A stretch of 64,000 bases of DNA from NCBI GenBank assembly GCA_963701295.1, contig OY969585.1, positions 3,488,001-3,552,000 of the forward strand, written 5' to 3'. The position numbers were made by a program, and so were the translations under genes. The notes under the pieces were generated by a model that saw only the letters and a program-made list of their open reading frames with translations, was not told the DNA's origin and ran no database searches. Shown one piece after another: positions 1 through 64,000 of the stretch. How positions within the stretch are numbered: position 1 is the first letter of the stretch; every line of letters starts with the position of its first letter. The stretch is from Ignavibacteriota bacterium (GTDB lineage: Bacteria; Bacteroidota; Ignavibacteria; UBA10030).

Positions 1-597
1 TTTCATATCACTGACATTCTTGTCATACTGAAGGAAAAGACTATCGGCCAATGCAAAGATAAGCGCATCACGATCCTGTAATCCTTGGTGCAGTTTTACA
101 ATCATGTTGTGGAGGGAATCTAAAGGAGTAGCGGCATTGAAAAGATCACCGGTAAGCTTCTGGACATTCCGTGTAAGCATCTGGATATCAGCTAAGAGTT
201 TTTCATTCTGCATATTCAACTTCTGTATCTGATCCGAAAGTCCGCGCACAGTTGTTTCTAATTCTGTAATACGAATCACCTGGCTTTCGATAAAGCCAAG
301 ATCCTTCTGGCGCACAAGCAGCTTTCCTCGAAGATGTTCTATGGTCCTATCGTAGCCATCTGGATAGATAGCTTTATTGAGAAGCGTTTTGTTATCAGCA
401 AATTCTTTTTCCAACGCATCGACGGAGACGCTAAGCTCTGCACATTCCTGTACCGAATTTGCCTTATCCACATTCTTCGAAATAGATTGAGCCGTAGTTT
501 GAAAAAGTTGGACGGTAGCATAATCCGATTTTTGTTGAGCAACTACTATCAAGCTCGAAAACACTAACAAAGAAACAAGGCAAAGGATGGTCTTCAT
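1..597 (-). CDS. Secreted coiled-coil hypothetical protein, 5' part (runs off left edge)
   Basis: Hand translation from ATG at 597 (ATGA overlap with the stop of the upstream gene) gives MKTILCLVSLLVFSSLIVVAQQKSDY..., open to base 1. Signal peptide and heptad-rich sequence. Not in the ORF track because no stop lies in the window. Confidence 0.75.
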   Translation of the reverse strand, partial: MKTILCLVSLLVFSSLIVVAQQKSDYATVQLFQTTAQSISKNVDKANSVQECAELSVSVDALEKEFADNKTLLNKAIYPDGYDRTIEHLRGKLLVRQKDLGFIESQVIRITELETTVRGLSDQIQKLNMQNEKLLADIQMLTRNVQKLTGDLFNAATPLDSLHNMIVKLHQGLQDRDALIFALADSLFLQYDKNVSDMK

Positions 598-1052
598 TTG
601 TTTTCTCCTTTCAGAATGCCTTCTTTCGTCAGCGAAACGGGTGGATTCTCTCCATTCAATAGTTGGATATATGGAGGCCGTTGGTTGAATGCGGGATCCT
701 CGATGCCGTCTTGTGTTACAAGAATTTTATTCGTGAGTCTCAAACCGCCTTCAATTTGCTCAAATACATAGACATTTTTAAATTTCGATGCCGTCATAAA
801 GTAATAACCATTGATGTCTCGAATTATCCGCAATGTCACATTCGAAATATTGACCGAGTCTTGGGTCTCATCATAAAGGAGTTCTTTAACATTGAGTGAA
901 AAATAATGCTGTTTAACTTCTATCATACCTTTTTCGTCAACTTTCGATACCGACTCAATGGGCCATGCAAAATCACCCGGTCTCAGCGTAAGAGATGAAC
1001 AACCAGCAAAAACGAGGAATGAGAAAAAAAATAGAATGTTGATTGCTTTCAT
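594..1052 (-). CDS. Hypothetical lipoprotein
   Basis: ORF 594..1130; likely start MKAINIL at 1052 after a GGAGG RBS; lipobox FAGC. Confidence 0.7.
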   Translation of the reverse strand: MKAINILFFFSFLVFAGCSSLTLRPGDFAWPIESVSKVDEKGMIEVKQHYFSLNVKELLYDETQDSVNISNVTLRIIRDINGYYFMTASKFKNVYVFEQIEGGLRLTNKILVTQDGIEDPAFNQRPPYIQLLNGENPPVSLTKEGILKGENK

Positions 1053-1523
1053 ACTACCTCCTGGATTTTGGTCCGGAAATTTCATCCGAACAATCTGCTC
1101 TAATGTATTAAAGGATAATGTTGGATTCAAGTGGTGCTTCGATTTTTTTTATTATGTTTTTTATTACATCAGCGTGGATGGTACCACAGAATCCTAACGG
1201 AAATACAGAAAGAGTCATGCCAAAAGAACATTTTCCCCTTTCACCGATCAATGCAAGAACTCCTGAGGAAACCGAGAATAATTTGAGAATTTTAAGTTAA
1301 AGGTAGATTCTGCAACATACAGAAGCGAATGGTAGAAGTAACACTTCTTCACTTGTGCACCAACGGACGTCATGAACAGGGTCATTGATACTGCAACGAT
1401 CCAGTCACTTTTTTGAAAAAGAGAAAGTTATAAAGGGGCACTCATTAATTCATCATTCAGCATATCTGGCGATTCATGATCTTATCATCTGAACATCCGC
1501 TTATTGTACGCTCTCTTTCTTTT

Positions 1524-3131
1524 CTATTTCACTTTTTCTTGCTTCCACCAACGCGTGACCACTTCTTCAATCTTTGTCTTAGCATCACTTTGCTTCCACT
1601 TTTCATAAAATTTGATATCGCTGCTATCCGGCTCTGGATCAGGGAAGTCAATTTGCACACGCATCGGCATCGGAATTGCTTCCCCAACAATAAGTGCTTC
1701 TCCCTGCCGGAGGGACGGCAATACATCAGTGAAACTTGCAAAACTATCTGGCACCAATCGTCTGACGTAGTTCTGATCCATGGGATTTGTCAAGCGTAAA
1801 ATTACATAATTGTTGCACTGTGAGAGAATCGTTTCTGAGACTTCCACCGGACGTTGACTCACCACCATACAACTGACGCCATATTTTCGTCCTTCTTTTG
1901 CGATACGTTCCACGGTTTTTCGTGCAGCGGCAGTAGTACTGAGAGTGCTCGGCAGATAGTTATGTGCTTCTTCGAACACTAGTAATATAGGAAAGTCGCG
2001 CCTGCTAGGATTCCAAAAATTGAAATCGAAAATGATGCGTGCCAGCAGCGACACGATCGTATTCACAACATCAAATGGCACACCGCTCAAATCAAGGACC
2101 GTCACCTTGGCATTTTCATCGGCGCCAAGTATCTTAGTCAGCAGGTCATTAAACGTGATAGAGCTAATGTATTTCTTGGGTCGAAACATGAATGCGTATC
2201 GTGGATCATTCAATTTACCATCAAGACGCACGAGGAACCGAGTAAATTTACCATAGAACGGTCCATCTTTGGCTGTTGAACCTGATGTCACTTTTTCTGT
2301 ATCCAGATATTGCATTTTTGCACGAATTTCACTGAGGTCGTAATAGACCGGTGTGTCGATTGTAATAATCGTTGACATTTCTGGATTCTTACCTTTCTTC
2401 GACATAATGACGAGGTCTTTCAGCACGGTGATCTGGCTGGATGCATTCTCATCTTTCTCATCAACAAACATTTCGCGCAATTCGTCAAAGTTCATTAACC
2501 AGTATGGAAGTTCAAATTCTGCGATGTCAAGGTGGTTGCAATTCCCTTCGAATGCTTTCTGATATTCATTATGGATATCAAGAATAATGATATTCGTATC
2601 GGGATACCTCGAAACCTTCTGCAATACAGAAGCTACGGTGCAAGATTTTCCTGAACCGCTGGAACCAAGCACGGCAATGTGTTTGCCGAAAAATTTATTA
2701 GCATCAAGGAATGCCCGCTGGTTTTCGAACAAGGATACTTGTCCCACAGAAAATCCGTACCGCTGGTAGACTGCAAACGCAATAGAAAGATCCGCATCTT
2801 CCGCAAGATACACAGGCGTATCAGACACCGGAAAGATAGATACACCTCGTTCATAGCGGCCGCTCTTTACTGTTCCAACCATCGATACATAGAGAATGAA
2901 CCGCTGATGGGCATGTCCGTCGACATTCACATCTTCTTTTTTCAACTCTGATACCAATCCGATCAGTACAAGTGTTCCCATGGGAATCAAGACATATGTA
3001 CCAATTTGGCCGATATAGTATATCTTTCCATTGATCTCCCTTTTCAGAGTTGTAATTTTTGGATCGAGAAGAATGGAAACAATCGCACTATTCACAGTTG
3101 ATACGACACCAATATATTTTTGCTCAACCAT
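1524..3131 (-). CDS. HerA/FtsK-family ATPase (HAS-barrel + DUF87/DUF853 type)
   Basis: Walker A GSSGSGKS, DIHNEY, Walker B FEEAH, EGRKYG, VSQRP motifs; N-terminal beta-barrel. Confidence 0.85.
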   Translation of the reverse strand: MVEQKYIGVVSTVNSAIVSILLDPKITTLKREINGKIYYIGQIGTYVLIPMGTLVLIGLVSELKKEDVNVDGHAHQRFILYVSMVGTVKSGRYERGVSIFPVSDTPVYLAEDADLSIAFAVYQRYGFSVGQVSLFENQRAFLDANKFFGKHIAVLGSSGSGKSCTVASVLQKVSRYPDTNIIILDIHNEYQKAFEGNCNHLDIAEFELPYWLMNFDELREMFVDEKDENASSQITVLKDLVIMSKKGKNPEMSTIITIDTPVYYDLSEIRAKMQYLDTEKVTSGSTAKDGPFYGKFTRFLVRLDGKLNDPRYAFMFRPKKYISSITFNDLLTKILGADENAKVTVLDLSGVPFDVVNTIVSLLARIIFDFNFWNPSRRDFPILLVFEEAHNYLPSTLSTTAAARKTVERIAKEGRKYGVSCMVVSQRPVEVSETILSQCNNYVILRLTNPMDQNYVRRLVPDSFASFTDVLPSLRQGEALIVGEAIPMPMRVQIDFPDPEPDSSDIKFYEKWKQSDAKTKIEEVVTRWWKQEKVK

Positions 3132-3160
3132 AACTCAACCTTTCTCTGAAAGTTTGACTC

Positions 3161-4393
3161 CTAACTCACTCGTTTGATGACGACGATCGTTCGGTCGTCT
3201 GAATACTCAGCGCCTTCTGAAAAAAGTTCTACATCCTCGATCAGCGCTTTGCATATTTCTTGCGCTCCCCTGCTGGCGAGCTGTTTGATGTTATCTGCGA
3301 GATGTTTTTCGCTATAGGGAGTACCATCGGCACGAAGCGCTTCAGTAATCCCATCTGTGTAAATAACGGCAACATCATCTTTTTTCAACATCGTGCTCTC
3401 CACACGATAATTGCCGCGGGGGAACGGACCGAGGATAAGTCCCGTCGGCTCCAATAGTTCGATGTTATTCTCTTGCGCATGATAAACCATAGGACTATTG
3501 TGCCCCGCATTGGCATAGAGCAGTAATCCCTTCGCTCCATCCGTTAATTCGGCATAAAACATCGAGACAAATTGTTCTTCCGAGAACGAGCGATTCACAA
3601 TTTTATTAATACCCGACATCAACGTTGCGGTTTTTGTATGATGTGCGATTCCCATTCGCAGTGCTCCGACGACATACAAGGCTTGTGCTGCAGCTCGAAA
3701 TCCCTTACTCGCTGCATCTCCTACAACAATCATCAAGCGATCTTTTGTTTCATCAGAAAAAATATAATCAAAGAAATCTCCACCAACAATACGATCGGGG
3801 ATAGAAATCCCATAAATGTCATAATAGTAAAAATGGAGAAATGGCTCTGGTAAGATACTCTGTTGAATCTCACGTGCTTTGTCGATATCTTGCTCAAGCA
3901 ATCGAGCTTTTTGCTCGATGCGTTTGTTGCGGAGGACAGAAGTGACCGCCAGACTAATCACATTGAGATTCGGAAGTAGATCTTGATCAATAAAATCAGA
4001 ATTGAACGCCAGAACATACTGATAAACAGTTTTATCACGATATGGCATTCTATCCCCTATCCCCGTTGCGGAGTACTTGATAATACCTTTTTTTCGAAGA
4101 TATCCATCCGTCTCGTTGGCAATAATGGAACGCTGTTCGATAAGATGTTGAAACATCGGATAGCGCGCAACTTGAATTCGATAACCTGAATCAAGGCGGT
4201 CAATCTGTCCAATCTGATGAATTACGCGGTACGATTCGGTGGATGGTTCATACTGCCATAGTCTGCCGCCTTTTAAAAGAATATCTTCGGTCTTCACGAT
4301 TTCATTCAGAACATGCTTGAGTAAATCTTTCTCCGTTTTAAATTGAACGGAAGCGAAGCTTTCGATAGTGCGATATAATCGGCGTTGGTTCAT
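3161..4393 (-). CDS. PP2C/SpoIIE (RsbU-like) phosphatase with N-terminal GAF-like region
   Basis: VGGDFFD, GDAASKG, NAGH, YTDGITE, DDRT motifs. Confidence 0.85.
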   Translation of the reverse strand: MNQRRLYRTIESFASVQFKTEKDLLKHVLNEIVKTEDILLKGGRLWQYEPSTESYRVIHQIGQIDRLDSGYRIQVARYPMFQHLIEQRSIIANETDGYLRKKGIIKYSATGIGDRMPYRDKTVYQYVLAFNSDFIDQDLLPNLNVISLAVTSVLRNKRIEQKARLLEQDIDKAREIQQSILPEPFLHFYYYDIYGISIPDRIVGGDFFDYIFSDETKDRLMIVVGDAASKGFRAAAQALYVVGALRMGIAHHTKTATLMSGINKIVNRSFSEEQFVSMFYAELTDGAKGLLLYANAGHNSPMVYHAQENNIELLEPTGLILGPFPRGNYRVESTMLKKDDVAVIYTDGITEALRADGTPYSEKHLADNIKQLASRGAQEICKALIEDVELFSEGAEYSDDRTIVVIKRVS

Positions 4394-5019
4394 ATAGCAC
4401 TCACTGCTCGAGACACTACTTCTTCCTTGAATACTTTTTCAATCTCTTCTAATCCTTCGATTCCAAGAATGTATTCAAATTCTTCTCGACATACATCAAG
4501 CACTGTCAACGATCCATCTGGAACGATACTGCAACATTGCAACCTATTCGTGAATTCGGGATCGTCCATCGTCAGCACATGTCCATCGATAACCAGTGGA
4601 AACGCGACACAATAAAATGGCTTCAGTGCAAACTTATCCATTCCTTCTGCCAATGCTGTTTTCTGCAACGTACAGAGACCTTTGCTGTCGAGAAACACAC
4701 ATCCGCTGTCTCTCACGGCAGTACCATCACATCGACCGGATGGGGAATCAATGTCATATTCAATCTTGTGATCGAACCATTTTGCAACATCATGTTCCTG
4801 CTGTAGTTCTAAATATTTTTTGATTACATCTGCATGTGCAAGAATACGTTCTTTGTCTCTTAAATCAAGGAGCACTCCTTCAGCGCAGCATGTTCCATTG
4901 CAATGACATATCGAACAATCGAGAGAAAAGCGGCGTGACAAAATTTCCGGATCAATTCGCAATTCCGAGATATGTTCCAAATTATGTTTTTTAAGAATCT
5001 TCAGAGATACCTCAGCCAT
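4390..5019 (-). CDS. Cys-rich DUF3109/YkgJ-like metal- or Fe-S-binding protein
   Basis: CxxCxCxxxCC, CVFL...C, KPFYCVAFP motifs. Confidence 0.7.
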   Translation of the reverse strand: MAEVSLKILKKHNLEHISELRIDPEILSRRFSLDCSICHCNGTCCAEGVLLDLRDKERILAHADVIKKYLELQQEHDVAKWFDHKIEYDIDSPSGRCDGTAVRDSGCVFLDSKGLCTLQKTALAEGMDKFALKPFYCVAFPLVIDGHVLTMDDPEFTNRLQCCSIVPDGSLTVLDVCREEFEYILGIEGLEEIEKVFKEEVVSRAVSAI

Positions 5020-5512
5020 ATATTTCCTTCTGTCTAATGTAATAAATCAAATCTGTGCTCACAACTGCCATCCCGAGCTGCCTCAGCATCGTTACTAATT
5101 GACCGCGATGGTACGATGAATGATTCACCTTGTGTTGCATTTGCTGATGCAAAGGTTGAAAGTAAGTATTTCCTTTCATATCCAAATATTGCAATGGTGC
5201 ATTTAATTTCTCCTCTGTGAGACTTTGAAGAAAATTGCTAATCTCGCACTCATATATCTCCCATTGCTCTTCCACGATTTCTACCGCTGGAAAGTTTTCA
5301 TTTTTTAATGGCTCTGGTTTTTCCCCTTTCCAGCGATGTAACCAGACTCGGTTGGCAGATAAAATATGTACAATTGTCCCTTGAATGCCTCCGAAACTTG
5401 AATGAAGGTCTTTCTTGTACTGATCTCCTGTGAGCGTTGCAATCACCTCAAGTAATTTCAAATCCGCCCATTTATCATACTCAAATAATAATTGAATTTC
5501 TTTTTTTGTCAT
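5012..5512 (-). CDS. DinB-family protein
   Basis: HILSA..W and HKVNHSSYHRGQ motifs. Confidence 0.85.
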   Translation of the reverse strand: MTKKEIQLLFEYDKWADLKLLEVIATLTGDQYKKDLHSSFGGIQGTIVHILSANRVWLHRWKGEKPEPLKNENFPAVEIVEEQWEIYECEISNFLQSLTEEKLNAPLQYLDMKGNTYFQPLHQQMQHKVNHSSYHRGQLVTMLRQLGMAVVSTDLIYYIRQKEIYG

Positions 5513-5515
5513 TTC

Positions 5516-8131
5516 TTAGTCCTTCTCTTCAATTTTTTTCTTCAACGCCGCCAGTGTTTGCATTGCTTCCAACGGTGTCATATGTTCGATATCAAGCATG
5601 CGGAGTTCTGTCCGCAGCTTATCGTCCTTTACTTCAAACATTGCCATTTGTCCCTTTTCCTCTCTCGTCTTCCCTCTTCCATTTATCAATTCTTTGTCTC
5701 TCATGACCAACTCAGAGCTTTCTAAATTTTTCAATACCAACTTTGCCCGCTCCGTCACTTCCTCTGGTAAACCGGCCATTTGTGCCACTTGAATTCCGTA
5801 CGAATGGTCGGCAAAACCCGGCAGTACTTTATGAAGAAAGATGACCTTATCGCCGTACTCGCGTACGTCCACCTTATAATTTTTAATACGGGGAAAAACA
5901 TCGGCAAGTTCATTTAATTCATGATAGTGTGTTGCAAAGAGAGTTTTGGCACCGATATGATTGTGCAAATATTCTGTGAGAGCCCAAGCGATACTGATAC
6001 CATCGAACGTGCTGGTACCACGTCCAATCTCATCGAGCAATATTAAACTGCGCTGTGTTGCTGTGTTGACAATATTCGCTGCTTCATGCATCTCCACTAA
6101 AAATGTGCTTTCTCCAGAAGCGATATTATCGCTTGCACCCACGCGTGTATAAATACGATCAACCATCCCAATGTGTGTGGATGTTGCTGGAACAAAACTC
6201 CCGATTTGTGCAAGCAGGACAATCAATCCCACTTGACGCAAATAACTTGATTTGCCGCTCATATTCGGCCCAGTGATAATAAGAATCTGATCGGATACAG
6301 TGTCCAGTAGTGTATGGTTCGGTGTATAATGTTCGCCAGGTGGCAAAAGCTTTTCGATCACTGGGTGACGTCCATCTTTAATGTCGATCCTGAAAGAATC
6401 ATCCATCGTCGGACAAACATAGTGATTCTCCACTGCAACTTCGGCAAGCGAGACATAGCAATCCAACATTGCTATGGCATGCGCGTTTGCTTGAATTGCA
6501 CTGATGTACTCGGCAATTATTTGACGTAGTTCATTGAAAAGACGTGTTTCCAGTGTAAGTATTTTTTCTTCTGCATGAAGAATCTTCTCTTCATATTCCT
6601 TCAACTCTGGCGTCACAAAACGCTCGGCATTCGTCAGCGTTTGCTTGCGGATGTAGTTTGCTGGCACTTTATCTTTGTGTGTGTGTGTTACTTCAATGTA
6701 ATAACCGAAGACATTATTATAACCAATCTTGAGCGATGAGATACCCGTGCGTTCCCGCTCTGATTGCTGATGTTTCGCAACCCAATCCTTTGCTCCGAAT
6801 GCCAATAAGCGGATATCGTCTAATTCTGAATTATACCCCTTCCGAATTACTCCACCATCCACGAGTGTCATTGGCGGATCATCCGCAATGGCTCGTCCAA
6901 TAGTAGAAACAATATCAATAAGCGGATCAAGATGATCATTCAAATTCTTTATGGTTGCACTAGTGAGATTTGAGATTTGAGATTTAAGGCTTGGAATTTG
7001 TGACAGCATGGCTTTCAATTGATTCATTTCACGTGGATTCGCTCTGCCCGTAGCAATTTTCACGATCAACCGTTCAAGATCGCCAACCGGCTCCAATTCT
7101 TCCCAAGTTTTCCGTCGCGCCGGTTCATTCGACACCAATTCTTTTATCGCATCGAGCCGCGTGTGAATCGGTTCTAATCGCTTCAATGGACGATTAATCC
7201 ATTGCTTTAACATCCGTCCGCCCATCGGGGTTTGTGTGTGATCGATAATAGAAAAGAGTGTACCATCGGACTGACCGGAGATGCTCGTTGTAATCTCGAG
7301 GTTACGCTTTGTTGAAGCATCCAGCAACATGTACTCGCTTACATCATGCGGCACAATCTTTTTAATGTGCGGAATATTTGCCTTCTGTGTCTCCTGCACG
7401 TAATTCATGATTGCGCCTGCGGCAATAACGCCCACATGCATCTCCTCGACACCAAATCCTTTTAATGACTTTGTCTTAAAATGATTAATAAGCAGTTCGT
7501 ATGCATAGTCGGCATTGAACACCCAGTCGTCCACTTTAGTGTATAACACACGGAAGCGTTCACCCAATAGAGTCTTAATCATTTCGAGATCGCGCTTCTG
7601 TACGAGCAATTCCTGCGGCTGGAGATTACTTATCTGTTCTATGAATTGTTTCAATGGAAACTCACTAAGTCCAAATTCTCCCGTCGAGACATCAATAAAT
7701 GCAAAACCGATTGTATCATCGCTTGTTGCCAGTGGCGATGATAAAGCGATAGCAGCGAGATAATTGTTCTGCTTTTGTTCCAATACATTGTCAGAGAATG
7801 ACACACCTGGTGTAACAACCTCAATCACATCACGCTTGACGATGCCTTTAGCAAACTTCGGATCTTCTAACTGCTCGCAGATGGCAACACGATATCCTGC
7901 ACGAAGGAGTTTGGGAAGATATGTATCAAGCGCGTGATGAGGAAATCCCGCCAGTGGTGTCTCACCGGAGGTACCATTCCCGCGCTTGGTAAGCACAATA
8001 CCAAGCACTTTGGATGCGATCTTCGCATCTTCATCAAACGTCTCGAAGAAGTCGCCCATTCTGAAAAGAAGCACCATATCCGGATACTTCGCTTTCATCT
8101 GCTGGTACTGGTGCATTAATGGTGTGGACAT
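5516..8131 (-). CDS. mutS: DNA mismatch repair protein MutS
   Basis: TPLMHQY, FRMGDFFE, TGPNMSGKS, DEIGRGTS, SYGIQVA. Confidence 0.98.
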   Translation of the reverse strand: MSTPLMHQYQQMKAKYPDMVLLFRMGDFFETFDEDAKIASKVLGIVLTKRGNGTSGETPLAGFPHHALDTYLPKLLRAGYRVAICEQLEDPKFAKGIVKRDVIEVVTPGVSFSDNVLEQKQNNYLAAIALSSPLATSDDTIGFAFIDVSTGEFGLSEFPLKQFIEQISNLQPQELLVQKRDLEMIKTLLGERFRVLYTKVDDWVFNADYAYELLINHFKTKSLKGFGVEEMHVGVIAAGAIMNYVQETQKANIPHIKKIVPHDVSEYMLLDASTKRNLEITTSISGQSDGTLFSIIDHTQTPMGGRMLKQWINRPLKRLEPIHTRLDAIKELVSNEPARRKTWEELEPVGDLERLIVKIATGRANPREMNQLKAMLSQIPSLKSQISNLTSATIKNLNDHLDPLIDIVSTIGRAIADDPPMTLVDGGVIRKGYNSELDDIRLLAFGAKDWVAKHQQSERERTGISSLKIGYNNVFGYYIEVTHTHKDKVPANYIRKQTLTNAERFVTPELKEYEEKILHAEEKILTLETRLFNELRQIIAEYISAIQANAHAIAMLDCYVSLAEVAVENHYVCPTMDDSFRIDIKDGRHPVIEKLLPPGEHYTPNHTLLDTVSDQILIITGPNMSGKSSYLRQVGLIVLLAQIGSFVPATSTHIGMVDRIYTRVGASDNIASGESTFLVEMHEAANIVNTATQRSLILLDEIGRGTSTFDGISIAWALTEYLHNHIGAKTLFATHYHELNELADVFPRIKNYKVDVREYGDKVIFLHKVLPGFADHSYGIQVAQMAGLPEEVTERAKLVLKNLESSELVMRDKELINGRGKTREEKGQMAMFEVKDDKLRTELRMLDIEHMTPLEAMQTLAALKKKIEEKD

Positions 8132-8286
8132 AGAATCAAGTAACGATGCAAAGAAAAAAGGAAAATAAGTAATTCATTGCATAACTCTAAGCAGTATATA
8201 GTATGTATTCAACGACTGTTGATCCCGCTTCTTTTATAATTCATTTTTCATATCAGCTTCACTTTATGCTCCCGACACATTACTTT

Positions 8287-9069
8287 TTACTTGATCTTTC
8301 CTACTCCCCATTTTTTCATCACCTCTAACATTTTGTTGTCAGTCAGGTCGTATTGGATGGGTGTAATGGAAATGTAATTATTCTGCACAGCTGCCTCGTC
8401 AAATTCTAAATCCGTATCGACTTTTTCCAGGCCGCCTGTGAGCCAATAATATTCTCGATTATTCGGGTCTCGTCTAAGATCAAATGTATCGTTCCAAATT
8501 GCTTTACCTTGCCGTGTGACGAGCACACCTTTAATATCTTTCGGTTTGAGCGGTGGGACGTTTACATTAAGAAGCGTACCGGGTGGAAGCCCGCGTTTAC
8601 CGATGAGTACCGCTAACTTTCGTGCTAACTGTGCAGGATAACGAAAATCTGCTGGTGCATATGTTGTTAGCGAGACTGCAATGGATGGAATGCCAAGGAT
8701 GGTTCCTTCTGTTGCCGCTGAAACCGTTCCTGAGTAAATGATGCTGATAGCGGTATTGGAACCGTGATTGACGCCGGAGACAACTAAATCCGGTGTGCGT
8801 TTGAGAATGGCGCGCACAGCAAGTTTTACGCAATCAGCTGGAGTTCCCTGCACAGCGTATCCGAAGAATTTTCCGTTCTTCTTGAACTCTTTTACACGCA
8901 GCGGATAATTCATCGTGATGGCATGACCTACAGCACTCTGTTGTTTATCCGGTGCCACGACTGTCACATTGCCGACCTTCTTCATCTCCTGAACAAGCGC
9001 ATAAATTCCAGGTGCGTCAATACCGTCATCATTGGAGACAAGAATATTGAGTTTACGTTTTGATTTCAT
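8287..9069 (-). CDS. surE: 5'/3'-nucleotidase SurE
   Basis: SNDDGIDAPG, GTPADCV, SGVNHG, YSGTV. Confidence 0.97.
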   Translation of the reverse strand: MKSKRKLNILVSNDDGIDAPGIYALVQEMKKVGNVTVVAPDKQQSAVGHAITMNYPLRVKEFKKNGKFFGYAVQGTPADCVKLAVRAILKRTPDLVVSGVNHGSNTAISIIYSGTVSAATEGTILGIPSIAVSLTTYAPADFRYPAQLARKLAVLIGKRGLPPGTLLNVNVPPLKPKDIKGVLVTRQGKAIWNDTFDLRRDPNNREYYWLTGGLEKVDTDLEFDEAAVQNNYISITPIQYDLTDNKMLEVMKKWGVGKIK

Positions 9070-9151
9070 GTTTATTCAGAGATATGGAGAACAAAGTCCC
9101 TCCCCCACGCAGGAAGTCGGATATCGGTTTCTGCCGGTATGATAAAATGAG

Positions 9152-9976
9152 TTAGTAACTTTCTTTTTGAATTGGAAATTTTTCTTCCTTCACATCCTTT
9201 ACATACCCGCCCACACTTTGGCGGATTGTTTCAGATAAATGTGCATAGCGTCGTACAAATCGCGGATGAAAATCCTCATACAATCCCAACATATCTGATA
9301 CAACAAGAATCTGTCCATCGCAGTGCATTCCAGCGCCAATACCAATTGTTGGAATCTTGAGCGATCTCGTAATTTTTGCCGCAAGAGCTGCAGGAATTTT
9401 TTCCAGCACAACACTAAACGCTCCGGCTTCTTCCAGAGCCTTTGCATCTTTGAGCAATTGTTTTGCTTCGTCTGGTGTTGCACCGCGCGGAGTGAATCCA
9501 CCAAATTGATGAATCGACTGCGGCGTCAATCCGAGATGTCCGATGACTGGAATTCCTGCGCGCATAGTCATATGCACAAGATTTGCAATACGCTCGCCTC
9601 CTTCGAACTTCACGCCTCCGGCGCCGGTTTCTTTCATCACACGCCCCGCATTCCGGAATCCTTCTTCGTCGTTCGCCTGAAACGACATAAACGGCATATC
9701 CACAATAATCATCGCTCGATCAACACCGCGCACAACGCTTTTAGCATGATAGATCATTTCGTCGAGCGTAACGGGCAGCGTGGTTTCATGTCCCTGAAAT
9801 ACCATGCCAAGTGAATCGCCGACAAGGATCAAATCGACGCCCGCTTGATCCAATAAACGTGCCGTTATATAGTCATACGCTGTTAAGCATGCGATGCGTG
9901 TTTTTTCCTTTTTCATTGCCGCTATTACTTTTGTTGTAACTTTCTTTGGACCTGATGTAGTCGAGGAATTTTTCAT
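9152..9976 (-). CDS. panB: 3-methyl-2-oxobutanoate hydroxymethyltransferase
   Basis: LTAYD, LVGDSLG, KFEGG, GHLGLTPQ. Confidence 0.97.
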   Translation of the reverse strand: MKNSSTTSGPKKVTTKVIAAMKKEKTRIACLTAYDYITARLLDQAGVDLILVGDSLGMVFQGHETTLPVTLDEMIYHAKSVVRGVDRAMIIVDMPFMSFQANDEEGFRNAGRVMKETGAGGVKFEGGERIANLVHMTMRAGIPVIGHLGLTPQSIHQFGGFTPRGATPDEAKQLLKDAKALEEAGAFSVVLEKIPAALAAKITRSLKIPTIGIGAGMHCDGQILVVSDMLGLYEDFHPRFVRRYAHLSETIRQSVGGYVKDVKEEKFPIQKESY

Positions 9977-10749
9977 ATATTCACCCTTAATTCTTCATCC
10001 ATCATATTCACAACTGCCGGTGCAATCGACCACGCCTTTTGAAATCCATGCAGGATTGCTTCTGCAATTTCTTCAAATGTTATCACCCGATTTAAAACGG
10101 TCGTGAGATCGGTAGTTTTTTCATTAAGCTCTCTATGCAGTGCATCGCGTTCTCCTTCCGATAAAGCACTTAAAAATTCCACCATTCGTTTATGGTCTGG
10201 ACCAAGTAGAATAGAACCGTGCTGCAAAACCACTTCTTCGCCATCATTTGTAGCATAACGCCGCTGGGCACTACCGACAAGTTTCTTTCCATAACATTTA
10301 ATTTCATATCGTCCGGTACTGGAAAAACATGCTGCTGCCGATGTCGTTCGATAAAGGGATGGAAAATGGGGTTGGCTTTTTTCAATGGCTGCCGACACAC
10401 CAAGTTCCAGCAAGCCACTTACTAATGCACGACTAATAGCATCATAGACAGAAAGAATGTTCTTCCCTTTTACACGCATCACCACGCTGTATGTGAGTTC
10501 TTCCGAATGCAGAATAGCTCGTCCACCTGTGGGACGACGAATAACATCGATTCCGGATGCTAAGGTTTTAGAAAGATCGATCTCGTCCATTGACTGATTC
10601 CAGCCAAGTGAGATAGCAAACGGCTGCCAACCATACACGCGGATAGTGGAATTGCCCACACCATTAACAAGTGCCCGTGCAAGAGCCATGTCATACTCCA
10701 TATTAAAAACACCGGAACGAATTCCGGTGTTTTCGAATCGCCAATTCAT
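9973..10749 (-). CDS. Lipoate-protein ligase A / octanoyltransferase (LipM-like)
   Basis: RRPTGGRAILH, KKLVGSAQ, QHGSI; start probably MNWRFE at 10749. Confidence 0.85.
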   Translation of the reverse strand: MNWRFENTGIRSGVFNMEYDMALARALVNGVGNSTIRVYGWQPFAISLGWNQSMDEIDLSKTLASGIDVIRRPTGGRAILHSEELTYSVVMRVKGKNILSVYDAISRALVSGLLELGVSAAIEKSQPHFPSLYRTTSAAACFSSTGRYEIKCYGKKLVGSAQRRYATNDGEEVVLQHGSILLGPDHKRMVEFLSALSEGERDALHRELNEKTTDLTTVLNRVITFEEIAEAILHGFQKAWSIAPAVVNMMDEELRVNI

Positions 10750-10756
10750 CTTCTTC

Positions 10757-11548
10757 CTAGTGATGGCCAGGACCGGGAATGATACCGCGTTTGCTACCCG
10801 CAATGAAATTTAAAATATTTTGAATCTCCGGAGTTTGTTCCAACTCTTCTTTGATACGAGCAATTGCCTGTGAGACATTCAATTTTGATCGATACAAGAG
10901 GACATATGCTTTCTCGATAAGATCAATCGCTTTGGGAGAAAAACCGCGTCGGCGGAGACCGACGGTATTCAATCCTTCAAAAACCAATGGTTCCCGACCG
11001 GCACGAATGAACGGCGGAATATCTTTTGGTACTCGATAGCCACCACCGATCATCGTGTGATCTCCGATATGAACGAATTGATGTATCGGTGTCAACCCGC
11101 CAATGATCACCCAATTACCGAGAGTCACATGTCCTGCCAGCGGTACACTGTTTGCAAGTATACAATAATCCCCAATAATACAATCATGTGCAACGTGCGC
11201 ATTTGCCATGAACATGCAATTATTTCCAATGACCGTTTTTCCAGTTTCCACTGTGCCTCGGTTTATTGTAACATATTCACGGATGTCACATCGGTCGCCA
11301 ATTTCCAGGGTTGTAGACTCGCCTTTATATTTTAAATCTTGCGGTGGACCGCCGACAACTGCAAATGAAGCAATTCTGCACTCCTTTCCAAGCCGTGTTC
11401 CACGTTGGATGATAGCGTACGGTGCAACAATTGAGCCATCACCAATGACAACATCATCACCAATGATTGCCGAAGGACCAACGGTAACATTCTCTCCGAG
11501 CTGTGCTTTTTTACTTACCAATGCGAGTGGATCAATAACAACGCCCAT
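10757..11548 (-). CDS. lpxA: UDP-N-acetylglucosamine acyltransferase
   Basis: Hexapeptide repeats, PQDLKY, HVAHDC, GLNTVGLRRRGF. Confidence 0.96.
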   Translation of the reverse strand: MGVVIDPLALVSKKAQLGENVTVGPSAIIGDDVVIGDGSIVAPYAIIQRGTRLGKECRIASFAVVGGPPQDLKYKGESTTLEIGDRCDIREYVTINRGTVETGKTVIGNNCMFMANAHVAHDCIIGDYCILANSVPLAGHVTLGNWVIIGGLTPIHQFVHIGDHTMIGGGYRVPKDIPPFIRAGREPLVFEGLNTVGLRRRGFSPKAIDLIEKAYVLLYRSKLNVSQAIARIKEELEQTPEIQNILNFIAGSKRGIIPGPGHH

Positions 11549-11566
11549 AAATTTTTCTTCTCTGAA

Positions 11567-12997
11567 TTACTTTGATATTCCCGATGTTTTTGTTTTCCCC
11601 TCTTCACGATCAACGACTGCAGCAGTGAACTCACCTTCTGCTACAACATTACCGTCTACAAACGCCTGACCGCGAATCTGCATCACTTTTGATCGACGAG
11701 TCATAACCTGTACTTCGAGGATGAGTTGATCACCTGGCACCACCGGCTTACGAAACTTAACATTGTTGATTGCCATGAAGAAAACTAATTTATTTCCCAG
11801 GTTCTCAACACCGTTCAGCATGAGAACGCCACCAGTTTGCGCAAGCGCTTCGACGATCAAAACGCCAGGCATGATCGGTTGACCGGGGAAGTGACCTTCG
11901 AAGAACGGCTCATTCATCGTTACGTTCTTCACACCAACAACACGCTCATCCATCTGGAAATCAATAATTTTATCTATGAGAAGAAATGGATACCGATGCG
12001 GCAGAATTCTTTGAATAGCGTTGATATCAAAAATAACGCCTTCTTTTTTCTCATGTTGATATTTTCGTACTAGTTTTTTTTGCTGATAGAGCTTCCGTAC
12101 TTTACGAGCAAACTCTATATTCGCCGCGTGTCCTGGTCGCGCCGCAAGAATCTGTGCTTTGATGGGAGCTCCGATGAGTGCCAGATCACCAATCAAGTCA
12201 AGCAGCTTATGCCGTGCTGGCTCATTGCGATAATGAAGTTTTTTATCATTTAACACACCAGAGGAGCCAAGGATCACTGAATGATCAAGGCCAAGTTTAT
12301 GCGTCAGCTTTCTGAGTTCATCATCTGAAAGGTCACGATCCACAATGCATACTGCATTTTCAAGATTCCCACCTTTGATCAAGCCCTGATCGTACAATAT
12401 TTCTACTTCGTGAAGGAAACAAAATGTACGTGCTGAAGAGAATTCCGATACAAATTCTTTTTCAAGATTAAACAACCCAGTATGCTGACTTCCGAGTGCA
12501 GGATTGTTATAGTCAATCATAACGGTCAATCGAAAATCATCAGTCGGCAGTGCAACAATTTCCACTCCGCGTTGTGGATCTTGATAATGGATCACTTGAT
12601 CGATTATAAGATAATCCTTCGGTGCTTCCTGGTCTTCCAATCCGGCATCGAGCAACATATCCACAAAGGGCTTTGAACTGCCATCGCCTATAGGAGGTTC
12701 GATGTTGTCAAGCTCGATCAATATGTTATCCACCTGCAACCCGGCAATAGCAGCGAGAACATGTTCAACAGTGTGCACACGCGCTCCGTCGATGCCAAGC
12801 GTCGTTCCACGTTGGAGATCAACGACATGATCAACATCGGCCGGAATTTCCGGGGAATCATGCAGATCTACACGCCGAAACCTGATTCCATAATTTTCCG
12901 GTGCCGGTTTGAACACCATGGTTGTCGATACTCCTGTATGAAGTCCAACACCGGACATTGTAACAGGTCTCTTAATTGTCATTTGCTGAACAAGCAT
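11567..12997 (-). CDS. lpxC: Bifunctional LpxC-FabZ
   Basis: GVGLHTG, TVEHVL, HKLLDLIGD (LpxC) fused to LPHRYPFLLID, GHFPGQPIMPGVL (FabZ). Confidence 0.96.
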   Translation of the reverse strand: MLVQQMTIKRPVTMSGVGLHTGVSTTMVFKPAPENYGIRFRRVDLHDSPEIPADVDHVVDLQRGTTLGIDGARVHTVEHVLAAIAGLQVDNILIELDNIEPPIGDGSSKPFVDMLLDAGLEDQEAPKDYLIIDQVIHYQDPQRGVEIVALPTDDFRLTVMIDYNNPALGSQHTGLFNLEKEFVSEFSSARTFCFLHEVEILYDQGLIKGGNLENAVCIVDRDLSDDELRKLTHKLGLDHSVILGSSGVLNDKKLHYRNEPARHKLLDLIGDLALIGAPIKAQILAARPGHAANIEFARKVRKLYQQKKLVRKYQHEKKEGVIFDINAIQRILPHRYPFLLIDKIIDFQMDERVVGVKNVTMNEPFFEGHFPGQPIMPGVLIVEALAQTGGVLMLNGVENLGNKLVFFMAINNVKFRKPVVPGDQLILEVQVMTRRSKVMQIRGQAFVDGNVVAEGEFTAAVVDREEGKTKTSGISK

Positions 12998-13011
12998 TCT
13001 TTTCCTCTTAT

Positions 13012-14077
13012 TTATTTTTCTAAAAGTTTTCTTTCGAGTTCTGCGACCTTCTTCTGAAGTGCAGTGAACTCGTGTAACATATCTGGCAGCATCTTCATCG
13101 CAATATATACGCGCTGGGCCTTGCGTGCTTCATCTGCAGGATAACCAAAATATGACTTTCCCGGTTCTTCGATGCTTTTGGGAATTCCCGATTGTGCCAT
13201 AATCACTGTGCGATCGGCAATCTCAATATGTCCGGCGATACCTACCTGTCCGGCAAGCATACAATGCTTCCCGATTTTTGAGCTTCCACTAATTCCGGCC
13301 TGAGCAGCAATGACTGAATGTTCCCCGATAACAACATTGTGTGCAATTTGAACAAGATTGTCTATCTTCACGCCGCTATGGATGTGCGTATCTCCCACGG
13401 TAGCGCGATCGATGGTCGTGTTTGCACCAATTTCCACATCATCATCAATAACAACAATTCCAAGCTGGGGGATTTTTTCGTAAGTCCCGTCTACCTTTGG
13501 AGCAAAACCAAATCCATCCGATCCAATTACTGCTCCGGCATGAAGAATAACCCTGTCGCCAATTTTGCACTGATGATAGACCACAACATTTGGATAGAGT
13601 ATGCATTCAGCACCAACTTGTGCATGATTCCCAATCACGCAACCTGCCCCAATCTTTGTGTTATCACCAATAAGCGCGTGTTCACCAATCACGGCGTGCG
13701 AACCAACAGAGATATTCTTTCCCACGGTCGCATTCGATGGAACGATGGCCGTCGAATGGATCCCGGGCGTAAACAGTTCCACAGTGGGTGTTATGCGTTT
13801 GAGCACATGCAGAAATGCTACATATGGATCCTCAACACGAATAAAGATAAGTGAAGCCCGACCTACATTTTTTTTAAGGTCGAGCTTTCGGGAAACAAGC
13901 ACAGCAGTTGCATGAGTAGGTACCGAGGTGCTTTTCGTACTTCGGGTTGGCAAGAAATGTTAGGCTGCCAGAATCAGCTTCTTCAATTTTTGCAACGCGT
14001 TCAATAGCCGGCGCATTCTCGACGTTATCTCCAATAACCTCGCCACCAAGCCACTCTGCAATCTCATGAATGGTCAT
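13012..14077 (-). CDS. lpxD: UDP-3-O-acylglucosamine N-acyltransferase; split by a 1-bp insertion near 13918
   Basis: N-terminal ORF (…[13 protein letters not shown]) and C-terminal ORF ([17 protein letters not shown]) join if one base is removed. Confidence 0.92.
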
Positions 14078-14089
14078 AAGTCAGTCTTG

Positions 14090-14623
14090 CTATTTTCCGC
14101 TTGATACTGGCACCTTAAGTTTTATATATATTTTCTGCGTCAGGTCATATTTTTCATTTGCGTACATCAGGAGAATGTCACCGCTCTTATCGAAGACATA
14201 ATCGTACCCCTCTTCCTTCGCCACCTCTTGCACTGCTTTGAAAATACGATCTTGCACGGGCTTCATCAGTTCATTTTGTTTCTTAAACAATTCACCATTC
14301 TGTCCAAAATTTTGATTGCGGAAATCGGCGATCTTCTTGTCCATATCCTGTAATTCACGTTCGGCATCCGCACGTCGCTGTTCAGTCATGATAAGCTTTC
14401 GCTTATCATATTCATCGAATTTTTTCTTCCAGTCTTCCTGCATTTTATTGAGCTCTTGCTGCCAATCGGCGACTAATTTATTAAGTTGTGTCTGAGCATC
14501 CACTGCATCCGGAAGCTCTTTTAGAATTGCTTCAGAATTGAAATAGGCAATCTTCATTTGTGCGTTCGCCGGCACAAGAGATAACAATGCCAGGAAAATA
14601 ATAATGCTAAAGAGTTTTTTCAT
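14090..14623 (-). CDS. skp: Skp/OmpH periplasmic chaperone
   Basis: Signal peptide, KIAYFNS, GYDYVFD, YDLT; bamA-lpxD context. Confidence 0.9.
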   Translation of the reverse strand: MKKLFSIIIFLALLSLVPANAQMKIAYFNSEAILKELPDAVDAQTQLNKLVADWQQELNKMQEDWKKKFDEYDKRKLIMTEQRRADAERELQDMDKKIADFRNQNFGQNGELFKKQNELMKPVQDRIFKAVQEVAKEEGYDYVFDKSGDILLMYANEKYDLTQKIYIKLKVPVSSGK

Positions 14624-14665
14624 ATTTTTCTTCTCCCTCTCATGTTCATTGGGAGACACCATCGA

Positions 14666-15232
14666 TTACTTAGTGTCATTGGACTTCGTGGACGCTGGAG
14701 CTGTCGATTCACCTGTCTTCAGCCGATCAATCACTTTATAGGTGAGATCATATTTTGAATCTGCATAAAGAAGATTTGTAGCGGCTTCCAACTTATCAAA
14801 TACAAAGTTGAATTTGCCTTCCTTTGCCACTCTCTCGATAACCTTCATTACTCGCTCCTGAATAGGTGCAAATTTCTTCTCACGCAGCTTCACGGCTTCA
14901 CCTTCACGCTGATCAAACTTCTGATACTGATAATCACGCGCTCTTTGCTGAAGCTCCTGCAAACTTTTTTCCTTATCGGCTTTTACCTTCGGATCAAGCA
15001 ACGCTTGTTTCTTTTGATAATCATCTAACCCATCTTGAAGTTCTTTGCCCATCCTCTCGAGTTCATCCTGCCATATTTTGATGGTAGTCTCAAGATCTTT
15101 CTTCACTTGTTGGGCTTCAGGAAGCTCACGAAGAATAGTCTCAGAATTGACATAGGCAATCTTGACTGATTGTGCCGTACTCATGGATGCAACAAGCATC
15201 ACTAGAACGGCAAGAAAAATGATTTTTTTCAC
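14666..15232 (-). CDS. skp: Skp/OmpH periplasmic chaperone (second paralog)
   Basis: KIAYVNS, FNFVFD, YDLT. Confidence 0.9.
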   Translation of the reverse strand: MKKIIFLAVLVMLVASMSTAQSVKIAYVNSETILRELPEAQQVKKDLETTIKIWQDELERMGKELQDGLDDYQKKQALLDPKVKADKEKSLQELQQRARDYQYQKFDQREGEAVKLREKKFAPIQERVMKVIERVAKEGKFNFVFDKLEAATNLLYADSKYDLTYKVIDRLKTGESTAPASTKSNDTK

Positions 15233-15283
15233 AGTACCCTCTTTTGTTTAAGTGATTAAATATTTAACTACAGTTTTGTTTAT

Positions 15284-17671
15284 TTAAAACGATTTTCCAA
15301 ATTGGAAATGGAATTTCCATCCAGGAGCTGCATCGCCGGGTGTCGCTGCATCAAATCCATAACCATAATCAAAGCCGATGAGACCAATCGGATTAATAAG
15401 CAATCGAACGCCAAATCCCGCTGAGCGACGTAAATCGAGCATATCCATCTTAGAATGATCAAGCCATACATTGCCCGCTTCTGCAAAAAGCAATGTATAG
15501 ATGGGAATAGGATTCAATGTTAATGCAAATCGTAATTCCGTTGTATATTTCATCATCGCTTTACCACCAACATTACCGTTGAATGGACCAATGCTGTGAT
15601 CTTCGTAACCGCGCAGAGGAGTAACAGAAATTTGTCCAAGTCCGGTGCCGCCCATATAGAAAAGATCCTGGTACGGAACGTACCCATTGTTTCCAAATGG
15701 AAAAATAAGCCCAATAGTATTGGAGCTCATGATTGTTACTCGGCCAGAGCTTGTAAGAGGGACATACCAATCGGCGTTCAACATATGCTTGATATATTGC
15801 GCTGCTTGGAGTGCACCGCCAAATTTTGGACCACCGTTAATATCGGTTAATAATGAAAAGCTGGAACCGCGTGCAGGAAAAATCGGACTATCCGTGCTAT
15901 TACGGGAAATGACCTGCGAAATACCAAATTGACTTGTCGTTCCTTCAAGATAGTACATATCATAAGAAGCATTGCCAAGAGAATGATATGTATTTTCCTG
16001 AACACGCAATGTCCAATCGCCGCGGAAATACATATCAGGCCATTTAAATCGACGCCCGATCCTGATCGATGCTCCACGATAGTGTAAGTCAGCATATTGT
16101 GATTGTTGCGTATCGAAGATATTGAATCCGAACAGTGTCGGCGAGTCGAACATCCACGGTTCTGTAAAGCCAATATTGAATGTCCTATAATAACTGCTAA
16201 CGCCGAATTGATAATCCAATGACATTGTTTGACCGGCACCACCGCGAAACGGTTCGCTCAGTGAAAAGTTATTGAACGAAACTCCGAGACCACCGCTAAA
16301 CCCAAACGCGCCACTGTATCCTACAGACATATTGAATGTATCACTGGATTTTTCTTCAACAGTATATTCAAGCTCAACAGTTTTATTATCTTCAATCGGC
16401 CGAACGTCAGGTTTTAATTTTTCAGGATTAAAGTAATTTAACTGCTGCAACTGCCGCAGGCTTCTCATAATTAATTGCCGGCTGAAGTAATCACCTGGCT
16501 TCGTTAACAATTCACGACGAATAACCTTTTCGTACGTCTTCGTGTTTCCGGAAATCAAAACGCGGCCAACACGGAATTGATTCCTTTCATGTATTTGAAG
16601 TGTGATGTCAAGACTATCCTCTCCTACGACCTTCATTTCAGGCTCTACTTGAAAATACAAATATCCATTATCTGAATAGAGAGAGGTTACATCTGATTCT
16701 TCTTCGTTGCGTCGCAAATTTTGTTCGAATTTTTCCTGATTGAATACATCGCCCTGTTTAAACCCGAGCCGTGTACTCAACACATCGGCGGGATACACAG
16801 TGTTTCCTTCCCAGGAAATATTTCGGATAAAAAACTGCCGCCCTTCAGATAAATAGATATTGATGGTTAAATATTTTTTTGTCTTATCATAATTCAACGA
16901 GTCTGAAAGAATTTCAGCATCCCGGAATCCGTTTTTACGGTAGAAAGCAAGGATGAGATCTTTGTCTTCTTGATATTTTTTCTTGTCAAACTTGTTGGTC
17001 TGCCAAAATTTCCACCAAGATCGCTCGTTTGTCTCCTTCATCTCGCTTTTCAGGTCACCATCGTCATATTGTTTGTTGCCATGAAAATGGATATAGTCGA
17101 CCTTCACTTTCGGCCCCTCAGTAATTTCGATTTTCAATGCGACACGACCGGTTGTATCGTTGACTACAACGAGTTTTGGAACAATTTGGGCATTAAGATA
17201 CCCATCGCTATCATACTGATATTTGAGCAAACGAACAACCGTGGAAAGATCCTGTGATGTGATGATTTGACCTTTGACAAGATTGATTTTCTTAAGAACA
17301 TCATCTTCATCTAATTCATCATTTCCGGATACTTCAATGCGTTCTAAACGCGGATTCTCCTTTACTTTTATTAAAAGGAAAACTCCATCCTGAACTCGAT
17401 TTTCTATGAAGATTTGGACATCATCAAACAAGCGAAGATTATGCAATCTTTGAATAGCTAATTTCGTTTGCTCGCCCGGAATTGTGATTTCACTTCCGAC
17501 CTTCAATCCGGTGTTGGCGATGATAGCCGAGGGTTCACCCGAACGCTGTCCTTCTATATTAATGCCGAGGATTTTATAGACTTCTGATTTCGGTTGCTGC
17601 TGTCCAAATAAAGAACTGGATGAAATTATTACCAAGAGAAAGAGGAGGACGAGTTTATTATTTTGCGACAC
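15284..17671 (-). CDS. bamA: Outer membrane protein assembly factor BamA
   Basis: POTRA repeats, LRGY motif, C-terminal FQFGKSF. Confidence 0.95.
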   Translation of the reverse strand: MSQNNKLVLLFLLVIISSSSLFGQQQPKSEVYKILGINIEGQRSGEPSAIIANTGLKVGSEITIPGEQTKLAIQRLHNLRLFDDVQIFIENRVQDGVFLLIKVKENPRLERIEVSGNDELDEDDVLKKINLVKGQIITSQDLSTVVRLLKYQYDSDGYLNAQIVPKLVVVNDTTGRVALKIEITEGPKVKVDYIHFHGNKQYDDGDLKSEMKETNERSWWKFWQTNKFDKKKYQEDKDLILAFYRKNGFRDAEILSDSLNYDKTKKYLTINIYLSEGRQFFIRNISWEGNTVYPADVLSTRLGFKQGDVFNQEKFEQNLRRNEEESDVTSLYSDNGYLYFQVEPEMKVVGEDSLDITLQIHERNQFRVGRVLISGNTKTYEKVIRRELLTKPGDYFSRQLIMRSLRQLQQLNYFNPEKLKPDVRPIEDNKTVELEYTVEEKSSDTFNMSVGYSGAFGFSGGLGVSFNNFSLSEPFRGGAGQTMSLDYQFGVSSYYRTFNIGFTEPWMFDSPTLFGFNIFDTQQSQYADLHYRGASIRIGRRFKWPDMYFRGDWTLRVQENTYHSLGNASYDMYYLEGTTSQFGISQVISRNSTDSPIFPARGSSFSLLTDINGGPKFGGALQAAQYIKHMLNADWYVPLTSSGRVTIMSSNTIGLIFPFGNNGYVPYQDLFYMGGTGLGQISVTPLRGYEDHSIGPFNGNVGGKAMMKYTTELRFALTLNPIPIYTLLFAEAGNVWLDHSKMDMLDLRRSAGFGVRLLINPIGLIGFDYGYGFDAATPGDAAPGWKFHFQFGKSF

Positions 17672-18491
17672 TTTTCTTGAACCTTTCTATAAGTCGTGCT
17701 GAATGACTTTTCTTTAACGGCTGTAATTGTTCACTCACCATACCAAACCGACGTTCACGCTTTTGAAAGTCTTCAATTGCTTCATAAAGATGCTTCCGCC
17801 GAAAGGCAGGCCAAAATTCATCAGAAATATAAATTTCGGAATATGCTAACTGCCAAAGGAGAAAATTACTGATACGCAGTTCACCGCTCGTTCGAATCAG
17901 CAAATCCGGATCTGGAATATCCTTTGTCGAGAGGTATGTTCCGATTACTTCTTCGGTAATCTCCTCTTTCTTCAACACTCCCGTATGAATATCATCATAC
18001 ATCTCTTTGATGGCTTTTATAATATCCCATCGACCGCTGTAGCTCAACGCAAGCACAAGGGTTAAGCCACAATTCTCCCTCATCACTTCCATTGCGTCAC
18101 GCAATTCATTTGATACGTCATCGGGAAGTGCGTTAAATTCTCCAATTACCTGCAATCGGACTTCATTCTGATGAAGCCTGTCCCGTTCATCACGCAACGC
18201 CTTCACTATAAGGCGCATCAGCATGGAAACTTCATCTTGAGGTCGCTTCCAATTCTCAGTGGAGAACGTGTAGAGTGTGAGATATTTTACTCCAAGCTGC
18301 GCGCATGCTTCAACTATATCCCGGACAGAATTGACGCCTTCATTATGACCGGCGATTCTGGGCAACCCATTACGTTTTGCCCAGCGTCCGTTTCCATCCA
18401 TTATTATTGCAATGTGATTCGGTACTAAGCCTCCGGCAATGAGTTGTTCTTGGTTTTTCTTATCAGCTCCCGTTGCCTTGGCTAACGGCAC
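17658..18491 (-). CDS. uppS: Undecaprenyl diphosphate synthase
   Basis: HIAIIMDGNGRWA, FSTENWKRP, IRTSGELRISNFLLWQ. Confidence 0.97.
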   Translation of the reverse strand: MPLAKATGADKKNQEQLIAGGLVPNHIAIIMDGNGRWAKRNGLPRIAGHNEGVNSVRDIVEACAQLGVKYLTLYTFSTENWKRPQDEVSMLMRLIVKALRDERDRLHQNEVRLQVIGEFNALPDDVSNELRDAMEVMRENCGLTLVLALSYSGRWDIIKAIKEMYDDIHTGVLKKEEITEEVIGTYLSTKDIPDPDLLIRTSGELRISNFLLWQLAYSEIYISDEFWPAFRRKHLYEAIEDFQKRERRFGMVSEQLQPLKKSHSARLIERFKKSVAK

Positions 18492-18532
18492 AATTTCTCC
18501 ATTTTTGTAATTATCAAATGAGTATGACTGTA

Positions 18533-18561
18533 AATTTAACCTTTTTTGGAACGATAGTCAA
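18533..18561 (-). promoter_or_regulatory. Putative sigma70 promoter for the uppS-bamA-lpx operon
   Basis: TTGACT-N17-TAAATT on the minus strand. Confidence 0.5.
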
Positions 18562-18618
18562 AAAAAAGCATCTAAAAGAGTAATGAATCGTAAGGTGGAG
18601 GGTACGAATTCAAGTTTC

Positions 18619-18647
18619 TTGACTGCCCCTGTAAAAATGGTTATATT
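18619..18647 (+). promoter_or_regulatory. Putative sigma70 promoter for clpC
   Basis: TTGACT-N17-TATATT. Confidence 0.55.
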
Positions 18648-18743
18648 GATTATGGAAACTTTAATTGCTTATTATAGGTTTATTAAGTAAGAAGTCAGAC
18701 GTCCTTACTGATGGATTCGTTCCGTCTTTGAGGGGAATGAACT

Positions 18744-21251
18744 ATGGAAGGAAATTTTTCAAATAGAGTACAAGATGTGATCCGACTGAGCCGCGAAGAA
18801 GCACTTAGGCTTGGACATGATTATATCGGCACAGAACATCTTCTCTTAGGCATTATCCGAGAAGGCGAAGGCATTGCTGTAAAGATTCTTCGCAATCTCG
18901 GTGTCGATCTCTATAAATTAAAGAAATCAGTTGAGGATACTGTTCGGACTTCGGGTGGAACTCTCACAATCGGTAACATACCTCTGACCAAGCAGGCTGA
19001 AAAAGTTCTCAAGATTACGTATCTCGAGGCAAAGCTTTACAAATCCGATGTCATCGGTACTGAGCATTTATTACTCTCACTTCTCCGTGATGACGACAAC
19101 ATCGCCGCACAGATTATGCACCAGTATAATGTACACTATGATGTAGTTCGAAACGAATTAGACAATATTGTTTCCGGCAGACCCTCATCACCTCCCGGTC
19201 AGCCGCATTCTTCGACAGAAAAGAAACAGGATCGTTCCAAGACTCCGGTGTTAGATAACTTTGGCCGCGATCTTACCAAAATGGCGATTGAAGACAAACT
19301 CGATCCCATCGTAGGGCGAGAAAAAGAAATCGAACGTGTTGCACAAGTACTAAGCCGGCGTAAGAAAAATAATCCTGTACTCATCGGTGAACCTGGTGTA
19401 GGTAAATCCGCAATTGCAGAAGGATTGGCTCTTCGAATCGTTCAGAAGAAAGTATCACGTGTTCTGCACGATAAGCGCGTCGTTACACTTGATCTTGCTG
19501 CCCTGGTAGCTGGCACGAAATATCGCGGTCAGTTTGAAGAGCGGATGAAAGCGGTGATGAACGAACTGGAAAAGGCAAAAGATGTTATTCTTTTCATTGA
19601 TGAGTTGCATACGATCGTTGGTGCTGGCGGTGCAAGCGGTTCCCTCGACGCATCGAATATGTTCAAACCGGCACTGGCTCGGGGCGATCTCCAGTGCATC
19701 GGTGCGACCACACTGGACGAGTATCGGCAATACATAGAGAAAGACGGCGCTCTTGACCGCCGTTTCCAGAAGATCATGGTGGACCCTACCACTGTTGATG
19801 AAACGACGAAGATTCTCCAAAACATTAAGCATAAGTACGAAGAGCATCATGGTGTTCTTTACAGCGAAAAAGCAGTTGACGCGGCGGTTCGTCTCAGTGA
19901 TCGATATATCACCGACCGCTACCTGCCAGACAAAGCCATTGATGTAATGGACGAAGCAGGTGCACGTGTTCATCTCGCAAATATTAAAGTGCCCAAGGAG
20001 ATTCTTCAGCTTGAAGAAGAAATTGAAAAAATCCGGCAATCAAAAAATCAAGTGGTAAAAAATCAAAACTTTGAGGAAGCTGCGCGTCTGCGTGATCTGG
20101 AAAAGAAACTGCTGAGCGACTTAGAAATTGCAAAACGAGAATGGGAGTTGAAAGCTCGTGACACCGTATATGACGTGAACGAAGAAGATTGTGCAGCGGT
20201 TGTTTCAATGATGACCAATATCCCGGTGCAGAAAGTCGCGCAAAGCGAATCTGAAAAACTGTTGAAGATGGAAGAAGCACTCGGAGAGATGGTTGTTGGA
20301 CAGGAAGAAGCTATTTCCAAACTGACAAAAGCAATTCGACGTGCTCGAGCCGGCTTAAAAGATCCGAAGCGTCCTATAGGATCCTTCATCTTCCTCGGTC
20401 CTACGGGCGTTGGAAAGACCGAAATGGCAAAGGCTCTTGCCCGATATCTGTTCGATTCGGATGAAGCTCTCATTCGCATCGATATGAGCGAATACATGGA
20501 GAAATTTGCAGTCTCGCGTCTTGTCGGTGCTCCTCCGGGTTATGTTGGATACGAGGAAGGTGGCCAACTGACCGAAAAGGTTCGTCGAAAGCCATATTCT
20601 GTGGTTTTGTTAGATGAAATCGAGAAGGCTCACCCAGATGTATTCAACATCCTTTTGCAAGTTCTGGATGATGGCGTCCTTACTGACAGTCTCGGGCGTC
20701 GTGTCGATTTTAAGAATACAATCTTGATCATGACATCAAACCTCGGTTCGCGGGATATCAAAGTTACAGGCGGATTGGGTTTCGGCACGAACACACAGGA
20801 AGATAAATACAAAGCGATGAAATCCGGCATCGAAGATGCACTGAAGAGGGTTTTCAATCCGGAATTCCTCAATAGAGTTGATGACACCCTCATTTTCCAT
20901 CAGCTTGAACGCTCACATATCTACAAAATTATTGACATAGCAGCGAAAGACCTCTTCAGCCGTATGACGTCGATGGGCATTTCCATTGAGCTGACTCAGG
21001 AAGCAAAAGATTTTCTCGCTGAAAAAGGATATGATCCCGCGTTTGGCGCACGTCCGCTCCGCCGAGCAGTGATGAAGTATATTGAAGATCCACTTGCCGA
21101 AGAAATATTGAAAGGAACATACATACATGGCAATGTGGTACGTGCAAAGTTTGATAAGAACAAAGAAGAGCTCTTCTTTGTTGACGCAGCGAAAGATATT
21201 GAAGACGATCAACTGAAAGAACACGGCGAAGAAATCGTCGGTACGAAATAG
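18744..21251 (+). CDS. clpC: ATP-dependent Clp protease ATPase subunit ClpC
   Basis: Two Clp-N repeats, two AAA modules ([16 protein letters not shown]), UVR coiled coil, LGF ClpP-docking loop. Confidence 0.95.
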
Positions 21252-21271
21252 TTATTCTTATTTCTCAGAAT

Positions 21272-21301
21272 GAAATCCCTCGGCATAAACCGGGGGATTT
21301 C
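21272..21301 (+). terminator. Hairpin after clpC
   Basis: GAAATCCCTCGG-cataaa-CCGGGGGATTTC followed by TATTTT. Confidence 0.6.
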
Positions 21302-21351
21302 TATTTTCGCTATTTGTGCAATCTATCACCTGCGAACAATCTGTGTAAACA

Positions 21352-21936
21352 GTGAAATCATACATCCTCTTTTACAAGCCGTATGGCGTCCTGTCCCAGT
21401 TTACTCGAGAAAAAAATCACAAAGCACTCTGCGATTTCGGTCCATTTCCAAAAGATGTATATGCTGCAGGAAGATTAGATGCCGATAGCGAAGGCCTTCT
21501 TTTCCTCACAAACGATACTGCTGTCAATCATCAACTGACTGATCCAAAATTCGAGCATGAAAGAACGTATATTGTTCAAATCGAGGGAATTCCAGATAAT
21601 GACGACCTCGCACAGTTAAGCAGCGGAGTTGTTCTTGAAGCAAAACGCACGAAACCAGCAATTGTGCGATTATTAGATCACGAACCTGACTTCCCTCCAC
21701 GTGCCGTGCCAATTCGATTTAGAAAAAACGTTCCGACAGCGTGGCTGGAAATGACACTACGCGAAGGACGCAATCGGCAAATAAGAAAAATGACAGCAGC
21801 AGTTGGCTATCCCACCTTACGACTTATCCGTACATCGATAGCTTTCCTTACTCTAAAAGAATTGCATCCTTGTGAACACCGCGAGTTGACCCCTGAGGAA
21901 ATTGAAAAGTTACACATTCTGCTTCTGATTTCTTAA
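21352..21936 (+). CDS. rluE: rRNA pseudouridine synthase (RluE-like)
   Basis: KPYGVLSQF, AGRLDADSEGL, EGRNRQIRKMTAAVG; no S4 domain. Confidence 0.85.
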   Translation: MKSYILFYKPYGVLSQFTREKNHKALCDFGPFPKDVYAAGRLDADSEGLLFLTNDTAVNHQLTDPKFEHERTYIVQIEGIPDNDDLAQLSSGVVLEAKRTKPAIVRLLDHEPDFPPRAVPIRFRKNVPTAWLEMTLREGRNRQIRKMTAAVGYPTLRLIRTSIAFLTLKELHPCEHRELTPEEIEKLHILLLIS

Positions 21937-21988
21937 GCCAACCATCCACAAATATTTTCGGTCGTATAAGTCTGACTTGAAGAGGGGG

Positions 21989-22075
21989 AAAAAAAACCCC
22001 GACGCACTACCAGACGCCGGGGTTAGGGAGGCTATCGAACTACCCACCGTTGGGGAGCGGCAAGTAATTCAAATA
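21989..22075 (-). ncRNA. Candidate ECF-sigma-dependent small RNA
   Basis: GGAACC-N16-CGTT at 22105-22080, about 85 nt of ORF-less sequence, then a GC hairpin and U-run terminator at 22024-21989. Confidence 0.45.
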
Positions 22076-22246
22076 TAATAACGAATCGTATATGGAAAAG
22101 GTTCCCAAAATAATTCAAATATTATTGTATTTAAAGTGTAAAAGAATAGAATTTTTTACTAATATAAATTGAGGTTTTCGCGATACTGAAGAAATAATGG
22201 TAGAATTAAAATTCGACATTCTACTGGCAATCCAGTCTCAAGTTCT

Positions 22247-23446
22247 ATGAAAAATACAAATCGACAATTCATTACAGAATGTTCAACAAATCGACTTTTT
22301 TTTCTCATCCTTTCTTGTTCGGGCGGAGCAGGGCATATTCGAGCCGCCGAAGCATTGCACCGTACCGCTTTGTTGACTGGGCTTCCCATACGAACGGGAC
22401 ATTACGATGTACTCGATTTTACTTCGAGACTCTTTAAGCGGTTCTATTCTGAATCATACATTCAAATGGTTAATCGTGCACCAGAATTATGGGGATATCT
22501 CTATCAGCAATCAGAGCGAAAACCTTACGAAAAGAAAGGACTCTTCAAGCGATTTGACCAACTGAATTATAATCGGTACCTGCGAACACTCCGCGAACTT
22601 CGTCCAGACGCTATCATCTGCACACACTTCCTCCCCTACATTTCCGTTTCAAGCGAATTACGCAAGAATAATATTACAGCTCCGGTTTTTGCCGCAACCA
22701 CAGATTTCGATATCCATCAACTTTGGATCGATTCTATTATTGAGCGATTTTTTGTATTCAACAAAGAGTCAGCATGGCAGCTTCAATCGAAGCACGTTCC
22801 AGCAAACAAAATTAAGATAACAGGAATTCCTATTATGCCGGAATTTCAATTTAAAGAAAAGTCCAAGGCAGTGCGTAGAAAACTTGACCTAAATATAAAT
22901 CATTTCACTCTATTGATGCTTTCAGGCGGTTATGGTATCGGTCGAGTAAAAGAGACAGTTGAACAAGTTGCCTCGACATTTAACACTTTTCCAAAAAGGA
23001 AATTCAACTTGCTCATCGTATGCGGGAAAAATGATTCGGCACGTACTGAATTGCAAGCGATGTGTTTTCCAAAGAATGTTGATCCTCGTATTTACGGATT
23101 CGTCGCAAACATCCACGAATTAATGGATGCCTCCGATGTTCTCATCTCAAAAGCAGGCGGACTTACATCTTCCGAAGCGATGGCGAAATCATTACCAATG
23201 CTTATTATCGATCCAATACCAGGTCAGGAGAGCCGTAACACTGATGTTATTGTCGAACATGGTGCCGGTTGGAAGGCAATGAACCTGGCAAATCTCTCTT
23301 ATAAATTGCAAAATATTCTCGAAACACCATCGCTACTTGCAAAAGCACAAACGGCAGCTCGTCATCTCGCTAAACCGAATGCAGCGATAAAAATCCTTAC
23401 GGATGTCTATGATTTTCTATGCCATCAAAAGGAGCGAGGAAGATAA
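22247..23446 (+). CDS. MGDG-synthase/UgtP-like glycosyltransferase (GT28)
   Basis: GGAGHIRAA, ICTHF, TGIPI, SKAGGLTSSEA, IPGQE. Confidence 0.85.
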   Translation: MKNTNRQFITECSTNRLFFLILSCSGGAGHIRAAEALHRTALLTGLPIRTGHYDVLDFTSRLFKRFYSESYIQMVNRAPELWGYLYQQSERKPYEKKGLFKRFDQLNYNRYLRTLRELRPDAIICTHFLPYISVSSELRKNNITAPVFAATTDFDIHQLWIDSIIERFFVFNKESAWQLQSKHVPANKIKITGIPIMPEFQFKEKSKAVRRKLDLNINHFTLLMLSGGYGIGRVKETVEQVASTFNTFPKRKFNLLIVCGKNDSARTELQAMCFPKNVDPRIYGFVANIHELMDASDVLISKAGGLTSSEAMAKSLPMLIIDPIPGQESRNTDVIVEHGAGWKAMNLANLSYKLQNILETPSLLAKAQTAARHLAKPNAAIKILTDVYDFLCHQKERGR

Positions 23447-24241
23447 AAATACTCATCAATGATATAGCAATCAGTTTCATCGAACACGGATCATTACAGG
23501 GGCTACCGGTTGTATTTATCCATGGGTTTCCATTCAGCCACAAGATGTGGGAACCGCAAATGCATGAGCTGTCCGACGACATCCTTGCCATCGCATATGA
23601 TGTGCGCGGTCATGGTTCCAGCGATGTAGGTGCCGGTCAATTCACCATAGAATTGTTCGTCGATGACTTAATCGCCTTGCTCGACCACCTCGGTATAGAA
23701 AAAGCAGTACTCTGCGGTCTTTCCATGGGTGGTTACATTGCACTCCGCGCTATCGAGAGACATCCGAATAGGATCAAAGGATTAGGTACTATGCGATACT
23801 AAAAGCGAATCCGATACAAACGAGGAAAAAATAAAACGCACGAATTCGATAAAAACTGTGAAGTCGGCAGGTATTTCTGTATTTGCCGAGGACTTCGTAA
23901 AAACTGTTTTTTGGACGAAAACATTCGAAAATAATCCGGGAGCTATCGAGTTCATCAAAGACCTCATTCGTGCAAATTCGACCATTGGCATTTGCGGAAC
24001 GTTGCTTGCTCTTGCCTCCCGCACCGACACAACGCAGAATCTTCCTTCCATCAATGTCCCAACATGTATCATCGTCGGAGAGTATGACCTACTGACGCCA
24101 CCTTCCCGTGCGCAAGGAATGCACAAAGCAATCGCCAGGTCGGAATTACACATCCTGTCAAATGCCGGTCATATGAGCAATTTAGAGAACACTAAAGACT
24201 TCAACGAAAACCTTGTTGCTTTTCTGAAGAACCATTGGTGA
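23419..24241 (+). CDS. Alpha/beta hydrolase; frameshift near 23787
   Basis: HGFP, GLSMGG nucleophile, GEYD, AGHMSNLE; the two ORFs join on removing one G (GL-VLCD). Start uncertain. Confidence 0.8.
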
Positions 24242-24602
24242 ATAAGATCTGGAAATCTGTTATTGATATTACAGATTTAGGAATAAAAGATATACTTCAT
24301 ACGTACCTCTTTTACCTCTTCCTTTTTCCTCTTACCTTGTTTTATGACATTCAAACAGCTTCATCAGACGACTCCTAAGAGATTACTTATGTTTGGGCAT
24401 AGAGTTGAGCGCTGTTTAAGTGAAAAAATCACAGCGCCTGGGGCTCATTTCATCCAAGCCAACAAAACACCTTCACTAGAAGAATTACCGATCCTATATT
24501 TGATGCTATCTTTCATCGTCCATTTCACTAAATTGGAAACAAATAGAATCAACTCCTGGTCTGTGTATACTACACACAAAGAAGCAAACGTGAATGCAAG
24601 GT

Positions 24603-24631
24603 TTGACCTTGTCTATTCGTTCACCTATATT
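24603..24631 (+). promoter_or_regulatory. Putative sigma70 promoter for hemB-hemL
   Basis: TTGACC-N17-TATATT. Confidence 0.5.
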
Positions 24632-24675
24632 ATGACAGATATACACACGATAGTTTTAGAAAAGATGGTGCCGTT

Positions 24676-25698
24676 ATGAATGAATCAAAACTTTCCATCG
24701 GCTATTCTCACGAAACATCGGCAGAACCATTCCGCCGCCTCCGCCGCACACGGATGACAGAGACACTTCGCTCGCTAGTACGTGAGACGGAGCTTTCGCT
24801 CAACGACTTCATTCTTCCGTTATTTGTAGTTCCTGGAAGAAAATTTCAAAAAGAAGTTAATTCCATGCCGGGAGTCTTTCAACTCTCTGTAGACGAGCTG
24901 GTTCGAGAATGTGAAGTAGTAAAAGCACTTGGCATTCCGGCAGTGATCCTGTTTGGCATTCCTGAGCACAAAGACGAAATGGGCAGCGATGCCTACAATG
25001 AGCACGGAATCATCCAAACGGCTGTACGGGCACTCAAGAAGGAAATCCCCGATCTGGTTGTCGTTACAGATGTCTGTTTATGTGAATACACTTCTCATGG
25101 TCACTGCGGCATTGTTCAGGGCAATGAGATTGTCAACGACCCATCTATCGAGCTGCTGGCAAAAGAAGCCCTGACACATGCACAGGCCGGGGCAGATATT
25201 ATTGCACCATCAGACATGTTTGATGGCCGAGTGAAAGCAATCCGGGATATTTTGGACGCAAACAAATATCTCAATATCCCGATTATGTCATACTCGGCAA
25301 AATATGCGTCCGGCTTTTATGGACCATTTCGTGATGCTGCAGAGAGCACACCAAAGTTCGGCGACCGCCGATCACACCAGATGGATCCAGCTAACAGCGA
25401 TGAAGCGCTTCACGAAGTGGAGCAAGACATCATCGAGGGCGCTGATATCGTCATGATAAAGCCAGCATTGCCCTACCTCGATGTCATCCGTCGCGTCAAG
25501 GATCGGTTTCAGATGCCAACGGCGGCGTACAACGTCAGTGGTGAGTACTCTATGATCAAAGCGGCAGGCCGCAATGGCTGGATTGACGAATCGCGAGTTA
25601 TGATGGAAGTGCTGACGAGTATCAAGCGCGCAGGTGCAGATATGATTCTTACTTACTTTGCAAAGGATGCAGCAAAATTGTTAAAAGAAAAAATGTAA
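24676..25698 (+). CDS. hemB: Porphobilinogen synthase
   Basis: [41 protein letters not shown]. Confidence 0.97.
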
Positions 25699-25716
25699 TT
25701 GAAGAAGAGGTATATA

Positions 25717-27024
25717 ATGCCACAGCGGATTTTAAGACGCCGATTCAAATCGACGAAGTCCAATAAACTTTTTATTAAAGCACAAGCCATTATTCCCGGC
25801 GGCGTGAATTCTCCTGTGCGAGCTTTCAAGGCGGTTGGACGTCCACCCATCTTTATAAAACGTGCCAGCGCGGCGTTCATATGGGATGAAGACAGAAACA
25901 AATACATCGACTATGTAGGGTCGTGGGGGCCAATGATTCTCGGTCACACAAATCCTGCTATTACCAAAGCCATACGGGAAGCATCAAAGCGTGGAACCAG
26001 CTTTGGCGCACCGACAGGTCTTGAGGTCAAGATGGCAGAACTCATCACCAAACTCGTTCCATCTATTGAGATGGTTCGTATGGTGAACTCCGGCACAGAA
26101 GCAACGATGAGTGCTATTCGTTTAGCGCGCGCTTATACGGGCAAAGATATGATCATCAAGTTCGAAGGATGCTACCACGGTCATGGTGATTCTTTTCTCA
26201 TCAAAGCTGGCTCAGGTGCAATGACATTGGGTGTTCCTGACAGTCCTGGCATTCCTTCTACGATTGCCCTGAATACATTGACGGCAAGGTACAACGACCT
26301 CACATCTGTACGGACAATAATGGAACAAAACAAAGATCAGATTGCCGCCGTCATTGTAGAACCAATTGCCGGCAATATGGGATGCGTGCCTCCCATGGAT
26401 GGATTTCTGCAAGGACTGCGCACTCTATGCGACGAATTCAAGGTACTGCTTATTTTTGATGAAGTAATGACCGGTTTTCGCGTTGCATTAGGCGGAGCAC
26501 AAGCACTCTATGATGTACGGCCTGATCTGACGACACTTGGAAAAATTATCGGAGGCGGACTTCCCGCTGGTGCCTACGGCGGGAAAAAAGAAATTATGCA
26601 GATGGTTGCCCCGGCAGGGCCAATGTATCAAGCGGGCACACTTTCCGGCAATCCTCTTGCAATGGCGGCAGGATTTACGATGCTGCAGATTCTCCATGCC
26701 AACAAGATGATCTACAAACAATTGGAACAACGATCAGCTCAGCTTGAGGAAGGGATACGAGATAATCTTAACAAGCTTGGTCTTAAACATACATTTAACC
26801 GTGTTGGTTCGATGTGTACACTCTTCTTCACCTCAAAGCCCGTCAGTGATTATAACTCGGCAAAAACCTCCGACACAGCAAAATTCTCTCTGTATTTTAA
26901 CTTGATGTTAGAACAAGGAATTTATCTTCCACCTTCGCAGTTTGAAGCAGCATTTATTTCCACTGCTCATTCAGAGAGAATAATCGAGAAGACAATTAAG
27001 GCAAATTACAAAGCGTTGCGTTGA
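25717..27024 (+). CDS. hemL: Glutamate-1-semialdehyde 2,1-aminomutase
   Basis: [44 protein letters not shown]. Confidence 0.97.
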
Positions 27025-27222
27025 ACCGACCGTTGAATTGATATATTTTAGAGTTCAATGTGAATCTACAATGGCAACCGGAAAACGGTTTGTTTATCGT
27101 TGGTTGAGAATCTGAGATGATCGCTATCTTTCCAAATCTGATTCCCTTATTTTAAATCGAACAAAATCGAAATCGTTACAATCAGCGTAAATACCAGCAA
27201 AGGGCTGCATCAGATAAAAAAC

Positions 27223-27260
27223 AAAAGCTCCGACTAAGAATTCCTCAATCGGAGCTTTTT
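27223..27260. terminator. Bidirectional intrinsic terminator between convergent genes
   Basis: AAAAGCTCCGA...TCGGAGCTTTT inverted repeat flanked by A and T runs. Confidence 0.75.
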
Positions 27261-27284
27261 CGTTTTTTTCTAAAAATAATTATA

Positions 27285-29789
27285 TCACTGCACAGTCCCG
27301 CTCGCCAAAACCCATGTGAATATACCATACACAGGATGATTGACAGTGACGGTAAGTATTGATTGCAATGGTGGGGCAGTAACAGTAGTGGGATCAGCAT
27401 CCTGAACAACGAAGGTAAAAACAGTGCTTCCTTCTCCTTCGTCAAATGTATCGCGCATTGTCCAGCTAGTGTATGCACTAGGCTCAGTGCTTAGACCGGT
27501 ACCAGAGATGCTAATTATTGTTCCAGGGGACATTGGATGTCCGTATTTATCGGCGATTGTGATTGACCAAGGTCCTGCGGATTCAGCGTTGCCAATAGTA
27601 TATGTCGTTGGACCAGTTACATTGGAAAGGATCGGTCTCCCTGTCCATAACATAAGAACAGAATCCGTAACCCATGCTGCAGATTGTCCTAACGTACGGG
27701 CGTACACCCATGACCAACCAGGTCCCTGGGGCAAAGCATTGGCACCTTCTGGAGATGGATTACCAGACCACAAAGTCTGATTAACAAATCCATCAATATC
27801 CGTCACACCAGCGCTGCTTGCACTACTCTGACCTGTTCCGATGGTGCCATGCATTGTATTGAAATAGACCGCAGTGCCAAGAAGAACAGGATTGCTATAT
27901 TTATCAGCAACTTGGACAGTCATAGTATAAGGATAAAATGCCGTTTCAAGTCCAGGAAAGTTATAATATTTTGATGCTAATGTGAAATGACGCTGATCTG
28001 GAAATCCTGCATGAACTGATATCTTAACAGGTTGAGACGTAACAAGTTTTCCTCCACCAAGATCTATCTGAGAATACACTTGCACAACTCCTGCTTGAGT
28101 GCCGCTGCGAACAGAAACACGTAATTGTGCGTTATCATCCGTACTATCAGAAGTTGAAATCAAAGAAGGAGACGTGCCGACATTCGTAAATGTATTTGGG
28201 AAAAACTGCAGAGAAAATTGTGCGAACGCCCGGGGATTTGATCCAATCAATATCCCCAGAGAATCGCGCACTTCATATGTAATGACTGAATTCTCTACAG
28301 AGCCTGTTCCAGTAACATAAATATCTGATGTTGAGACACTCACAAATGCAATTTGTGCAGGCAGCTTTTCTGATGGCCGAGTCACGGCGATCGCTTGTGG
28401 AGGTTGCAAAGTGCCATAAATAACTTTTGATGTTGTCCCATTGGGGCCGCTCACCATCAATTGAAGAGTGAACGGTCCGCTGATACCACCACCAGGTGTA
28501 CCATCGTCAACCCGTATTTTATAGGATGTTAGGGACGTGTTCCGTGTATCCGGTGTTGAGGCACCCACATCGCCACTAAGTACTACTCCACTCCCTGCAA
28601 GCCCTCCAGTAATAACCGAGATTTTGTTGCCGACTGCAAGAGGATTGCCATTAGCATCATTGATAGTGAGATTAAGCGTCTGTCCGCTGCCATCCAATAT
28701 ATTAATAGAATCGTTTGGAACATTGGTTACGCTAATTCGTGGGGTCCCTGAAAATGTAACTACGGTTTGCTTACTGAAAGATCCGTTCGCTTTATTCACG
28801 GTCACTTTTATAGTATCGATTCCGGCAATTGCTGGTTTTCCTCCTCCATAGATGCTGACATTCGCCTGTCCTGTTACATCTGTCACACCTATTGCGCCAA
28901 TCGAACCGCCGGTGGTTTCGAAATAAGCTAAATTCCCGGGCTGAACCGGATTACCATACTGATCAACCAACATTATTGAGACTGTTCCCATTGATTTTGC
29001 AGAATCACCAATACCGGGGAAGTTTGTCGAGCTCGTCCACATCGTTGAACGAACGGAATCCGGCAAACCGCCGGAGATTGTCAATTGAGCCGGTGAAGAA
29101 CTAATTGTTTTTCCAAGCACGGTTGCAGAAGCAACTATCTGTAACACACGTGATTTCGTACCTGATGTTACCACGGTGGAGGCAAGTCCACTAGCATTTG
29201 TCATGATGCTGTCTGGCAATAGAAATTCCCCCCCAACCGAGCCTCCGATGATCATGAATCGAACCATTACCGCCTTTTGTAATGTAAGTGCGTAACCAAG
29301 TGAATCCAGAACGGAAAATGTAAGTAAAGCTTTCTCTGTCCCTCCAGCATTCCGGACGGAAAGTGATTTGTCACTTTGAACTATTAAATTGATGCTGGCC
29401 GCTTGTCCAGTAGCGCCTGGAGAAGTTGGACTATTAACATATTGTTTCAAATGAATAGTAACAGTTTGATTCTTCCCTGCGTCAACTTCTATGGTTGTAG
29501 TGTCATTAATGTATCCACCCGCTGATGTTACCAATGTTGTAGAATAATTCGAGCTAAGGACACCCAAGGAAAGAGTAAAAGTTCCTACACTATCTGTATA
29601 GGCCGTTGCCCCAATTTTCCCGAGATCTTCAACTTTAGCACCTTGAATACGTGTGGTATCTGATGCCCGTAGTACCGTCCCTGTGATCGATGACGTAGGA
29701 TTTACTGGTTCTGTGGAATTTTCCTTGCATCCTGCAACCATCAGTAATATAACAATAATGACATAAAGTAAATTAGCACGAAAACTCAT
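27285..29789 (-). CDS. Large lipoprotein with a carboxypeptidase-regulatory-like domain and invasin/intimin-type Ig (Big_1) repeats
   Basis: Lipobox VAGC; repeated D(Q/K)YGNPV..G..VYFxT and T(D/N)..G.A motifs; Thr/Ser/Gly-rich. Confidence 0.7.
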   Translation of the reverse strand: MSFRANLLYVIIVILLMVAGCKENSTEPVNPTSSITGTVLRASDTTRIQGAKVEDLGKIGATAYTDSVGTFTLSLGVLSSNYSTTLVTSAGGYINDTTTIEVDAGKNQTVTIHLKQYVNSPTSPGATGQAASINLIVQSDKSLSVRNAGGTEKALLTFSVLDSLGYALTLQKAVMVRFMIIGGSVGGEFLLPDSIMTNASGLASTVVTSGTKSRVLQIVASATVLGKTISSSPAQLTISGGLPDSVRSTMWTSSTNFPGIGDSAKSMGTVSIMLVDQYGNPVQPGNLAYFETTGGSIGAIGVTDVTGQANVSIYGGGKPAIAGIDTIKVTVNKANGSFSKQTVVTFSGTPRISVTNVPNDSINILDGSGQTLNLTINDANGNPLAVGNKISVITGGLAGSGVVLSGDVGASTPDTRNTSLTSYKIRVDDGTPGGGISGPFTLQLMVSGPNGTTSKVIYGTLQPPQAIAVTRPSEKLPAQIAFVSVSTSDIYVTGTGSVENSVITYEVRDSLGILIGSNPRAFAQFSLQFFPNTFTNVGTSPSLISTSDSTDDNAQLRVSVRSGTQAGVVQVYSQIDLGGGKLVTSQPVKISVHAGFPDQRHFTLASKYYNFPGLETAFYPYTMTVQVADKYSNPVLLGTAVYFNTMHGTIGTGQSSASSAGVTDIDGFVNQTLWSGNPSPEGANALPQGPGWSWVYARTLGQSAAWVTDSVLMLWTGRPILSNVTGPTTYTIGNAESAGPWSITIADKYGHPMSPGTIISISGTGLSTEPSAYTSWTMRDTFDEGEGSTVFTFVVQDADPTTVTAPPLQSILTVTVNHPVYGIFTWVLASGTVQ

Positions 29790-29841
29790 AAAAAACTCCT
29801 CAGGAAAGGATCCTTGTTTTTTGAAAAATCAAGTGTTGAGC

Positions 29842-31200
29842 TCATTTCTCTGTTCTGCGTTTGTTGAGATCTTTTTCCATCTCTTCCGTTGATTCCTTGA
29901 TGACATTTTTTCCTGTCTGCGGTTTTATCACACGGTCTTCCAACGATGGGAGTATTTCTGCTTTGAGAAGAACAATAAGTTCCCGTTTCACAATGTTTTT
30001 TGAATCATACCCAAAGATGTAGCGGAGCCCAAATACCCACCACGGTAAATCTTTCAGTAAAGGCACTCCCTGTCGAACAATTGTCTCCGTATTGGAATAC
30101 ATCCCACCGATATAACTTTCCTCACCGTTCAGGAGTGTCAAAGAACCTGATGTAGAAGTTTTATGAATAACAGTTGTCACTGTGCTCGCTTCAAAAGTAC
30201 TTTTTTCAACTTTGTACTGAATATCTATAAATTCCATCTCGCCAACTTTGAAAATCCTCGGTTTAATGTTAAGAATTGTTCCCGTTGGATAAAACTTTTG
30301 GACCGTGTTTCCAGAAAAGTCTTTTTCTAATACAGAGAAATCATCTCCAACTTGGAGTACGCTCGTTAAACCTGAACGGACTGGAATCTTAGAATTTGAA
30401 ATCACTTCGCCAATCTGATCGGCTTCAAACATCTTGAGTGCTGCATCGATGCTCACTCCAAGGTTATTCCCTGTTGGATCTACAGTTACGCTCGTGAATT
30501 CATTTCCGAGTCTACTGGTCGTAGCTGCTGAAGATACGCCTGTAGATGTGCTTGTAACTAATGGATTAGTTGCACCGAAAATATTCACTCCGAGATTCAA
30601 ATTACTTCCGCGGAAAATGGAAAAATCCATCCCATCCTCTAATAACTTTGTTCTATTCAAATCAAAGAACACACATGAGATGGAAATATCGCGCATTTTG
30701 GAATAATACTCGCTGGAATCGACAACCACGGCAACCTGCGGAGGCATAATCGTAGGGACAGAGGTTGATGATGGGGTTTGGGAAATATCTCTAGAAGGAC
30801 CTTCTTTCTGTGCCTGTTCACCTTGCTTTTTCCCGATTTCTTCGAATGAAGCAATTTCCATGTACTCCGGATAGTCGATGTACCACAGTTGGTTACTCCT
30901 GAGAATAAGTTCTAATGCATCCTTCCAGTACATCGATTCAATGTTAATCCCAATGGTTTTATCTTTCCCTTGCAAGGGTGATCGATCAATAATCAACCTT
31001 CCATCGAGTTTTTTGCTCAATTCTCCGAGCGATTGTATTGCTTTTGTATATGGGACGTCGGATTTAAATGAAACCAGTTCGTCCTGATTGACAACTTTTC
31101 CCTTTGCCTTGCGTTCAATCGATTGTTCAGACTGTGCTTCCACAAGATGTGCAATCGCGACGGTCATCAGAAAAAGAAATAATAAAGAGCGTACTCTCAT
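29842..31200 (-). CDS. pilQ: Secretin (PilQ-like)
   Basis: C-terminal secretin motifs GVPLLKDLP and RELIVLL; pilus cluster context. Confidence 0.8.
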   Translation of the reverse strand: MRVRSLLFLFLMTVAIAHLVEAQSEQSIERKAKGKVVNQDELVSFKSDVPYTKAIQSLGELSKKLDGRLIIDRSPLQGKDKTIGINIESMYWKDALELILRSNQLWYIDYPEYMEIASFEEIGKKQGEQAQKEGPSRDISQTPSSTSVPTIMPPQVAVVVDSSEYYSKMRDISISCVFFDLNRTKLLEDGMDFSIFRGSNLNLGVNIFGATNPLVTSTSTGVSSAATTSRLGNEFTSVTVDPTGNNLGVSIDAALKMFEADQIGEVISNSKIPVRSGLTSVLQVGDDFSVLEKDFSGNTVQKFYPTGTILNIKPRIFKVGEMEFIDIQYKVEKSTFEASTVTTVIHKTSTSGSLTLLNGEESYIGGMYSNTETIVRQGVPLLKDLPWWVFGLRYIFGYDSKNIVKRELIVLLKAEILPSLEDRVIKPQTGKNVIKESTEEMEKDLNKRRTEK

Positions 31201-31202
31201 AG

Positions 31203-32093
31203 TTACCTCGTTTGTTTATCAAAAATTATTTTCTTTGTTAGTTTTCGGGTAATTCCACCTTCGTCAAGAGTAAACTCCACAGCGCTTTCTGCTGGACTGA
31301 CGCGTGTAACATTTCCGCGCCACACCTTATCTCCAAGATGCAAAACGATAAGCGCATTATTTGCAAGCACAAATGCTTTTCCCGGCAGGACTGCTTTCAC
31401 CTCCAATATATCTGCATTCACTTCACCAACAGGAGCCTCCGTAGAGAGAGTTTGAGTAATCATATTCTGGAAAGGATCGTATGGAGACACAATCATCGTC
31501 AGAGACTTAGCTGCTAATGATGTGCCAAGTTCAGGAATATTTCGAACAAAAAATGCGTGAATTTCCATATCAAATGCAATCCACTTGGTGACATCTTTTG
31601 TATCCGGATCAATTGCTTCTTTTTGTTCCAGCTTCATTGAAGAAATTTTATACAATCGTTGTCCGTTTTCGAGAAAGTACACGAACTTAAAAAGATTCTC
31701 GAATTGTGCCTCGCCAAGATCCAACTTATAGGCGTTGTACCCCCAGCTTATTTTTTCACTCGTTCCTAAAAATTTCATGTCAAATTTCAAGAACCCGGCT
31801 TCATCGATACCTTGACTCATATACTCATACGTTTGTGAAGAAATATCAAATTGAGGTATCTCCTTACTTCGAGAATCGTATCGCCGCTTTACTTCCTGAT
31901 ATTGAGTTGTTAAACGTTGAACCTCATCCGTCAACCCCGGCAGATCCTCTAACTCCTTGCTGATCGCTTGAACTTCTTTTTCGATTTTTTTTAACTGACG
32001 TGGCTGCCACCACCCCCACCATCCCACTCCTGCTACTACAAAAACAAGAAAGACAGCAAAAAGAACAATTGTATTTCTAAGTTTATTGGTCAC
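31203..32093 (-). CDS. PilO-like alignment protein (possible PilP-like C-terminus)
   Basis: N-terminal TM, coiled coil, FENLFKFVYFLEN...RLYKI; YDPF motif later. Confidence 0.6.
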   Translation of the reverse strand: MTNKLRNTIVLFAVFLVFVVAGVGWWGWWQPRQLKKIEKEVQAISKELEDLPGLTDEVQRLTTQYQEVKRRYDSRSKEIPQFDISSQTYEYMSQGIDEAGFLKFDMKFLGTSEKISWGYNAYKLDLGEAQFENLFKFVYFLENGQRLYKISSMKLEQKEAIDPDTKDVTKWIAFDMEIHAFFVRNIPELGTSLAAKSLTMIVSPYDPFQNMITQTLSTEAPVGEVNADILEVKAVLPGKAFVLANNALIVLHLGDKVWRGNVTRVSPAESAVEFTLDEGGITRKLTKKIIFDKQTR

Positions 32094-32108
32094 GGTTCTC
32101 TCGCCCCC

Positions 32109-33710
32109 TTATCTTGTACCAAAATTGGGTTCGGGAATATCATATTTATCAACCTTTTCAATAACAATGTCAAATTCATATAATATTTTTTTACGTATTG
32201 TGATGGTGCGTACCTCCCTCAACGTCGCTGTTTCAAAGATACTTGCAATGCGCGGTATGCGTGCGCGATAGATGGCCCTACCTGAGATAATGATATTCTG
32301 CGAATTTCTGTCATCTGGTCTCAAACTGTAAATCCACAGGGAATTCAGATCCTCTATACTATTTGCAAGATAATGTAGAATTCGGCTCCATCGATCACTC
32401 CCCGGAGCGATAGAATCATAGACACTGGTTGCATTACTATAGCGGTTAATATCCTCAGTTAATGCCGCTCTTCGCTGACGAAAAACATCCAGTTCGCCTA
32501 GTTTTTGCCGCTTCTGCATGAGCTCCCCTTTAGCTCGTCTGATTTCAGCTTCCCGCCCTGTAATTTGAACAACGAAGAATGGAATCGTCAGACTTACAAG
32601 AATGGCCACTGCCCAGCCATGCCAAGCCAACGCTAATGTCCGCTGACCTTCCAGAACAAAATGCGGAACGAGGTTGATATTATAAAAACCGGGAAGGGTG
32701 GGTTGAAGTGTGCGCCATGCTGTTATGATCGGAATGACATATTCTGACACCGCTTCACCAATAGAGCCCTCGAATTCACCAATATCGAGAGTAGGGGCTT
32801 TCATATATTCCACAAGAGCACTTGAGAATTGCGGAGCGATTGCTTCTAATAAATTCACTTTATGGCTTTCACCAGCCAGTAAAATTCGATCAATGCGCGT
32901 CAATGCAATATTATCTTGCTCGAGTAAAATGCGGCTGTAGATAGTGTTCTCAATATTGGGCGATTCATATCCTTCACTAATGATAGGGGCAAAGTGAAGA
33001 TAGTTTTGACCCTGCATAAAAATCAAACGGCTAAAATCATGACCTACATAGATAAGCACGGAAACTTCTTCTTCTTGAGGTTCGTACTGTGTGCGCACCA
33101 TTTCCATCAACACTGCATCTGCACTGTCTAACAGTTTGATATTAGGAACACGCCCACCCATAAACGGCTTCACTTCCATAAGGAGATCATAGATATGCAT
33201 ACCATCTTCACGGATAAGTGAGAGCAACCCGCCTGATGCCGTGGGGACAACATCAATCGCATCTATCCCTGGAGCAGAGGCACGCATCATTGAAAGTTCT
33301 TGAGAGATCTTTTTCTTAAGCTTATCTCCTTTTAGCCCAAAGTCTCCCTCAAACTCTTGATAGGTCACAGCCGGTTCAGAAATAGCATAGGAAAGTAAAT
33401 ATTTCCTTGGAGAGCCAACTTCGTTTAATAGGCCAAGTAATACGGATGCATTTGTGTTGCCTTCTTCGCTTGAAGATTCAAGCGCTCCAGCAGACGAGAA
33501 AGAATCTCCCGATGAAATATCGGCAAATGATGGGCCTTCGCCAGCTGCCGCAATGGCTTGCTTTTCTTCAAATTTTCGCACTAAAGCAACGGTTTTAAAA
33601 TCCCTTAGCGTTACTTTATTTCCTTTGGCAGAAAGGCGTACAAACTTAAGTTCTAGTCCGTCCACAAATAAAGCAACTGCTGTTTTTCCTTCTCCTGCTT
33701 TAATAGGCAT
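32109..33710 (-). CDS. PilM-PilN-like fusion
   Basis: Actin-like N region (ILLAGE), INLVP motif, TM, coiled coil, PilN-like C-terminus. Confidence 0.65.
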   Translation of the reverse strand: MPIKAGEGKTAVALFVDGLELKFVRLSAKGNKVTLRDFKTVALVRKFEEKQAIAAAGEGPSFADISSGDSFSSAGALESSSEEGNTNASVLLGLLNEVGSPRKYLLSYAISEPAVTYQEFEGDFGLKGDKLKKKISQELSMMRASAPGIDAIDVVPTASGGLLSLIREDGMHIYDLLMEVKPFMGGRVPNIKLLDSADAVLMEMVRTQYEPQEEEVSVLIYVGHDFSRLIFMQGQNYLHFAPIISEGYESPNIENTIYSRILLEQDNIALTRIDRILLAGESHKVNLLEAIAPQFSSALVEYMKAPTLDIGEFEGSIGEAVSEYVIPIITAWRTLQPTLPGFYNINLVPHFVLEGQRTLALAWHGWAVAILVSLTIPFFVVQITGREAEIRRAKGELMQKRQKLGELDVFRQRRAALTEDINRYSNATSVYDSIAPGSDRWSRILHYLANSIEDLNSLWIYSLRPDDRNSQNIIISGRAIYRARIPRIASIFETATLREVRTITIRKKILYEFDIVIEKVDKYDIPEPNFGTR

Positions 33711-33765
33711 GAGTTGGTATTTCCTCGCTCGTTAATATTTAGAAAATTGTCATAGGCTACAAGAC

Positions 33766-35103
33766 CTATGGCCCAGTAGCACCTACACGACTAGAACTTA
33801 ATTCTGTTGTTTGTAATTGTAAAAGTTGTTGAAGACGCCGTTTGTTATTTGCATAGTTCATAGCGTTTTCCATCGAAATTTTCTTCTGCAAGTATAGACG
33901 TTTTAAGTCTTGTTCCATGGTGATCATACCAAGATCCGTGCCTTCCGCAATCATTTGATAGATCTCGCTAACATTATTATTTTTGATGGCAGCATATACT
34001 GAGGGAGTTCCAAGCATCACTTCTTTCGCGAGTACACGTTTACCGTCTAAACTGGGAACAAGTTTTTGCGAAATAACACATCGGATCGTCTCTGCTAAAC
34101 GATTCCGTACTCGTTCCTGCTCAATAGGCGGTGTCTCACCGATGATACGGTCAATGCTCTCAACTGCCGATGCCGTATGTAATGTAGAAAAGACTTTGTG
34201 ACCAGAATCTGTAATTTCCAGCGCTGCTAAAATCGTGTCAGCATCTCGCAACTCACCGACCATAATAATATCCGGGTCTTGACGTAATGCCTGCACTGCA
34301 CCGTCTCTAAAGGAAAGCACATCTCTGCCAACTTCTCTATGTCTAATGATGCATTTATCTGATTTATGAACAAATTCAATAGGCGAAGCAATAATAACAA
34401 CATGCCCTTCTACACTATGATTGTTGGCATCGATAATGGAATCCAGCGTGCAACTCTTCCCCGATCCAGTTATACCTGTGACGAGGCAAAGCCCTTCCTT
34501 CGTATGTGCCAGACTAAGTACTTTTGTGACATTTGAGTGCAACTCCAGTCCTTTATAAGGGCGAAGTGTGTTATTAATTGCGCGCATATTCAGCGCGAGC
34601 TGATCCAAGTCAAAATATACGTCCGCACGGAACCTTCTGAAATCTGAACTTTCCATATAAAGCATATGAGAGAAGTCAAGATTTCTGTTCTCAAAGAGAA
34701 ATGCTCTTTGCCGTTCTCCAACAATGCTTTGGATAAGAACATTAATTTCGTCCTGTGAATATTTTCCAAGCGATGGATCTGATCTTTTTGAACCGTACAC
34801 TCGATACCAGATATAGCCTTGCGAGCCATATCCTCCCATATCAATATCAGAAGCGTTGATCGTAAACATACGGGTGAGAAAATGATTAACCAGAGCCAAC
34901 AGCTTCATTTTCGTTGTTTCATCAGTCCGCGTCATGATATCGCTAATCATCATTTGCCGCTCAAGCCCTGTAACCGTTTTTGGGAATTGAGATGCTATCT
35001 CTTTCAAAATTTTTTGTGCATCGGTAACTATTGGCGGTAAGTCTGATGATACATCAACAACGGATGGTATATTTGGATATGGGTTTTTGACTTGTGCTGC
35101 CAT
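33766..35103 (-). CDS. pilT: PilT/PilU retraction ATPase
   Basis: GITGSGKS, ALRQDPDIIMVGELRD, GHKVFSTLHT, AIKNN. Confidence 0.88.
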   Translation of the reverse strand: MAAQVKNPYPNIPSVVDVSSDLPPIVTDAQKILKEIASQFPKTVTGLERQMMISDIMTRTDETTKMKLLALVNHFLTRMFTINASDIDMGGYGSQGYIWYRVYGSKRSDPSLGKYSQDEINVLIQSIVGERQRAFLFENRNLDFSHMLYMESSDFRRFRADVYFDLDQLALNMRAINNTLRPYKGLELHSNVTKVLSLAHTKEGLCLVTGITGSGKSCTLDSIIDANNHSVEGHVVIIASPIEFVHKSDKCIIRHREVGRDVLSFRDGAVQALRQDPDIIMVGELRDADTILAALEITDSGHKVFSTLHTASAVESIDRIIGETPPIEQERVRNRLAETIRCVISQKLVPSLDGKRVLAKEVMLGTPSVYAAIKNNNVSEIYQMIAEGTDLGMITMEQDLKRLYLQKKISMENAMNYANNKRRLQQLLQLQTTELSSSRVGATGP

Positions 35104-35395
35104 GCAATTGAATTCTCTTATGTAACCTGATAATTAAAGTTCATAGATTCTTCAGTATCTTTCATTTTCATGGTCGGTTAGATAATAAGGAACTCCAATT
35201 AAAAAAGCAAATGATGAAAAGGATTTTTTTAAGTGTTAACCCCATCTTCCTATACTGACTCCATTTACCTGTTCCGTCACCTACGATTCTTCTTCCTGGA
35301 ATGAAGGGCAAAGCAAATAGAAAAGCAGTCGAGAATTTTCTCTGTCACATTGATTATTGCCTATTTTGCCCTATTTTCTTCATTCATCAGAATGG

Positions 35396-37188
35396 CTAAT
35401 CCTCTTCGGTTGTGTTCGAGACGACTTCTTCGAGAGTGGTACTTCCCTCTTTCATTCTCTCCATCCCCGATCGTCGCAATGACCACATTCCGTCCTTTAT
35501 TGCTTGATCACGGATAGCATTCTCGTCTACTTTATCGCCTGCATTCAAAATAATATCCTTAATTGGCTTAGTAAAGTATAAAGCCTCATGAATTGCAGCG
35601 CGTCCCTTATATCCGCCGCTACATTTTTCACATCCGACTGCTGTATAAAATGTATGGGTAGAGATATCTTCATCGGTAAGACCGAATTTCAAGAGGTCTT
35701 TCTTTTCACTATTATCCATCGGTTTCTTGCATACATTGCAAAGCGTGCGGATAAGTCGCTGGGCGACAATAACATTGATTGCATATGCAAGCAGGAATGG
35801 TTCAATACCCATTTTGAACAAACGCGCAATTGCACTGGGGGCATCATTTGTATGCAATGTTGAAAAAACCAAATGGCCTGTATTTGCCATCTTAATGGCC
35901 GTTTCTGCGGTTATCTTATCTCGCATTTCACCAACAAGCACAATGTCAGGATCGTGACGCAGGATTCCACGGATCGCCTCGTCAAATCCCATCTTAGGAC
36001 CAATTTTCAGCTGACGCGCTCCTTTGACGATATATTCTACCGGGTCTTCGATCGTCAACACATTCACAGTGGGATCAATAACCTGATACAACGCTGCAAT
36101 CAGTGTAGTTGATTTACCGGATCCAGTCGGACCTGTAAGAATGATAATCCCCTGAGGTTTATTAATGGCTTTATAAAAGAATTGACGTGCCGGTCCCTGT
36201 AACCCTAATTTTTCTAAATCGGTGATAACTTTGCGGTCATCCAATACGCGGATAACAACGCTCTCAAACTTATGTTTGAATTCCGTAGTTACGATTGGCA
36301 TGATTGAAACACGGAACCGGAGTTGATGCCCGTCAATAACGCGTTGTATGAATCCATCTTGAGTCATTTCACGCTCAAACCGATCTACATTCTTCGTACG
36401 ATCCTTGATCACCGCGAGCACTGCCTCAGGAACTGTGTTATCTTGAATGTGCCAGACTTGCAGATCGCCGTCCATGCGAAATAAAAAGTTGGTTCGGTTA
36501 CCTTCCGACGCGACGACGTGAATGTCACTTGCACCCCGTCTCACTGCTTCAACCAAACACCCCTCGAACAGATTGACCAAAGCGCTCTTGCTGATTTCTG
36601 CTTCGAGAGCCTGTTCATCAAGTTGTTCATCTCCTCCGCCACCTTCTTCAACAGTGATTTTATTATCATCAAGAAGTTTTAGAAACTCGTTTTGGGCTGG
36701 TGCCACTTTATCCATTAACGACTGGAATTCTTTTAAGCGCACATAACAAATTTCATATTTCTTCACATTGAAACTGCGAGCCACAATAGGCAGATTGCGA
36801 TCAGTAGGATCCGCTGCTATAATGATGAGTTTATCCGGCTGGCGTTCATCAAATTTGAACGGCAACATTTTTGATTGGATCATCATTTCGCGCTGCTGGT
36901 CTGAAAGCTGATCGACATATTTCTTTGTAAAAGCGATCCGTGCATCATCAACTTTTTCATCATCCTAAGAAATACTTCGCGGAAAGCATAAAGATTTGCC
37001 ACTTCGCGGAATACCGCATCGTGATCTGCTCCAAATTCTGTTACAAGGATCTGCCCAAGATTTTTTCGGTTTTTCTTATTTTCATCGGAATCCTTCATCT
37101 TGAGGGACTTCTCAAGCGTTTCAAAGTCGATAATCCCCTTTTTGAGGAGCGTGTAACCGATTTTATCAGTTATATCTATTTCGGCCAT
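35396..37188 (-). CDS. pilB: PilB/GspE assembly ATPase; frameshift near 36965
   Basis: MshEN-like N-terminus in ORF 36883..37188 plus ASDIH, GPTGSGKS, TLHTND and Zn CxxC motifs in ORF 35396..36886. Confidence 0.88.
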
Positions 37189-37244
37189 GGTTCCATTCCT
37201 CTTTCTTTCATAACACTCTCCGCATGTCTTGCACTATATATATT

Positions 37245-38615
37245 TTAAGGAAGTAAAAGGTGCAATGGCAAAAGCATATGCGGATTTTCAGGCTTTACCA
37301 ATGCCGTTTCCGAAGAAACGATAGTCAACGCTGTAAGCACAACCATCATGATCATCGACACTGACAATTGAATAACTTCGATGGCATTTTTCATGCGATA
37401 GGATGTTTCTTTTTCGTAGTACTCAGCCAATTGAAGCGCAGTCGCTTTTACTGTGCCTGTCTCGGCACCGGAACTAAATCTAGAAATAGCAGTTTTGGTG
37501 AACACACCTGTTGCCTCAAACGCCTCCGTCAAACCTTTGCCACGTTCGAGCATCATCGGTATCGCTATCGTTTTAATCTGATGTTCCATATATCTGTTAC
37601 CGCATGCCTCTGCTGCCATTCGGATAATTTCAATGTTTTCACCCGATCCGCTGTAGAGTGCGTAAAACACACGGCAGAATATTTCGATAGCTGTTTTGTG
37701 CAACATAGAACCAATCACCGGAATTTTAATTAAGTATTGATCTGCCAAGAATCTGCCCCGCTCTGTCCTTATAAATCGCAATAATACAATCAATGGCACA
37801 GTAAATAGGATGGTAAGAACAAGTGCATTGCCCATCAACCAGTCACTGAACTTTAGTGTCGCCGCAGTCATCGGAGGAAGTTTAATGTGAAATTTTATAA
37901 ACATTTCCGCTGTTTTGGGAAATATATATGCGACATAGAACAAACAGGCGAGGAACAATACGAACAACGTAATCAAAGGTGTTATGAGTGCACTCTTGAG
38001 GTTTCTTTTGAATTCTGCATTTCGTTCCATAAATTTTGCAGCGCTCTCATAAATCTCCACCATATTGCCGCTCTTTGATGCTAAGCCAAGCATTTGTGCG
38101 GTGAATTTGCCGATTACCGGCGCTTGTTTCATGAAAACTTTTTCGCTGTCTTTTCCTTGCTTCAATTCCGCATTAATTTCCTTAATGGATTCGCGAAGAG
38201 TTGCATTGGGAATGTCATTGATAAGCAATTGCATCACTTCATTGAATGGAAGTTTTTGCCTCATTAAATCTGTGCTCACTCGTACAAAAGTGATAACATC
38301 AACTGTGGGGGCGGCACGTTGTTTTGTGCCAAATAATTTTTTTCTAACGTAGACAACGCGAAACCCCATCTTCTCTAATGCAATACGAACTTCATCAGAA
38401 GTGAATGCTTTCTGTTCACCGTCAATCGGCTTGTCATCCCCCTTTTGTACACGATAGATGAACGAAAGCCGTTCGTGAATTCCCGTCACTTTAAATTTCT
38501 TGTCGTGAGAGAGTTCTGCTGCTTTTATTTTAGCAATGCTTCTAGTGTCGGCAGTAATTGACCCGGAAACCGCCTTCCCAGAAAGCGTCACACCATCGAT
38601 ACGATATTCAGGCAT
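37245..38615 (-). CDS. pilC: PilC/GspF inner-membrane platform protein
   Basis: Two GspF repeats, KLPPMT, KIPVIG, GAETG. Confidence 0.88.
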   Translation of the reverse strand: MPEYRIDGVTLSGKAVSGSITADTRSIAKIKAAELSHDKKFKVTGIHERLSFIYRVQKGDDKPIDGEQKAFTSDEVRIALEKMGFRVVYVRKKLFGTKQRAAPTVDVITFVRVSTDLMRQKLPFNEVMQLLINDIPNATLRESIKEINAELKQGKDSEKVFMKQAPVIGKFTAQMLGLASKSGNMVEIYESAAKFMERNAEFKRNLKSALITPLITLFVLFLACLFYVAYIFPKTAEMFIKFHIKLPPMTAATLKFSDWLMGNALVLTILFTVPLIVLLRFIRTERGRFLADQYLIKIPVIGSMLHKTAIEIFCRVFYALYSGSGENIEIIRMAAEACGNRYMEHQIKTIAIPMMLERGKGLTEAFEATGVFTKTAISRFSSGAETGTVKATALQLAEYYEKETSYRMKNAIEVIQLSVSMIMMVVLTALTIVSSETALVKPENPHMLLPLHLLLP

Positions 38616-38798
38616 ACGATTTTATATTTTATTGGTGAATAAATGATTTGAATAGAATTATCTCCGTTTTCATACTACGATAATACACTTTTTCGCTCTC
38701 TGTGTCAAGAACCCATGGTTCAACAATTCTCCTACTACTACTCAAAACTGTCAAATCGGCTGCCGAATCTCGCATACCGGGTTACGCAGTCTCAATCT

Positions 38799-40319
38799 CT
38801 ATCCCCTTTGTAGCTTATCTCGTACCATTTCAGTAATGTGGCGGAAGTCTATCTTGCCGTTTCCCATCTTTGGAAGATCTTCAATCACCACAAAGTGCTT
38901 CGGCAAAGCGATATTCGGTAATTCTTCGGACATTTTTCTTAGAATTATCTTTTCGTCAATTTTCCGTGTAATGGCTGCGACAATCTTTGCTCCACGCACA
39001 GAATCCGGCACTTCCACAACGCAGCATGAAATTTCTTCCGGCAGAAGATGCTCCAGCACATTTTCTACTCGGATCAAGGACACCATCTCGCCACCAATTT
39101 TCATGAACCGTTTTAATCGGCCCACATGCCAGAGATATCCTTCTGCATCGTGATATCCCATATCTCCGGTATCATACCACCCGTGGCGAATACTGAGTGT
39201 TGTCGCTTCAAAATCATCGAAATATCCCTTCATGATATTTTCGCCCTTCACGAGTATCTTTCCAATTTCACCAACACCGCATTCCTCGCCAGTCTCGTAG
39301 TTCTCAACGCGCACCTTTACATTAGGTAATGGCTGTCCCACACTTCCAGCCCGATTGGCCACAGGAGAATTTACACTAATCACAGGACTTGTCTCTGTAC
39401 AGCCGTATCCTTCCAGTAGAGTAATATTATGTTTATGAAGAAATTCCTCCCGAAGTGAGTCGGGTGTTTTGTCCGCACCGGTCAGCATGATACGGCATGT
39501 GGAAAAATCTCCCGGAACAGATTTTCTCAAATATCCCCACATGAATATCGGCGTGCCCACAACAAATGTAATTTTTTCCTCGCGGATGATATCGCAAATA
39601 TTTTTAAAATCCAATGGATTAGCATATGTCACAATCGTCATCCCATAATACAACGGAAGCCACAAGTTTGCCGTCAATCCAAATACATGGAAGAATGGAA
39701 GGTTGGCGAGAAAAATATCTTCATCGCTAAGATCAAACACCTGGGAAATACCGATGAGATTAGCAGAAATATTCCGGTGCGTTAAGAGAACCGCTTTAGG
39801 ATCTTTTTCACTTCCGCTTGTAAAAAGAACAACGACATTATCATCTTCCTCGCCACCATGGATTTTTTTCAGAAGCCGTTCCACTGGAAGCTTTGCACGG
39901 AGCGCTGCTTTAATTTTATCGAGAATAGATACTTTCGCCAAAACATCCTCAATAAAGATCATACCAGGAACTCGTGGACAATTAACCTTTTCAAGGAGCG
40001 CTTTCGATGTGATGATAATTCTCAATGCGCATTTCTTCTGGGTATATTCGCAGTTTTGTGCAGCACCGGTGGAATAGTTGATCATCACTGGAGTTCGGCC
40101 GCTCATAAGCGCTCCAAGAATGGAAAACGCACACCCGGCAGAAGTTGGTATCATAATACCGATAAAACCCTCTTCGAATTTCCTGAACTTATCCGCCAAG
40201 ATAAGTGAAGCTATAAGTGCTTTTCCGTAGCTGAAATTCTTACCTGTTGTGCGATCGATAATTGCTGTTTTGTTTTCAAATTTTTTGGCGATGCGTACAA
40301 AGTGGTGATGAAGAAGCAT
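38799..40319 (-). CDS. AMP-binding acyl-ACP synthetase (Aas C-terminal-like)
   Basis: FTSGSEKDPKAV, EGYGCTE, WYDTGD, RFMKIGGEMVSL. Confidence 0.85.
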   Translation of the reverse strand: MLLHHHFVRIAKKFENKTAIIDRTTGKNFSYGKALIASLILADKFRKFEEGFIGIMIPTSAGCAFSILGALMSGRTPVMINYSTGAAQNCEYTQKKCALRIIITSKALLEKVNCPRVPGMIFIEDVLAKVSILDKIKAALRAKLPVERLLKKIHGGEEDDNVVVLFTSGSEKDPKAVLLTHRNISANLIGISQVFDLSDEDIFLANLPFFHVFGLTANLWLPLYYGMTIVTYANPLDFKNICDIIREEKITFVVGTPIFMWGYLRKSVPGDFSTCRIMLTGADKTPDSLREEFLHKHNITLLEGYGCTETSPVISVNSPVANRAGSVGQPLPNVKVRVENYETGEECGVGEIGKILVKGENIMKGYFDDFEATTLSIRHGWYDTGDMGYHDAEGYLWHVGRLKRFMKIGGEMVSLIRVENVLEHLLPEEISCCVVEVPDSVRGAKIVAAITRKIDEKIILRKMSEELPNIALPKHFVVIEDLPKMGNGKIDFRHITEMVRDKLQRG

Positions 40320-40485
40320 ATCTCATTCCTTTTGAATGATAATCGAAATATAAAATATATTCCGTGCTGTCAACTGAACGGTAATGCATTTTGATTCAAG
40401 ATAGAAGAGTTTGCGAACAACGGCAAGAAGAATTTTCCTAATCAAGAATCCTGGCGTAAAAATAATGAAAACTCAGAATAGAGCA

Positions 40486-41652
40486 TTAATGCCAGTCCCA
40501 AAATATTGTAACGAGATAGAAGATAGTAAGAATTGCTCCAACAGCCGAAATGCCAAATGTCATCGCCGGTGAGAATGCATACCATAGCCATCCCGCAACA
40601 CTGCTGGCAATCAATATGCAAATACTTTGCATGCCAGTATAGAATCCGATGGCAGTTGCTACATCGTTCTTTGGAACAATATTGGATATCCACGCCTTCG
40701 ATATTCCCTCAGTACCTGCGGCATACATTCCATAGAAGAAGAACAGCACAAGCAAATCAGTCGTTGATGTTGCAAAAATTATTCCACCATAGACAAATGC
40801 AAACAACGCTAATCCGAGAACGAGTGTTGTCTTCAATCCGATCTTATCTCCCAGCGCGCCTATCGGATATGACATCATCGCATAGATAAAATTATAGAAA
40901 ATGTACACACCAATCACTTGTAGGTCGGTTGCTCCTTGATGCCGCATCATTAAGAGAAGCAGGATATCGGAACTATTTATTAACGCAAAAAAGAGAAGTC
41001 CGACAACAAGAAATCTGAATTGAAGCGGAGCTGTTTTCCAGTACTTCAGGAATGCAAAGAATCCGGGCATCTCCACCGATACTGATTGTCGGTATTTTTC
41101 CTGCACACGAAATGTTAAAGCACTTGCAAGAACTCCTGGAATAAAAGCCAACAGAAACAGCGTTTTATACTGCCCCGGATAAAATATCAGAAAGACCAAC
41201 GCTGCAAGCGGACCAAGCGTTGCGCCGAGTGTATCGAATGCCCGATGAAATCCAAACACTCGTCCTTTAAACTCTGGTGCGGTTTCTGCCGATAGCATCG
41301 CATCGCGAGCACCAGTCCGAATTCCTTTCCCCAACCGATCAAGCGTGCGTACACCAAATATCCAGAGTGGAAATGACAAGACCGCCATCATCGGCTTGGA
41401 AATTGCACTGAGGGAGTAACCCAATTGGATAAACCTTTTTCTTCTCCCTACTGTATCCGAAAGATGACCAAAATATCCTTTACTCAATCCAGCGGTCGCT
41501 TCCGCAACACCTTCCAAAAGACCTATGAACACAACGGAAAAGCCAATGCTGGTAAGATACATCGGCATGACAGGATAGAGCATTTCACTAGCGATGTCGG
41601 TACAAAAACTCACGAGCGAAAGAAGAACTATCGTACGAGTAATAAATTTCAT
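40486..41652 (-). CDS. MFS transporter
   Basis: Many TM segments, GHLSDTVGRRK motif A. Confidence 0.88.
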   Translation of the reverse strand: MKFITRTIVLLSLVSFCTDIASEMLYPVMPMYLTSIGFSVVFIGLLEGVAEATAGLSKGYFGHLSDTVGRRKRFIQLGYSLSAISKPMMAVLSFPLWIFGVRTLDRLGKGIRTGARDAMLSAETAPEFKGRVFGFHRAFDTLGATLGPLAALVFLIFYPGQYKTLFLLAFIPGVLASALTFRVQEKYRQSVSVEMPGFFAFLKYWKTAPLQFRFLVVGLLFFALINSSDILLLLMMRHQGATDLQVIGVYIFYNFIYAMMSYPIGALGDKIGLKTTLVLGLALFAFVYGGIIFATSTTDLLVLFFFYGMYAAGTEGISKAWISNIVPKNDVATAIGFYTGMQSICILIASSVAGWLWYAFSPAMTFGISAVGAILTIFYLVTIFWDWH

Positions 41653-41960
41653 CACATTTTTCCGTATCAAAACATTTTAATATACTCACCAACTCTCGAG
41701 AGAGCAATACCGCCACATTCATTCCTGGATATTTCGATGGAATGAAAGAAAAAGTTTGTTATATTTCTAGCAAATCATTTTATAAAAAATTCGTATAAGA
41801 ACAGGAAGTGTATGAACTCAGAGCTAATCATTCAGGGCATGCTTGGCGGAACATTGCAACGTTGATGACAGTAGCCATCACAGGAATTCTTATCGATGGA
41901 TAGATCACATCGCACTATACTTCTGCACAATGTTAAACTTATTTTGAAAAATATTTCACT

Positions 41961-42725
41961 TTGATTCGCTCCTTACTCATCTGGATCACTACAGGTATAG
42001 TCATTTTTTTTTGGCTATTCTTACTTGCCCTGAGCCGTCTCTTCGACCATGATCCCGTTTTGTATCGAACAGGGTTTCTATTCAGAAAACTCGGGAAGAC
42101 TCTGACCCAAATCAATCCTGCATGGAAGCTTCACATTTCAGGAGAAACCATTTCAAATCCGAGGCAGCCGTATGTTGTTGTGTGCAACCATCAATCAATG
42201 GCAGATATTCCGTTGATCAGCAACTTACCTTGGGAAATGAAATGGATGGCGAAAAAGGAATTATTTAGGATTCCAGTAGTCGGATGGATGATGCGGCTTG
42301 CGGGTGATATTTCTGTTGATCGGAAAAATCCTCGCAGCGGTGCACTTGCACTTATTAAAGCCCAGCGAGTGCTTGAACAAAAATGTTCTGTGATGATTTT
42401 CCCTGAAGGTACACGCACACTCGACGGGCGTGTGCGGCAATTCACCGATGGAGCATTTCACCTTGCCATCAAAGCCAAAGTACCGATCCTGCCGCTCGTC
42501 ATCGAAGGTTCGCGCGATTGTATTCCGAAGAATAGCTGGAAATTTGGCAAACCCTCGAACATTTTTTTGAAAGTCCTGCCTCCCGTCGATACTTCTTCGT
42601 TGACCGTACAAGATGTTTCTACCTTGCGCGATACCATACGCATGGCAATTATGAAACAAATAGCAGAATCGCGCTCTGTACCTGTAGAGTCTGTAGATGG
42701 TATGAATTCGTTTTCTGCAACATAA
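41961..42725 (+). CDS. plsC: 1-acyl-sn-glycerol-3-phosphate acyltransferase
   Basis: NHQSMAD, FPEGTR. Confidence 0.88.
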   Translation: MIRSLLIWITTGIVIFFWLFLLALSRLFDHDPVLYRTGFLFRKLGKTLTQINPAWKLHISGETISNPRQPYVVVCNHQSMADIPLISNLPWEMKWMAKKELFRIPVVGWMMRLAGDISVDRKNPRSGALALIKAQRVLEQKCSVMIFPEGTRTLDGRVRQFTDGAFHLAIKAKVPILPLVIEGSRDCIPKNSWKFGKPSNIFLKVLPPVDTSSLTVQDVSTLRDTIRMAIMKQIAESRSVPVESVDGMNSFSAT

Positions 42726-43083
42726 CGTCGCTCGTAGCCTTGCTGCTCGTTAACTCTAGTATATGAAAAGTACTTTTCTGTTCCACGAAGTTATTACTTG
42801 CGATTACGCACGTCTCGTTGTGCAGAAGACAAATTACTACCCTCGCCGTTGCTCGAAAATTACTCCTGCTGATCTATACTTTGTGGAAAACAAATTTCCC
42901 CTATATCCCTGATTATAAATCTATCTAGAATACATCAGAAGGTCTTTCGTTTTAAAACATTCTTCGTTAGTTATTCTATTACGCCACAGGCGTATCAGTC
43001 TTTGGCGGAGAAATATTTTTTGCTTAGACTCTTGACATTGAACACAGTACATGGTTAGACGACAAAAAAATACTTTACGGCTA

Positions 43084-43420
43084 TTATGACAAGTAAAACA
43101 AGCGAGCTGACGAACGGATAACAATGAAATAGATAGTGCAAGCAGTGTTTTTATTTGAAATAATTTCAGTGGGATTTGATAGTTCGTTTATCTGATCGGC
43201 AATTTTATCAATCAGCTCTGCTTGTTCAAGTTCATTTTGTTCTAGAAGTTTTACTCGTTTCTCTCCTTGTTCCAACGAGATATTTTTATGCTTGCCGTCC
43301 TCTTTCGAAGCGTTTCTGAAATATTTCTTAACATCGCCGAAAATCTTTCCGCCGGTTTCAACAATGATCGGACCATATTTCAAGATTTTATACCATGGTA
43401 TTTTCGAAAGAATGCTAACG
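43084..43420 (-). pseudogene. Small coiled-coil hypothetical protein, probably degraded; distal cassette
   Basis: ORF 43084..43383 without a clear start; lies just after an attC R' arm at 43468. Confidence 0.4.
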
Positions 43421-43467
43421 GCACTTATTGGATTATCTTCCTATGTTTATTGAAGAATGTTTTTACC

Positions 43468-43487
43468 GCTTAACGGATGGGCGCTGA
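43468..43487 (-). repeat. attC remnant (R'/L' arm only)
   Basis: gcttaacggatgggcgctga matches the arm at 49551. Confidence 0.65.
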
Positions 43488-43563
43488 TCGCACACGATCT
43501 CCTTTGTTTGCTTTCTATTATATATATTCTTTATCAACGGAACAGTAATCTGTCGGTTTCTCC

Positions 43564-44820
43564 TTACGAACCAGAAGGATTTACTATCTTGCCAATAAAC
43601 AATATCGTTCCAGATTGATGTTCACGAATGGCAAAAATAAAAGGATGATCAATGCGCATAACATTGATTTCAGGTCTACCGGGGTATACAGCTGTTATTC
43701 CAACACCTATTATTGTCACAGCAGCAGCCTCTGTCCCTTCCTCATCAACATCCACATACGTTTTGTGTAATACGTCGGAAACGAATAATCCGCCAATAGC
43801 ACTTATGTGACTAAGGTCTGCCCTCAAAGGGTCAAACGCTATTCCCATACCTAGTGCCTTCAATTCATCCTTCAATGATTGAGAATATTTCAGCGTAAAT
43901 TTAGGCATATATACATCGACTTTTGCTGAATCTAATTTGTTTATAATTGTATTCCATTGAGCTTGCGTCAGTGCCGATGCAAATTGATCAATGGAAATTC
44001 CGGCAGAAGGTAATATAATCGTCATACTATATGACCGATCACTGTAAGGTAAATCTATCGCTTGTACAGAACTATCTGCATAATATGCATAGGTGTCTTC
44101 CTGGCTCATTAACTTGCATGTTGTAACGCTTCCATCTTCGCATGTGAAAGATGCATCTTTAGTACCCGATGTGTCAAATTTATACGTCCACGTCCCTTTA
44201 AAATATATTGCATTGATGAGATACATTACGATATCGGATGGAATATTGCCATCTATTATCGTCGGGATTTTACCGTTTGTCTTCGTGTTCACCCAATTGT
44301 TGATGGCTTGTGATGCACTGGGCAGAGTAAAATTCAGAGAGTCCACTTCTGCATCGAAATAGTTTTTATTGACATTCAAGAAATTGGACAACACCGGAAA
44401 TCCACCTCTATACCAGATAGAATTAGCATTTTGGAATGTGACGTGAGCATCAAGGGTTGTTAATAAGGCAGAGACATTTTTATACGCATTGTTTATATCA
44501 TTCAATGACATACCAGCATCGCCAAGCGCCTGTTCCAACGAATCAAGCGTAGAACCATTTGCACCATTGAGCAGCATGCCAAATGCCATGGAAACACTAA
44601 AGGGAGAGATGAACACGTTCTTGTTTTGTTCACTTCCGTTGATTCGGGCAAAGAGCTTGAAGCCGAATGAATTATCAGATGAGACAATGGTATTTTCTAC
44701 TATATCAAGATGACGGATATTTGGCTGAACTTGTGACGGTTCAGTGCAATTAGTTCGACAACCCAATAAAACAGTTGTGGCAATTACGAAAACAAGAATT
44801 AGAAATATTGTTTTATTCAT
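43564..44820 (-). CDS. Serpin-family lipoprotein
   Basis: NVFISPFS, NAIYFKGTW, EEGTEAAA hinge, DHPFIFAI; lipobox LLGC. Confidence 0.93.
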   Translation of the reverse strand: MNKTIFLILVFVIATTVLLGCRTNCTEPSQVQPNIRHLDIVENTIVSSDNSFGFKLFARINGSEQNKNVFISPFSVSMAFGMLLNGANGSTLDSLEQALGDAGMSLNDINNAYKNVSALLTTLDAHVTFQNANSIWYRGGFPVLSNFLNVNKNYFDAEVDSLNFTLPSASQAINNWVNTKTNGKIPTIIDGNIPSDIVMYLINAIYFKGTWTYKFDTSGTKDASFTCEDGSVTTCKLMSQEDTYAYYADSSVQAIDLPYSDRSYSMTIILPSAGISIDQFASALTQAQWNTIINKLDSAKVDVYMPKFTLKYSQSLKDELKALGMGIAFDPLRADLSHISAIGGLFVSDVLHKTYVDVDEEGTEAAAVTIIGVGITAVYPGRPEINVMRIDHPFIFAIREHQSGTILFIGKIVNPSGS

Positions 44821-44943
44821 AAGACGCTCCTTTGTATGAGAATAAATAGAACAAGTCCATCCTCTTCACTTTTAAGCCGGAGGCTCATACGCCTTGGACT
44901 TACAAATCCGTACCCACTGTTGCAAATCATAAATTTTGAAAAG

Positions 44944-44977
44944 CGTTCATTCCGTCAGCTTGAGTGCCTGGTTAGGC
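44944..44977 (-). repeat. attC remnant (R''/L'' arm)
   Basis: ttcattccgtcagcttgagtgcctggttaggc; stop codon of ORF 44972..45388 lies inside R''. Confidence 0.8.
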
Positions 44978-45388
44978 AGCATTACTTTGTCCCGACGAAT
45001 ATTTCGATTCAAAATACTTTTTTTGGCATTCCTTCCAATCCATAAATCCAACCCACCCAAACATTACGACCATTGGAAGAACAACGAATACTATTGTATA
45101 TAATATTTTTGCTTCATACGACAGAAACCAAGTCAAAAGCAATGACAGAGGTAGCCCATAGAGCAGGCTAAATTTCAACGAGTAAGCAATCTGCTTATTC
45201 TTAATTCTTTCAAATTGAACGACACGTTTCTTCATGCTCTTTTCTAAAAAAAAGAATAAAGCAAACAAAAGAAATAATATTACAAATATTCCGACAACCA
45301 TCATATTTAATGGCGGTGGATTAAATATCAATCTTACCAATAGTGGAACAAAGAAAATGAATGGAATATATTTATTTTTGTTTTCCAT
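44972..45388 (-). CDS. Small 4-TM hypothetical cassette protein
   Basis: GAGGAG RBS, hydrophobic segments, TAA overlapping the attC R'' box. Confidence 0.7.
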   Translation of the reverse strand: MENKNKYIPFIFFVPLLVRLIFNPPPLNMMVVGIFVILFLLFALFFFLEKSMKKRVVQFERIKNKQIAYSLKFSLLYGLPLSLLLTWFLSYEAKILYTIVFVVLPMVVMFGWVGFMDWKECQKKYFESKYSSGQSNAA

Positions 45389-45412
45389 GTGTCTCCTCGT
45401 TTTGATAATGTT

Positions 45413-45953
45413 ACCTAACGGATGGCGGCTAAGTCCCGATTTGATCTTCGATCAAATCGAGTATCCCGTACAGCGGGACTGACGTGCTGATAACTTTTGC
45501 GCCAGAGGCGCATGTGCCTTGGGCACACAATATACACAAAACGAACAAAGTTCATTCTAAAAAGTTTATTATTAATAACCAAACCTCTGCTCGCCATGCT
45601 TGGCGTACCACACCTGCCCCGCGTTTTTGCAGGGCTCATTCCGTTAGCTTGAATATTATGACAAAGTCAAGCCGATTTCAAGAGTACCAAATTGACCGAT
45701 TTGTAATTCGGAATATAACCGACTCCGACCACACTAACGCACACACCACCAGGTGAAACGAGCTTTCTCCATTGAATAGCCTTTGCTGACGTACATACTA
45801 TCTAGCTTCTGCGACTTGAAGAGTTGGGTCTTCTTCAAGCTGTAGGCTCGATGCGCCTTGAGCCGCGTTAGACTTCTTCAACTCTTCCTTGGTGTATGAC
45901 TTGTGTACCTTCCGTTATTTATGTCTTTAGTCTAATGGAACCGCTGGTTATGT
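45413..45953 (-). repeat. attC interrupted by three insertions
   Basis: acctaacggatggcggctaag...ttccgttagcttgaa[287-bp element]ccgctggttatgt. Confidence 0.8.
45651..45940 (-). mobile_element. Non-autonomous IS110-family element (bridge RNA plus ends, no transposase)
   Basis: GAA repeated at both ends; removal restores the attC; junction promoter TTGACT-N17-TAGACT; internal guides match target and donor; residual transposase-like tail YIPNYKSVNLVLLKSA*. Confidence 0.75.
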
Positions 45954-45963
45954 TGCAATTGTT

Positions 45964-47276
45964 TCATCTAAGTAAAACAAGTTTCTTCGTTTCTGTAAAT
46001 GTTCCGGCTTGCAAACGATAAAAATAAATTCCGCTCGACATATTTGCCGCATTCCATTGTTTAGAACAATTTCCCGCTGACATTTCTTCCGAGACAAGTG
46101 TTGCAACTTCTCTTCCTAATAAATCAAATACTTTTAATGATACAAACGATTCTTTTGGAAGATCATAAGAAATAGTAGTTGTTGGATTAAATGGATTGGG
46201 ATAATTCTGACTCAGAGTAAATCTCTTTGGCTGAGAAGAAGGTTGCTTTACATTAGTCATTAAATCAGAAAGAGGCCGCCTCCACGCACCGCCACCCTCA
46301 GTTCCGACCAAGAGATCCTTGCCGCCTTTCCCATCGGGAGATACGGTGACAGTCCAGTCCCAAGGGTTCATCGAGGCCGAATGAATGTCAGTCCAATGAG
46401 CACCGTTGTCAGTAGAAAAAAAGACACCGCCACCCCATGTCCCAACAAAGATATTTGTGTCACCTGTCTCTTCGGGAGATACGGCGATTGAATTGATAAA
46501 AGTGGTTGTGAGACCGGAATTAACGGCAGTCCAATTAATGCCGTTGTTTGTGGAAAGAAAGATCCCATTATGTGTACCTGCAAAAAGATTCGTTCCACTA
46601 ACAGCAAGAGCATTTACATTGGTATTAGCTAGACCTGAGTTGACGGCAGTCCAATACGTGCCGTTATTGGTAGAAAGAAAGACTCCGCCACCCTGAGTCC
46701 CGGCAAAGATATTTGAGCTGTCCGTTCCGTTTTGGGTTACGGCCAGAGCATAGACTGTATCGTTCGTCAAACCAGAATTGACAGCAGTCCAGTGTGTCCA
46801 ACTTGACCCGTTAAAGGCTGAGCGAAATATCCCGTTGCCTTTAGTACCGACAAAGAGATTTAAGCTATCGGTCCTTCCAGGTGATGGACTCACGGCAAGT
46901 GACCAAATATCCGTGTTCGATATACCGGAATCGACTGCAGTCCAATTTGTCCATCCAGTTCCATTATAGATCGATAGAAAAACCCCATGGTGAAATGTGC
47001 CTGCAAAGAGAAGCGTGTCAGATGCTGTAAGAACAGTGGCAACAATATTCGTAGATCCAAATGGATCCCAGCGTGTTCCATTGTTAGTCGATAGAAAGGC
47101 TCCACCATCGGTTGTTGAAAAGAGATACGTGCCGCCTGCCCCGTTTGGAACGACGGCAAAAGAAAGAACAGCATAATTAGTTAACCCGGAATCAATAGCA
47201 GTCCATTGAGCAGAAGTTTCAGCCGGCAAAAAGAACAATCCACCAATGAATAAAACAGCAACGAAAAGAACTTCAT
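45964..47276 (-). CDS. Beta-propeller (BNR/YVTN-like repeat) protein with T9SS C-terminal domain
   Basis: Repeats GVFLSTNNGxxWTAVNSGL; QNYPNPFNPTTTI...KKLVLLR. True start likely ATG 47276 after GAGGA, with a 1-bp homopolymer slip; the track's extension runs into the attC. Confidence 0.85.
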
Positions 47277-47326
47277 AAGATTTTCCTCTTTTAATTGTTC
47301 TTTTTAGGTAATTAAATAAGAATGCA

Positions 47327-47512
47327 ACATAACGGACGGGCGCTAAGCTGCGGCGCTGCAAACGTTCAACATGCTGATAACGGAACAAATTCATTGTACT
47401 TATTTTCATATTAAAGCAAAATCTCTGCTTGTCATGCTAATTGTAGCGAACCTGCCCGCCATACTTTATATTTTGGCGCGCTCATTCCGTCAACTTGAGC
47501 GCCCGGTCAGGC
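47327..47512 (-). repeat. attC site (186 bp)
   Basis: acataacggacgggcgctaagctgcgg...ttccgtcaacttgagcgcccggtcaggc; stop of the upstream ORF lies in R''. Confidence 0.88.
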
Positions 47513-47917
47513 GGTAATTTTATCCTTTCTATCTAAATATTCAGCCAATGACAAAAATTTCTTCGGCCATACATATCCATTCTCTTCGCTTAGGAGCACT
47601 CCAATTCCTTTTACCGAAGAATTATCAATCGGTCCATAGACGTGTGGAAAAACCGATGAAGTACTTATATGCTGTGTTCCAGCTCCTTTTTCCGGTGCTG
47701 CCGATTCGTATTTTGTTTGTGATTTTAACTTTAATGGATCGATTTTGAGAAGTAATAATTTATCCTCAACATTCGAATAATAATCATTGGCAACTGAGAT
47801 TACTGAAGCTTCGAGTGCGCAATGAACAAAACCATTTTCGTCAAAATCGATAGGGATATAACTATCTCCTTTGATTAAATGCAGATAGTCTTTTTCTTTT
47901 ACGATATGATAAATCAT
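47507..47917 (-). CDS. DUF952-family protein
   Basis: MIYHI, GFVHC, LLLKID, FPHVYGPI. Confidence 0.85.
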   Translation of the reverse strand: MIYHIVKEKDYLHLIKGDSYIPIDFDENGFVHCALEASVISVANDYYSNVEDKLLLLKIDPLKLKSQTKYESAAPEKGAGTQHISTSSVFPHVYGPIDNSSVKGIGVLLSEENGYVWPKKFLSLAEYLDRKDKITA

Positions 47918-47939
47918 TTCTAATTCTTTCTAAATTATC

Positions 47940-48170
47940 GCCTAACGGACGGCAACTAAGCTGCCGCAACGAGAAGCCGCAAGTTGCTGAATACAATCCA
48001 AGTTTATTCTGAAAAGTTTATTATTAAATATCTGAACCTCTACGCGCCATGCTTAATGTACCCATTTACCCGCCATGCTTTATCTTTGGGCGGGCGCTCA
48101 TTCATAATTAGTATCACGCTTCGCGTGATTCATTCTTCTCGACAAGCCGAGCTTGAGCGCCTGGTTAGGC
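47940..48170 (-). repeat. attC site (231 bp, with a hairpin insertion)
   Basis: gcctaacggacggcaactaagctgccg...agcttgagcgcctggttaggc. Confidence 0.85.
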
Positions 48171-48338
48171 GATGCTGGTGAACAACACTCACAGAATTGA
48201 TCCTGGAACCGTCAATCTTCGTAATAAGGATAAGGACATTAAAAAATAATTCTGTGAATTTATCAGTACTCCACAATCGTTGAGCCACGCCAAATGAAAG
48301 TGAAGAAACCTGAAAAAGAGTCGACCTATTATGGAATA

Positions 48339-48618
48339 TTATCCCATTAGCTTATCGAAGTCTTCCACACTTACCGCTGGTGCTGTACGAAACGCAATCC
48401 CTAATAATTTAGTCAAGGCTACTGAGATCTTCATCGCTTGCTCAAAATCAGGCAGATCTATGATAAGAACTAAATCTAATTCCCCGAGCAGTGCAATATC
48501 CAGCCTTGATCTTTCCACCATGCTTCTTGATTAAAGCGTTGGCTTTATCGGTGCGTTTCGCGCTGATTGACTTTAGCGCATCTTGTGAGTAATTACCAAA
48601 CATCAGAAAAGTAGTCAT
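48339..48618 (-). CDS. GYD-domain protein; 1-bp frameshift near 48496
   Basis: MTTFLMFGNYS...GGKIKAGY joined to ALLGELDLVLIIDLPD. Confidence 0.75.
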
Positions 48619-48728
48619 ATCAATCTCTCCTTTCTTTTGGTGTTTGAGGACGCGACTACCATGACTCATTGGGATTCTCCAGGCAAATTTGACCTGAGAG
48701 CGGATAATAATTAAAGTGAAAGTTTCTT

Positions 48729-48763
48729 TCTAACATGGGCGGACTCTCATAAAGTGGTCAGGC
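48729..48763 (-). repeat. Collapsed attC remnant
   Basis: tctaac...ggtcaggc; the following gtcaggcaaagtatttt is complementary (with G-T wobbles) to aaaacatttcgcctaac at 49541-49557. Confidence 0.5.
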
Positions 48764-48779
48764 AAAGTATTTTGCATAA

Positions 48780-49496
48780 TCAAAAACTATAACTTAACTG
48801 AAGTTGTAGACCATTCTTACTCGGTACAATGTTGAAATTGTACTGTTTCTTTTCCATTATTTTGTTGTAGAGTTGTTCGTTATACTTGTCAACCTGAGCA
48901 GAAGCATCTATCGCTTCCCAAACAGCAGAAACAAGGGCAACTCCAAACCCGATATAAAACCAAGCGGTAATTCTTGTTTCCGTATTGTAATAATAATTCC
49001 AGGAGTATCCATATGGATTCGGAGTTGAGTAAACATCTGACGTATAGCCGGCAGTTAATGCAAGAACAACTCCGCCCACTCTAGCAGCAGAGAAGAGAAG
49101 TCCTCGTCCCCAATTGCCGGCGTACAAATGTCCAGTGCTCGTGAGGAGAATCGAAAGAAGAACAGCCGTGGTGGGACTTTTCTTTTCATTCTCGTAGTAT
49201 ATCATTTTTTGAGCATCGGATTGACTACTTGATTCCTGCTGACGCGGCTGTTGCTGAATCTGTGAATCGGTTGAAACCTTCTCTTTGGTGAACTTGAGTA
49301 TGTTGCTATATTTTACTGTTAATGTTGATCCTCCAATCAATTCAATTTTCACATATTTCTTTGGAACGTTTTCGATTATCGTTCCCTTGAGAATGTCTCC
49401 ATTTTTGAGATAGATAACATCTATACGCTCTTGTCCAAGAGCATAAAACAAGGGGAAGAGAATTAGAACAACGATTGCGATTAGATTGCTTTTCAT
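48780..49496 (-). CDS. Exported/membrane hypothetical protein (DVIYLKNG N-domain + hydrophobic C-domain)
   Basis: Likely start MKSNLIA; signal peptide; KSPTTAVLLSILL..GHLYAG. Confidence 0.7.
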   Translation of the reverse strand: MKSNLIAIVVLILFPLFYALGQERIDVIYLKNGDILKGTIIENVPKKYVKIELIGGSTLTVKYSNILKFTKEKVSTDSQIQQQPRQQESSSQSDAQKMIYYENEKKSPTTAVLLSILLTSTGHLYAGNWGRGLLFSAARVGGVVLALTAGYTSDVYSTPNPYGYSWNYYYNTETRITAWFYIGFGVALVSAVWEAIDASAQVDKYNEQLYNKIMEKKQYNFNIVPSKNGLQLQLSYSF

Positions 49497-49550
49497 TGAA
49501 GTATCCTTTCGATTTTTAGACATCGTTATGATCCGGATATAAAACATTTC

Positions 49551-49769
49551 GCCTAACGGATGGGCGCTAAGCTGCGGCGCTGAGAACTTTCAAATTGTAC
49601 GAAACGAAACAAGTTCATTCGCAAAACCAAATTAATAAACACTCAACTTAATAATTACAATAAACAAAATTAACTAACGAGAACCCACAACAAGTCATGT
49701 TTAACGTACCACGCTTGCCCGCCGCATTTTTGGCGGGCTCATTCCGTCAGCTTGAGCGCCTGGTGAAGC
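49551..49769 (-). repeat. attC site (219 bp)
   Basis: gcctaacggatgggcgctaagctgcgg...ttccgtcagcttgagcgcctggtgaagc. Confidence 0.85.
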
Positions 49770-49780
49770 GGGCAAGCTTT

Positions 49781-50590
49781 TTACCTTTTCTGCTGATTAT
49801 ATTCGTTCACATACTTTGCAATTTCCAGCATTGGGGCAATCCATATCTGTCCTTCGTTTTCTTTGATAAAATGCAGCAATTTGCTATGTGCCTCCAAAGA
49901 AACATTCAGCGAATGTTCACCCCCGACTCCATGAAAAAGGAATACAATAAGGGAGTTACTCTCCATTGCTTTCTTCACCAAAGCAATAAGCACATCACCA
50001 GGTTCTCCGTTAATCATATAGGATCCGATATCGTATAAATCAATTTCATTGATTCTTTTCATTTTTCCCTCTACACCTCTCGCCGCAATAAACGTCCTTT
50101 TTATTTTCGGTACATACGATGAATCACCTGCATGAGTATCTCCACATGGATATGCGAATGTTCTCATTTTCTCTCCATCGATAGCATTCAATAAAACATT
50201 GGTCATATCAATTTCGTCGCTCATTCGTTGCATTGAATATGAATGGAGATCATAATCAGGTTGAACCCATTTTCTATCAGGTCTATTTCCTTCGCAAGGA
50301 TGAAATAATGTATGATTTCCAAGCTCATTTCCTTTCGATGCGATGATTTTCCATTCAGCTGATCGTTCGCGAAACCCTTGGAAAAATCCTGATATATAAA
50401 ATGTTGCCTTTAGACCAAGAGAATCTAATAGAGGAACAACATGATCTAGATGCACATTCAAAGCATCGTCATATGTAAGACAAACTGCACATCTCTTATT
50501 GTGCCATATGGTATTTTCTTGTGCATGTACTAGCGCTGCCATAAGAGTGATAATAAAACAAAACAATATCAATATTCGTGTTATTTTCAT
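49781..50590 (-). CDS. Polysaccharide deacetylase (CE4/NodB-like)
   Basis: LTYDD, ELGNHTLFH, FAYPCG, FLFHGVG; signal peptide. Confidence 0.85.
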   Translation of the reverse strand: MKITRILILFCFIITLMAALVHAQENTIWHNKRCAVCLTYDDALNVHLDHVVPLLDSLGLKATFYISGFFQGFRERSAEWKIIASKGNELGNHTLFHPCEGNRPDRKWVQPDYDLHSYSMQRMSDEIDMTNVLLNAIDGEKMRTFAYPCGDTHAGDSSYVPKIKRTFIAARGVEGKMKRINEIDLYDIGSYMINGEPGDVLIALVKKAMESNSLIVFLFHGVGGEHSLNVSLEAHSKLLHFIKENEGQIWIAPMLEIAKYVNEYNQQKR

Positions 50591-50603
50591 CTGAAAGGAT
50601 CCC

Positions 50604-51527
50604 TTAGTTTATAATTTTATTCTTTCTGAGAAATTCTCGTATCGCTGCAAAACTGTCTATAAATGATTGCCGGGAAAAACCACCATGCATTGCACCTTGA
50701 ATTGTAACCAATTTATTGGGCACACCTATTGAATCTAGAGCCGCATGAAATTTTACGGTATTATCATATACTGAAACATCATCTTTACTCCCCTGAATAG
50801 ATATAATAGGAGGAAGTCCTGGACGCACATAGTTGATAGGCGATAACTGCTTAGCAAGCTCCTTACGATTTTCAATGCTGCCAAACCATTCAATTGCATA
50901 ATGTTTTGCACTTGGGCCGTCAAGAAGATCGGCAACATCGGTTATGCCGTACCAATTAATGATAGCAGCGACATGAATCTGCAATTCGTCCGCTTTATTC
51001 CAGCGAACACTATTATCGGTGGGATACCGACGATCAAATGCCGATTGTGCTTGTAGCATCCCCGTCATCAATGCTAAGTGTCCACCTGCTGATCCGCCAG
51101 TAAGGACAATCTTCGACGTATCAACATTATATTCTTTAGCATGAGAAACGAGCCAGCGAAGAGCGCATCGACAATCTTCAACAGCTGCAGGTGCTAACGA
51201 ATTTCGGGCTAAACGATATTCCACATTGATAACAACCCAGCCAAGTGACAAATATGGCAGAAGCTGCAGAACATTGCGTTCCTTCTGGCCTTCAACCCAA
51301 CCGCCACCGTGGAAAAGTAATAATGCTGGCACAGTGGTATTCATTGTCTTAGGCAAGTAGAGATCAAGTTTTAAATCTGTATTATTTGCTGTCGAATAGA
51401 CAATATTGGGATATATTTCATATTCATCAGATGCATAGTCAATCCAAGGATCTGTACTTATTGATTGTGTGTGGCATACTGTTGTAAACAAAAGGACTAT
51501 GAGGGTTAAAGAATTATATCTGATCAT
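50604..51527 (-). CDS. Secreted alpha/beta hydrolase (acetyl/feruloyl esterase-like)
   Basis: HGGGW, EYRL, GGSAGGHL; start MIRYN at 51527 after GGAG. Confidence 0.85.
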   Translation of the reverse strand: MIRYNSLTLIVLLFTTVCHTQSISTDPWIDYASDEYEIYPNIVYSTANNTDLKLDLYLPKTMNTTVPALLLFHGGGWVEGQKERNVLQLLPYLSLGWVVINVEYRLARNSLAPAAVEDCRCALRWLVSHAKEYNVDTSKIVLTGGSAGGHLALMTGMLQAQSAFDRRYPTDNSVRWNKADELQIHVAAIINWYGITDVADLLDGPSAKHYAIEWFGSIENRKELAKQLSPINYVRPGLPPIISIQGSKDDVSVYDNTVKFHAALDSIGVPNKLVTIQGAMHGGFSRQSFIDSFAAIREFLRKNKIIN

Positions 51528-51554
51528 AACTACTCCATAAAATAAATTTGATAA

Positions 51555-51636
51555 TCTGCTTGCCAGCCGTCTTTTTGGCGGGCTCATTCCGTCAGCTTGT
51601 CACGAAATGACCACTTCGTGAAGCGCCTGGTTAGGT
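51555..51636 (-). repeat. Partial attC (R''/L'' arm with a 22-bp palindrome inserted)
   Basis: gggctcattccgtcagcttg[tcacgaaatgaccacttcgtga]agcgcctggttaggt. Confidence 0.8.
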
Positions 51637-51650
51637 TGTGTTTTGCCGAT

Positions 51651-52340
51651 TTATTTTTTCTGTTTAAGCATCCATTCATATATTTCAGGATTCTTTTCAT
51701 AGAGAAACTGTAAATGATGTCCTTCATTTTCTAAGCGTGTATATTTGATATTACCATTGCATTTTTTCAATGCGTTTACTATTCGCTCTGTTTCGCTAAT
51801 TGGAATTATAGTATCTGCTGTTCCATGAAAAGCCCAAATAGGAGTATTTTTGAGATTACAAATTCTTGAAGTGTCGCTATCAAAACATCCGCCACATAGG
51901 GGAATTAAGGCAGCAAATTTATCAGGATAATCCATTCCGACCCCATAGACACCGTATCCGCCCATGCTTATTCCTGTAACATATACTCTGGTACTATCAA
52001 TCTTATACTTAGTAATTAAATCCAAATATAAACTATCGAACCAATCCTCTAATGTCCAATATTTGTCGTCAGGGCATTGTGGTGAAGCAATGATAAAATC
52101 AAAGTTCTGTCCCTTCTCAATAAGATAAGGCAAGCCATACCCTTTTAACTTGTTTAAATCGTTTCCTCTTTGTGAGGCGCCATGTAAATAAATTACAAGC
52201 GGATACTTATTTGTCTGCTTAGAACAGTCTCTTGGTAAATACAGCAGATAACTATAATTCGCTTTTGTCTTTATCTGCGAATAGGAATAAACATGAAAAG
52301 AAAGAAGTAAAATAAAAAAGAATCTCAATTTGCTTTTCAT
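51651..52340 (-). CDS. Phospholipase/carboxylesterase (peptidase S9-like)
   Basis: YLHGA, SPQCP, GISMGG, FHGTAD, GH. Confidence 0.85.
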   Translation of the reverse strand: MKSKLRFFFILLLSFHVYSYSQIKTKANYSYLLYLPRDCSKQTNKYPLVIYLHGASQRGNDLNKLKGYGLPYLIEKGQNFDFIIASPQCPDDKYWTLEDWFDSLYLDLITKYKIDSTRVYVTGISMGGYGVYGVGMDYPDKFAALIPLCGGCFDSDTSRICNLKNTPIWAFHGTADTIIPISETERIVNALKKCNGNIKYTRLENEGHHLQFLYEKNPEIYEWMLKQKK

Positions 52341-52367
52341 CTGGTTGAATGCTTTTCTCAAAACGCA

Positions 52368-52556
52368 ACCTAACGGACCGGCGCTAAGTTGCGCCGCTGA
52401 TAACTTTCAAAGTGTACTACACGAAACGAGTTCATGCTGAAAAATTTATTATTAAGAACCGAAACTTATGCAAGCCATGCTTAACGTACCCATTTACCCG
52501 CCATGCTTTATTTTTGGGCGGGCGTTCATTCCGTCAGCTTGAGCGCCTGGTTATGT
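52368..52556 (-). repeat. attC site (189 bp)
   Basis: acctaacggaccggcgctaagttgcg...ttccgtcagcttgagcgcctggttatgt. Confidence 0.9.
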
Positions 52557-52565
52557 GCAATTGCA

Positions 52566-54053
52566 TTATTTCAGTAGAATAAGTTTCTTTGTTTCAGTAA
52601 ACGCTCCGGCTTGCAATCGATAAAAATAAATTCCACTCAATACATTTACTGCATTCCACTGCTTAGAATGACTTCCTGCCGACATTTCTTCAGAGACAAC
52701 AGTTGCTACTTCTCTTCCAATAATATCAAATACCTTCAACGAAACAAATGATTTTGATGGAAGACGAAAAGAGATAGTCGTCGATGGATTGAACGGATTT
52801 GGATAATTTTGAGACAGTGAATAACCTTTGACGATGGTACTCCCATCCGTTGGGACATCTGTTGTATTTACCGGAATCCATGAAATAATGATTCTGTAGC
52901 CGGTAAAATTATACGTAGAGCCGCTTACAGCAAGAGGAAAGTTGTAATCTGTCGGTACCCATGAAGAACCGGACCACAATGTATTATTTCCCGTAAGCTC
53001 ATTCCCATGTGCATCGTAGGTGAAGGTGGATTGCCGATAATTTGTCCATAGCCCATTTAGCCAGTCTTGAATTAATTCATTAACCATATTTCCATTTGGA
53101 TCGTACGTGTATGTGTAGAGCGATCCATTCATCCACGTTTCATTTGTCCATCCCTTTAACCAATCTGTAAGCATTTTTCCATTCGCATCGTAGGTGTACG
53201 TGTGGAGCGTTGAATTTGTCCATTGCCCATTAGCCGAGTTCTGTAAGAGAAAACTAAGCATATTTCCGTTCGCATCGTAGGTGTAGGTGGATAGTGTTGC
53301 ATTTTCCCATTGCCCATTCCAAACCTGCATCAAGCCGGTAAGCATGTGCCCATTTCCATCATAGGTATAGGTCCACTGTTCTGAATTTGTCCACTTACCG
53401 GACAACCATTGCTCAAACAAAAAAGTTAGGTGATTCCCGCTGTTGTCATTGGTGTAAGTGCTTCGATCATGATTTACCCATTGCCCATTTGTCATGTACT
53501 CACCTAAATTAGTAAGCATACCCCCATTTGCATCATAAGTGCGAACGCTAAAAATAGAATCCTTTCTTACCCCTCCAGACCAATAACTAAACAAATGAAC
53601 AAGCATATTGCCCTTTGCATCAAAGGTTGAGCTGTCTAATGTTGAATTTACCCATTGCCCATTCAGCCACATCTGCTCCAGATCAATGCTGTTATCATTC
53701 GCACCAAAGTATGTCCAGGTGTCCAGCATATAATTTCCCCAATTCCCATTCACCCAAGCTTTTACTAATCTTTGAGTAGTTGAACCCTTCTGGTCATAAG
53801 AAGCAGTTATGAGTATAGTATCTTCCATTGAATAAAGTGTTAATGAATCAGGAAGATAAATTTGAGCATTAGGAGCAGTTTTTTTGTTTAATCCTGAGTT
53901 AAGCTGAGCTTGTTTATTGAAGATAGGTCCGGAACCATGCTTTTGTTGAGCCGCCATTTTTTCTATGTTCAAGCTCTGTGTCCCTTGTGCTCTGAGATTG
54001 TGTGCAGGTATAATGAAGAACATAACTGCAAGAATTGCCAAAAAAAGTTTCAT
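52566..54053 (-). CDS. YD-like repeat protein with T9SS C-terminal domain
   Basis: About 9 repeats of WxN....TYTYDANGNML; QNYPNPFNPSTTI...KKLILLK. Confidence 0.85.
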   Translation of the reverse strand: MKLFLAILAVMFFIIPAHNLRAQGTQSLNIEKMAAQQKHGSGPIFNKQAQLNSGLNKKTAPNAQIYLPDSLTLYSMEDTILITASYDQKGSTTQRLVKAWVNGNWGNYMLDTWTYFGANDNSIDLEQMWLNGQWVNSTLDSSTFDAKGNMLVHLFSYWSGGVRKDSIFSVRTYDANGGMLTNLGEYMTNGQWVNHDRSTYTNDNSGNHLTFLFEQWLSGKWTNSEQWTYTYDGNGHMLTGLMQVWNGQWENATLSTYTYDANGNMLSFLLQNSANGQWTNSTLHTYTYDANGKMLTDWLKGWTNETWMNGSLYTYTYDPNGNMVNELIQDWLNGLWTNYRQSTFTYDAHGNELTGNNTLWSGSSWVPTDYNFPLAVSGSTYNFTGYRIIISWIPVNTTDVPTDGSTIVKGYSLSQNYPNPFNPSTTISFRLPSKSFVSLKVFDIIGREVATVVSEEMSAGSHSKQWNAVNVLSGIYFYRLQAGAFTETKKLILLK

Positions 54054-54100
54054 AACATCCTCCTTTTTAAATAAAAAGTTAAAAAATTAGTATTTAGTTT

Positions 54101-54249
54101 ACATAATATACTAAACGAAACAAGTTCATGCTGATAACCAAATTAATTTATCCCCAACCAACGAGGTACCGAAAAGGTAATAATAAAAACGTCAACCCAC
54201 CATTAGCCATGAATTTTGCAGTGCGCTCTTACCGTCAGCTTGAGCGCCT
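54101..54249 (-). repeat. attC body (R'/L' arm deleted), split by IS110; its R'' box is displaced to 55606-55612
   Basis: gaaacaagttcat...gccatgaattttgc...ccgtcagcttgagcgcCT | ggttaggc. Confidence 0.8.
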
Positions 54250-54264
54250 GGTATGTTGAGTCTG

Positions 54265-54475
54265 TGACAATTATTTTCGTATCCTAATCCATTGGCAAAG
54301 TCATAGGAGAGATAGGAGCCGCTAGATATCTTCCCAGAAGAATATCGTTAACCAGATACATCTCCCTATGACTTTCCGCTTCTCAAGAATCTGAACAGTA
54401 CTTTGAGATCCATATTTCTTTCCCGTGGAATCCCGTATAACGCACGAGTCAAGATCACAAGGAAGCTGCCAATGT
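54265..54475 (+). ncRNA. Predicted bridge RNA of the IS110 element
   Basis: Outer stem ATTGGCA/TGCCAAT; stem AAAGTCATAGG/CCTATGACTTT enclosing GAGCCGCT and TAACCAG; second loop with ACAGTAC. Confidence 0.75.
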
Positions 54476-54513
54476 ATTTCTTCTCTTAACCTCTATTTCA
54501 AGGAGCTTTTGCT

Positions 54514-55537
54514 ATGACGATCTTAAAACAAACCATCGGTATCGATGTCTCTTACAAATCCTTCGATGCCAGATTCGGTACCATCAATACTCAACAAGAA
54601 ATAAACCTATCTGCTTCAAAATCCTTCAAAAACTCACTCGCAGGATTCAAACTCTTTCTGCGATGGCTCAAGAAATATATCCTCTCCGACGATATTCCTC
54701 TGGTCTTTGTCATGGAAGCTACTGGCGTCTATTACGAACACCTCTCTCACTTCCTCTTCCAGCAGGGGTATCAAGTTGCCGTTATCCTGCCCAATAAAAT
54801 TAGAAATTATGCCAAATCTCTCGAATCCAAATCCAAAACCGATCCTCATCGATGCCGCCGTCATTACTCGATTTGGCCTTGAACGACAACTCTCACTCTG
54901 GATGCCGCCTTCAGAGACTATAAAAACTCTGCGCGATCTCTGCAGGGAATACCACTGCCTCAAAGCTAACTGCACGCAAATTAAGAATCAACTCCACGCT
55001 CTCCAATCTTCCTTCAAGCCGCACAGAGAGTCCTTCAAACGCAAAACCCAACTCCTCAAATTCCTCGAACGGCAGGTCGCGCTTATTAAAAAGGAACTTC
55101 TCGCCTTAGTCAAGACCGAGCCTGATCTTCTGGCCCAGCGTCTCAAGAAAATCAAAACAGCTAAAGGCCTCGGCGATATGACCATCCTCACCGTCCTATC
55201 TGAAACTCGCTGCTTTGAGCTTGTCTCCAATCAAAAGCAGCTTACCAGCTACGCTGGTTTCGACATCGTCTTTAACGACTCTGGCTTGAAGAAAGGAAAA
55301 ACTTCTATCTCAAAAAAGGGCAATAAGTTTATCCGTAAAGCTCTCTTTATGCCTGCCATCTCTGCCTGCCGGGCTAATCCTGATCTCAAAGAACTCTATC
55401 AACGTCTTATTGCTAAAGGCAAAAATAAAAAACTTGCCATCGTTGCTGTCGCTCGTAAATTATTACTCCTGATCTCCACGCTCTGGAAATCTAATTCTGT
55501 TTACGTCCCCACTTATAAACCGATCCAACTCGTTTAA
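54514..55537 (+). CDS. IS110 transposase/bridge recombinase; 1-bp frameshift near 54847
   Basis: IGIDVS, VMEATGVY, KTDP-IDA, DSG, ISKKGNKFIRKALFM, AVARKLL. Confidence 0.92.
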
Positions 55538-55622
55538 TACTTACGCTGTCTCTTGTTCTTTGAAATATTTTTTACTCTAACTCTTGACTTTTACCACAGT
55601 ACCTGGTTAGGCAGCAATTGTA

Positions 55623-58282
55623 CTAACGAAGTAAAATGAGTTTTTTTGTTTCTTTAAATAAACCTGCATCCAAACAATAGAAATATATACCACTCGAGAA
55701 ATTCGATGCATCCCATTGTATAAGATGTTTCCCCGCTGTTTCTTCCCCATTTACTAAAATTGATACTAATCGTCCAAGAGGATCATAGATTTTCAACATT
55801 ACATACGATTGGGACGCAAGTTCGTAGCTGATGGTTGTTTCAGGATTAAAGGGATTGGGAAAATTATTGTTGAGTTTAAACTGTTTAGGGATTTCTTTAT
55901 GTTCTTCAACATCGGTCGTTTTTTGAAATGAAATCCAGTTGATGTTGAAACCTCCAGTGATAACCTCCAAACGGAGTACCTTATTCACACCCGATTTTAT
56001 TGTGATATTCGACAGGGAAACGGTCTTCCATTGCTGCCATCCGGAAGTATTAGGTATACTTATCGTGCCAAGATCGGTGCCGTCAAAAATAATTTTTAAT
56101 TTGCCACTTGCACTAACTGAAGCAATGCGCACGTCGAGCATTGATATATCAGCATTGACGTCAACCGTATAGGTCAACCATTCGCCATCACTAATCCAAC
56201 CGACATCATAGCCACCCCCTGTATCGCTGCATGTCTCTATATCCACGTCATCAGTTCTGTACTGACCGCCATTATTTCCGGCATCTGTATCAAAATAAGA
56301 AACACCGTTACTTCCGAGATCATAATTTTCAGCTTCTATTTTCCCGGGAATTTGAGCAGGCGTACCTGAATACGGACCGGTTTAATCAATGTTAATACTG
56401 AAGTTGTAATTGAAGGATAAGAGTAACCATCATTGTTCTTACCGGTAATACGATACATATACAAGGTGCTGCCTGATAAACTGGAATCGGTAAATACAGT
56501 ATCGTTGGCAATGGTACTTCCGATCGAATCAAATTTAGTATTGCCGTATCGTTCTATCAGGTAGCCGGTTTCATTAGAAATATTATTCCAGACAATCTTT
56601 GCCTGATTAAACGAAGGCGATGTCGCAGAAACGATAACCGGGGTTTCCATATTGTTTTGCATCTCTTTTGGGCCTATAGCCCAGGTGTAAGGCAGGAATG
56701 GATCTTCTTCATAATCGAACCAGTCGAAATCTGCAGGGTTAACATTTTTAAATCCATTCCCTGATGCGTACATTCCGATGAAAACACCGGTAAAGCCCCC
56801 GATGACTTCTGTGGACAGGTCTTTTGTTAATGCAGAACCTATCAGCTCGGCTGATTTTCCTTCCTGCTGTATCCAAAACTGGTACTGAAGGTCTGTTGCA
56901 CTGATCCGTAAGATGATATCGCCGTCAGGAATTTCTTTATAATTGAGTCCAACAACTTTATCCTGCAAATATTTCCGAAGCATTATCACTCGTTTCCCTG
57001 CAAACATAGTAATGAGAAGATCATAATGATTTTTATCGTCTCCACGAACCACCAAACCAACTTCTTCATTTTCAGCAGTTGGAATAAAACTAATGTTCGT
57101 TGATGCAACAAGATTAAATGCCGTTTGTCTGCGACCTATAAAAGCAGGCGAATCTTGTTCTTTAAAACTAATTTTTGAACCATTTAGCCTGAGAAATCCA
57201 GGTTTTGCACTAAGCGACCAATCTGCAGCATAAGGATTACGGATAAAATTCCAAGGCAGGCGCAATGCCACACTGTCGAAATTATCTCGGATGGAATCTT
57301 TTTCCCAGACATACTGAGGAAGATTTGGAGCGTTGTACACGGAATCTACGATTCCATTCGTTCCACCTTTAGGCCACCCATCGGAATTCCAGGCAATAGG
57401 TGCCAGAAATGTTTCACGACCTAAATGATGATAGTTGCCACCTTTGGGTCTGATACCGAGGCAAACCAACCACCAGCTACTATCTTGGAGTTGAACTAAA
57501 TCAGCGTGTCCAATAGCCTGAAAAGGATTATTGGGAACATCCTTATGCGAAATAACCGGGTTTATAGGACTTACAGTATAAGGTCCCCAAGGTGATTGAC
57601 TCCTCTGAATTACTTCCATGTGCTGATAACCCGTTCCTCCTTCAGCAGACATCAAATAATAGTATCCATTAATTTTATACAAATGTGAACCTTCGGGAGA
57701 TGCTCCACCAGTCCCTGAAGCTATCTTTGTCAATGGCTTAATGAAGTTGCCCGTTTTAGGATTCATTGTACCTAGCAAAAAACTACCATTATTGTCAGGA
57801 CTAACATAGTACATGCTATCGTTTTCGAACAATAGCGAAGGATCTACGTACCAGTAGTTTATCCAATGAGGATCGGACCAAGGACCAGCGGGATTTGTGG
57901 CAGTTACATAAAACTCCCCTTGAGAACCTTGCCCGCCATAGTTTGTGCAAATTACATAAAAAGTGCTGTCTTTATAGCGCAAAGTCGGGGCATATTGACC
58001 ACCCGAACCTGATGCACAACCCATCAAAGGATTGTTGCTTGCACGGGATAAAACATATCCAATCATTTTCCAATGCACCAAATCTTTACTGTGATATATT
58101 GGCAACCCGGGAAAATACTCAAAAGTAGATGTTATCAAATAATAGTCATCACCAACACGGCATATACTTGGATCAGGATTCATACCAGTAATTATTGGGT
58201 TTCGAAAGGTCGTTTGCGCAAGGACCTTAAATGTAAGGGCAATCAATCCTAAAAAAATTATTGTCGTTAATCTGTTCCACAT
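55623..58282 (-). CDS. GH43 xylosidase/arabinofuranosidase + FN3 + CBM6 + T9SS CTD; 1-bp frameshift near 56380
   Basis: NPDPSICRVGDDYY, PEGSH, LGRETFL, GGFTG; frame shift restores GPYSGTPAQIPGKIEAENYD...GWISDGEWL...NFPNPFNPETTI. Confidence 0.88.
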
Positions 58283-58325
58283 AATGTTTGTTCCTTCTCT
58301 TATTCATTTACGTTATACAATTGCC

Positions 58326-58445
58326 GCTTCATGGATGGCGGTTAAGCTGCGACAACGTGAACTTCCAAATTGCACTACCCGAACCAAGTTCATTCGCTTC
58401 ATTTTCAAATCTGTACTAAACCTCTATACGCCAAGCTAAATGCAC
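58326..58445 (-). repeat. Partial attC (degenerate R'/L' arm and body)
   Basis: gcttcatggatggcggttaagctgcg...gaaccaagttcattc...aacctctatacgcca. Confidence 0.7.
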
Positions 58446-58567
58446 CAACGATTTTACGGTCAATCCCGAAATCACTATTGTTAATATCGATAGTAAGTAT
58501 TTTTTCATATTCCAATTTTTTTTAGATGTTTATTATAAATTTTAAACGCGTGAATTCATTATGATTA

Positions 58568-60208
58568 CTATTCTTTTAGTATTTTAAATACCATCGCAAT
58601 ATTGTTTGGAATAATATTCGGTTTTTTTATTACAAGTGAATCAGAATATTGTTTCCACTGAAGCTTTTCTTTGCTGCCAAGTATTCCGATGTTTTTAATT
58701 TTGGCATTGTCTTTCGTTTTGCCAAGCGATTTCAAGCATACATCATCTGTTGGTACGCCCAATACAGTTGCATAAAGCATATTTCCTTTCTGGTTGAATC
58801 GAATATCTTTTGAAGAGAATTTGCTCTTCCCTTCGTTAAACCCTGGTGAATTAACCGTCCTTACTGTTTCGGTAGAGGGACCTTCGCCATAGATTAGCCA
58901 AGGACGTGTATCGTAAATACTTTCTTTATTAATGTCCATCCAAGCAGCAATTCCATCAAGTACTGCAATTTCTTTTTCGTCTATAGTCCCGTCACCACGA
59001 ACCGGTATGTTTAGTAGCAAGTTGCCATTTTTGCTGACAATATCGACAAGCATGTGAATCACAGTTATCGCTGATTTGTATTCGTTTTTCTCATAAATCG
59101 ATCTCTTATAATGCCAGTCGCCAATGCATGTACATGTTTGCCAAGCTTCAGCTTGAATGCTCTCAGGCGCTCCCCGCTCTACATCCCATACTATACATTT
59201 TTTTTGCTCATCGGTAAGAACTTTCCCAAACAAAACAGCTTCGAGCTTACCATTGTGGGTTGCCATATTATGATTGTAAAAGTGGGCAGCAATTTTTAAT
59301 CCGGCATCACTTATTGGATAAAGCGGAAGGGCAGTATCATCGAAATAAAGCAGATCGGGGTTAAACCGGTTAATCAGGTCAACAGTGCGGTTGTAAAACT
59401 TATCACAGTAGTTTTGCGAAGGTATGGAAGCGCCATTGCCCCATGTCCATTGCCCGAATATGGAGTTGATATCATAACTACCTTCGCTTAGCAAATGGTT
59501 TTGAGCGTAGAGCTCCTGCGGGTCAAGTCCTTCCCACCATGTTCCTTTACCATCGGTCTTTGTGAGTTTCCCATCGTATGGAACACCCACAAGCTCTCCA
59601 TTTTTATCAGAATGTTGAGAGGTTTCCAACCACGTCCATGAACGTGATGCATGTACACTCAATCCGAATGGAAGGCCATATTTTTTAGCAGCTTTAGCCC
59701 AACCGTCAATAATATCCTTTTTGGGCCCAACGTGTACAGTGTTCCATTCCTGGTACTTACTATTCCACAAGTCAAGATTATCGTGATGGTTTGCCAGGGC
59801 AAAGAAGTATTGGGCACCTGCCCGTTTATAAAGTGCCACAAGTTTTTCCGGATCCCAATTTTGAGCTTTCCAGTCATTAATAACTTCCTTAAAACCTGCT
59901 TTGGATGGATGTCCATAATGTGCAACATGCCATTTATATTGGTCGCTGCCTTCGTTGTACATGTACCGCGCATACCAGTCACCTTGCTCAGGCTGACACT
60001 GTGGGCCCCAATGAGCCCAAATGCCAAACTTGGCGTTACGAAACCATTCGGGCGCTTTATATTGCAGGAGCGACTGCCATGTAGCTTCGAACTTTCCCGG
60101 GGCAGCAGGTTCGTTACCTGGACGAACAGGACAAGGATAACTGGTTTGTGCAAAAGATATTTGCTGAAAATAAAGTGTAACAATTAATAAAAAAGTTGTT
60201 TTCATCAT
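58568..60208 (-). CDS. Alpha-L-fucosidase (GH29)
   Basis: KFGIWAHWG, NHHD, LLYFD, DIVSKNGNLLLN. Confidence 0.92.
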   Translation of the reverse strand: MMKTTFLLIVTLYFQQISFAQTSYPCPVRPGNEPAAPGKFEATWQSLLQYKAPEWFRNAKFGIWAHWGPQCQPEQGDWYARYMYNEGSDQYKWHVAHYGHPSKAGFKEVINDWKAQNWDPEKLVALYKRAGAQYFFALANHHDNLDLWNSKYQEWNTVHVGPKKDIIDGWAKAAKKYGLPFGLSVHASRSWTWLETSQHSDKNGELVGVPYDGKLTKTDGKGTWWEGLDPQELYAQNHLLSEGSYDINSIFGQWTWGNGASIPSQNYCDKFYNRTVDLINRFNPDLLYFDDTALPLYPISDAGLKIAAHFYNHNMATHNGKLEAVLFGKVLTDEQKKCIVWDVERGAPESIQAEAWQTCTCIGDWHYKRSIYEKNEYKSAITVIHMLVDIVSKNGNLLLNIPVRGDGTIDEKEIAVLDGIAAWMDINKESIYDTRPWLIYGEGPSTETVRTVNSPGFNEGKSKFSSKDIRFNQKGNMLYATVLGVPTDDVCLKSLGKTKDNAKIKNIGILGSKEKLQWKQYSDSLVIKKPNIIPNNIAMVFKILKE

Positions 60209-60246
60209 ATATTAATTTTTTACAATTGATATTAATGCCCTTTACA

Positions 60247-62292
60247 TCATTTGATTTCAATAAATTCCGGCTCAAAAGGTAAAATTGTAAAATTACCGGT
60301 ATAATCTTTATCAAAGAGGATACTCCGCGAGTTTCCTTTCATATGAATCTCTTTTGATTCACCACTTACATTCATATATAGGAAATGGTTCTTATCTATT
60401 TGTCTTGCCATTACATCCGAAGGAACATCTGGACCCTTATTTATTGACAGCTCGCTTATCAGCTCATCAAGCAAAGGATTAAGTATGTCAACTTTTGCAG
60501 GAAGGCCAACATAAATTGCTCTGCCTTTACCATATTTATTAGAAGTTATAATTGGGTAGTCTTTATCTAAGCTGGTTATGCTGCCGAGAATTTCTGCACC
60601 TTTAGGTTCGATAACATCAAACCGTGACGATTCTGTAGTAATAGCTTTCCCTTTATAGGTAAATTCAATCATTTTACCCTTAAATGATTTTCTGGATATT
60701 TCATTTAACGCTTCAGGTTCTTCGAAACTTCCAACACGTATTCCGAATATATCATTTAAACGGCCAGGGTGGGTAGAAGCAAACACCTGTCCGGTTTCAT
60801 CAACAACAGCCGAATTACTTGTCATAATAACAGTTCCGCCATTTTTCACAAAATTGCAGATTTTAGCAGCAGTTACTTCGTCCATTACCGCTACGCCAGG
60901 TATAATCAGCAATTTGTAGTTTAACGGGCTTTTGGTAATCTCAACAATACGGACATCCATGTTACGATGATAAAACAAATCAAAACAACTCTGCAGCTGG
61001 TTTTGATGTTGTTCCGGAAAATAGCTGCTTGCTATCTGACTGGGAAAGGAAAAAGCTAATCCTACTTCAGCCTGAACTTTATAAGGGAAATACTTCTCAA
61101 TCTTTTTGAATTCTGCAGCGATTTTTTTGTATTCTTCGTATTTGCGGTTTGGAATTCCGTCCCAATCTATCATACCTTCCAGGTATTGTTCTTCTCCGCC
61201 GTGCATACTTTGCCAGGTCCATCCGCAAACCATCTCGTTACCATACATAAGCGTAGCATAGGCTGACTTTCTGATAGAATTGGGAACAGCAGTCATAGTT
61301 GTAAATTCAGTATTCCAGTAAGGATTTGTGCTTTCAAATTGAACACGCGAAATCCCAAACAAAGCGTCCATAACACCCCAATTGGTAGTTAAAGATAGTC
61401 CCGGATAAAAACCAGTACCTTCGCGGGTCATTTTACCTGAATAGGCAATTGGGGAATAATCAAAATATTTCATTTGGCTATAATACCATGCATTGGTGTT
61501 TACTAAGGCATTCGGAGCATTTGTGTTCACTACATCAATGACCTTAAATAGGAACTCAACGATTTCATCTGAAACAAAACGTCTGAAATCGAGCATTCTT
61601 TCAGGCACATCGGTAGTGTGGGTTGCTACAGGAAAGCCAATTTCTTCAAACTGGTTTATCCTTCTCGACCAGCGTTGGGTTGCCCATGCTTTATTCAAAT
61701 TATCAAGGTTGGTATATTTATTCTTTATCCAGGCAATGAATCTTTGTCGGGCTGTTTCAGAATAGGAAATCCGGCCATCCCCAGATTCGTTGTCAACTCC
61801 GAAAGCCAACAATGCCGGATGATTTCCATACCGTCTAGTAAGTGAATCAGCATACCTCGCTGCATATTTCTGGTACATCGGGTCGCCAATATCTTCCATA
61901 TATCGATGATTTGGGTATTGCACATCGCCATTTGCATCTGTAATATCAATTGAAGGATATTTGTGGTGCAGCCAGATTGGGGCAGGCCGAATAGCAATAT
62001 CTAAAATTACTTTAATTCCAGCTTCGTTCATCAAATCCATAACCTTATCAAACCAATCAAAATCGAATTTTCCATCAGATGGTTCGTAACTGTCCCATGC
62101 TAAATGACCCATTCGTACAACTTTGAATCCAGCATCTTTCATTAGCTTGATATCACTTTTTATTTTTTTAGGATTTTTATCGTCATGAGGATGATAGTTA
62201 GCTCCAACATATAACTCCCGAGCTTTTAAAACAAGTCCCTGAGAGAATAATATGGCGGTCAGGATTAGTGTTATGTAAAATTTTGTTTTCAT
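60247..62292 (-). CDS. Beta-galactosidase (GH42)
   Basis: GANYHP, AWDSYEP, DNE, GGEEQY, trimerisation domain. Confidence 0.88.
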   Translation of the reverse strand: MKTKFYITLILTAILFSQGLVLKARELYVGANYHPHDDKNPKKIKSDIKLMKDAGFKVVRMGHLAWDSYEPSDGKFDFDWFDKVMDLMNEAGIKVILDIAIRPAPIWLHHKYPSIDITDANGDVQYPNHRYMEDIGDPMYQKYAARYADSLTRRYGNHPALLAFGVDNESGDGRISYSETARQRFIAWIKNKYTNLDNLNKAWATQRWSRRINQFEEIGFPVATHTTDVPERMLDFRRFVSDEIVEFLFKVIDVVNTNAPNALVNTNAWYYSQMKYFDYSPIAYSGKMTREGTGFYPGLSLTTNWGVMDALFGISRVQFESTNPYWNTEFTTMTAVPNSIRKSAYATLMYGNEMVCGWTWQSMHGGEEQYLEGMIDWDGIPNRKYEEYKKIAAEFKKIEKYFPYKVQAEVGLAFSFPSQIASSYFPEQHQNQLQSCFDLFYHRNMDVRIVEITKSPLNYKLLIIPGVAVMDEVTAAKICNFVKNGGTVIMTSNSAVVDETGQVFASTHPGRLNDIFGIRVGSFEEPEALNEISRKSFKGKMIEFTYKGKAITTESSRFDVIEPKGAEILGSITSLDKDYPIITSNKYGKGRAIYVGLPAKVDILNPLLDELISELSINKGPDVPSDVMARQIDKNHFLYMNVSGESKEIHMKGNSRSILFDKDYTGNFTILPFEPEFIEIK

Positions 62293-62357
62293 GCTTGCCT
62301 TTAATGGTATTATATCAAAATTATTTTTTTAGCAATGTATAAAGTAAAATTGTTGCC

Positions 62358-62508
62358 GCCTAACGGACGAGCGCTAAGCTTCTGCACTAAATATTTTCAA
62401 TATATACAAAATAAGTTGATCGTACCAACTTTCAATGAAACACGAAACCTCTGCTTGTCATGAATTTTGCAGTGAGCTCATTCCCTCAGCTTGAGCTGCT
62501 GGATAGGA
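62358..62508 (-). repeat. attC site (151 bp, variant R'')
   Basis: gcctaacggacgagcgctaagct...ttccctcagcttgagctgctggatagga. Confidence 0.82.
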
Positions 62509-62630
62509 AGAGGCGTTTCCAGTCCTCATTAATTACAAAGAGTATCATTTACGATTCAAATATATCTACTGCTGTCCCATTATTTATGAGACCGCAATTT
62601 CAACTGTTGTGACCTCTACGTAATTCGTTA

Positions 62631-63503
62631 TTAAAATAATACACCTACATGGAGTATTAAATTAGCCATAGATGCAGTACCAGATATGTCGGAATTTACA
62701 TTAAAACTGCAAGAGGTTGATGCAATTAATTTTAGACTTACTATAAACTTCTTATTTATCTGTATTCCAGCAGAAGCTCCCCAAGCAAATCCAGTACCGC
62801 TTGTTACATCTGCGATATCAATTGTTTGACCCTCATACGAAGCACTCATCGATGGAAACCACCCTACCATCAAACCAAGCTGTACCGATACATATCCTAC
62901 TAGTGCTGGTGAAAATTGAGATTGAGCGCCTAAACCAACCATAGGAGTCAAAGAATACCACGACCCAGTATTAAGTGTTGCCGAACTCGGCATACCCTGA
63001 CTCTGTTGAGCTTGTGTAAAACTTTTATTATCAAAAGAATTAGATGAAAAAGTAAGAGAGGCGAGACCAAATAATATTTTATTTACTGGTAAATCGTATT
63101 CCGCGCTAAAAGAATAACCAATTTTAGCATAACCGTCAGTGTTTAGATCGCTCGTTCCACCAAAACTTCCTACTGGAAACGCAATTCCGCCTGAAAGAAC
63201 GAATCCACCTTTCCATTCCTCTGTTTCACTAGAAGAAGTCATCCCAATTTTTCCTGTTGATTGAGTTTCCACTGTGTCTTTCGTCATTTTTTCGATATCC
63301 AAAAAATTATAAATAAAAATATTTCCATCTGATGTCTGAATTTTAATTGATTCGTTTGGGATTTGTTCAATAATCTCTCCTTTTATAACAGACCCATTTT
63401 TTAAATATACAACATCCCTTGTTTGATCTTGAGAAAAAGCCAAATTAGCAAACAGGATAAGAAGAAGAAAAAGAATAGGCAATACAACAAAGAATTTTTT
63501 CAT
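62631..63503 (-). CDS. Outer-membrane beta-barrel protein with DVVYLKNG N-domain
   Basis: Signal peptide; amphipathic strands; C-terminal GVLF. Confidence 0.7.
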   Translation of the reverse strand: MKKFFVVLPILFLLLILFANLAFSQDQTRDVVYLKNGSVIKGEIIEQIPNESIKIQTSDGNIFIYNFLDIEKMTKDTVETQSTGKIGMTSSSETEEWKGGFVLSGGIAFPVGSFGGTSDLNTDGYAKIGYSFSAEYDLPVNKILFGLASLTFSSNSFDNKSFTQAQQSQGMPSSATLNTGSWYSLTPMVGLGAQSQFSPALVGYVSVQLGLMVGWFPSMSASYEGQTIDIADVTSGTGFAWGASAGIQINKKFIVSLKLIASTSCSFNVNSDISGTASMANLILHVGVLF

Positions 63504-63703
63504 GGCGGTTCCTTATTAAATAGGTTATTTAATTTTATTAGTGATTTATGAGAGTACTAATACAAGACTTATCCACAATTATGGCCAATGTCCATTAGGA
63601 ATTTTCCATCCCAGTATTGGCAACCCTGCAGAGATAAATATTTTTTTTGTACCTAAAATGTAAACAAATATCACCCACAAAAATGTGATATAATAAAAAT
63701 GCG

Positions 63704-63857
63704 CCCTAACGGATTGGTGCTAAGCTGCGGCGTTGATAACTATCATAATGCAACCAACGAAACAAGTTCATACTGGTTCTCTCAATCTTGCACTAACCTA
63801 TGCTCGCCATGAATTTTGCACCCAGCTCATTCCGTCAGCTTGAGCGCCTGGTTAGGC
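63704..63857 (-). repeat. attC site (154 bp)
   Basis: ccctaacggattggtgctaagctgcgg...ttccgtcagcttgagcgcctggttaggc. Confidence 0.9.
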
Positions 63858-63887
63858 CGCTCCTCGCGGCATAAGACTCGAATTGGA

Positions 63888-64000
63888 CCTACGCATTAGA
63901 TTGCTTCGCAAATACATACGAGAAAGGTATCGCTATCAGATCCCCTATAACATAGGTCGCGTAGATTATGGCAATCGGTATCGCATACGTCGGAAACCTC
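63888..64000 (-). CDS. Probable 3' end of the next cassette gene (hydrophobic)
   Basis: ...RFPTYAIPIAIIYATYVIGDLIAIPFSYVFAKQSNA* ends 30 bp before the attC. Confidence 0.35.

Follow-up and report, generated by a model that had tools for sequence, protein, structure and literature searches.

A sedentary chromosomal integron of an Ignavibacteriota bacterium with long attC sites and a conserved open frame in their loop

The attC sites described in the literature are quoted at 57 to 141 bp, those of Vibrio at 120-129 bp (PMC5371416, PMC4889954), and the bottom strand of the sites was found on the template of the leading strand in 25 of 30 sedentary integrons (PMC5371416). Cury et al. list several routes to arrays devoid of intI, the loss of intI being among them, and they propose the mobilisation of such arrays in trans. 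ORF-11 of attI1 and the short ORFs of class 1 attC sites end at a TAG located at core positions 3-5 of the incoming cassette (Hanau-Bercot 2002 and Jacquier 2009, via PMC8876359 and PMC11511950), and the attC mini-ORFs published as exceptions are called anecdotal (PMC11511950). Integrons were also reported in Chlorobi and Ignavibacteriae (PMC9024848), in a passage that deals neither with attC lengths, nor with attI copies, nor with mini-ORFs.

We analysed a window, i.e., a whole stretch of 64,000 nucleotides from an Ignavibacteriota bacterium, in which a preliminary description had recognised a cassette array. With this array, the window contains the distal 20 kb, partly decayed, of a sedentary chromosomal integron that measures 35 kb in all, and its repeats are, with near certainty, the attC sites of that integron. 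Beyond the window, the array continues with seven more sites, then with attI and intI. The features of the window are the following, starting from the side of the integrase.

63704..63857, minus strand: attC of 154 bp, AAC/GTT cores and two extrahelical bases intact (pfold 0.67)
63706..63771, minus strand: 21-codon mini-ORF inside the 154-bp attC, ATG start, TAG from the core of the next cassette
62631..63503, minus strand: cassette gene for an outer-membrane beta-barrel-like protein (PF13505 match below cut-off)
62358..62508, minus strand: attC of 151 bp, damaged: ATC in place of the AAC of R'', and an interrupted mini-ORF
58568..62292, minus strand: GH42 beta-galactosidase and alpha-L-fucosidase, a two-gene block between two damaged attC sites, not a clean cassette
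58325..58462, minus strand: degenerate attC with a mutated R' and without its left arm
55623..58282, minus strand: GH43 gene and a separate frame with CBM35/CBM6 and T9SS tail, probably one interrupted gene
55601..55612, minus strand: R'' end of an attC, severed by an IS insertion
54252..55600, plus strand: IS110-family element with frameshifted transposase (54514-55537), inside the attC just after R''
54085..54251, minus strand: remainder of the IS-split attC, 196 class, without right arm
52566..54053, minus strand: cassette gene, protein encoded by 87-nt repeats (RHS/YD-like), T9SS tail
52368..52556, minus strand: attC of 189 bp, cores intact, 30-nt GC hairpin module (pfold low, 0.0009)
52370..52435, minus strand: 21-codon mini-ORF in the 189-bp attC, open
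51651..52361, minus strand: cassette gene, alpha/beta-hydrolase (S9/esterase-like)
51540..51636, minus strand: attC reduced to its left half, with a short palindromic insert; right arm missing
49781..51587, minus strand: BD-FAE esterase and polysaccharide deacetylase genes
49551..49769, minus strand: attC of 219 bp, both optional modules, R'' AAC to CAC; mini-ORF open (49553-49618)
48448..49547, minus strand: cassette genes of 255 aa and 73 aa, without Pfam match
47940..48170, minus strand: attC of 231 bp
47507..47917, minus strand: cassette gene, DUF952
47327..47512, minus strand: attC of 186 bp, R'' AAC to GAC
45964..47409, minus strand: cassette gene, sortilin-like repeat protein with T9SS tail (longest ORF; true start probably further in)
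45413..45652, minus strand: attC remnant with hairpin inserts, R'' lost
44972..45388, minus strand: cassette gene of 138 aa, without Pfam match
44843..44977, minus strand: left half of an attC
43564..44820, minus strand: serpin gene
43468..43495, minus strand: right-arm remnant, most distal attC (by eye; below profile threshold)
43010..43065, no strand assigned: R''-like core to which a remnant of the same IS110 end is attached
41961..42725, plus strand: core acyltransferase gene, array boundary, present in 16/16 genus genomes

A profile search retrieved 172 sites of this attC family in the source genome (G000), distributed in 12 arrays, and none in the reversed genome. The repeat family, its strand, its consensus arms and its six lengths in the window (151, 154, 186, 189, 219 and 231 bp) are as the preliminary description gave them. 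Not all six copies are intact as it stated: R'' has lost its AAC in the 151-bp (ATC), 186-bp (GAC) and 219-bp (CAC) copies, and the 231-bp copy corresponds to the 189 class with a palindromic left-arm insert of about 42 nt, leaving only the 154-bp and 189-bp copies clean. Six further sites, at 43.4-58.5 kb, are half-sites or split by the IS. As most of its sites are damaged, the tail lying in the window is largely frozen.

These sites have the architecture of attC sites, i.e., R'', L'', L' and R' boxes, a spacer left unpaired and, on the bottom strand, extrahelical bases. The two extrahelical bases noticed in the window were recovered throughout the strict copies (G in 87/87, T in 86/87) and, once they are set aside, 11-12 of the 12 pairs of the L stem are Watson-Crick in 77 of 87. 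The folding of the bottom strands, proposed as a check, gave a median pfold of 0.34, with values above 0.1 in 67/87. Over 142 copies, none of the six column pairs with the strongest covariation falls outside the arms; four of them are true partners (87-94% pairable) and the other two are adjacent to these. In the consensus fold, about 100 bases of the center stay unpaired. The center of the site, described as conserved, is thus conserved in sequence and not in fold, covariation and consensus folding ruling out a conserved fold in the loop. The loop displays a periodicity, strongest at a 40-nt lag (0.057 against a shuffled maximum of 0.023, in the 150-162-bp class), and site lengths change by modular steps of about 30 and 39 nt.

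The length of the family, announced as exceeding the quoted range, does exceed it: 90 of the 91 strict copies are longer than 141 bp, most measuring 149-199 bp and none more than 199 bp. The family is only moderately homogeneous (median pairwise identity of 69%, 5-95% range 58-81%, 91 copies). It extends beyond one array or species, being present in 11 of the 15 genomes of the same genus, and the class has relatives of it, of 144-168 bp, in further genera and families. The default attC size limit of IntegronFinder is 200 bp. The warning that default length cut-offs could miss the array is less a matter of length: as all strict copies stay at or below 199 bp, models scoring a loop of 100-145 nt are the greater risk, together with the 4-kb limit used for clustering, at which the array of the window would fall into two parts. 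Indeed, 17 sites chain to intI with an 8-kb gap limit, and at 4 kb the distal seven would be set apart as a CALIN. This chain of sites leading to intI means that the array of the window is not a CALIN.

Both intI and attI had been predicted beyond the right edge, with a tyrosine recombinase carrying the IntI-specific insertion, and both were found there. The intI gene (G000:C1:3566706-3567665, plus strand) lies 14.7 kb past the edge and is divergent from the array. Its product, free of stops, reaches 453 bits with TIGR02249 (cut-off 265), the sole match over cut-off among the 21 listed, and aligns over residues 7-318 with V. cholerae IntI4 (PDB 2A3V; E 4e-86), integron-specific insertion included, being colinear with residues 6-318 of that structure but for one 1-residue gap; its relatives in the genome-collection search reach 52-63% only. 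The T9SS tails of the cassette proteins and the nearest named IntI records place the host in the Bacteroidota lineage. The attI-like site (G000:C1:3566434-3566513, minus strand), defined by sequence only, shows a GTT core and an L-like box at 270 bp upstream of intI, and its tail matches the R'' of the first cassette; the attI-intI span lies 14.4-15.7 kb beyond the right edge. A homologous attI-like site adjoins intI in relatives. A loose attI pattern was uninformative (13 matches versus 15 in the reversed control), so the attI calls rest on homology and position. A scan for the cassette promoter Pc gave 3 weak matches (1.6 +/- 1.3 in shuffles), and the search for LexA nothing over the cut-off.

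For 64 of the 80 pairs of adjacent sites, the R'' of the next site is complementary to the last 4 nt of R' (shuffle 20.8 +/- 3.1, maximum 34), and the same junction test gave 111/122 in nine relatives (shuffle 43.3 +/- 3.6); cassette boundaries fall between G and TT. The bottom strand lies on the template of the leading strand for 141/172 sites and 10/12 arrays, two arrays (26 and 2 sites) being oriented opposite to replication. The sedentary nature proposed for the integron is borne out in three relatives (G009, G010 and G001), where the intI locus is flanked by the same downstream core genes and contains unrelated cassettes. As far as tested, the arms are attC-like and, at this species-level comparison, the order is variable; fixed gene order between repeats that are not attC sites is not what we found. 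We predict that IntI moves cassettes of a single gene, both in excision and in insertion, through the folded bottom strand of each long attC site, which would form the usual hairpin with an unstructured loop of about 100-145 nt.

The 12 arrays total about 250 kb, i.e., 7% of the chromosome, for a single intact intI. Eleven have no adjoining intI, yet at least 8 of these keep an attI at their head, homologous to that of the integron and belonging to several lineages. About a dozen attI-like heads are present in the genome, and in 7 of 10 the attI tail agrees with the core of the first cassette. Searches by tblastn and blastn for intI remnants beside the other arrays returned only a 45-residue C-terminal piece (581.7 kb) and a start-codon stub (2464.5 kb). 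Relatives possess an intI paralogue (G010 C11, G008 C6) at two loci where the source genome has only attI. Cassettes shared between different arrays lose their identity (98.5-100%) at or next to the cores in four of the five pairs examined; homologous recombination or gene conversion among repeats could be alternative routes to such identical cassettes. From one species to another, arrays have exchanged their heads and tails; these exchanges were tallied by hand, the automated breakpoint count, which overlooked arrays extending over two stretches and took one cassette for a flank, serving for the non-array background only (4 jumps in 40 adjacencies). One contig sequencing run, of a depth too low to be informative, contained no joints.

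We consider it probable that the intact IntI is active now and, with slightly less assurance, that it works in trans on the other arrays, likely serving about a dozen attI-headed loci deprived of their own integrase. The other arrays could instead be fossils beside an ordinary sedentary integron, dead CALINs produced by integrase loss, while an old internal duplication would have left the loop behind as a neutral by-product, whose conservation would reflect the common descent of cassettes only. Integrase loss is directly seen at the two loci compared with G010 and G008, CALINs are described at conserved loci in Xanthomonas (10.1101/2025.06.18.660453), and the 40-nt periodicity and length steps of the loop fit a duplication. 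However, several of the arrays lacking an integrase are in a better state than the IntI-linked tail, and they have 100%-identical cassettes in common.

The loop itself also speaks against this fossil reading, which we hold to be unlikely. It contains a frame of 21 codons, whose stop is the TAG of the next cassette, open in 83/88 copies of the source genome and 120/144 copies from relatives (145 sites parsed). The former start with ATG or GTG in 68/88 and stop with TAG in 81/88; the latter start with ATG, GTG or TTG in 100/144. Nonsense changes are strongly depleted in this frame (6 versus 33.3 +/- 5.4 expected), within the source genome alone (3 versus 16.6) as within relatives alone (3 versus 20.5), and the other five frames are as expected. 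Against this signal, depletion equal to that of the stops occurs in 1.3-2.0% of control codon triples, one of six upstream control frames reached P = 0.01, and a distant attC family (G153) showed no nonsense depletion (4 versus 5.2, with low power). The start-to-core distance is fixed at 63 nt in 76 of 83 copies, beside segments of variable length. Common descent alone predicts neither this fixed distance nor a five-fold nonsense shortage in one frame of six.

The synonymous share is not raised in the mini-ORF, as a neutral by-product would have it, and this absent excess rules out a functional peptide. Two other candidates were rejected: the frames opened by two earlier ATGs have scattered stops and are not conserved, and a bottom-strand frame, open in 73/88, shows no significant stop depletion. 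The mini-ORF has no Shine-Dalgarno site (zero score in 89/92), whereas 63/93 cassette genes have their own; its stop lies at a median of 37 nt from the next start, without overlap. By analogy with ORF-11 of attI1, we rather favor a mini-ORF that is translated and aids downstream expression, and that would carry ribosomes over each attC site.

As unlikely as the fossil reading would be a DNA-level element of the loop, a promoter or host-protein site every 40 bp or so, in an otherwise genuine integron, the open frame being a side effect. The sequence of the loop is kept without structure, with its 40-nt lag, and the mini-ORF start may be conserved for another reason than translation, since its ATG sits in the motif recurring at this lag; the missing Shine-Dalgarno site points the same way. 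Against such an element, sigma-70-type matches are rarer than in shuffles (16/231 versus a mean of 35) and the Bacteroidetes -7 box only equals the shuffle maximum (33; mean 25), which leaves no enrichment for an internal promoter of either type. Moreover, TAG and TAA are not avoided as DNA words, because in one of the other two frames each is found as often as expected or more.

We thus return to the account combining integrase-borne cassette shuffling, action in trans and a translated mini-ORF, to which, as a whole, we give a probability of roughly 0.58. A bolder extension is tentative and, in our opinion, rather doubtful: a chromosome-wide network of one integrase and a dozen attI pads, in which arrays swapping heads and tails would be the main hinges of chromosome rearrangement, and in which the genus-wide attC of 150-200 bp would carry a selected mini-gene without Shine-Dalgarno site, completed by the next cassette and relaying ribosomes in any order. 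That the repeats would be REP-like or small-RNA repeats targeted by IS110 near an unrelated integrase is very improbable: Rfam gave no match in the window at the gathering threshold, the whole-site folding energy of its six full-length copies does not surpass that of shuffled sequences (z between about -0.2 and -1.7) and IS110-family elements are also said to target REPs (PMC11187229), but core complementarity across cassettes, invariant extrahelical bases, IntI and attI at the head with the correct polarity, a co-oriented gene after most sites, and the variable content all contradict it.

With these results, the working upper attC length, so far about 141 bp, becomes about 200 bp as a lineage norm, and for this reason cassette surveys based on short-loop models may undercount such bacteria. 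The mini-ORF offers a testable answer to the question of how promoter-distant genes are expressed across long untranslated hairpins and, where published cases are anecdotal, some 180 natural copies indicate selection on openness, not on the peptide. The ensemble departs from the picture of one integrase, one attI and one array, and suggests arrays as rearrangement points.

In the traits covered by PMC5371416 and PMC4889954, this integron resembles the sedentary chromosomal integrons of the V. cholerae type by its divergent intI, its attI, its R and L boxes, its two extrahelical bases, its lineage-typical repeats and its bottom strand on the leading-strand template. It also shares with them a toxin-antitoxin-like cassette in opposite orientation (here BrnA-like, below cut-off). 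It differs by attC sites mostly of 149-199 bp, by about 170 sites spread over 12 arrays instead of one super-integron, and by the lack of LexA over the cut-off. Eleven of the 12 arrays are CALIN-like in having no adjoining intI; unlike CALINs, most of these keep attI at their head, and the array of the window reaches intI. The IS110-family copies lying in attC sites (9 at 99.8-100% identity and 2 at 81-83%, the junctions of these 11 being examined) recall the IS1111-attC group (Tetu and Holmes 2008, Post and Hall 2009, as relayed by PMC11187229): they sit at a single position immediately behind R'', in the orientation opposite to that of the cassettes, with a matching transposase (NF033542, 169 bits versus 140) and a non-coding region downstream of its gene. 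A second element, of IS110 type (54252-55600), sits at nearly the same attC position and, unlike that group, has its non-coding region upstream of the transposase. Finally, as in the published accounts of ORF-11, the mini-ORF stops at the TAG of the incoming cassette's core, its peptide is unconstrained and termination-reinitiation is the mode proposed; unlike ORF-11, it has no Shine-Dalgarno site and is built, at a fixed length, into most attC sites of a genus, where it carries a population-level signal of selection.

The repeats lie on the minus strand where the preliminary description had placed them, its six lengths (151, 154, 186, 189, 219 and 231 bp) were reproduced, and by their sequence they are attC sites. 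The strongest test of this identity is the junction rule, i.e., the complementarity of cassette ends: because the last four bases of a site are contributed by the cassette that follows, they are expected to pair with the beginning of the attC carried by that same cassette. This was found in 64 of 80 adjacent pairs of the host genome, G000 (20.8 ± 3.1 in 10,000 shuffles, maximum 34), and in 111/122 pairs of its relatives (43.3 ± 3.6 when shuffled). A profile built from the 91 strict copies (both arms with at most 2 mismatches each, AAC and GTT retained) detects 172 sites at E ≤ 0.001 in this single-contig genome (3.64 Mb, 99.3% complete; window at G000:C1:3488001-3552000) and none in the reversed genome. 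The two extrahelical bases that had been proposed are indeed present: R/L box pairing of the bottom strand leaves an unpaired G in 87/87 strict copies and an unpaired T in 86/87, and spacer length is fixed in 84/87. With DNA parameters, each site being folded as it stands in its array, the recombinogenic fold has a probability above 0.1 in 67/87 copies (median 0.34). Whole-site folding energies of the window copies were not better than those of shuffles, as expected because a short stem carries a long loop. The centre, described earlier as conserved, is so in sequence but not in fold: the strongest covariation is found only in the arms, and the consensus fold leaves roughly 100 bases at the centre unpaired.

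The published attC range is 57-141 bp (PMC5371416), with loops of 20-100 nt (PMC4889954). Lengths above this range, as first proposed, were found in 90 of the 91 strict copies (1 at ≤141 bp, 60 at 142-170 bp, 30 at 171-199 bp) and in 144 of 145 sites in stretches from 11 relatives, nine of which contain sites, 7 of these sites exceeding 200 bp. Length is modular, consisting of a base of 149-160 bp with or without a 30-nt GC hairpin, a block of about 39 nt, or both. The family is moderately homogeneous, with a median pairwise identity of 69%. Two window copies are clean (listed below); the others comprise three without the AAC triplet, one with an insert of about 42 nt, one split by an IS, and half-sites. 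The six copies initially taken as intact include the three that have lost AAC and the one with the insert. The window is the array's old end. Short palindromes (REP- or MITE-like) occur inside attC arms or loops at window 45414-45652, 47940-48170 and 51540-51636, and altered arms like those of these sites are also present elsewhere in the genome.

Features of the locus (window positions unless prefixed G000:C1)
43564-44820: serpin gene, the most distal cargo
52368-52556 (minus): clean attC site
55623-62292: glycosidase block (GH43, fucosidase, GH42) flanked by decayed attC sites
63704-63857 (minus): clean attC site
G000:C1:3566434-3566513: attI-like site (3,566,437), type A
G000:C1:3566706-3567665: intact intI (319 aa), divergent from the array

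To the right of the window, the array continues with seven further sites, then the attI-like site and intI; the platform predicted beyond this edge, including the IntI-specific insertion, was thus located. This IntI alone passes the TIGR02249 cut-off, and its alignment to V. cholerae IntI4 is colinear, integron insertion included. The titles of its two nearest named records (63% and 60% full-length identity) say Bacteroidota, and several cassette proteins carry a type IX secretion tail. Of the 15 other genomes of the genus, 12 encode an IntI homologue; in G009, G010 and G001 the protein is 85% identical and flanked by the same core genes. Gene order is not fixed among relatives: at the intI locus of G009 and G010, no array ORF of at least 100 aa matches G000 at 55% identity, and some cassettes from their other arrays do reappear in G000 arrays. 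No Pc cassette promoter was identified for the array, and no LexA match reached the cut-off. On a replication map anchored at dnaA (976,782, the GC-skew minimum), the bottom strand is the leading-strand template for 141/172 sites and 10/12 arrays, this one included; a general gene-strand bias could in part underlie this orientation. The sedentary-integron reading of the window array is supported.

With gaps of up to 8 kb allowed, the 172 sites group into 12 arrays, which together span about 250 kb, and 7 singles. Homologues of the IntI-adjacent attI, with E values from 1e-5 to 1e-79, lie at 224.1, 1796.9, 2464.8, 2834.1, 3172.1 and 3446.6 kb; the matches at 1210.3 and 2388.0 kb are partial or weaker, and attI regions beside more distant IntI paralogues of relatives match G000 at 3339.7, 1046.7, 98.9 and 1407.0 kb. 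Ten attI-like heads, the IntI-linked one included, have a same-strand attC within 2.2 kb; at 7/10 the cassette next to the head conforms to the junction rule, and intI is present at just one. A complete IntI paralogue stands in G010 at the locus of the G000 224-kb array and in G008 at the 3340-kb locus, where comparison of the sequences makes integrase loss in G000 directly visible. At the position corresponding to 223.9 kb of G000, G010 (contig C11, stretch L028) has intI and an attI of one type, and G000 an integrase-less attI of another type, so that this platform has been replaced or exchanged. The head pairs 1796.7/3446.6 kb and 3172.1/2834.1 kb have 199-221 bp in common at 92-94% identity; therefore attI and its leader were copied recently without intI. 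Additional attI-like cores were found in most relatives (weak control). By eye, a tRNA-like 5' half precedes the 3172-kb head, and a lone C-terminal IntI piece (G000:C1:581735-581886; 98% identical over 45 residues, 78% in DNA) lies far from arrays.

Different G000 arrays share cassette intervals of 276-1808 bp without a single mismatch; in 4/5 cassette pairs examined, identity is 98.5-100% and drops within the conserved arms or at, or a few bases from, the cores. We read this as probable IntI activity in trans, although homologous exchange could also account for it. The 26-site array at G000:C1:225026-261402 has the opposite, high-excision orientation to replication and yet is well preserved (junction rule in 16/16 pairs); it contains duplicated short cassettes of 199-276 bp, apparently gene-less, found again in other arrays.

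A hand tally covered 12 G009/G010 arrays or attI loci with both flanks mappable on G000: half of them (6) are colinear, and in the other 6 a head flank from one G000 locus is joined to a tail flank that is distant in G000. For 5 of the latter, this tail lies distally of a different G000 array or attC remnant, with matching polarity; among array-free adjacent core blocks, jumps occur in 4/40, all four beside G000 array flanks. The window's distal boundary gene, an acyltransferase, terminates other arrays in G001, G004 and G009 and is array-less in G010. Swapping of heads and tails between species is only suggestive, because the loci were selected for carrying arrays. Distinct long attC types of 144-168 bp, with the same arms but different loops, are present in further genera and families of the class:

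G153 C4 (stretches L050, L051)
G175 C1 (L044)
G241 (L048, L049)

Since G175, G110 and G206 additionally hold copies of the host genus's type, the sequences suggest cassette exchange across families.

In G000 and relatives, several cassettes code for large proteins, the longest of about 1000 aa (3 kb); repeats and the secretion tail are present in many of these. Such cassettes exceed the size of about 2 kb on which the 4-kb clustering rule of IntegronFinder is based; its default attC size limit is 200 bp. With the window query, the GH42 gene was found in only 4/15 other genus genomes (76-84% identity), and the glycosidase block may have been acquired as cassettes. In stretch L011 (9058-9622, plus strand), two small genes antiparallel to the array, the second a BrnA-like antitoxin match below the cut-off, are likely a toxin-antitoxin cassette. 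Directly after R'' stand nine near-identical IS1111-type copies, two diverged copies and one IS110-type element (window 54252-55600).

The final 63 nt ahead of the crossover, on the top strand, form a mini-ORF of 21 codons whose stop is the incoming core's TAG. No stop interrupts it in 83 of the 88 distinct copies from G000 (starts: ATG 49, GTG 19, ATA 8, other 12; following codon TAG in 81, TAT in 7) and in 120/144 copies from relatives. In 76/83 copies the start lies 63 nt from the core, whereas the two segments upstream are variable. Stops in this frame amount to 0.13-0.22 of the column-shuffled expectation, a depletion equalled in 1.3-2.0% of the codon triples that served as controls. Changes were also counted along a minimum spanning tree (170 haplotypes, 183/232 copies in register, 155/169 edges, 455 changes): 6 stop gains were observed versus 33.3 ± 5.4 expected, the other five frames being as expected. 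The depletion is reproduced in G000 alone and in relatives alone, and was not seen in the distant G153 family, where power is low; one control frame upstream gave P = 0.01. Synonymous changes make up about the share expected (0.24 vs 0.22). Such a pattern is that of a frame held open for translation itself, and we lean towards the mini-ORF being translated with a functional effect. Against this, the mini-ORF has no Shine-Dalgarno site, such a site stands before most of the cassette genes themselves, and the median distance from its stop to the next start is 37 nt. The effect would more likely come from unwinding or protecting the transcript than from strict coupling. Untranslated stretches are associated with lower downstream expression, attC removal had an effect in a minority of cassettes, and short-ORF exceptions are called anecdotal (PMC11511950).

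Integrons are already recorded in Ignavibacteriae (PMC9024848), and a long published attC measures 132 bp (PMC3607928). Supplementary tables aside (those of IntegronFinder could list such sites), our literature search found no attC family of 150-200 bp (longest 132 and 141 bp), no genus-wide selected attC mini-ORF and no set of many attI-headed arrays with one integrase; the excerpt of PMC13108822 contains nothing on inter-array exchange. Three parts are worth pursuing: how long the attC sites are, the dispersal of attI heads over the chromosome, and the mini-ORF under selection.

The integron itself is textbook. Most arrays have the low-excision orientation that prevails among sedentary integrons (25/30; PMC5371416), and the elements after R'' show the insertion behaviour known as IS1111-attC (PMC11187229). 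The mini-ORF has the same geometry as ORF-11 of attI1 and the class 1 attC short ORFs (PMC8876359). The type-A attI carries two tandem 25-bp palindromes, each between core-like 7-mers, unlike attI1, which has direct repeats. Its short frame (6 codons in 7/7 copies, 19-24 codons in 5; the longer one broken by an extra base in G010) runs into the core as ORF-11 does.

Follow-up and report, generated by a model that had tools for sequence, protein, structure and literature searches.

The insert at positions 45651-45939 of the window, by which we mean the whole stretch of 64,000 nucleotides that was analysed, is in our view a one-off deletion relic of a full-length IS110-group element, and we give this reading a probability of about 0.8. 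Judged by its sequence, the insert derives from an IS110-group element of about 1.26 kb that has lost about 973 bp from its interior, because its ends match those of whole elements in the related genome G008. The earlier note on this DNA had described a MITE-like parasite that uses a recombinase in trans, with a one-off internal deletion as its fallback. It is the fallback that the data show, since the insert is present as a single copy, which the note itself had named as the mark of a relic. The parasite did not hold up, as we found one copy only, no cognate recombinase and no second two-ended mini element, and as the tail, right end and flank all show decay.

We propose that a full-length element would have inserted at the TC core of the attC site by RNA-guided recombination, that a single deletion would then have removed about 970 bases of the recombinase gene, and that the remnant would have decayed in place. 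The order of these events (insertion, deletion, decay) is one that we infer. By analogy with IS621, the joined ends of the parent would form a -35/-10 promoter, its RNA would pair through the first loop with the attC site and through the second with the junction of the element itself, and strands would be exchanged at TC by the recombinase. The remnant has no means to move alone; excision, likely poor, might occur if a close relative entered the cell.

Such a relic is an ordinary product of insertion-sequence decay, and its value is that of a pointer. Following it up brings one to a compact family of the IS110 group (345 aa, TC core) whose guides have been reprogrammed in nature, in some cases towards integron attC sites. 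Moreover, the insert is a natural minimal donor, in which both ends, the junction promoter motif and the predicted bridge RNA are held within 287 bases.

The insert and its parent family

The features of the insert and of the site in which it lies are given below, in window coordinates.

45651..45939, minus strand: IS110-group element with an internal deletion, 289 bp when both TC cores are counted and 287 bp when one is
45938..45939, minus strand: left TC core, the target-left/donor-right junction; register as in relatives, with flank C before TC
45929..45937, minus strand: right donor arm CATT and -10-like TAGACT, from the sequence; near invariant in alignment A1
45651..45670, minus strand: right end with -35-like TTGACT, left donor arm ATAATAT (45659-53) and right TC core, from the sequence
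45749..45752, minus strand: joint left by the deletion where the left end meets the tail of the recombinase (approximate), from the sequence; bridged by the X1 contig
45667..45749, minus strand: decayed recombinase 3' tail, last ~27 codons, with a 1-base frameshift near 45718
45818..45887, minus strand: predicted target-binding domain of the bridge RNA (outer stem, GTCT/AGAC stem, guides, hairpin), from the family alignment and covariation
45760..45808, minus strand: predicted donor-binding domain of the bridge RNA (AGCT closing stem, guides, hairpin), from guide covariation
45940..45950, minus strand: first part of the attC site, TAAC box and target-left; arm family with more than 100 arms in the genome
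45413..45650, minus strand: remainder of the attC site, with target-right AAGC-TAAC, inner palindromes and GTTAGGT; reconstructed site about 250 bp
45964..47409, minus strand: cassette gene on the upstream side, encoding 481 aa that end in a Por secretion tail (outside the element, given as context)
44972..45388, minus strand: cassette gene on the downstream side, encoding 138 aa that match no Pfam family (outside the element, given as context)

The GAA triplets at 45651-53 and 45938-40 that had been reported to flank the insert are present in the sequence. The repeated core itself is TC and not 3 bp, as the window's extra T is replaced by C in relatives. A TC core had already been suggested, and it lies in the same register in the relatives; TC is found at both junctions in the window and in every whole relative examined. 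There is no target duplication and there are no terminal inverted repeats; the junction is bordered just by a GTC(A)/GAC repeat of 3-4 bases. The left end (about 190-220 bp) is far longer than the right end (about 16 bp after the stop). Both ends are kept in the insert, which has no coding capacity: the recombinase gene (DEDD RuvC-like and Tnp) is absent, and only a broken 27-codon tail is left. This transposase-like tail had been put at 16 codons, while it actually spans about 27 codons (45749-45667), the earlier note having seen the last 16, and is broken by the frameshift.

As the earlier note had it, TTGACT (45670-65) and TAGACT (45934-29) stand 17 bases apart over the joined ends. This promoter-like arrangement, TTGACT-N17-TAGACT, is conserved among the family members. 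The insert has the orientation of the cassettes, with the RNA upstream of the recombinase remnant. A search of Rfam over 45400-46000 gave one weak match below its cut-off, which corresponds to chance.

Both ends of the insert match those of whole IS110 elements in relatives, with E values from 1e-38 to 1e-12. Whole elements that share these ends are found at the same attC base in genomes of the same genus. An IS110 origin, with a full-length parent sharing the same ends, had been suspected, and such parents were found as the whole elements of G008, L003 among them. G008 holds two elements of 1262 bp, and the first 181 and last 67 bases of the insert match their ends with 80-84% identity; both occupy the same attC base, with a TC core, as the window insert. 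The open reading frame of L003 encodes a DEDD recombinase of 345 aa with the domains PF01548 and PF02371, and that of the other G008 copy is shorter (297 aa). Matches to the insert occur in 7 of 101 related genomes, its own genome counted, and in 6 of 86 in the family. Of 4,059 candidate proteins, 1,141 are related to the parent protein at E<=1e-50, and the records with the element family are mostly MAGs of Bacteroidota or Ignavibacteriota.

The predicted bridge RNA and the TGAC target motif

On the alignment of its members and the structural model, the left end of the family takes the fold of a bridge RNA, in which the guides change together with target and donor. In the window, the outer stem is formed by GAAGAGTTG at 45887-79, which pairs with CAACTCTTC at 45826-18. 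The target guides lie at 45868-60 (left) and 45842-35 (right), and the donor guides at 45801-795 (left) and 45773-68 (right). The stem and all four guide sequences had been placed correctly in the earlier note, and the bridge-RNA anatomy proposed there also withstood the covariation check, in which compensatory pairs were found and the guides follow the target and donor flanks.

For this check, 13 left ends were aligned (alignment A1), the structure was named by hand and its pairs were then counted. Over the 13 left ends, 94.5% of the cells of the hand-named structure are paired, against 88.2 after shuffling and 28-46% after sliding. Compensatory change is seen in 10 of the 24 pairs overall and in 7 of the 9 pairs of the outer stem, in counts that ignore relatedness. 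The closing stem of the donor loop is conserved, with compensatory change in none of its four pairs. The bridge fold rests on the family alignment, since the single sequence beats its shuffles only in the target-loop domain (z -2.6, compared with z -0.3 for the donor loop and z -0.21 for the whole strand). RNAalifold recovered the target domain but not the donor domain, and placed the 5' end opposite the right donor guide.

With the window and one near-duplicate left out, and among kin that are not independent, so that p-values overstate the effect, the target-right guide matches at 40 of 45 positions (24.5 when permuted) and the target-left guide at 37 of 45 (24.1 when permuted). Counted in the same way, the donor-left guide matches at 66 of 70 positions and the donor-right guide at 35 of 36, against 61.4 and 31.9 in the permutations. 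Donor-right and its guide change jointly in L029 and L067, donor-left and its guide in L037 and L030, and target-right and its guide in L041 and L044. The guides of the window match at 4/5 positions for target-left, 5/5 for target-right, 6/7 for donor-left and 4/4 for donor-right. Its left donor arm differs from its own guide at one base, a G-T wobble. A mismatch between donor and guide that would be unique to the window was considered and rejected, as the whole members L042 and L041 carry mismatches too.

In addition, we found TGAC at +5 to +8 after the core in 29 of 35 distinct right flanks, behind 16 different guide-read 4-mers; these flanks were hand-picked as true family ends (L022-L044, L067, L095-L123) and are not independent. 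Once L105 and L113, which have no tail evidence, are dropped, 27 of 33 flanks carry the motif. The right target guide accounts for the T of TGAC alone, and the donor has GAC at the same place. It is likely, from these sequence patterns, that a protein-read, PAM-like target motif lies behind TGAC in the parent clade. Our literature search yielded no report of a PAM-like motif for bridge recombinases, and the passages of one preprint that bear on the subject mention none. A palindrome common to the right target and the left end has been described for ISPpu9 in passages of PMC12288879 and is a partial precedent. The presence of TGAC at +5 to +8 whatever the guide bears on the specificity of bridge recombinases.

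Copy number, decay and alternative readings

One copy of the insert was found in its own genome by BLASTN, and nhmmer, run unfiltered with profiles of the left and right ends, gave the same count. The covariance model also gave one copy there, with 150 of 848 candidates scored. The further copies in attC sites that had been looked for on the strength of the earlier note were not found in relatives or in the metagenome scans either. The genome contains 123 intact TCAAGCTGAC words, where about 8 are expected, and 15 perfect full-target GCGGCTCAAGCTGAC sites. A protein search with the parent, Pfam domain searches and nhmmer detected no cognate recombinase in the host genome. The 13 matches to the Tnp domain in the Pfam searches consist of 2 broken genes, which belong to the other left-end family, and 11 intact IS1111-type genes, and the genome's other IS110-superfamily proteins share 24-34% identity with the parent. 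The IS1111-type element is present in 9 copies that are 98.7-100% identical, together with 2 copies of a sister at about 80% identity. The spread of active elements is therefore visible in the host genome.

The wider scans used exact-match patterns on one genome per species, in which repeats often break contigs. In the species-wide right-end scan, a second two-ended mini was found at 0 of 22 loci: 9 of these are whole elements, 11 are truncated at the end of a contig and 2 are chance matches. All five matches of the size-specific metagenome scan, which asked for exact ends and lengths within 15 bases of the insert, were unrelated. In a looser scan of the phylum, where 31 of 401 genomes matched, no other two-ended mini was seen among the 40 of 51 matches examined, and the viral collection gave 0 right-end matches. 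The covariance model, run on 150 genomes, returned 11 matches in 8 genomes, of which 5 are whole elements, 5 are relics and 1 lies at a contig end. The joint between left end and tail is crossed in one of eight sequencing runs, X1, by a contig of 151 bases with 100% identity. It was not found in the other seven, where separate left-end or right-end pieces are present and where a gap proves nothing.

Several changes point to decay. The tail is identical to P0021 at 23 of 27 residues; its substitutions include an L at a position that is P in 102 of 104 homologues and a W where R or K is the usual residue. The differences of the tail from the parents (12 synonymous and 5 non-synonymous codons against L042) are as synonymous-rich as parent-parent differences are, which argues that most of the divergence arose in a coding ancestor and that the deletion came later. 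The right flank of the insert reads TAAC, in contrast to TGAC in 27 of the 33 family junctions. In the RNA, the window has two compensatory outer-stem pairs, one of them at columns that are invariant in the other 12 sequences, and the structure was therefore selected somewhere on the window lineage. The window RNA also shows 3 changes in 40 invariant columns, a test without power in which neutral, decayed and selected cannot be told apart. The T variant of its target-left occurs also in an intact arm.

Relics were observed in relatives as well, and every breakpoint is different. Two of them, L060:1502-1680 (G009) and L051:1502-1655 (G011), are left-end-only relics that stop exactly at a TC inside the element, to which the target-right of the attC is joined. 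This register with the core could reflect recombinase excision from an internal pseudo-site or a microhomology deletion. L060 has no private change. In L005 (G039), a partial left end is followed by an intact copy of the element's own non-attC target. L095 and L120 (G192) were considered as a mini family and rejected, as they are right-end-only relics with differing breakpoints.

The deletion relic is not free of opposing observations. We counted against it that the insert retains its two ends, the promoter motif and the four guides, that the nearest parent is unsampled and that the donor mismatch is a G-T wobble. A rival reading is a mobile, recombinase-less family in which each member has a bridge RNA of its own and depends for movement on the parent recombinase in trans, the genome holding one copy that was stranded after loss of the helper. 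All parts needed in cis are retained, and the private compensatory pair in the outer stem would also fit. According to passages of PMC11187229 and PMC11208160, mini-IS donors can move when recombinase and RNA are supplied in trans, and MITEPpu9 has been described, in passages of PMC12288879, to form circles via the ISPpu9 transposase. Nevertheless, we regard such a family as unlikely, given one copy against 123 target words and no cognate recombinase. The joint is found nowhere else in the genome or the metagenome scans, nor in 7 of the 8 runs, and the tail looks recently coding rather than long neutral. Furthermore, passages of PMC11208160 indicate that IS621 generally tolerates mismatches to the donor guide poorly. 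It is likewise unlikely that the insert is a natural 287-base bridge-RNA-only parasite that encodes in its RNA both its attC address and its own end and hijacks the recombinase of a relative, in a clade whose recombinase also demands a PAM-like TGAC beside the target read by the RNA. If the mobile reading were true, this would be a lineage in which guide-RNA-only parasites arose from IS110.

We think it very improbable that the insert is immobile but kept for a function of its own, be it that its RNA, made by read-through from the cassette array, serves as an extra guide or as a decoy for the recombinase of an incoming relative, that the right end acts as a promoter, or that the insert locks the cassette. 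Relics reduced to the left end, in which all or part of the bridge RNA is kept, do recur in G009, G011 and G039, but right-end-only relics (L095, L120) occur too, as plain decay predicts, and our queries were rich in left ends. The element lies on the cassette strand, L060 is without private change, and a promoter-like match of 9/12 lies over 45681-45653; such matches are at chance level, however, with 2 found and 1.6 +/- 1.4 expected. A test for selection after the deletion, which had no power, saw none. That the short form is an assembly error which collapsed a full-length element is scarcely credible. Two other IS110 genes in the genome are broken, possibly by sequence errors, but the 151-base X1 contig spans the joint without differences, although X1 is possibly the source sample and not independent, and no further recombinase fragment of the parent family was found in the genome.

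Relation to known systems and the host integron

The deletion relic and its parent family share many traits with IS621 and the IS110 group as described in passages of PMC11208160, namely a long left end, a short right end, a dinucleotide core and the junction promoter motif. The likeness to IS621 extends to the two internal loops, one for the target and one for the donor: in each, the 5' side matches the left half of the DNA site and the 3' side is complementary to its right half (PMC11208160, same passages). The window insert differs from IS621 in that it has no recombinase gene, that its core is TC and that its target is an attC arm. In the parent family, unlike IS621, the core does not come after the left donor guide. 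Moreover, its targets carry TGAC beyond the guide, whereas the passages of PMC11208160 report no covariation signal within targets. Insert and parent family (L003, L008, L016 and relatives) are alike in ends, core and RNA structure, and the closest members share the attC base. What sets the insert apart is the deletion of about 973 bp relative to L003, the frameshifted tail and an RNA identity of at best 81% to the closest sampled parents.

The printed near-precedent for a recombinase-less IS110 piece, as far as passages of PMC12288879 describe it, is MITEPpu9 (ISPpu9, Pseudomonas putida), which likewise is without a recombinase and has IS110 ends and a small-RNA gene. It is present in eight copies with a resident transposase, and circles were detected, whereas the window insert is a single copy with no helper. 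The small RNA Ssr9 is dispensable for ISPpu9 transposition and is not described as a bridge RNA in these passages. With the IS1111-attC group, e.g. ISKpn4 (passages of PMC11187229), the insert shares a fixed insertion place in the attC sites of integron cassettes. In that group the guide RNA lies downstream of the gene and long subterminal repeats are present, whereas the RNA of the parent family lies upstream. The genome's own 11-copy IS1111-type element has the downstream RNA layout of the IS1111-attC group.

The insert is outside three classes: it is no autonomous IS110 element, as it has no recombinase, no MITE-like family, as there is one copy and no helper, and no IS1111-attC element, as its RNA is upstream. 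In the literature, including passages of 2026 preprints, no natural bridge-RNA-only element was found, and bioRxiv supplements could list some. According to passages of 10.64898/2026.08.31.748434, excision requires recognition of the donor arm, and passages of PMC13626964 state that excision is less efficient than insertion. By analogy, the remnant may be latently mobilisable; it bears no sign of past movement.

The host genome consists of one contig of 3.64 Mb and is 99.3% complete. It is the site of a large, dispersed chromosomal integron, in which many cassettes end in Por secretion tails. An integron integrase over the TIGR02249 cut-off is found at 3566721-3567662, about 33 kb from the insert. 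The attC arms, about 145 in number and all of one family, are distributed over several separate clusters, and we observed a single integron integrase. The boxes of the attC site that holds the insert lie at 45950 and 45419, between two same-strand genes. With about 250 bp, compared with 147-196 for most, this site is long and has several extra palindromes. Its R and L boxes pair imperfectly by eye, and in the predicted fold the right box pairs with the second TAAC.

Other elements were seen in the same integron. A second IS110-group family is found at 54253-55604 (plus strand) of the window, with a GT core, an upstream non-coding region and a frameshifted gene. The element lies in an attC TAAC box, in the opposite direction, and its joined ends again give TTGACT-N17. 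Another broken copy of this family lies near 254.5-255.7 kb of the genome. At about 42730-43055 (plus strand) of the window there is a remnant of the same family, with the C-terminal tail of the recombinase and the right end, the left part being missing. The IS1111-type, attC-targeting element, with its long downstream non-coding region, occurs e.g. at 3556350-3557720 and at ten more sites. At least three IS110-superfamily lineages in the genome use the same attC arm, at different bases.

Follow-up and report, generated by a model that had tools for sequence, protein, structure and literature searches.

The 64-kb stretch of DNA that was analysed (the window; its genome is called G000, and other G numbers denote further genomes compared) is the tail of a genuine integron array. 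IntI sits 15 kb beyond the window (TIGR02249, 453 bits against a cut-off of 265), attC sites number about 120-140 across G000, with 120 paired attC sites, and R boxes, the extrahelical G and T, an unpaired central spacer and cassette arrays were all found. Furthermore, cassettes have been duplicated at the AA|C crossover and stand beside new neighbours, which may reflect recombination by IntI. The attC spacers here measure 5 and 8 nt; usually they are 5 and 5-6 nt long. The consensus attC arm is AGCTT-GA-GCGC-CT-GGTTA, in which the GA and CT cores are 4 bp apart; arm positions are numbered from the extrahelical G on the bottom strand. The features of the window are as follows.

43010..43058, plus strand: right-end remnant of an A-type element, fused to an R'' box
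45415..45433, plus strand: R'/L' arm of the attC holding the mini-element (the never targeted arm)
45434..45478, no strand: 45-bp hairpin insert in the L' box of the same attC, damage separate from the mini
45637..45652, plus strand: L'' side of the same attC, including the extrahelical G and, at 45651-52, the left GA core
45653..45939, minus strand: mini form of element B (287 bp counting one core), made up of the left end carrying the bridge RNA, the final 16 transposase codons and the right end
45665..45670, minus strand: B -35 box TTGACT of a putative promoter
45768..45801, minus strand: donor-binding loop of B, with the right guide at 45768-74 and, in decayed form, the left guide at 45794-801
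45835..45843, minus strand: B right target guide ACAGCTTGA, reading the L'' box
45860..45868, minus strand: B left target guide ACGCGGCTC, reading the CCGC allele
45938..45951, plus strand: right GA core (45938-39), followed by spacer allele AACCGC and the R'' box that the mini has displaced
51600..51621, no strand: 22-bp hairpin insert in an attC, immediately following its extrahelical G, at the core position of B
54233..54249, plus strand: L'' box and spacer allele GAGCGCCT (54242-49) holding element A, with the left CT core (54248-49)
54250..55604, plus strand: element A, an IS621-type IS110, including the right CT core (55603-04)
54315..54355, plus strand: target-binding loop of A, with GGAGCCGCT (54315-23) as left guide and TTAACCAG (54348-55) as right guide
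54395..54448, plus strand: A donor-binding loop, ACAGTACTT (54395-403) and CACGAG (54443-48)
54514..55537, plus strand: A transposase (DEDD and Tnp20), split by a frameshift near 54848
55605..55612, plus strand: R'' box GGTTAGGC displaced by A
62493..62500, plus strand: spacer allele GAGCTGCT of an empty attC, only partly compensated by the other arm
63703..63858, plus strand (here the bottom strand): intact empty attC, its R boxes folding onto each other, with a bulged G and a bulged T

Element A had been described in an earlier note as a full IS110, but its transposase is frameshifted: PF01548 and PF02371 are matched in two frames, and NF033542 in two pieces, each below the cut-off. No intact A transposase was found in G000, where the window copy and the second copy are 98% identical over the first 600 nt and 77-92% afterwards; the guide mismatch of the window copy might stem from a mosaic origin. 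The RNA of A folds with a z of -3.1, the donor is ACAGTAC-CT-CGTATG with a short, duplicated CT core, and a junction promoter (TTGACT-17-TATGTT) is predicted by sequence. The R'/L' arm was sought upstream of the A-occupied site and none was found.

In G000 element B is present as the mini only. Comparison with relatives indicates that the mini is an internal deletion of a full 1.28-kb IS110, since full parents with the same ends are known there, inserted at the same attC base. The B consensus RNA has a two-loop fold with double changes in 10 of 25 pairs, and the single-sequence fold of the mini RNA is no better than shuffles (z -0.7); a search of 43000-56000 against Rfam at the gathering threshold gave 0 matches. 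Joined B ends would put TAGACT (45929-34) 17 bp downstream of TTGACT, which is a predicted junction promoter, and the B donor is ATAGTAT-TC-CATTAG with a short, duplicated TC core. The mini is a stranded deletion derivative: G000 holds 1 copy and gave 0 matches to the B transposase at 1e-40. Its interpretation as a MITE, that is a proliferating non-autonomous element, was rejected on the single copy and the lack of a cognate transposase in G000.

The two elements had been called unrelated. Their transposases share, however, 30% identity by BLASTP and 33% globally, and by this comparison A and B are homologous members of the IS110 group. Intact relatives of both match the IS621 and ISCro4 structures (PDB 8wt6 and 9t56, E about 1e-29 to 1e-33 in both cases). 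Both combine DEDD and Tnp20 domains, of which the mini retains only the tail, and carry upstream of the transposase gene the long non-coding end with target and donor loops typical of the IS110 group; the RNA downstream of the transposase gene and the sub-terminal inverted repeats of IS1111-attC elements were found in neither. The attC clades of A and B each have non-attC relatives and a single joint clade is rejected (AU p 6e-76, with a tree from a quick search); A and B arrived at attC separately. The donor sequences and RNA scaffolds of the two are distinct, as had been claimed, and the cores lie where they had been placed, the mini at GA/TC in minus orientation (45651-52 and 45938-39) and A at CT in plus orientation (54248-49 and 55603-04), 4 bp apart.

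The convergence of two RNA-guided elements on one attC arm, proposed in the earlier note, was borne out and could be extended: at least five IS110-family lineages (A-E) insert within about 13 bases of one attC arm, and one of the three lineages found besides A and B has 11 copies in G000. The core is AG at about -5/-4 in D, GA at 0/+1 in reverse orientation in B, AG at +1/+2 in E and CT at +6/+7 in A and C, while the RNA is located at the left end in A, B and E and at the right end in C and D. D and E are represented by few loci; element E measures 135 bp and has 6 matches in G018, 5 of them minis. C shows a long right end with guides and the sub-terminal repeats AAAAAGGA/TCCTTTTT, which is the IS1111-attC layout. 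Within that end GTGCGCTG was rejected as target guide, because it is identical across copies at different alleles and an upstream loop covaries instead. Elements also stack within single attC sites, A and B standing 4 bp apart at two loci (L101, L105). For A and B the convergence is above chance, since in each element the two guides match the sequence of the attC arm, and relatives are found at the same attC base. Short hairpin inserts were considered as RAYT-spread REPs and this was rejected, as Y1_Tnp gave a single weak match and most of the strict hairpin class lies at attC.

The 'spacer' alleles of attC lie in its stem, as base pairs whose changes are compensated in the opposite arm: positions +3, +4 and +5 are paired with the other arm in 93, 84 and 86 of 114 sites, the shuffle maxima being 80, 58 and 73. 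Outside the R box the attC sequence is described as unconstrained (PMC7439510). Rare alleles (A at +2, C at +8, A at +10) are candidate excision footprints.

The guide tracks the occupied attC allele in three lineages. Guide versions of B match four alleles, with 98 matches out of 116 across 29 junctions (against a shuffle mean of 65.5; 0/5000 shuffles did as well), those of C match at 40/80 (1/5000 shuffles) and those of A at 29/40 (127/5000 shuffles); C copies in G000 occupy xxGCT at 8/9 sites against 34/109 empty ones (p 0.001, or 0.003 with a duplicate collapsed), all these p values overstating significance because the element copies are near-duplicates, 9 C copies of G000 being identical. 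In G029, where A and C are CGCC-guided, 4/5 CGCC sites are filled versus 0/12 yyGCT sites. Mismatched guides were found in the window copy of A, in 3 GCGG-guided B copies and in C at TTGC sites. As had been noticed before, the left guide of A (GAGCCGCT, inside 54315-23) fits other sites better than its own, differing at one base each from GAACCGCT (45938-45) and GAGCTGCT (62493-500), but at two from GAGCGCCT (54242-49); its exact allele, CCGC, is present at at least 17 other attC sites in G000. CGCC was rejected as an allele escaping all elements, since CGCC-guided copies of A, B and C exist.

We consider it probable that at least five IS110-family lineages share a landing strip, the cassette-proximal R''-L'' arm of a large attC family, with guides that match and likely follow the stem alleles. 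The link between guides and alleles suspected earlier is thus supported, and the direction that could be shown is that of the element tracking the host. Guides would likely be retargeted via point changes, as the stem varies in ways presumably tolerated by the integrase. Circle excision, the junction promoter and RNA-guided insertion may proceed as in the IS621 and seekRNA work, insertion is predicted to prevent the folding of the occupied attC, and most occupied sites likely end dead with decaying elements, like both window copies, and are not re-activated.

The opposite influence, attC varying partly under pressure from the elements, had also been proposed, and it stood only in part. Within genomes the guide-read positions +3/+4/+5 have entropies of 0.92/1.48/1.28 bits, no higher than the untargeted pairing partners (1.07/1.70/1.17 bits) or the untargeted unpaired positions (1.21/1.56 bits; 114 sites). 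Elements driving attC variation are accordingly less likely than elements tracking attC alleles. One-way tracking does not explain, however, the allele shifts across genomes: the CGCCT:yyGCT ratio ranges from 4:42 to 37:8 over 10 genomes (chi-square p 2e-12, or 0.002 without G031), although these genomes are kin and such counts miss B-occupied sites, and multicopy elements break the assemblies. A two-way arms race might account for them, in which cassettes matched by guides are occupied and lost from the mobile pool, unmatched alleles spread and guides switch; structure-only recognition by IntI would let the stem flip between compensated alleles with the guides in chase, while several IS110 lineages compete for one arm. 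The ratio is low (5:12) in G029, the home of CGCC guides, and high in G019, G020 and G027, all with B ends, a CCGC-type guide being read in G019 and G027. Additionally, guides switch among B transposases 83-94% identical, and among the mismatched stems of G000, which had an xGCT-guided burst, CGCC is on the targeted arm in 13 against 3 cases (p 0.02), an asymmetry in the predicted sense. Nevertheless, relatives show this asymmetry at 6 vs 4 and a control pair stands at 13 vs 7, the unmatched allele is not enriched in G000 (55%), and the most extreme genome, G031 (4:42), gave no Tnp20 match in its 6-contig assembly. We regard the arms race as a possibility of about one chance in four; if true, attC stem polymorphism would be maintained by frequency-dependent selection from parasites.

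Rather doubtful is the idea that insertion is a reversible lock, blocking excision by IntI until precise excision of the element restores it, and hence a switch of cassette mobility. Immobilisation of cassettes by IS110 at attC has been proposed earlier (PMC11616780), all cores lie within or between the L'' and R'' boxes, and the R-box pair probability was 0.00 in 9/9 C-occupied junctions versus a mean of 0.74 for the same sites minus the element, in local folds that took in only 60 nt of element. Post-excision junctions of IS621 are detectable (PMC13626964), but excision is given there as less efficient than insertion, and copy-and-paste is reported by a preprint (10.64898/2026.08.31.748434). 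The lock is unsupported in the window, since both elements are without a working transposase (G000 holds neither a B nor an intact A transposase) and sit in sites already damaged separately in the other arm. Among three near-identical cassette pairs two are both empty and one is both occupied, none being in both states; the occupied pair represents a single cassette found in two arrays, each copy ending exactly at the cassette bounds. In the sequencing runs searched the best share was 0.14 and all contigs came from other strains, so these runs bear neither on excision nor on expression.

That the folded hairpin is recognised more than its sequence, guide-allele matches being a by-product of sampling different host lineages, is improbable: a target stem-loop adds specificity in ISPpu10 (10.64898/2026.03.19.712850), short hairpins too insert at the bulged G of attC and the contigs that supply the GTCG guide class of B differ in their attC flank, but allele-biased occupancy is seen within single genomes, and one C copy and one B copy lie in element junctions forming no attC (L035, L125).

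RNA-guided insertion by the IS110 superfamily at one attC end is known from the IS1111-attC group (ISKpn4, ISPst6, ISPa25, ISPa21) and its seekRNA (PMC11187229). C shares with it the RNA downstream of the transposase gene, the sub-terminal repeats and the guide order, with the top-strand match 5' of the bottom-strand match. That group is described, however, at one position with the same guide matches (PMC11187229), whereas the five lineages here have four cores between them, the RNA lies upstream in three, and guide versions are allele-specific, in a host of Ignavibacteriota/Bacteroidota-type lineage. A and B resemble the bridge recombinases IS621 and ISCro4 in DEDD and Tnp20 domains, left-end two-loop RNA, duplicated 2-bp core and junction promoter, the last being predicted in A and B (PMC11208160, PMC13626964). 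They differ in targeting attC, the IS621 target being REP (PMC11208160), in the TC core of B and in natural guide series that track host alleles. Like ssr9/MITEPpu9 of ISPpu9 (PMC12288879), the mini is a transposase-free IS110 piece that would need a helper, but it exists as one decayed copy whose genome holds none, E being the closer analogue. For ISPa21 in blaGES-5 integrons it was suggested that IS110 at attC might immobilise cassettes, the experimental evidence being called limited; that account, as far as it was available, mentions no guide or allele analysis (PMC11616780). RNA-guided IS110 elements and IS1111 targeting of attC are known; the crowding of five lineages and the allele-matched retargeting of guides are new as judged from titles and abstract beginnings in the literature, which gave no several-lineage IS110 or allele-tracking guides at attC, although such cases may exist in subscription papers and supplements.

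The crowding and the allele-matched retargeting make the arms race testable. The lineages offer a natural series of near-identical bridge recombinases with guides 2-4 bases apart, sitting in matching attC alleles, in host genomes that provide more than 100 countable targets of known allele. This series permits tests of guide retargeting, mismatch tolerance, competition between elements and the effect of insertion on cassette mobility, and it extends the range of known recombinases to TC and AG cores.

The two IS110-family elements that the earlier note had placed in attC, the recombination site of integron cassettes, were confirmed by a sequence check at every coordinate.

Elements inserted in attC sites of the window (from the sequence)
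Between GA 45651-52 and GA 45938-39, minus strand: the mini-element (element B)
Between CT 54248-49 and CT 55603-04, plus strand: the IS621-type element (element A)

They had been described as unrelated elements converging on one site. Since the attC-targeting clades of A and B each have close relatives targeting other sequences, and a joint A+B attC clade was rejected (AU p 6e-76; 18 rows, quick tree), the two reached attC separately; unrelated they are not, their transposases being 30-33% identical. Nor is A "full": its transposase is split near 54848, with an extra base absent from homologous contigs (either a true mutation or an assembly error). The attC holding it lacks the other arm, and the second A copy of this genome (G000; 254.5-255.7 kb) bears an internal deletion. 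An A-type element has left a relic of its right end at an R'' box (43010-43058).

G000 is a single contig of 3.64 Mb, with attC in about ten arrays scattered round the 3.6-Mb chromosome (143 and 138 matches for the two arms; 120 paired sites). From about 43 kb onward the window holds minus-strand cassette genes with repeats between them; the integron integrase (IntI; TIGR02249 at 453 bits against a cut-off of 265) is encoded some 15 kb past the end of the window, in divergent orientation to the cassettes, and is the one integron-integrase-type gene identified (3566706-3567665; the remaining tyrosine recombinases are unclassified). The window plus strand is the attC bottom strand, in whose folded form the two R boxes pair while a T and a G bulge out of CCG-T-CAGCTT-G-AG-NNNN-TG-GTTAG; positions are counted from the bulged (extrahelical) G, and R'' and L'' are named after PMC7439510 and common usage. 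Degenerate half sites were seen at the distal end of the array (window 43470-43490; 58325-58440), and several G000 cassettes recur in different arrays with changed neighbours. At 45964-47409, 52566-54053, 55623-56246 and 56336-62292 lie cassettes of unusual length, which code for large secreted proteins that carry a T9SS sorting domain at the C-terminus and for a glycoside hydrolase block of several genes; by eye, a small frameshifted cassette gene at 48340-48620 presumably resembles a GYD-domain protein.

Short hairpins (about 20-50 bp), diverse in sequence, were also inserted in attC at fixed points, mostly directly after the extrahelical G, others in L' and within IS110 right ends. Y1_Tnp, looked for as a possible source, gave a single weak match in G000.

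Hairpin inserts
Window: 51600-51621, 45434-45478, 48105-48147
G000: 1045252, 1156347, 1157274, 2821611, 2826431, 3159808
Other loci: L080, L081, L082, L085

The mini occurs once in G000. The 191 bases at its start and the 78 at its end match the two ends of 1.28-kb elements of relatives (matches in 6 of 85 genomes), which encode a 345-aa IS110 transposase and are inserted at the same attC base. By eye, it retains the bridge RNA together with the final 16 transposase codons; no B transposase was found in G000. Over 17 sequences, the consensus fold of the B RNA comprises two loops, and double changes affect 10 of its 25 pairs. The attC holding the mini carries a 45-bp insert in its L' box. Two independent, still shorter B derivatives (L019, G027:C5:136303-136487; L020, G019:C11:66154-66315) have kept nothing but the left end with some or all of the bridge RNA; an internal TC is joined to attC, which resembles the outcome of mis-excision at pseudo-donor sites inside the element. 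Helper-dependent IS110 minis are described in PMC12288879.

Three further lineages use the same arm. The 13 Tnp20 matches in G000 comprise two A and 11 C copies, nine of the latter identical and two variant (with differing right ends), all at CT; C is IS1111-type and, among A, B and C, the only one intact there. D (relatives G017, G018) has a right-end RNA and an AG core near -5, while E (relatives; full in L092, 135-bp minis in three genomes) has a left-end RNA and an AG core at +1/+2. A to D share 24-33% identity pairwise. Single attC sites hold A and B with their left ends facing each other at a distance of 4 bp (L101, L105), A+C (L035), D+C (L048, L049) or E+C (L054); no insertions were seen in the other arm. 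Bridge RNAs are known in IS621 (PMC11208160) and RNA-guided attC targeting in the IS1111-attC group (PMC11187229). A and B show the sequence characters of the IS621-type group and lack those of the IS1111-attC group, which C resembles in its IS1111 layout. Neither multi-lineage crowding nor allele-tracking guides at attC were found in the titles and abstract openings covered by the literature search.

The guides follow the attC alleles, i.e. the bases after the extrahelical G, called "spacer" in the earlier note. B left target guides occur as GCGG, GGCG, GCAA and GTCG, each mostly at the matching allele. Guide and allele matched at 98/116 bases for B (29 junctions, 4 of them non-attC; shuffle mean 65.5, 0/5000 shuffles), 40/80 for C (1/5000) and 29/40 for A (127/5000), figures that are too strong, one scored position being constant and many copies near-duplicates. 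Tabulating alleles against occupancy, as had been proposed, revealed a bias: in G000, C (xGCT guide) sits at xxGCT in 8/9 cases vs 34/109 empty sites (p 0.001) and at CGCCT in 0/9 vs 52/109; in G029, CGCC-guided A and C occupy 4/5 CGCCT vs 0/12 yyGCT sites (p 0.002). Given this matching elsewhere, and a matched site for its guide in L101, the window A copy is an exception, possibly the result of an insertion that tolerated mismatches or of a subsequent exchange between copies.

The suggestion that the spacer may vary partly under pressure from the elements found no support within genomes, where guide-read positions vary no more than untargeted ones. Entropy at +3/+4/+5 was 0.92/1.48/1.28 bits, against 1.07/1.70/1.17 at their untargeted pairing partners, while two unpaired and likewise untargeted bases gave 1.21/1.56 (114 of 120 G000 sites, six out-of-register ones dropped; both window sites, their other arm damaged, are absent); near-zero values at other positions partly reflect the search patterns themselves. 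Sites of six relatives (175 of 177) agree. The three bases have a pairing partner in the other arm in 93/84/86 of the 114 sites (shuffle maxima 80/58/73), therefore the "spacer" is a compensated stem, which structure-based IntI recognition permits (PMC7439510).

A two-way arms race, in which guides and stem alleles shape each other, is possible but rather unlikely. CGCCT:yyGCT ratios differ strongly between genomes (p 2e-12; the 10 of 16 with 10 or more counts), leaning away from resident guides in G029, G019 and G027, and in mismatched G000 stems CGCC stands on the targeted arm in 13 cases vs 3. Against this, within-genome excess is missing, that asymmetry is 6 vs 4 in relatives and 13 vs 7 for a control pair, the count misses B-occupied sites, and G031, where the majority allele CGCC is almost absent, has zero Tnp20 matches in its assembly.

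CGCCT:yyGCT counts by genome
G000 47:38; G019 37:8; G020 8:2; G024 27:14; G025 29:17
G026 20:15; G027 31:8; G028 100:61; G029 5:12; G031 4:42

Some attC sites without an element (for instance G000 240985 and 261282; window 62493) carry rare alleles in which the base is the one that the end of a neighbouring element would leave behind; these are possible excision footprints.

Rare alleles and corresponding element
A at +2: B
C at +8: A
A at +10: C

Insertion had been proposed as a reversible lock on cassette excision. Because all element cores fall within the integrase boxes or the stretch between them, and the R-box pair disappears from local folds (60 nt of element included) at 9/9 C junctions, insertion is predicted to block cassette recombination; reversal found no support, the window A and the mini having no working transposase and both sites being damaged. 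IS621 excision is less efficient than insertion, though empty junctions were detected (PMC13626964), and a preprint favours copy-and-paste (10.64898/2026.08.31.748434). For ISPa21, immobilisation of cassettes was proposed and described as little tested (PMC11616780). Among the cassette pairs compared, none had one copy occupied and one empty. One C-occupied cassette stands in two arrays, bounded exactly at the crossover and with different neighbours, a pattern compatible with transfer of the occupied cassette, with two independent insertions or with gene conversion. Near-identical units of attC plus C that differ in the cassette genes after them (G000 3556200 and 3562605; 2397951 and 2410246), together with the variant C copies and their differing right ends, suggest that recombination between C copies swaps cassette bodies.

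Follow-up and report, generated by a model that had tools for sequence, protein, structure and literature searches.

An IS110-group insertion sequence with a predicted bridge RNA between the L'' and R'' boxes of an integron attC site

Introduction

How does an insertion sequence come to sit between the two boxes at one end of an integron attC site, and to which branch of the IS110 family does such an element belong? The question is raised by a locus in the genome of an Ignavibacteriota bacterium (G000; 3.64 Mb, single contig), within a 64,000-nucleotide stretch (G000:C1:3488001-3552000) that is called the window here. The initial annotation of this stretch described a full-length IS110 element whose IS621-like architecture, with an RNA upstream of the gene, had been reprogrammed to an integron repeat. 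IS1111-group elements in attC sites are reportedly the subject of Tetu & Holmes (2008) and Post & Hall (2009). The annotation gave attC targeting as known mainly from that group, and the literature that we found agrees: the attC-targeting family members described there are the IS1111-attC elements (PMC11187229, PMC11616780). In bridge systems, the joined ends of the element form a promoter, the loops of the RNA bind donor and target, and strands are exchanged at a CT core (PMC11208160, PMC11208158, PMC13626964).

Results

The element at 54250-55604 (Table 1) is an insertion sequence of the IS110 group that separates the L'' box of an attC site from its R'' box. Counting one core, it spans 1,355 bp, made up of a 264-nt left end, the gene, and a 65-nt right end; in relatives the corresponding non-coding ends measure 256-289 and 15-95 nt. 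The R'' box that serves as right target sits just downstream of a cassette gene whose end is at 55623 on the minus strand. The quoted motifs, both junctions, and the 17-bp promoter spacer of the initial annotation were all confirmed. The predicted promoter, TTGACT-N17-TATGTT, is read across the joined ends, and its spacing of 17 recurs in 35/35 elements for which both ends are available. A promoter scan of the linear locus gave 5 sites (3.4 expected), an Rfam scan of 42-64 kb returned a single irrelevant match (E 0.77), and no subterminal inverted repeats were found in the window element, where end-to-end inverted matches reach at most 5 bp, the longest not being subterminal.

Table 1. Positions in the window of the element, its predicted RNA parts, the interrupted attC and a nearby remnant
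Feature	Position	Strand	Basis or remark
3' remnant of a related element	42845..43058	+	ends ACAGTAC-AT-GGTTAGAC at an R''-like box
Left part of interrupted attC (variable region, L'' box CTTGAG)	54099..54247	+	nhmmer, model 37-151, E 8e-21
Left target (LT) TGAGCGC	54241..54247	+	motif check; 6-bp local stem possible with GCGCTC 54223-28
CT core, left junction	54248..54249	+	same position in relatives
Left non-coding end, 264 nt	54250..54513	+	starts with right donor GGTAT; -10 box TATGTT 54252-57
Segment holding the target-loop guides GGAGCCGCT and TAACCAG	54298..54374	+	predicted fold -24.7 kcal/mol; stems covary; guides covary with flanks
Left target guide GGAGCCGCT	54315-23	+	
Right target guide TAACCAG	54349-55	+	
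Predicted donor-binding loop	54378..54466	+	left guide ACAGTACT 54395-402, right guide ACGAG 54444-48
IS110 DEDD recombinase gene	54514..55537	+	PF01548 and PF02371 on two pieces, in different frames
Right end, 65 nt	55538..55602	+	-35 box TTGACT 55584-89; left donor ACAGTAC 55596-602
CT core (55603-04) and right target GGTTAGG (55605-11)	55603..55611	+	GGTTAGG is the attC R'' box

From about 43 kb on, minus-strand genes of the window alternate with attC repeats; the plus strand is the bottom strand of attC, and thus the gene of the element runs opposite to the cassettes. Across the genome we counted 110 ends of the form CTTGAG-nnn-CT-GGTTAG, in several clusters, with a partner arm (YTAAC...AAG) within 260 bp of 80 of them, compared with 0.9% of random windows. 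The attC sites have a median length of 157 bp, and one of them folds canonically. The array that holds the element is headed by an intI gene (G000:3566721; 453 bits, above the curated cut-off), which is 23 kb away from the element. As a whole, the genome appears to carry a large chromosomal integron that is scattered and includes CALIN-like arrays. The insertion in the R''-L'' spacer held up, with the qualification that, in a 159-position profile made from 66 attC sites of the genome, the occupied attC covers positions 37-151 alone. Positions 1-36, the R'/L' arm, are missing, and R'' is unpaired in the joined empty site; among the 110 ends, up to 30 lack the partner arm.

Several further features of the integron were recorded. 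The attC ends, about 110 in number and 150-200 bp long, occur on both strands in several clusters, with one intI found over the cut-off. In some (e.g. G000 2821641, 2826461, 1156317; L048, L112, L150), a small palindrome (CCCGCC...GGCGGG, CCCTTCGGG) immediately to the left of the target either takes the place of L'' or comes before it. In L001 (1215-1290), three GCCTAA(C/T) boxes upstream of intI likely mark an attI region. The large, glycoside-hydrolase-like cassette gene at 55623-58282 (minus strand) appears split near 56300 into frames of 648 and 207 aa. Several cassettes share a similar C-terminal tail, which we take to be secretion-sorting-like.

The element is complete, as the initial annotation had it, with a transposase that is split by an extra base near 54848. 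This base falls between the third and fourth catalytic acidic residues and is absent from copy 2 (below) and from relatives, of which the intact ones are 333-361 aa long and carry GIDVS, MEATG, KTD..DA, and DSG motifs; the C-terminal DSG serine motif is kept in the window recombinase. The only solved relatives of the recombinase are ISCro4 (E 2e-31) and IS621 (E 4e-27). As its transposase is frameshifted, the window copy would be mobile only with enzyme supplied in trans, unless the frameshift is an assembly error. The defects of this copy may reflect either decay or such an error.

It is quite possible, though we lean the other way, that insertion in the clade is guide-directed and that the G at 54250, the extra base, and the poor match of the left guide are assembly or polishing artefacts, with the element being intact in living cells. 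The same G is seen in about 100 empty attC ends, the frameshift looks like a hybrid of two codon variants found in relatives (P-I-D and P-L-D), and a PilB-type ATPase in the window is likewise split yet whole in 4/4 same-genus genomes. Conversely, the nine 1,385-bp copies of another insertion sequence in the genome are identical and unbroken, and the left flank of the window element agrees with the attC subtype of its upstream side. Decay of this element family in the genome is real in any case, given that copy 2 has a genuine internal deletion and mosaic halves. The split ATPase (PilB/GspE type, window 35396-37188, minus strand; about 600 aa, whole in four same-genus genomes) is broken near 36970.

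The left end of the window element is predicted to fold into a two-loop RNA in which the bottom-strand guide comes first. When the left end was base-shuffled 20,000 times, TAACCAG arose in 1.8% of shuffles, ACAGTAC in 1.8%, and all three motifs together in 0.01%; a match of at least 6/8 to GAGCGCCT arose in 45%, so the 6/8 match of the left guide, taken by itself, is no evidence. Against its own flank this guide has three mismatches (positions 1, 6, and 7), and one base of the donor does not pair with the right donor guide. Support for the RNA comes from covariation, not from energy, since the fold of the whole left end was no better than shuffles (z -0.77). In 25 aligned RNAs, 97.2% of the cells of the stems were paired, compared with 41-51% in slid controls, with the structure derived from the same alignment on which pairing was scored; changes on both sides were seen in 22/35 pairs.

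The left guide GGAGCCGCT spells exactly the attC subtype GAGCCGCT, which is present in 12 of 109 attC ends of the genome, where GAGCGCCT accounts for 57 and GAGTTGCT for 25. A scan of the genome with the target loop returned attC ends as 10 of its 11 best-scoring sites. As predicted from its letters, the target loop spells the attC L''-R'' spacer.

Relatives were found in 14/277 genomes of the order and, with a stricter cut-off, in 12/401 of the class. About 100 protein clusters are at least 78% identical to an intact relative, the donor-guide pattern occurs in at least 119 metagenomic stretches, and a single-protein search of genome contigs gave 6 loci, 5 of them already in the set. Rows without a recognisable donor guide or protein match were dropped as chance pattern matches. 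Among the matches listed, 115 elements were parsed, 106 of them non-redundant after 9 duplicates were dropped, and the 76 with well-aligned target loops were scored for guide-flank match; the ATGAG and ACAAG groups, whose target loops aligned poorly, were left out of the target-guide statistics. The ATGAG guide belongs to a Bacteroidota-like group of relatives with the donor CT-CATAT.

Scored with one representative per right-guide class, in a set in which kin are not independent and a left-junction pattern had preselected CT cores, left guides matched left flanks at 5.25/7 positions (24 classes; shuffled 2.39; 0/20,000) and right guides matched right flanks at 4.91/5 (11 classes; shuffled 2.48; 0/20,000). 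Leaving out two G588 loci did not change the left-guide score. TAACCAG is carried by 24 elements; where the right flank is known (12 elements), it is CT-GGTTA (10) or CT-GGATA (2), a flank seen in 0/21 elements with other guides. The right target guide of the initial annotation is thus backed by flank covariation, and its central inference is better supported by this covariation among relatives than by the single-copy matches on which it had been built.

The donor side could be revised in the same way. A right donor guide pairs with its donor in 94/97 elements (CGAG/CTCG 70, TGAG/CTCA 21, CAAG/CTTG 3), from which we read the family donor as ACAGTAC-CT-CGTAT and ACGAG as the fourth guide. The initial annotation was right about ACAGTAC, the CT core, and the left donor guide (54395-401), and had missed ACGAG. 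Its CT-GGTAT is peculiar to the window copy, copy 2 and relatives having CT-CGTAT, and is one of the three non-pairing donors among the 97. The IS621 donor that it gave fits the bases A6, T7, C8, T9, T10, G11, A13, and T14 in PMC11208158.

Members of the TAACCAG clade keep one right guide and vary in the left, where position 1 is matched in 9/23 and position 7 strictly matched in 11/23. Compared with the attC profile, the left flanks of 25 clade members match up to the junction in 10 cases, elsewhere in 4, and not at all in 11; some clade sites are therefore attC-like only at their last 7-14 nt. Among 64 non-clade left flanks the sole profile match, L070, itself carries TAACCAG. Five of six other genomes with the clade have intI (on the same contig in three), as compared with 1/4 genomes with sister elements; in G012 the clade is present and intI was not found. 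Reprogramming to attC is supported as a clade-wide habit, not as a one-off in this copy. The sister elements (L016-L019, L025, L026, L030, L054, L073, L094, L111, L160-L167), which share the donor and have guides such as TTTGCGCCT/CGCAGAG, occupy short palindromic repeats.

In a quick ML tree built from 85 proteins, the 13 TAACCAG rows, including the C-terminal piece from the window, fall within a 16-row clade (SH-aLRT 99) that is embedded among relatives sharing the donor and having other targets. The clade stands apart from IS5075, ISEc11, and three similar proteins (SH-aLRT 99; key supports 96-99), in a tree in which long branches meet, a relative at E 5e-48 takes the place of IS621, and IS5075 and ISEc11 stand in for the IS1111 branch, with ISKpn4, ISPa21, and ISPst6 not among its proteins. 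The phylogeny proposed in the initial annotation thus places the clade outside the IS1111 references. The described attC-targeters of the family being IS1111-attC elements (PMC11187229, PMC11616780), and the left-guide match of the window copy alone being at chance level, one could argue that the element belongs to that group, or that protein-only or chance targeting brought it to attC with incidental guide matches. We regard this as very improbable: the long non-coding end lies upstream (264 versus 65 nt) with no subterminal repeat, the bottom-strand guide comes first, as in IS110-type RNAs (PMC11187229), the tree separates the element from IS5075 and ISEc11, and guides follow targets across 24 classes. 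The window element therefore appears to be an IS621-type bridge element of the IS110 group, and the IS621-like reading of the initial annotation is borne out by RNA layout, core, donor, promoter, and tree.

A different question is whether guide pairing, if real, is sufficient. In ISPpu10, a 5' target stem-loop accompanies a rigid right and a permissive left guide (bioRxiv 10.64898/2026.03.19.712850), and at the window site a 6-bp stem overlaps the left target (p 0.03 versus shuffles), so that target DNA structure, either a folded attC bottom strand or a local hairpin, might be required as well. This seems unlikely to us. Such a stem beats shuffles at p<0.05 in only 3/23 attC-type targets (5 bp is reached in 10/23), no local stem is found at copy 2 or L110, and the window attC has no arm for a canonical fold, although loss of the arm may postdate the insertion. 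A general requirement for a local hairpin was not supported by the 3/23 count. Insertions into half sites and into the junctions of other elements suggest a linear readout of 11-14 bp.

The genomic copies and their flanks were mapped, as the initial annotation had proposed, and the 13 PF02371 matches in the genome all fall to the two copies or to an unrelated IS1111-like element. Copy 2 (G000:254489-255738, minus strand) shares the RNA of the window element and has CT-CGTATG at its left end; its 3' half is mosaic, and about 128 bp are deleted internally. Both of its flanks agree with the guides: the right flank is CT-GGTTAGG, and the left flank, GGTGCCG-CT, fits the left guide at 8/9 positions, though it is not an L'' box. 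At this left junction (G000:C1:255738) the flank resembles sequence beside an R' box, and the whole attC interior is missing; the junction may have arisen by an adjacent deletion under guide direction, or by recombination between two insertions. The remnant in the window (Table 1) is 79% identical over 215 nt to relative L012.

The unrelated IS1111-like element is present in nine identical 1,385-bp copies (e.g. 3556340-3557725, plus strand), with relatives at 2409942 and 2397651 (minus strand). It encodes a 333-aa protein that groups with an ISGsu4-family protein, apart from IS5075 and ISEc11, and it has 9-bp subterminal repeats and a downstream non-coding region. It has entered the same attC spacer at CTGG, a site overlapping that of the bridge element, and a candidate loop, CCTAAC-hairpin-CGCTGG, would offer CCTAAC and CGCTGG as candidate guides. 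Its copies lie in GCT-type attCs in 8/9 cases, as compared with 39/109 ends (p 0.001), and the corresponding element of G097 has the loop CGCCTGG and the site GAGCGCCTGG. In L010 and L110, the right junction of a bridge element shows it inserted directly into the left junction of the IS1111-like element, and the left flanks of L110 and L086 have an upstream TTGACTTTTTACATAAC end that suggests a third IS-like element at the L'' box. We tentatively propose, as an idea that may well prove wrong, that the L''-R'' spacer is a contested address for RNA-guided recombinases: two IS110-family lineages, unrelated and opposite in their RNA layouts, would have converged on the same four bases, where they stack into each other's junctions, tune their left guides to the attC subtypes of the host, and, in large chromosomal integrons, lock cassette excision in a reversible, RNA-programmed way.

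Discussion

We think it very likely that the window copy arrived at attC by IS621-type bridge recombination, guided by the RNA of its own left end. The position of the element, its motifs, the covariation of stems and of guides with flanks, and the clade are direct observations. IS621 is reported to tolerate mismatches poorly (PMC11208160), and for this reason the guide and donor mismatches of the window copy count against guided insertion.

By homology with IS621 we infer a cycle with its transcription, circles, catalysis, and effect on IntI. Excision would join the ends at CT and create the TTGACT-17-TATGTT promoter, from which the bridge RNA would be transcribed. The donor loop would then read ACAGTAC-CT-CG, and the target loop roughly NGAGC(G/C)N-CT-GGTTA on double-stranded DNA, for strand exchange at CT by the DEDD/serine recombinase. 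The right guide would be fixed on the conserved R'' side, while the left guide could drift with the attC subtype. Because of attC anatomy (PMC4889954), 1.35 kb between L'' and R'' would prevent folding of the attC until excision. The predicted circle junction was found in 0/188 loci, and no circle or empty-site joint was seen in 8 public runs, the contigs of which derive from relatives; 0/22 public runs cover half of the stretch, and none are from the own strain. In two of three RNA runs contigs extend over the segment of the bridge RNA, though transcription cannot be demonstrated from contigs.

These data describe one bridge-RNA scaffold that, with a constant donor, has been naturally retargeted across at least 24 right-guide classes, attC among them. 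The clade offers intact, naturally programmed enzymes for working out mismatch rules, with a fixed right and a drifting left guide. It may also be useful for asking how such insertions affect cassette shuffling, for which experimental evidence is limited (PMC11616780).

The chemistry is known; what appears to be new is attC as a natural target for the IS110 group, which would be the second branch to reach it. Within reach of our search, outside which lay figures, supplements, ISfinder, the 2008/2009 IS1111-attC papers, and most subscription journals, we found no paper on attC targeting by the IS110 group; the accessible texts tie attC to the IS1111 group only (including PMC11616780 and PMC12444791). 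The accessible text of PMC11208160 has attC in its references only, and attC is absent from the accessible text of the preprints searched, including bioRxiv 10.64898/2026.03.19.712850.

The closest known systems are IS621 and ISCro4/IS622 (PMC11208160, PMC11208158, PMC13626964; PDB 8wt6, 9t56). The window element shares with them DEDD and serine domains, the CT core, a long left end with target loop followed by donor loop, a -35 box in the right and a -10 box in the left end, the left donor ACAGTA(C/T), and a 7-nt right target guide that resembles an extended RTG. It differs in its distant protein, in the family donor CT-CGTAT with guide ACGAG, in its target, which is an integron attC instead of a REP sequence, in the frameshift of this copy, and in an MFE fold that closes both loops by an outer helix. 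With the IS1111-attC group (ISKpn4, ISPst6, ISPa21; PMC11187229) it has in common an RNA-guided IS110-family enzyme and one end of attC as target, but, as those elements are described, it has none of their subterminal inverted repeats, downstream RNA, and top-strand-first guides. ISPpu10, an IS110-group element of REP sequences (bioRxiv 10.64898/2026.03.19.712850), similarly combines a CT core, a rigid right and a permissive left guide, and a host repeat; its target class differs, and the 5' target stem-loop that it requires is not general in the clade. Finally, group IIC-attC introns (PMC3001079) are likewise mobile and specialised for attC, but they are retroelements that arrive there by unrelated chemistry.
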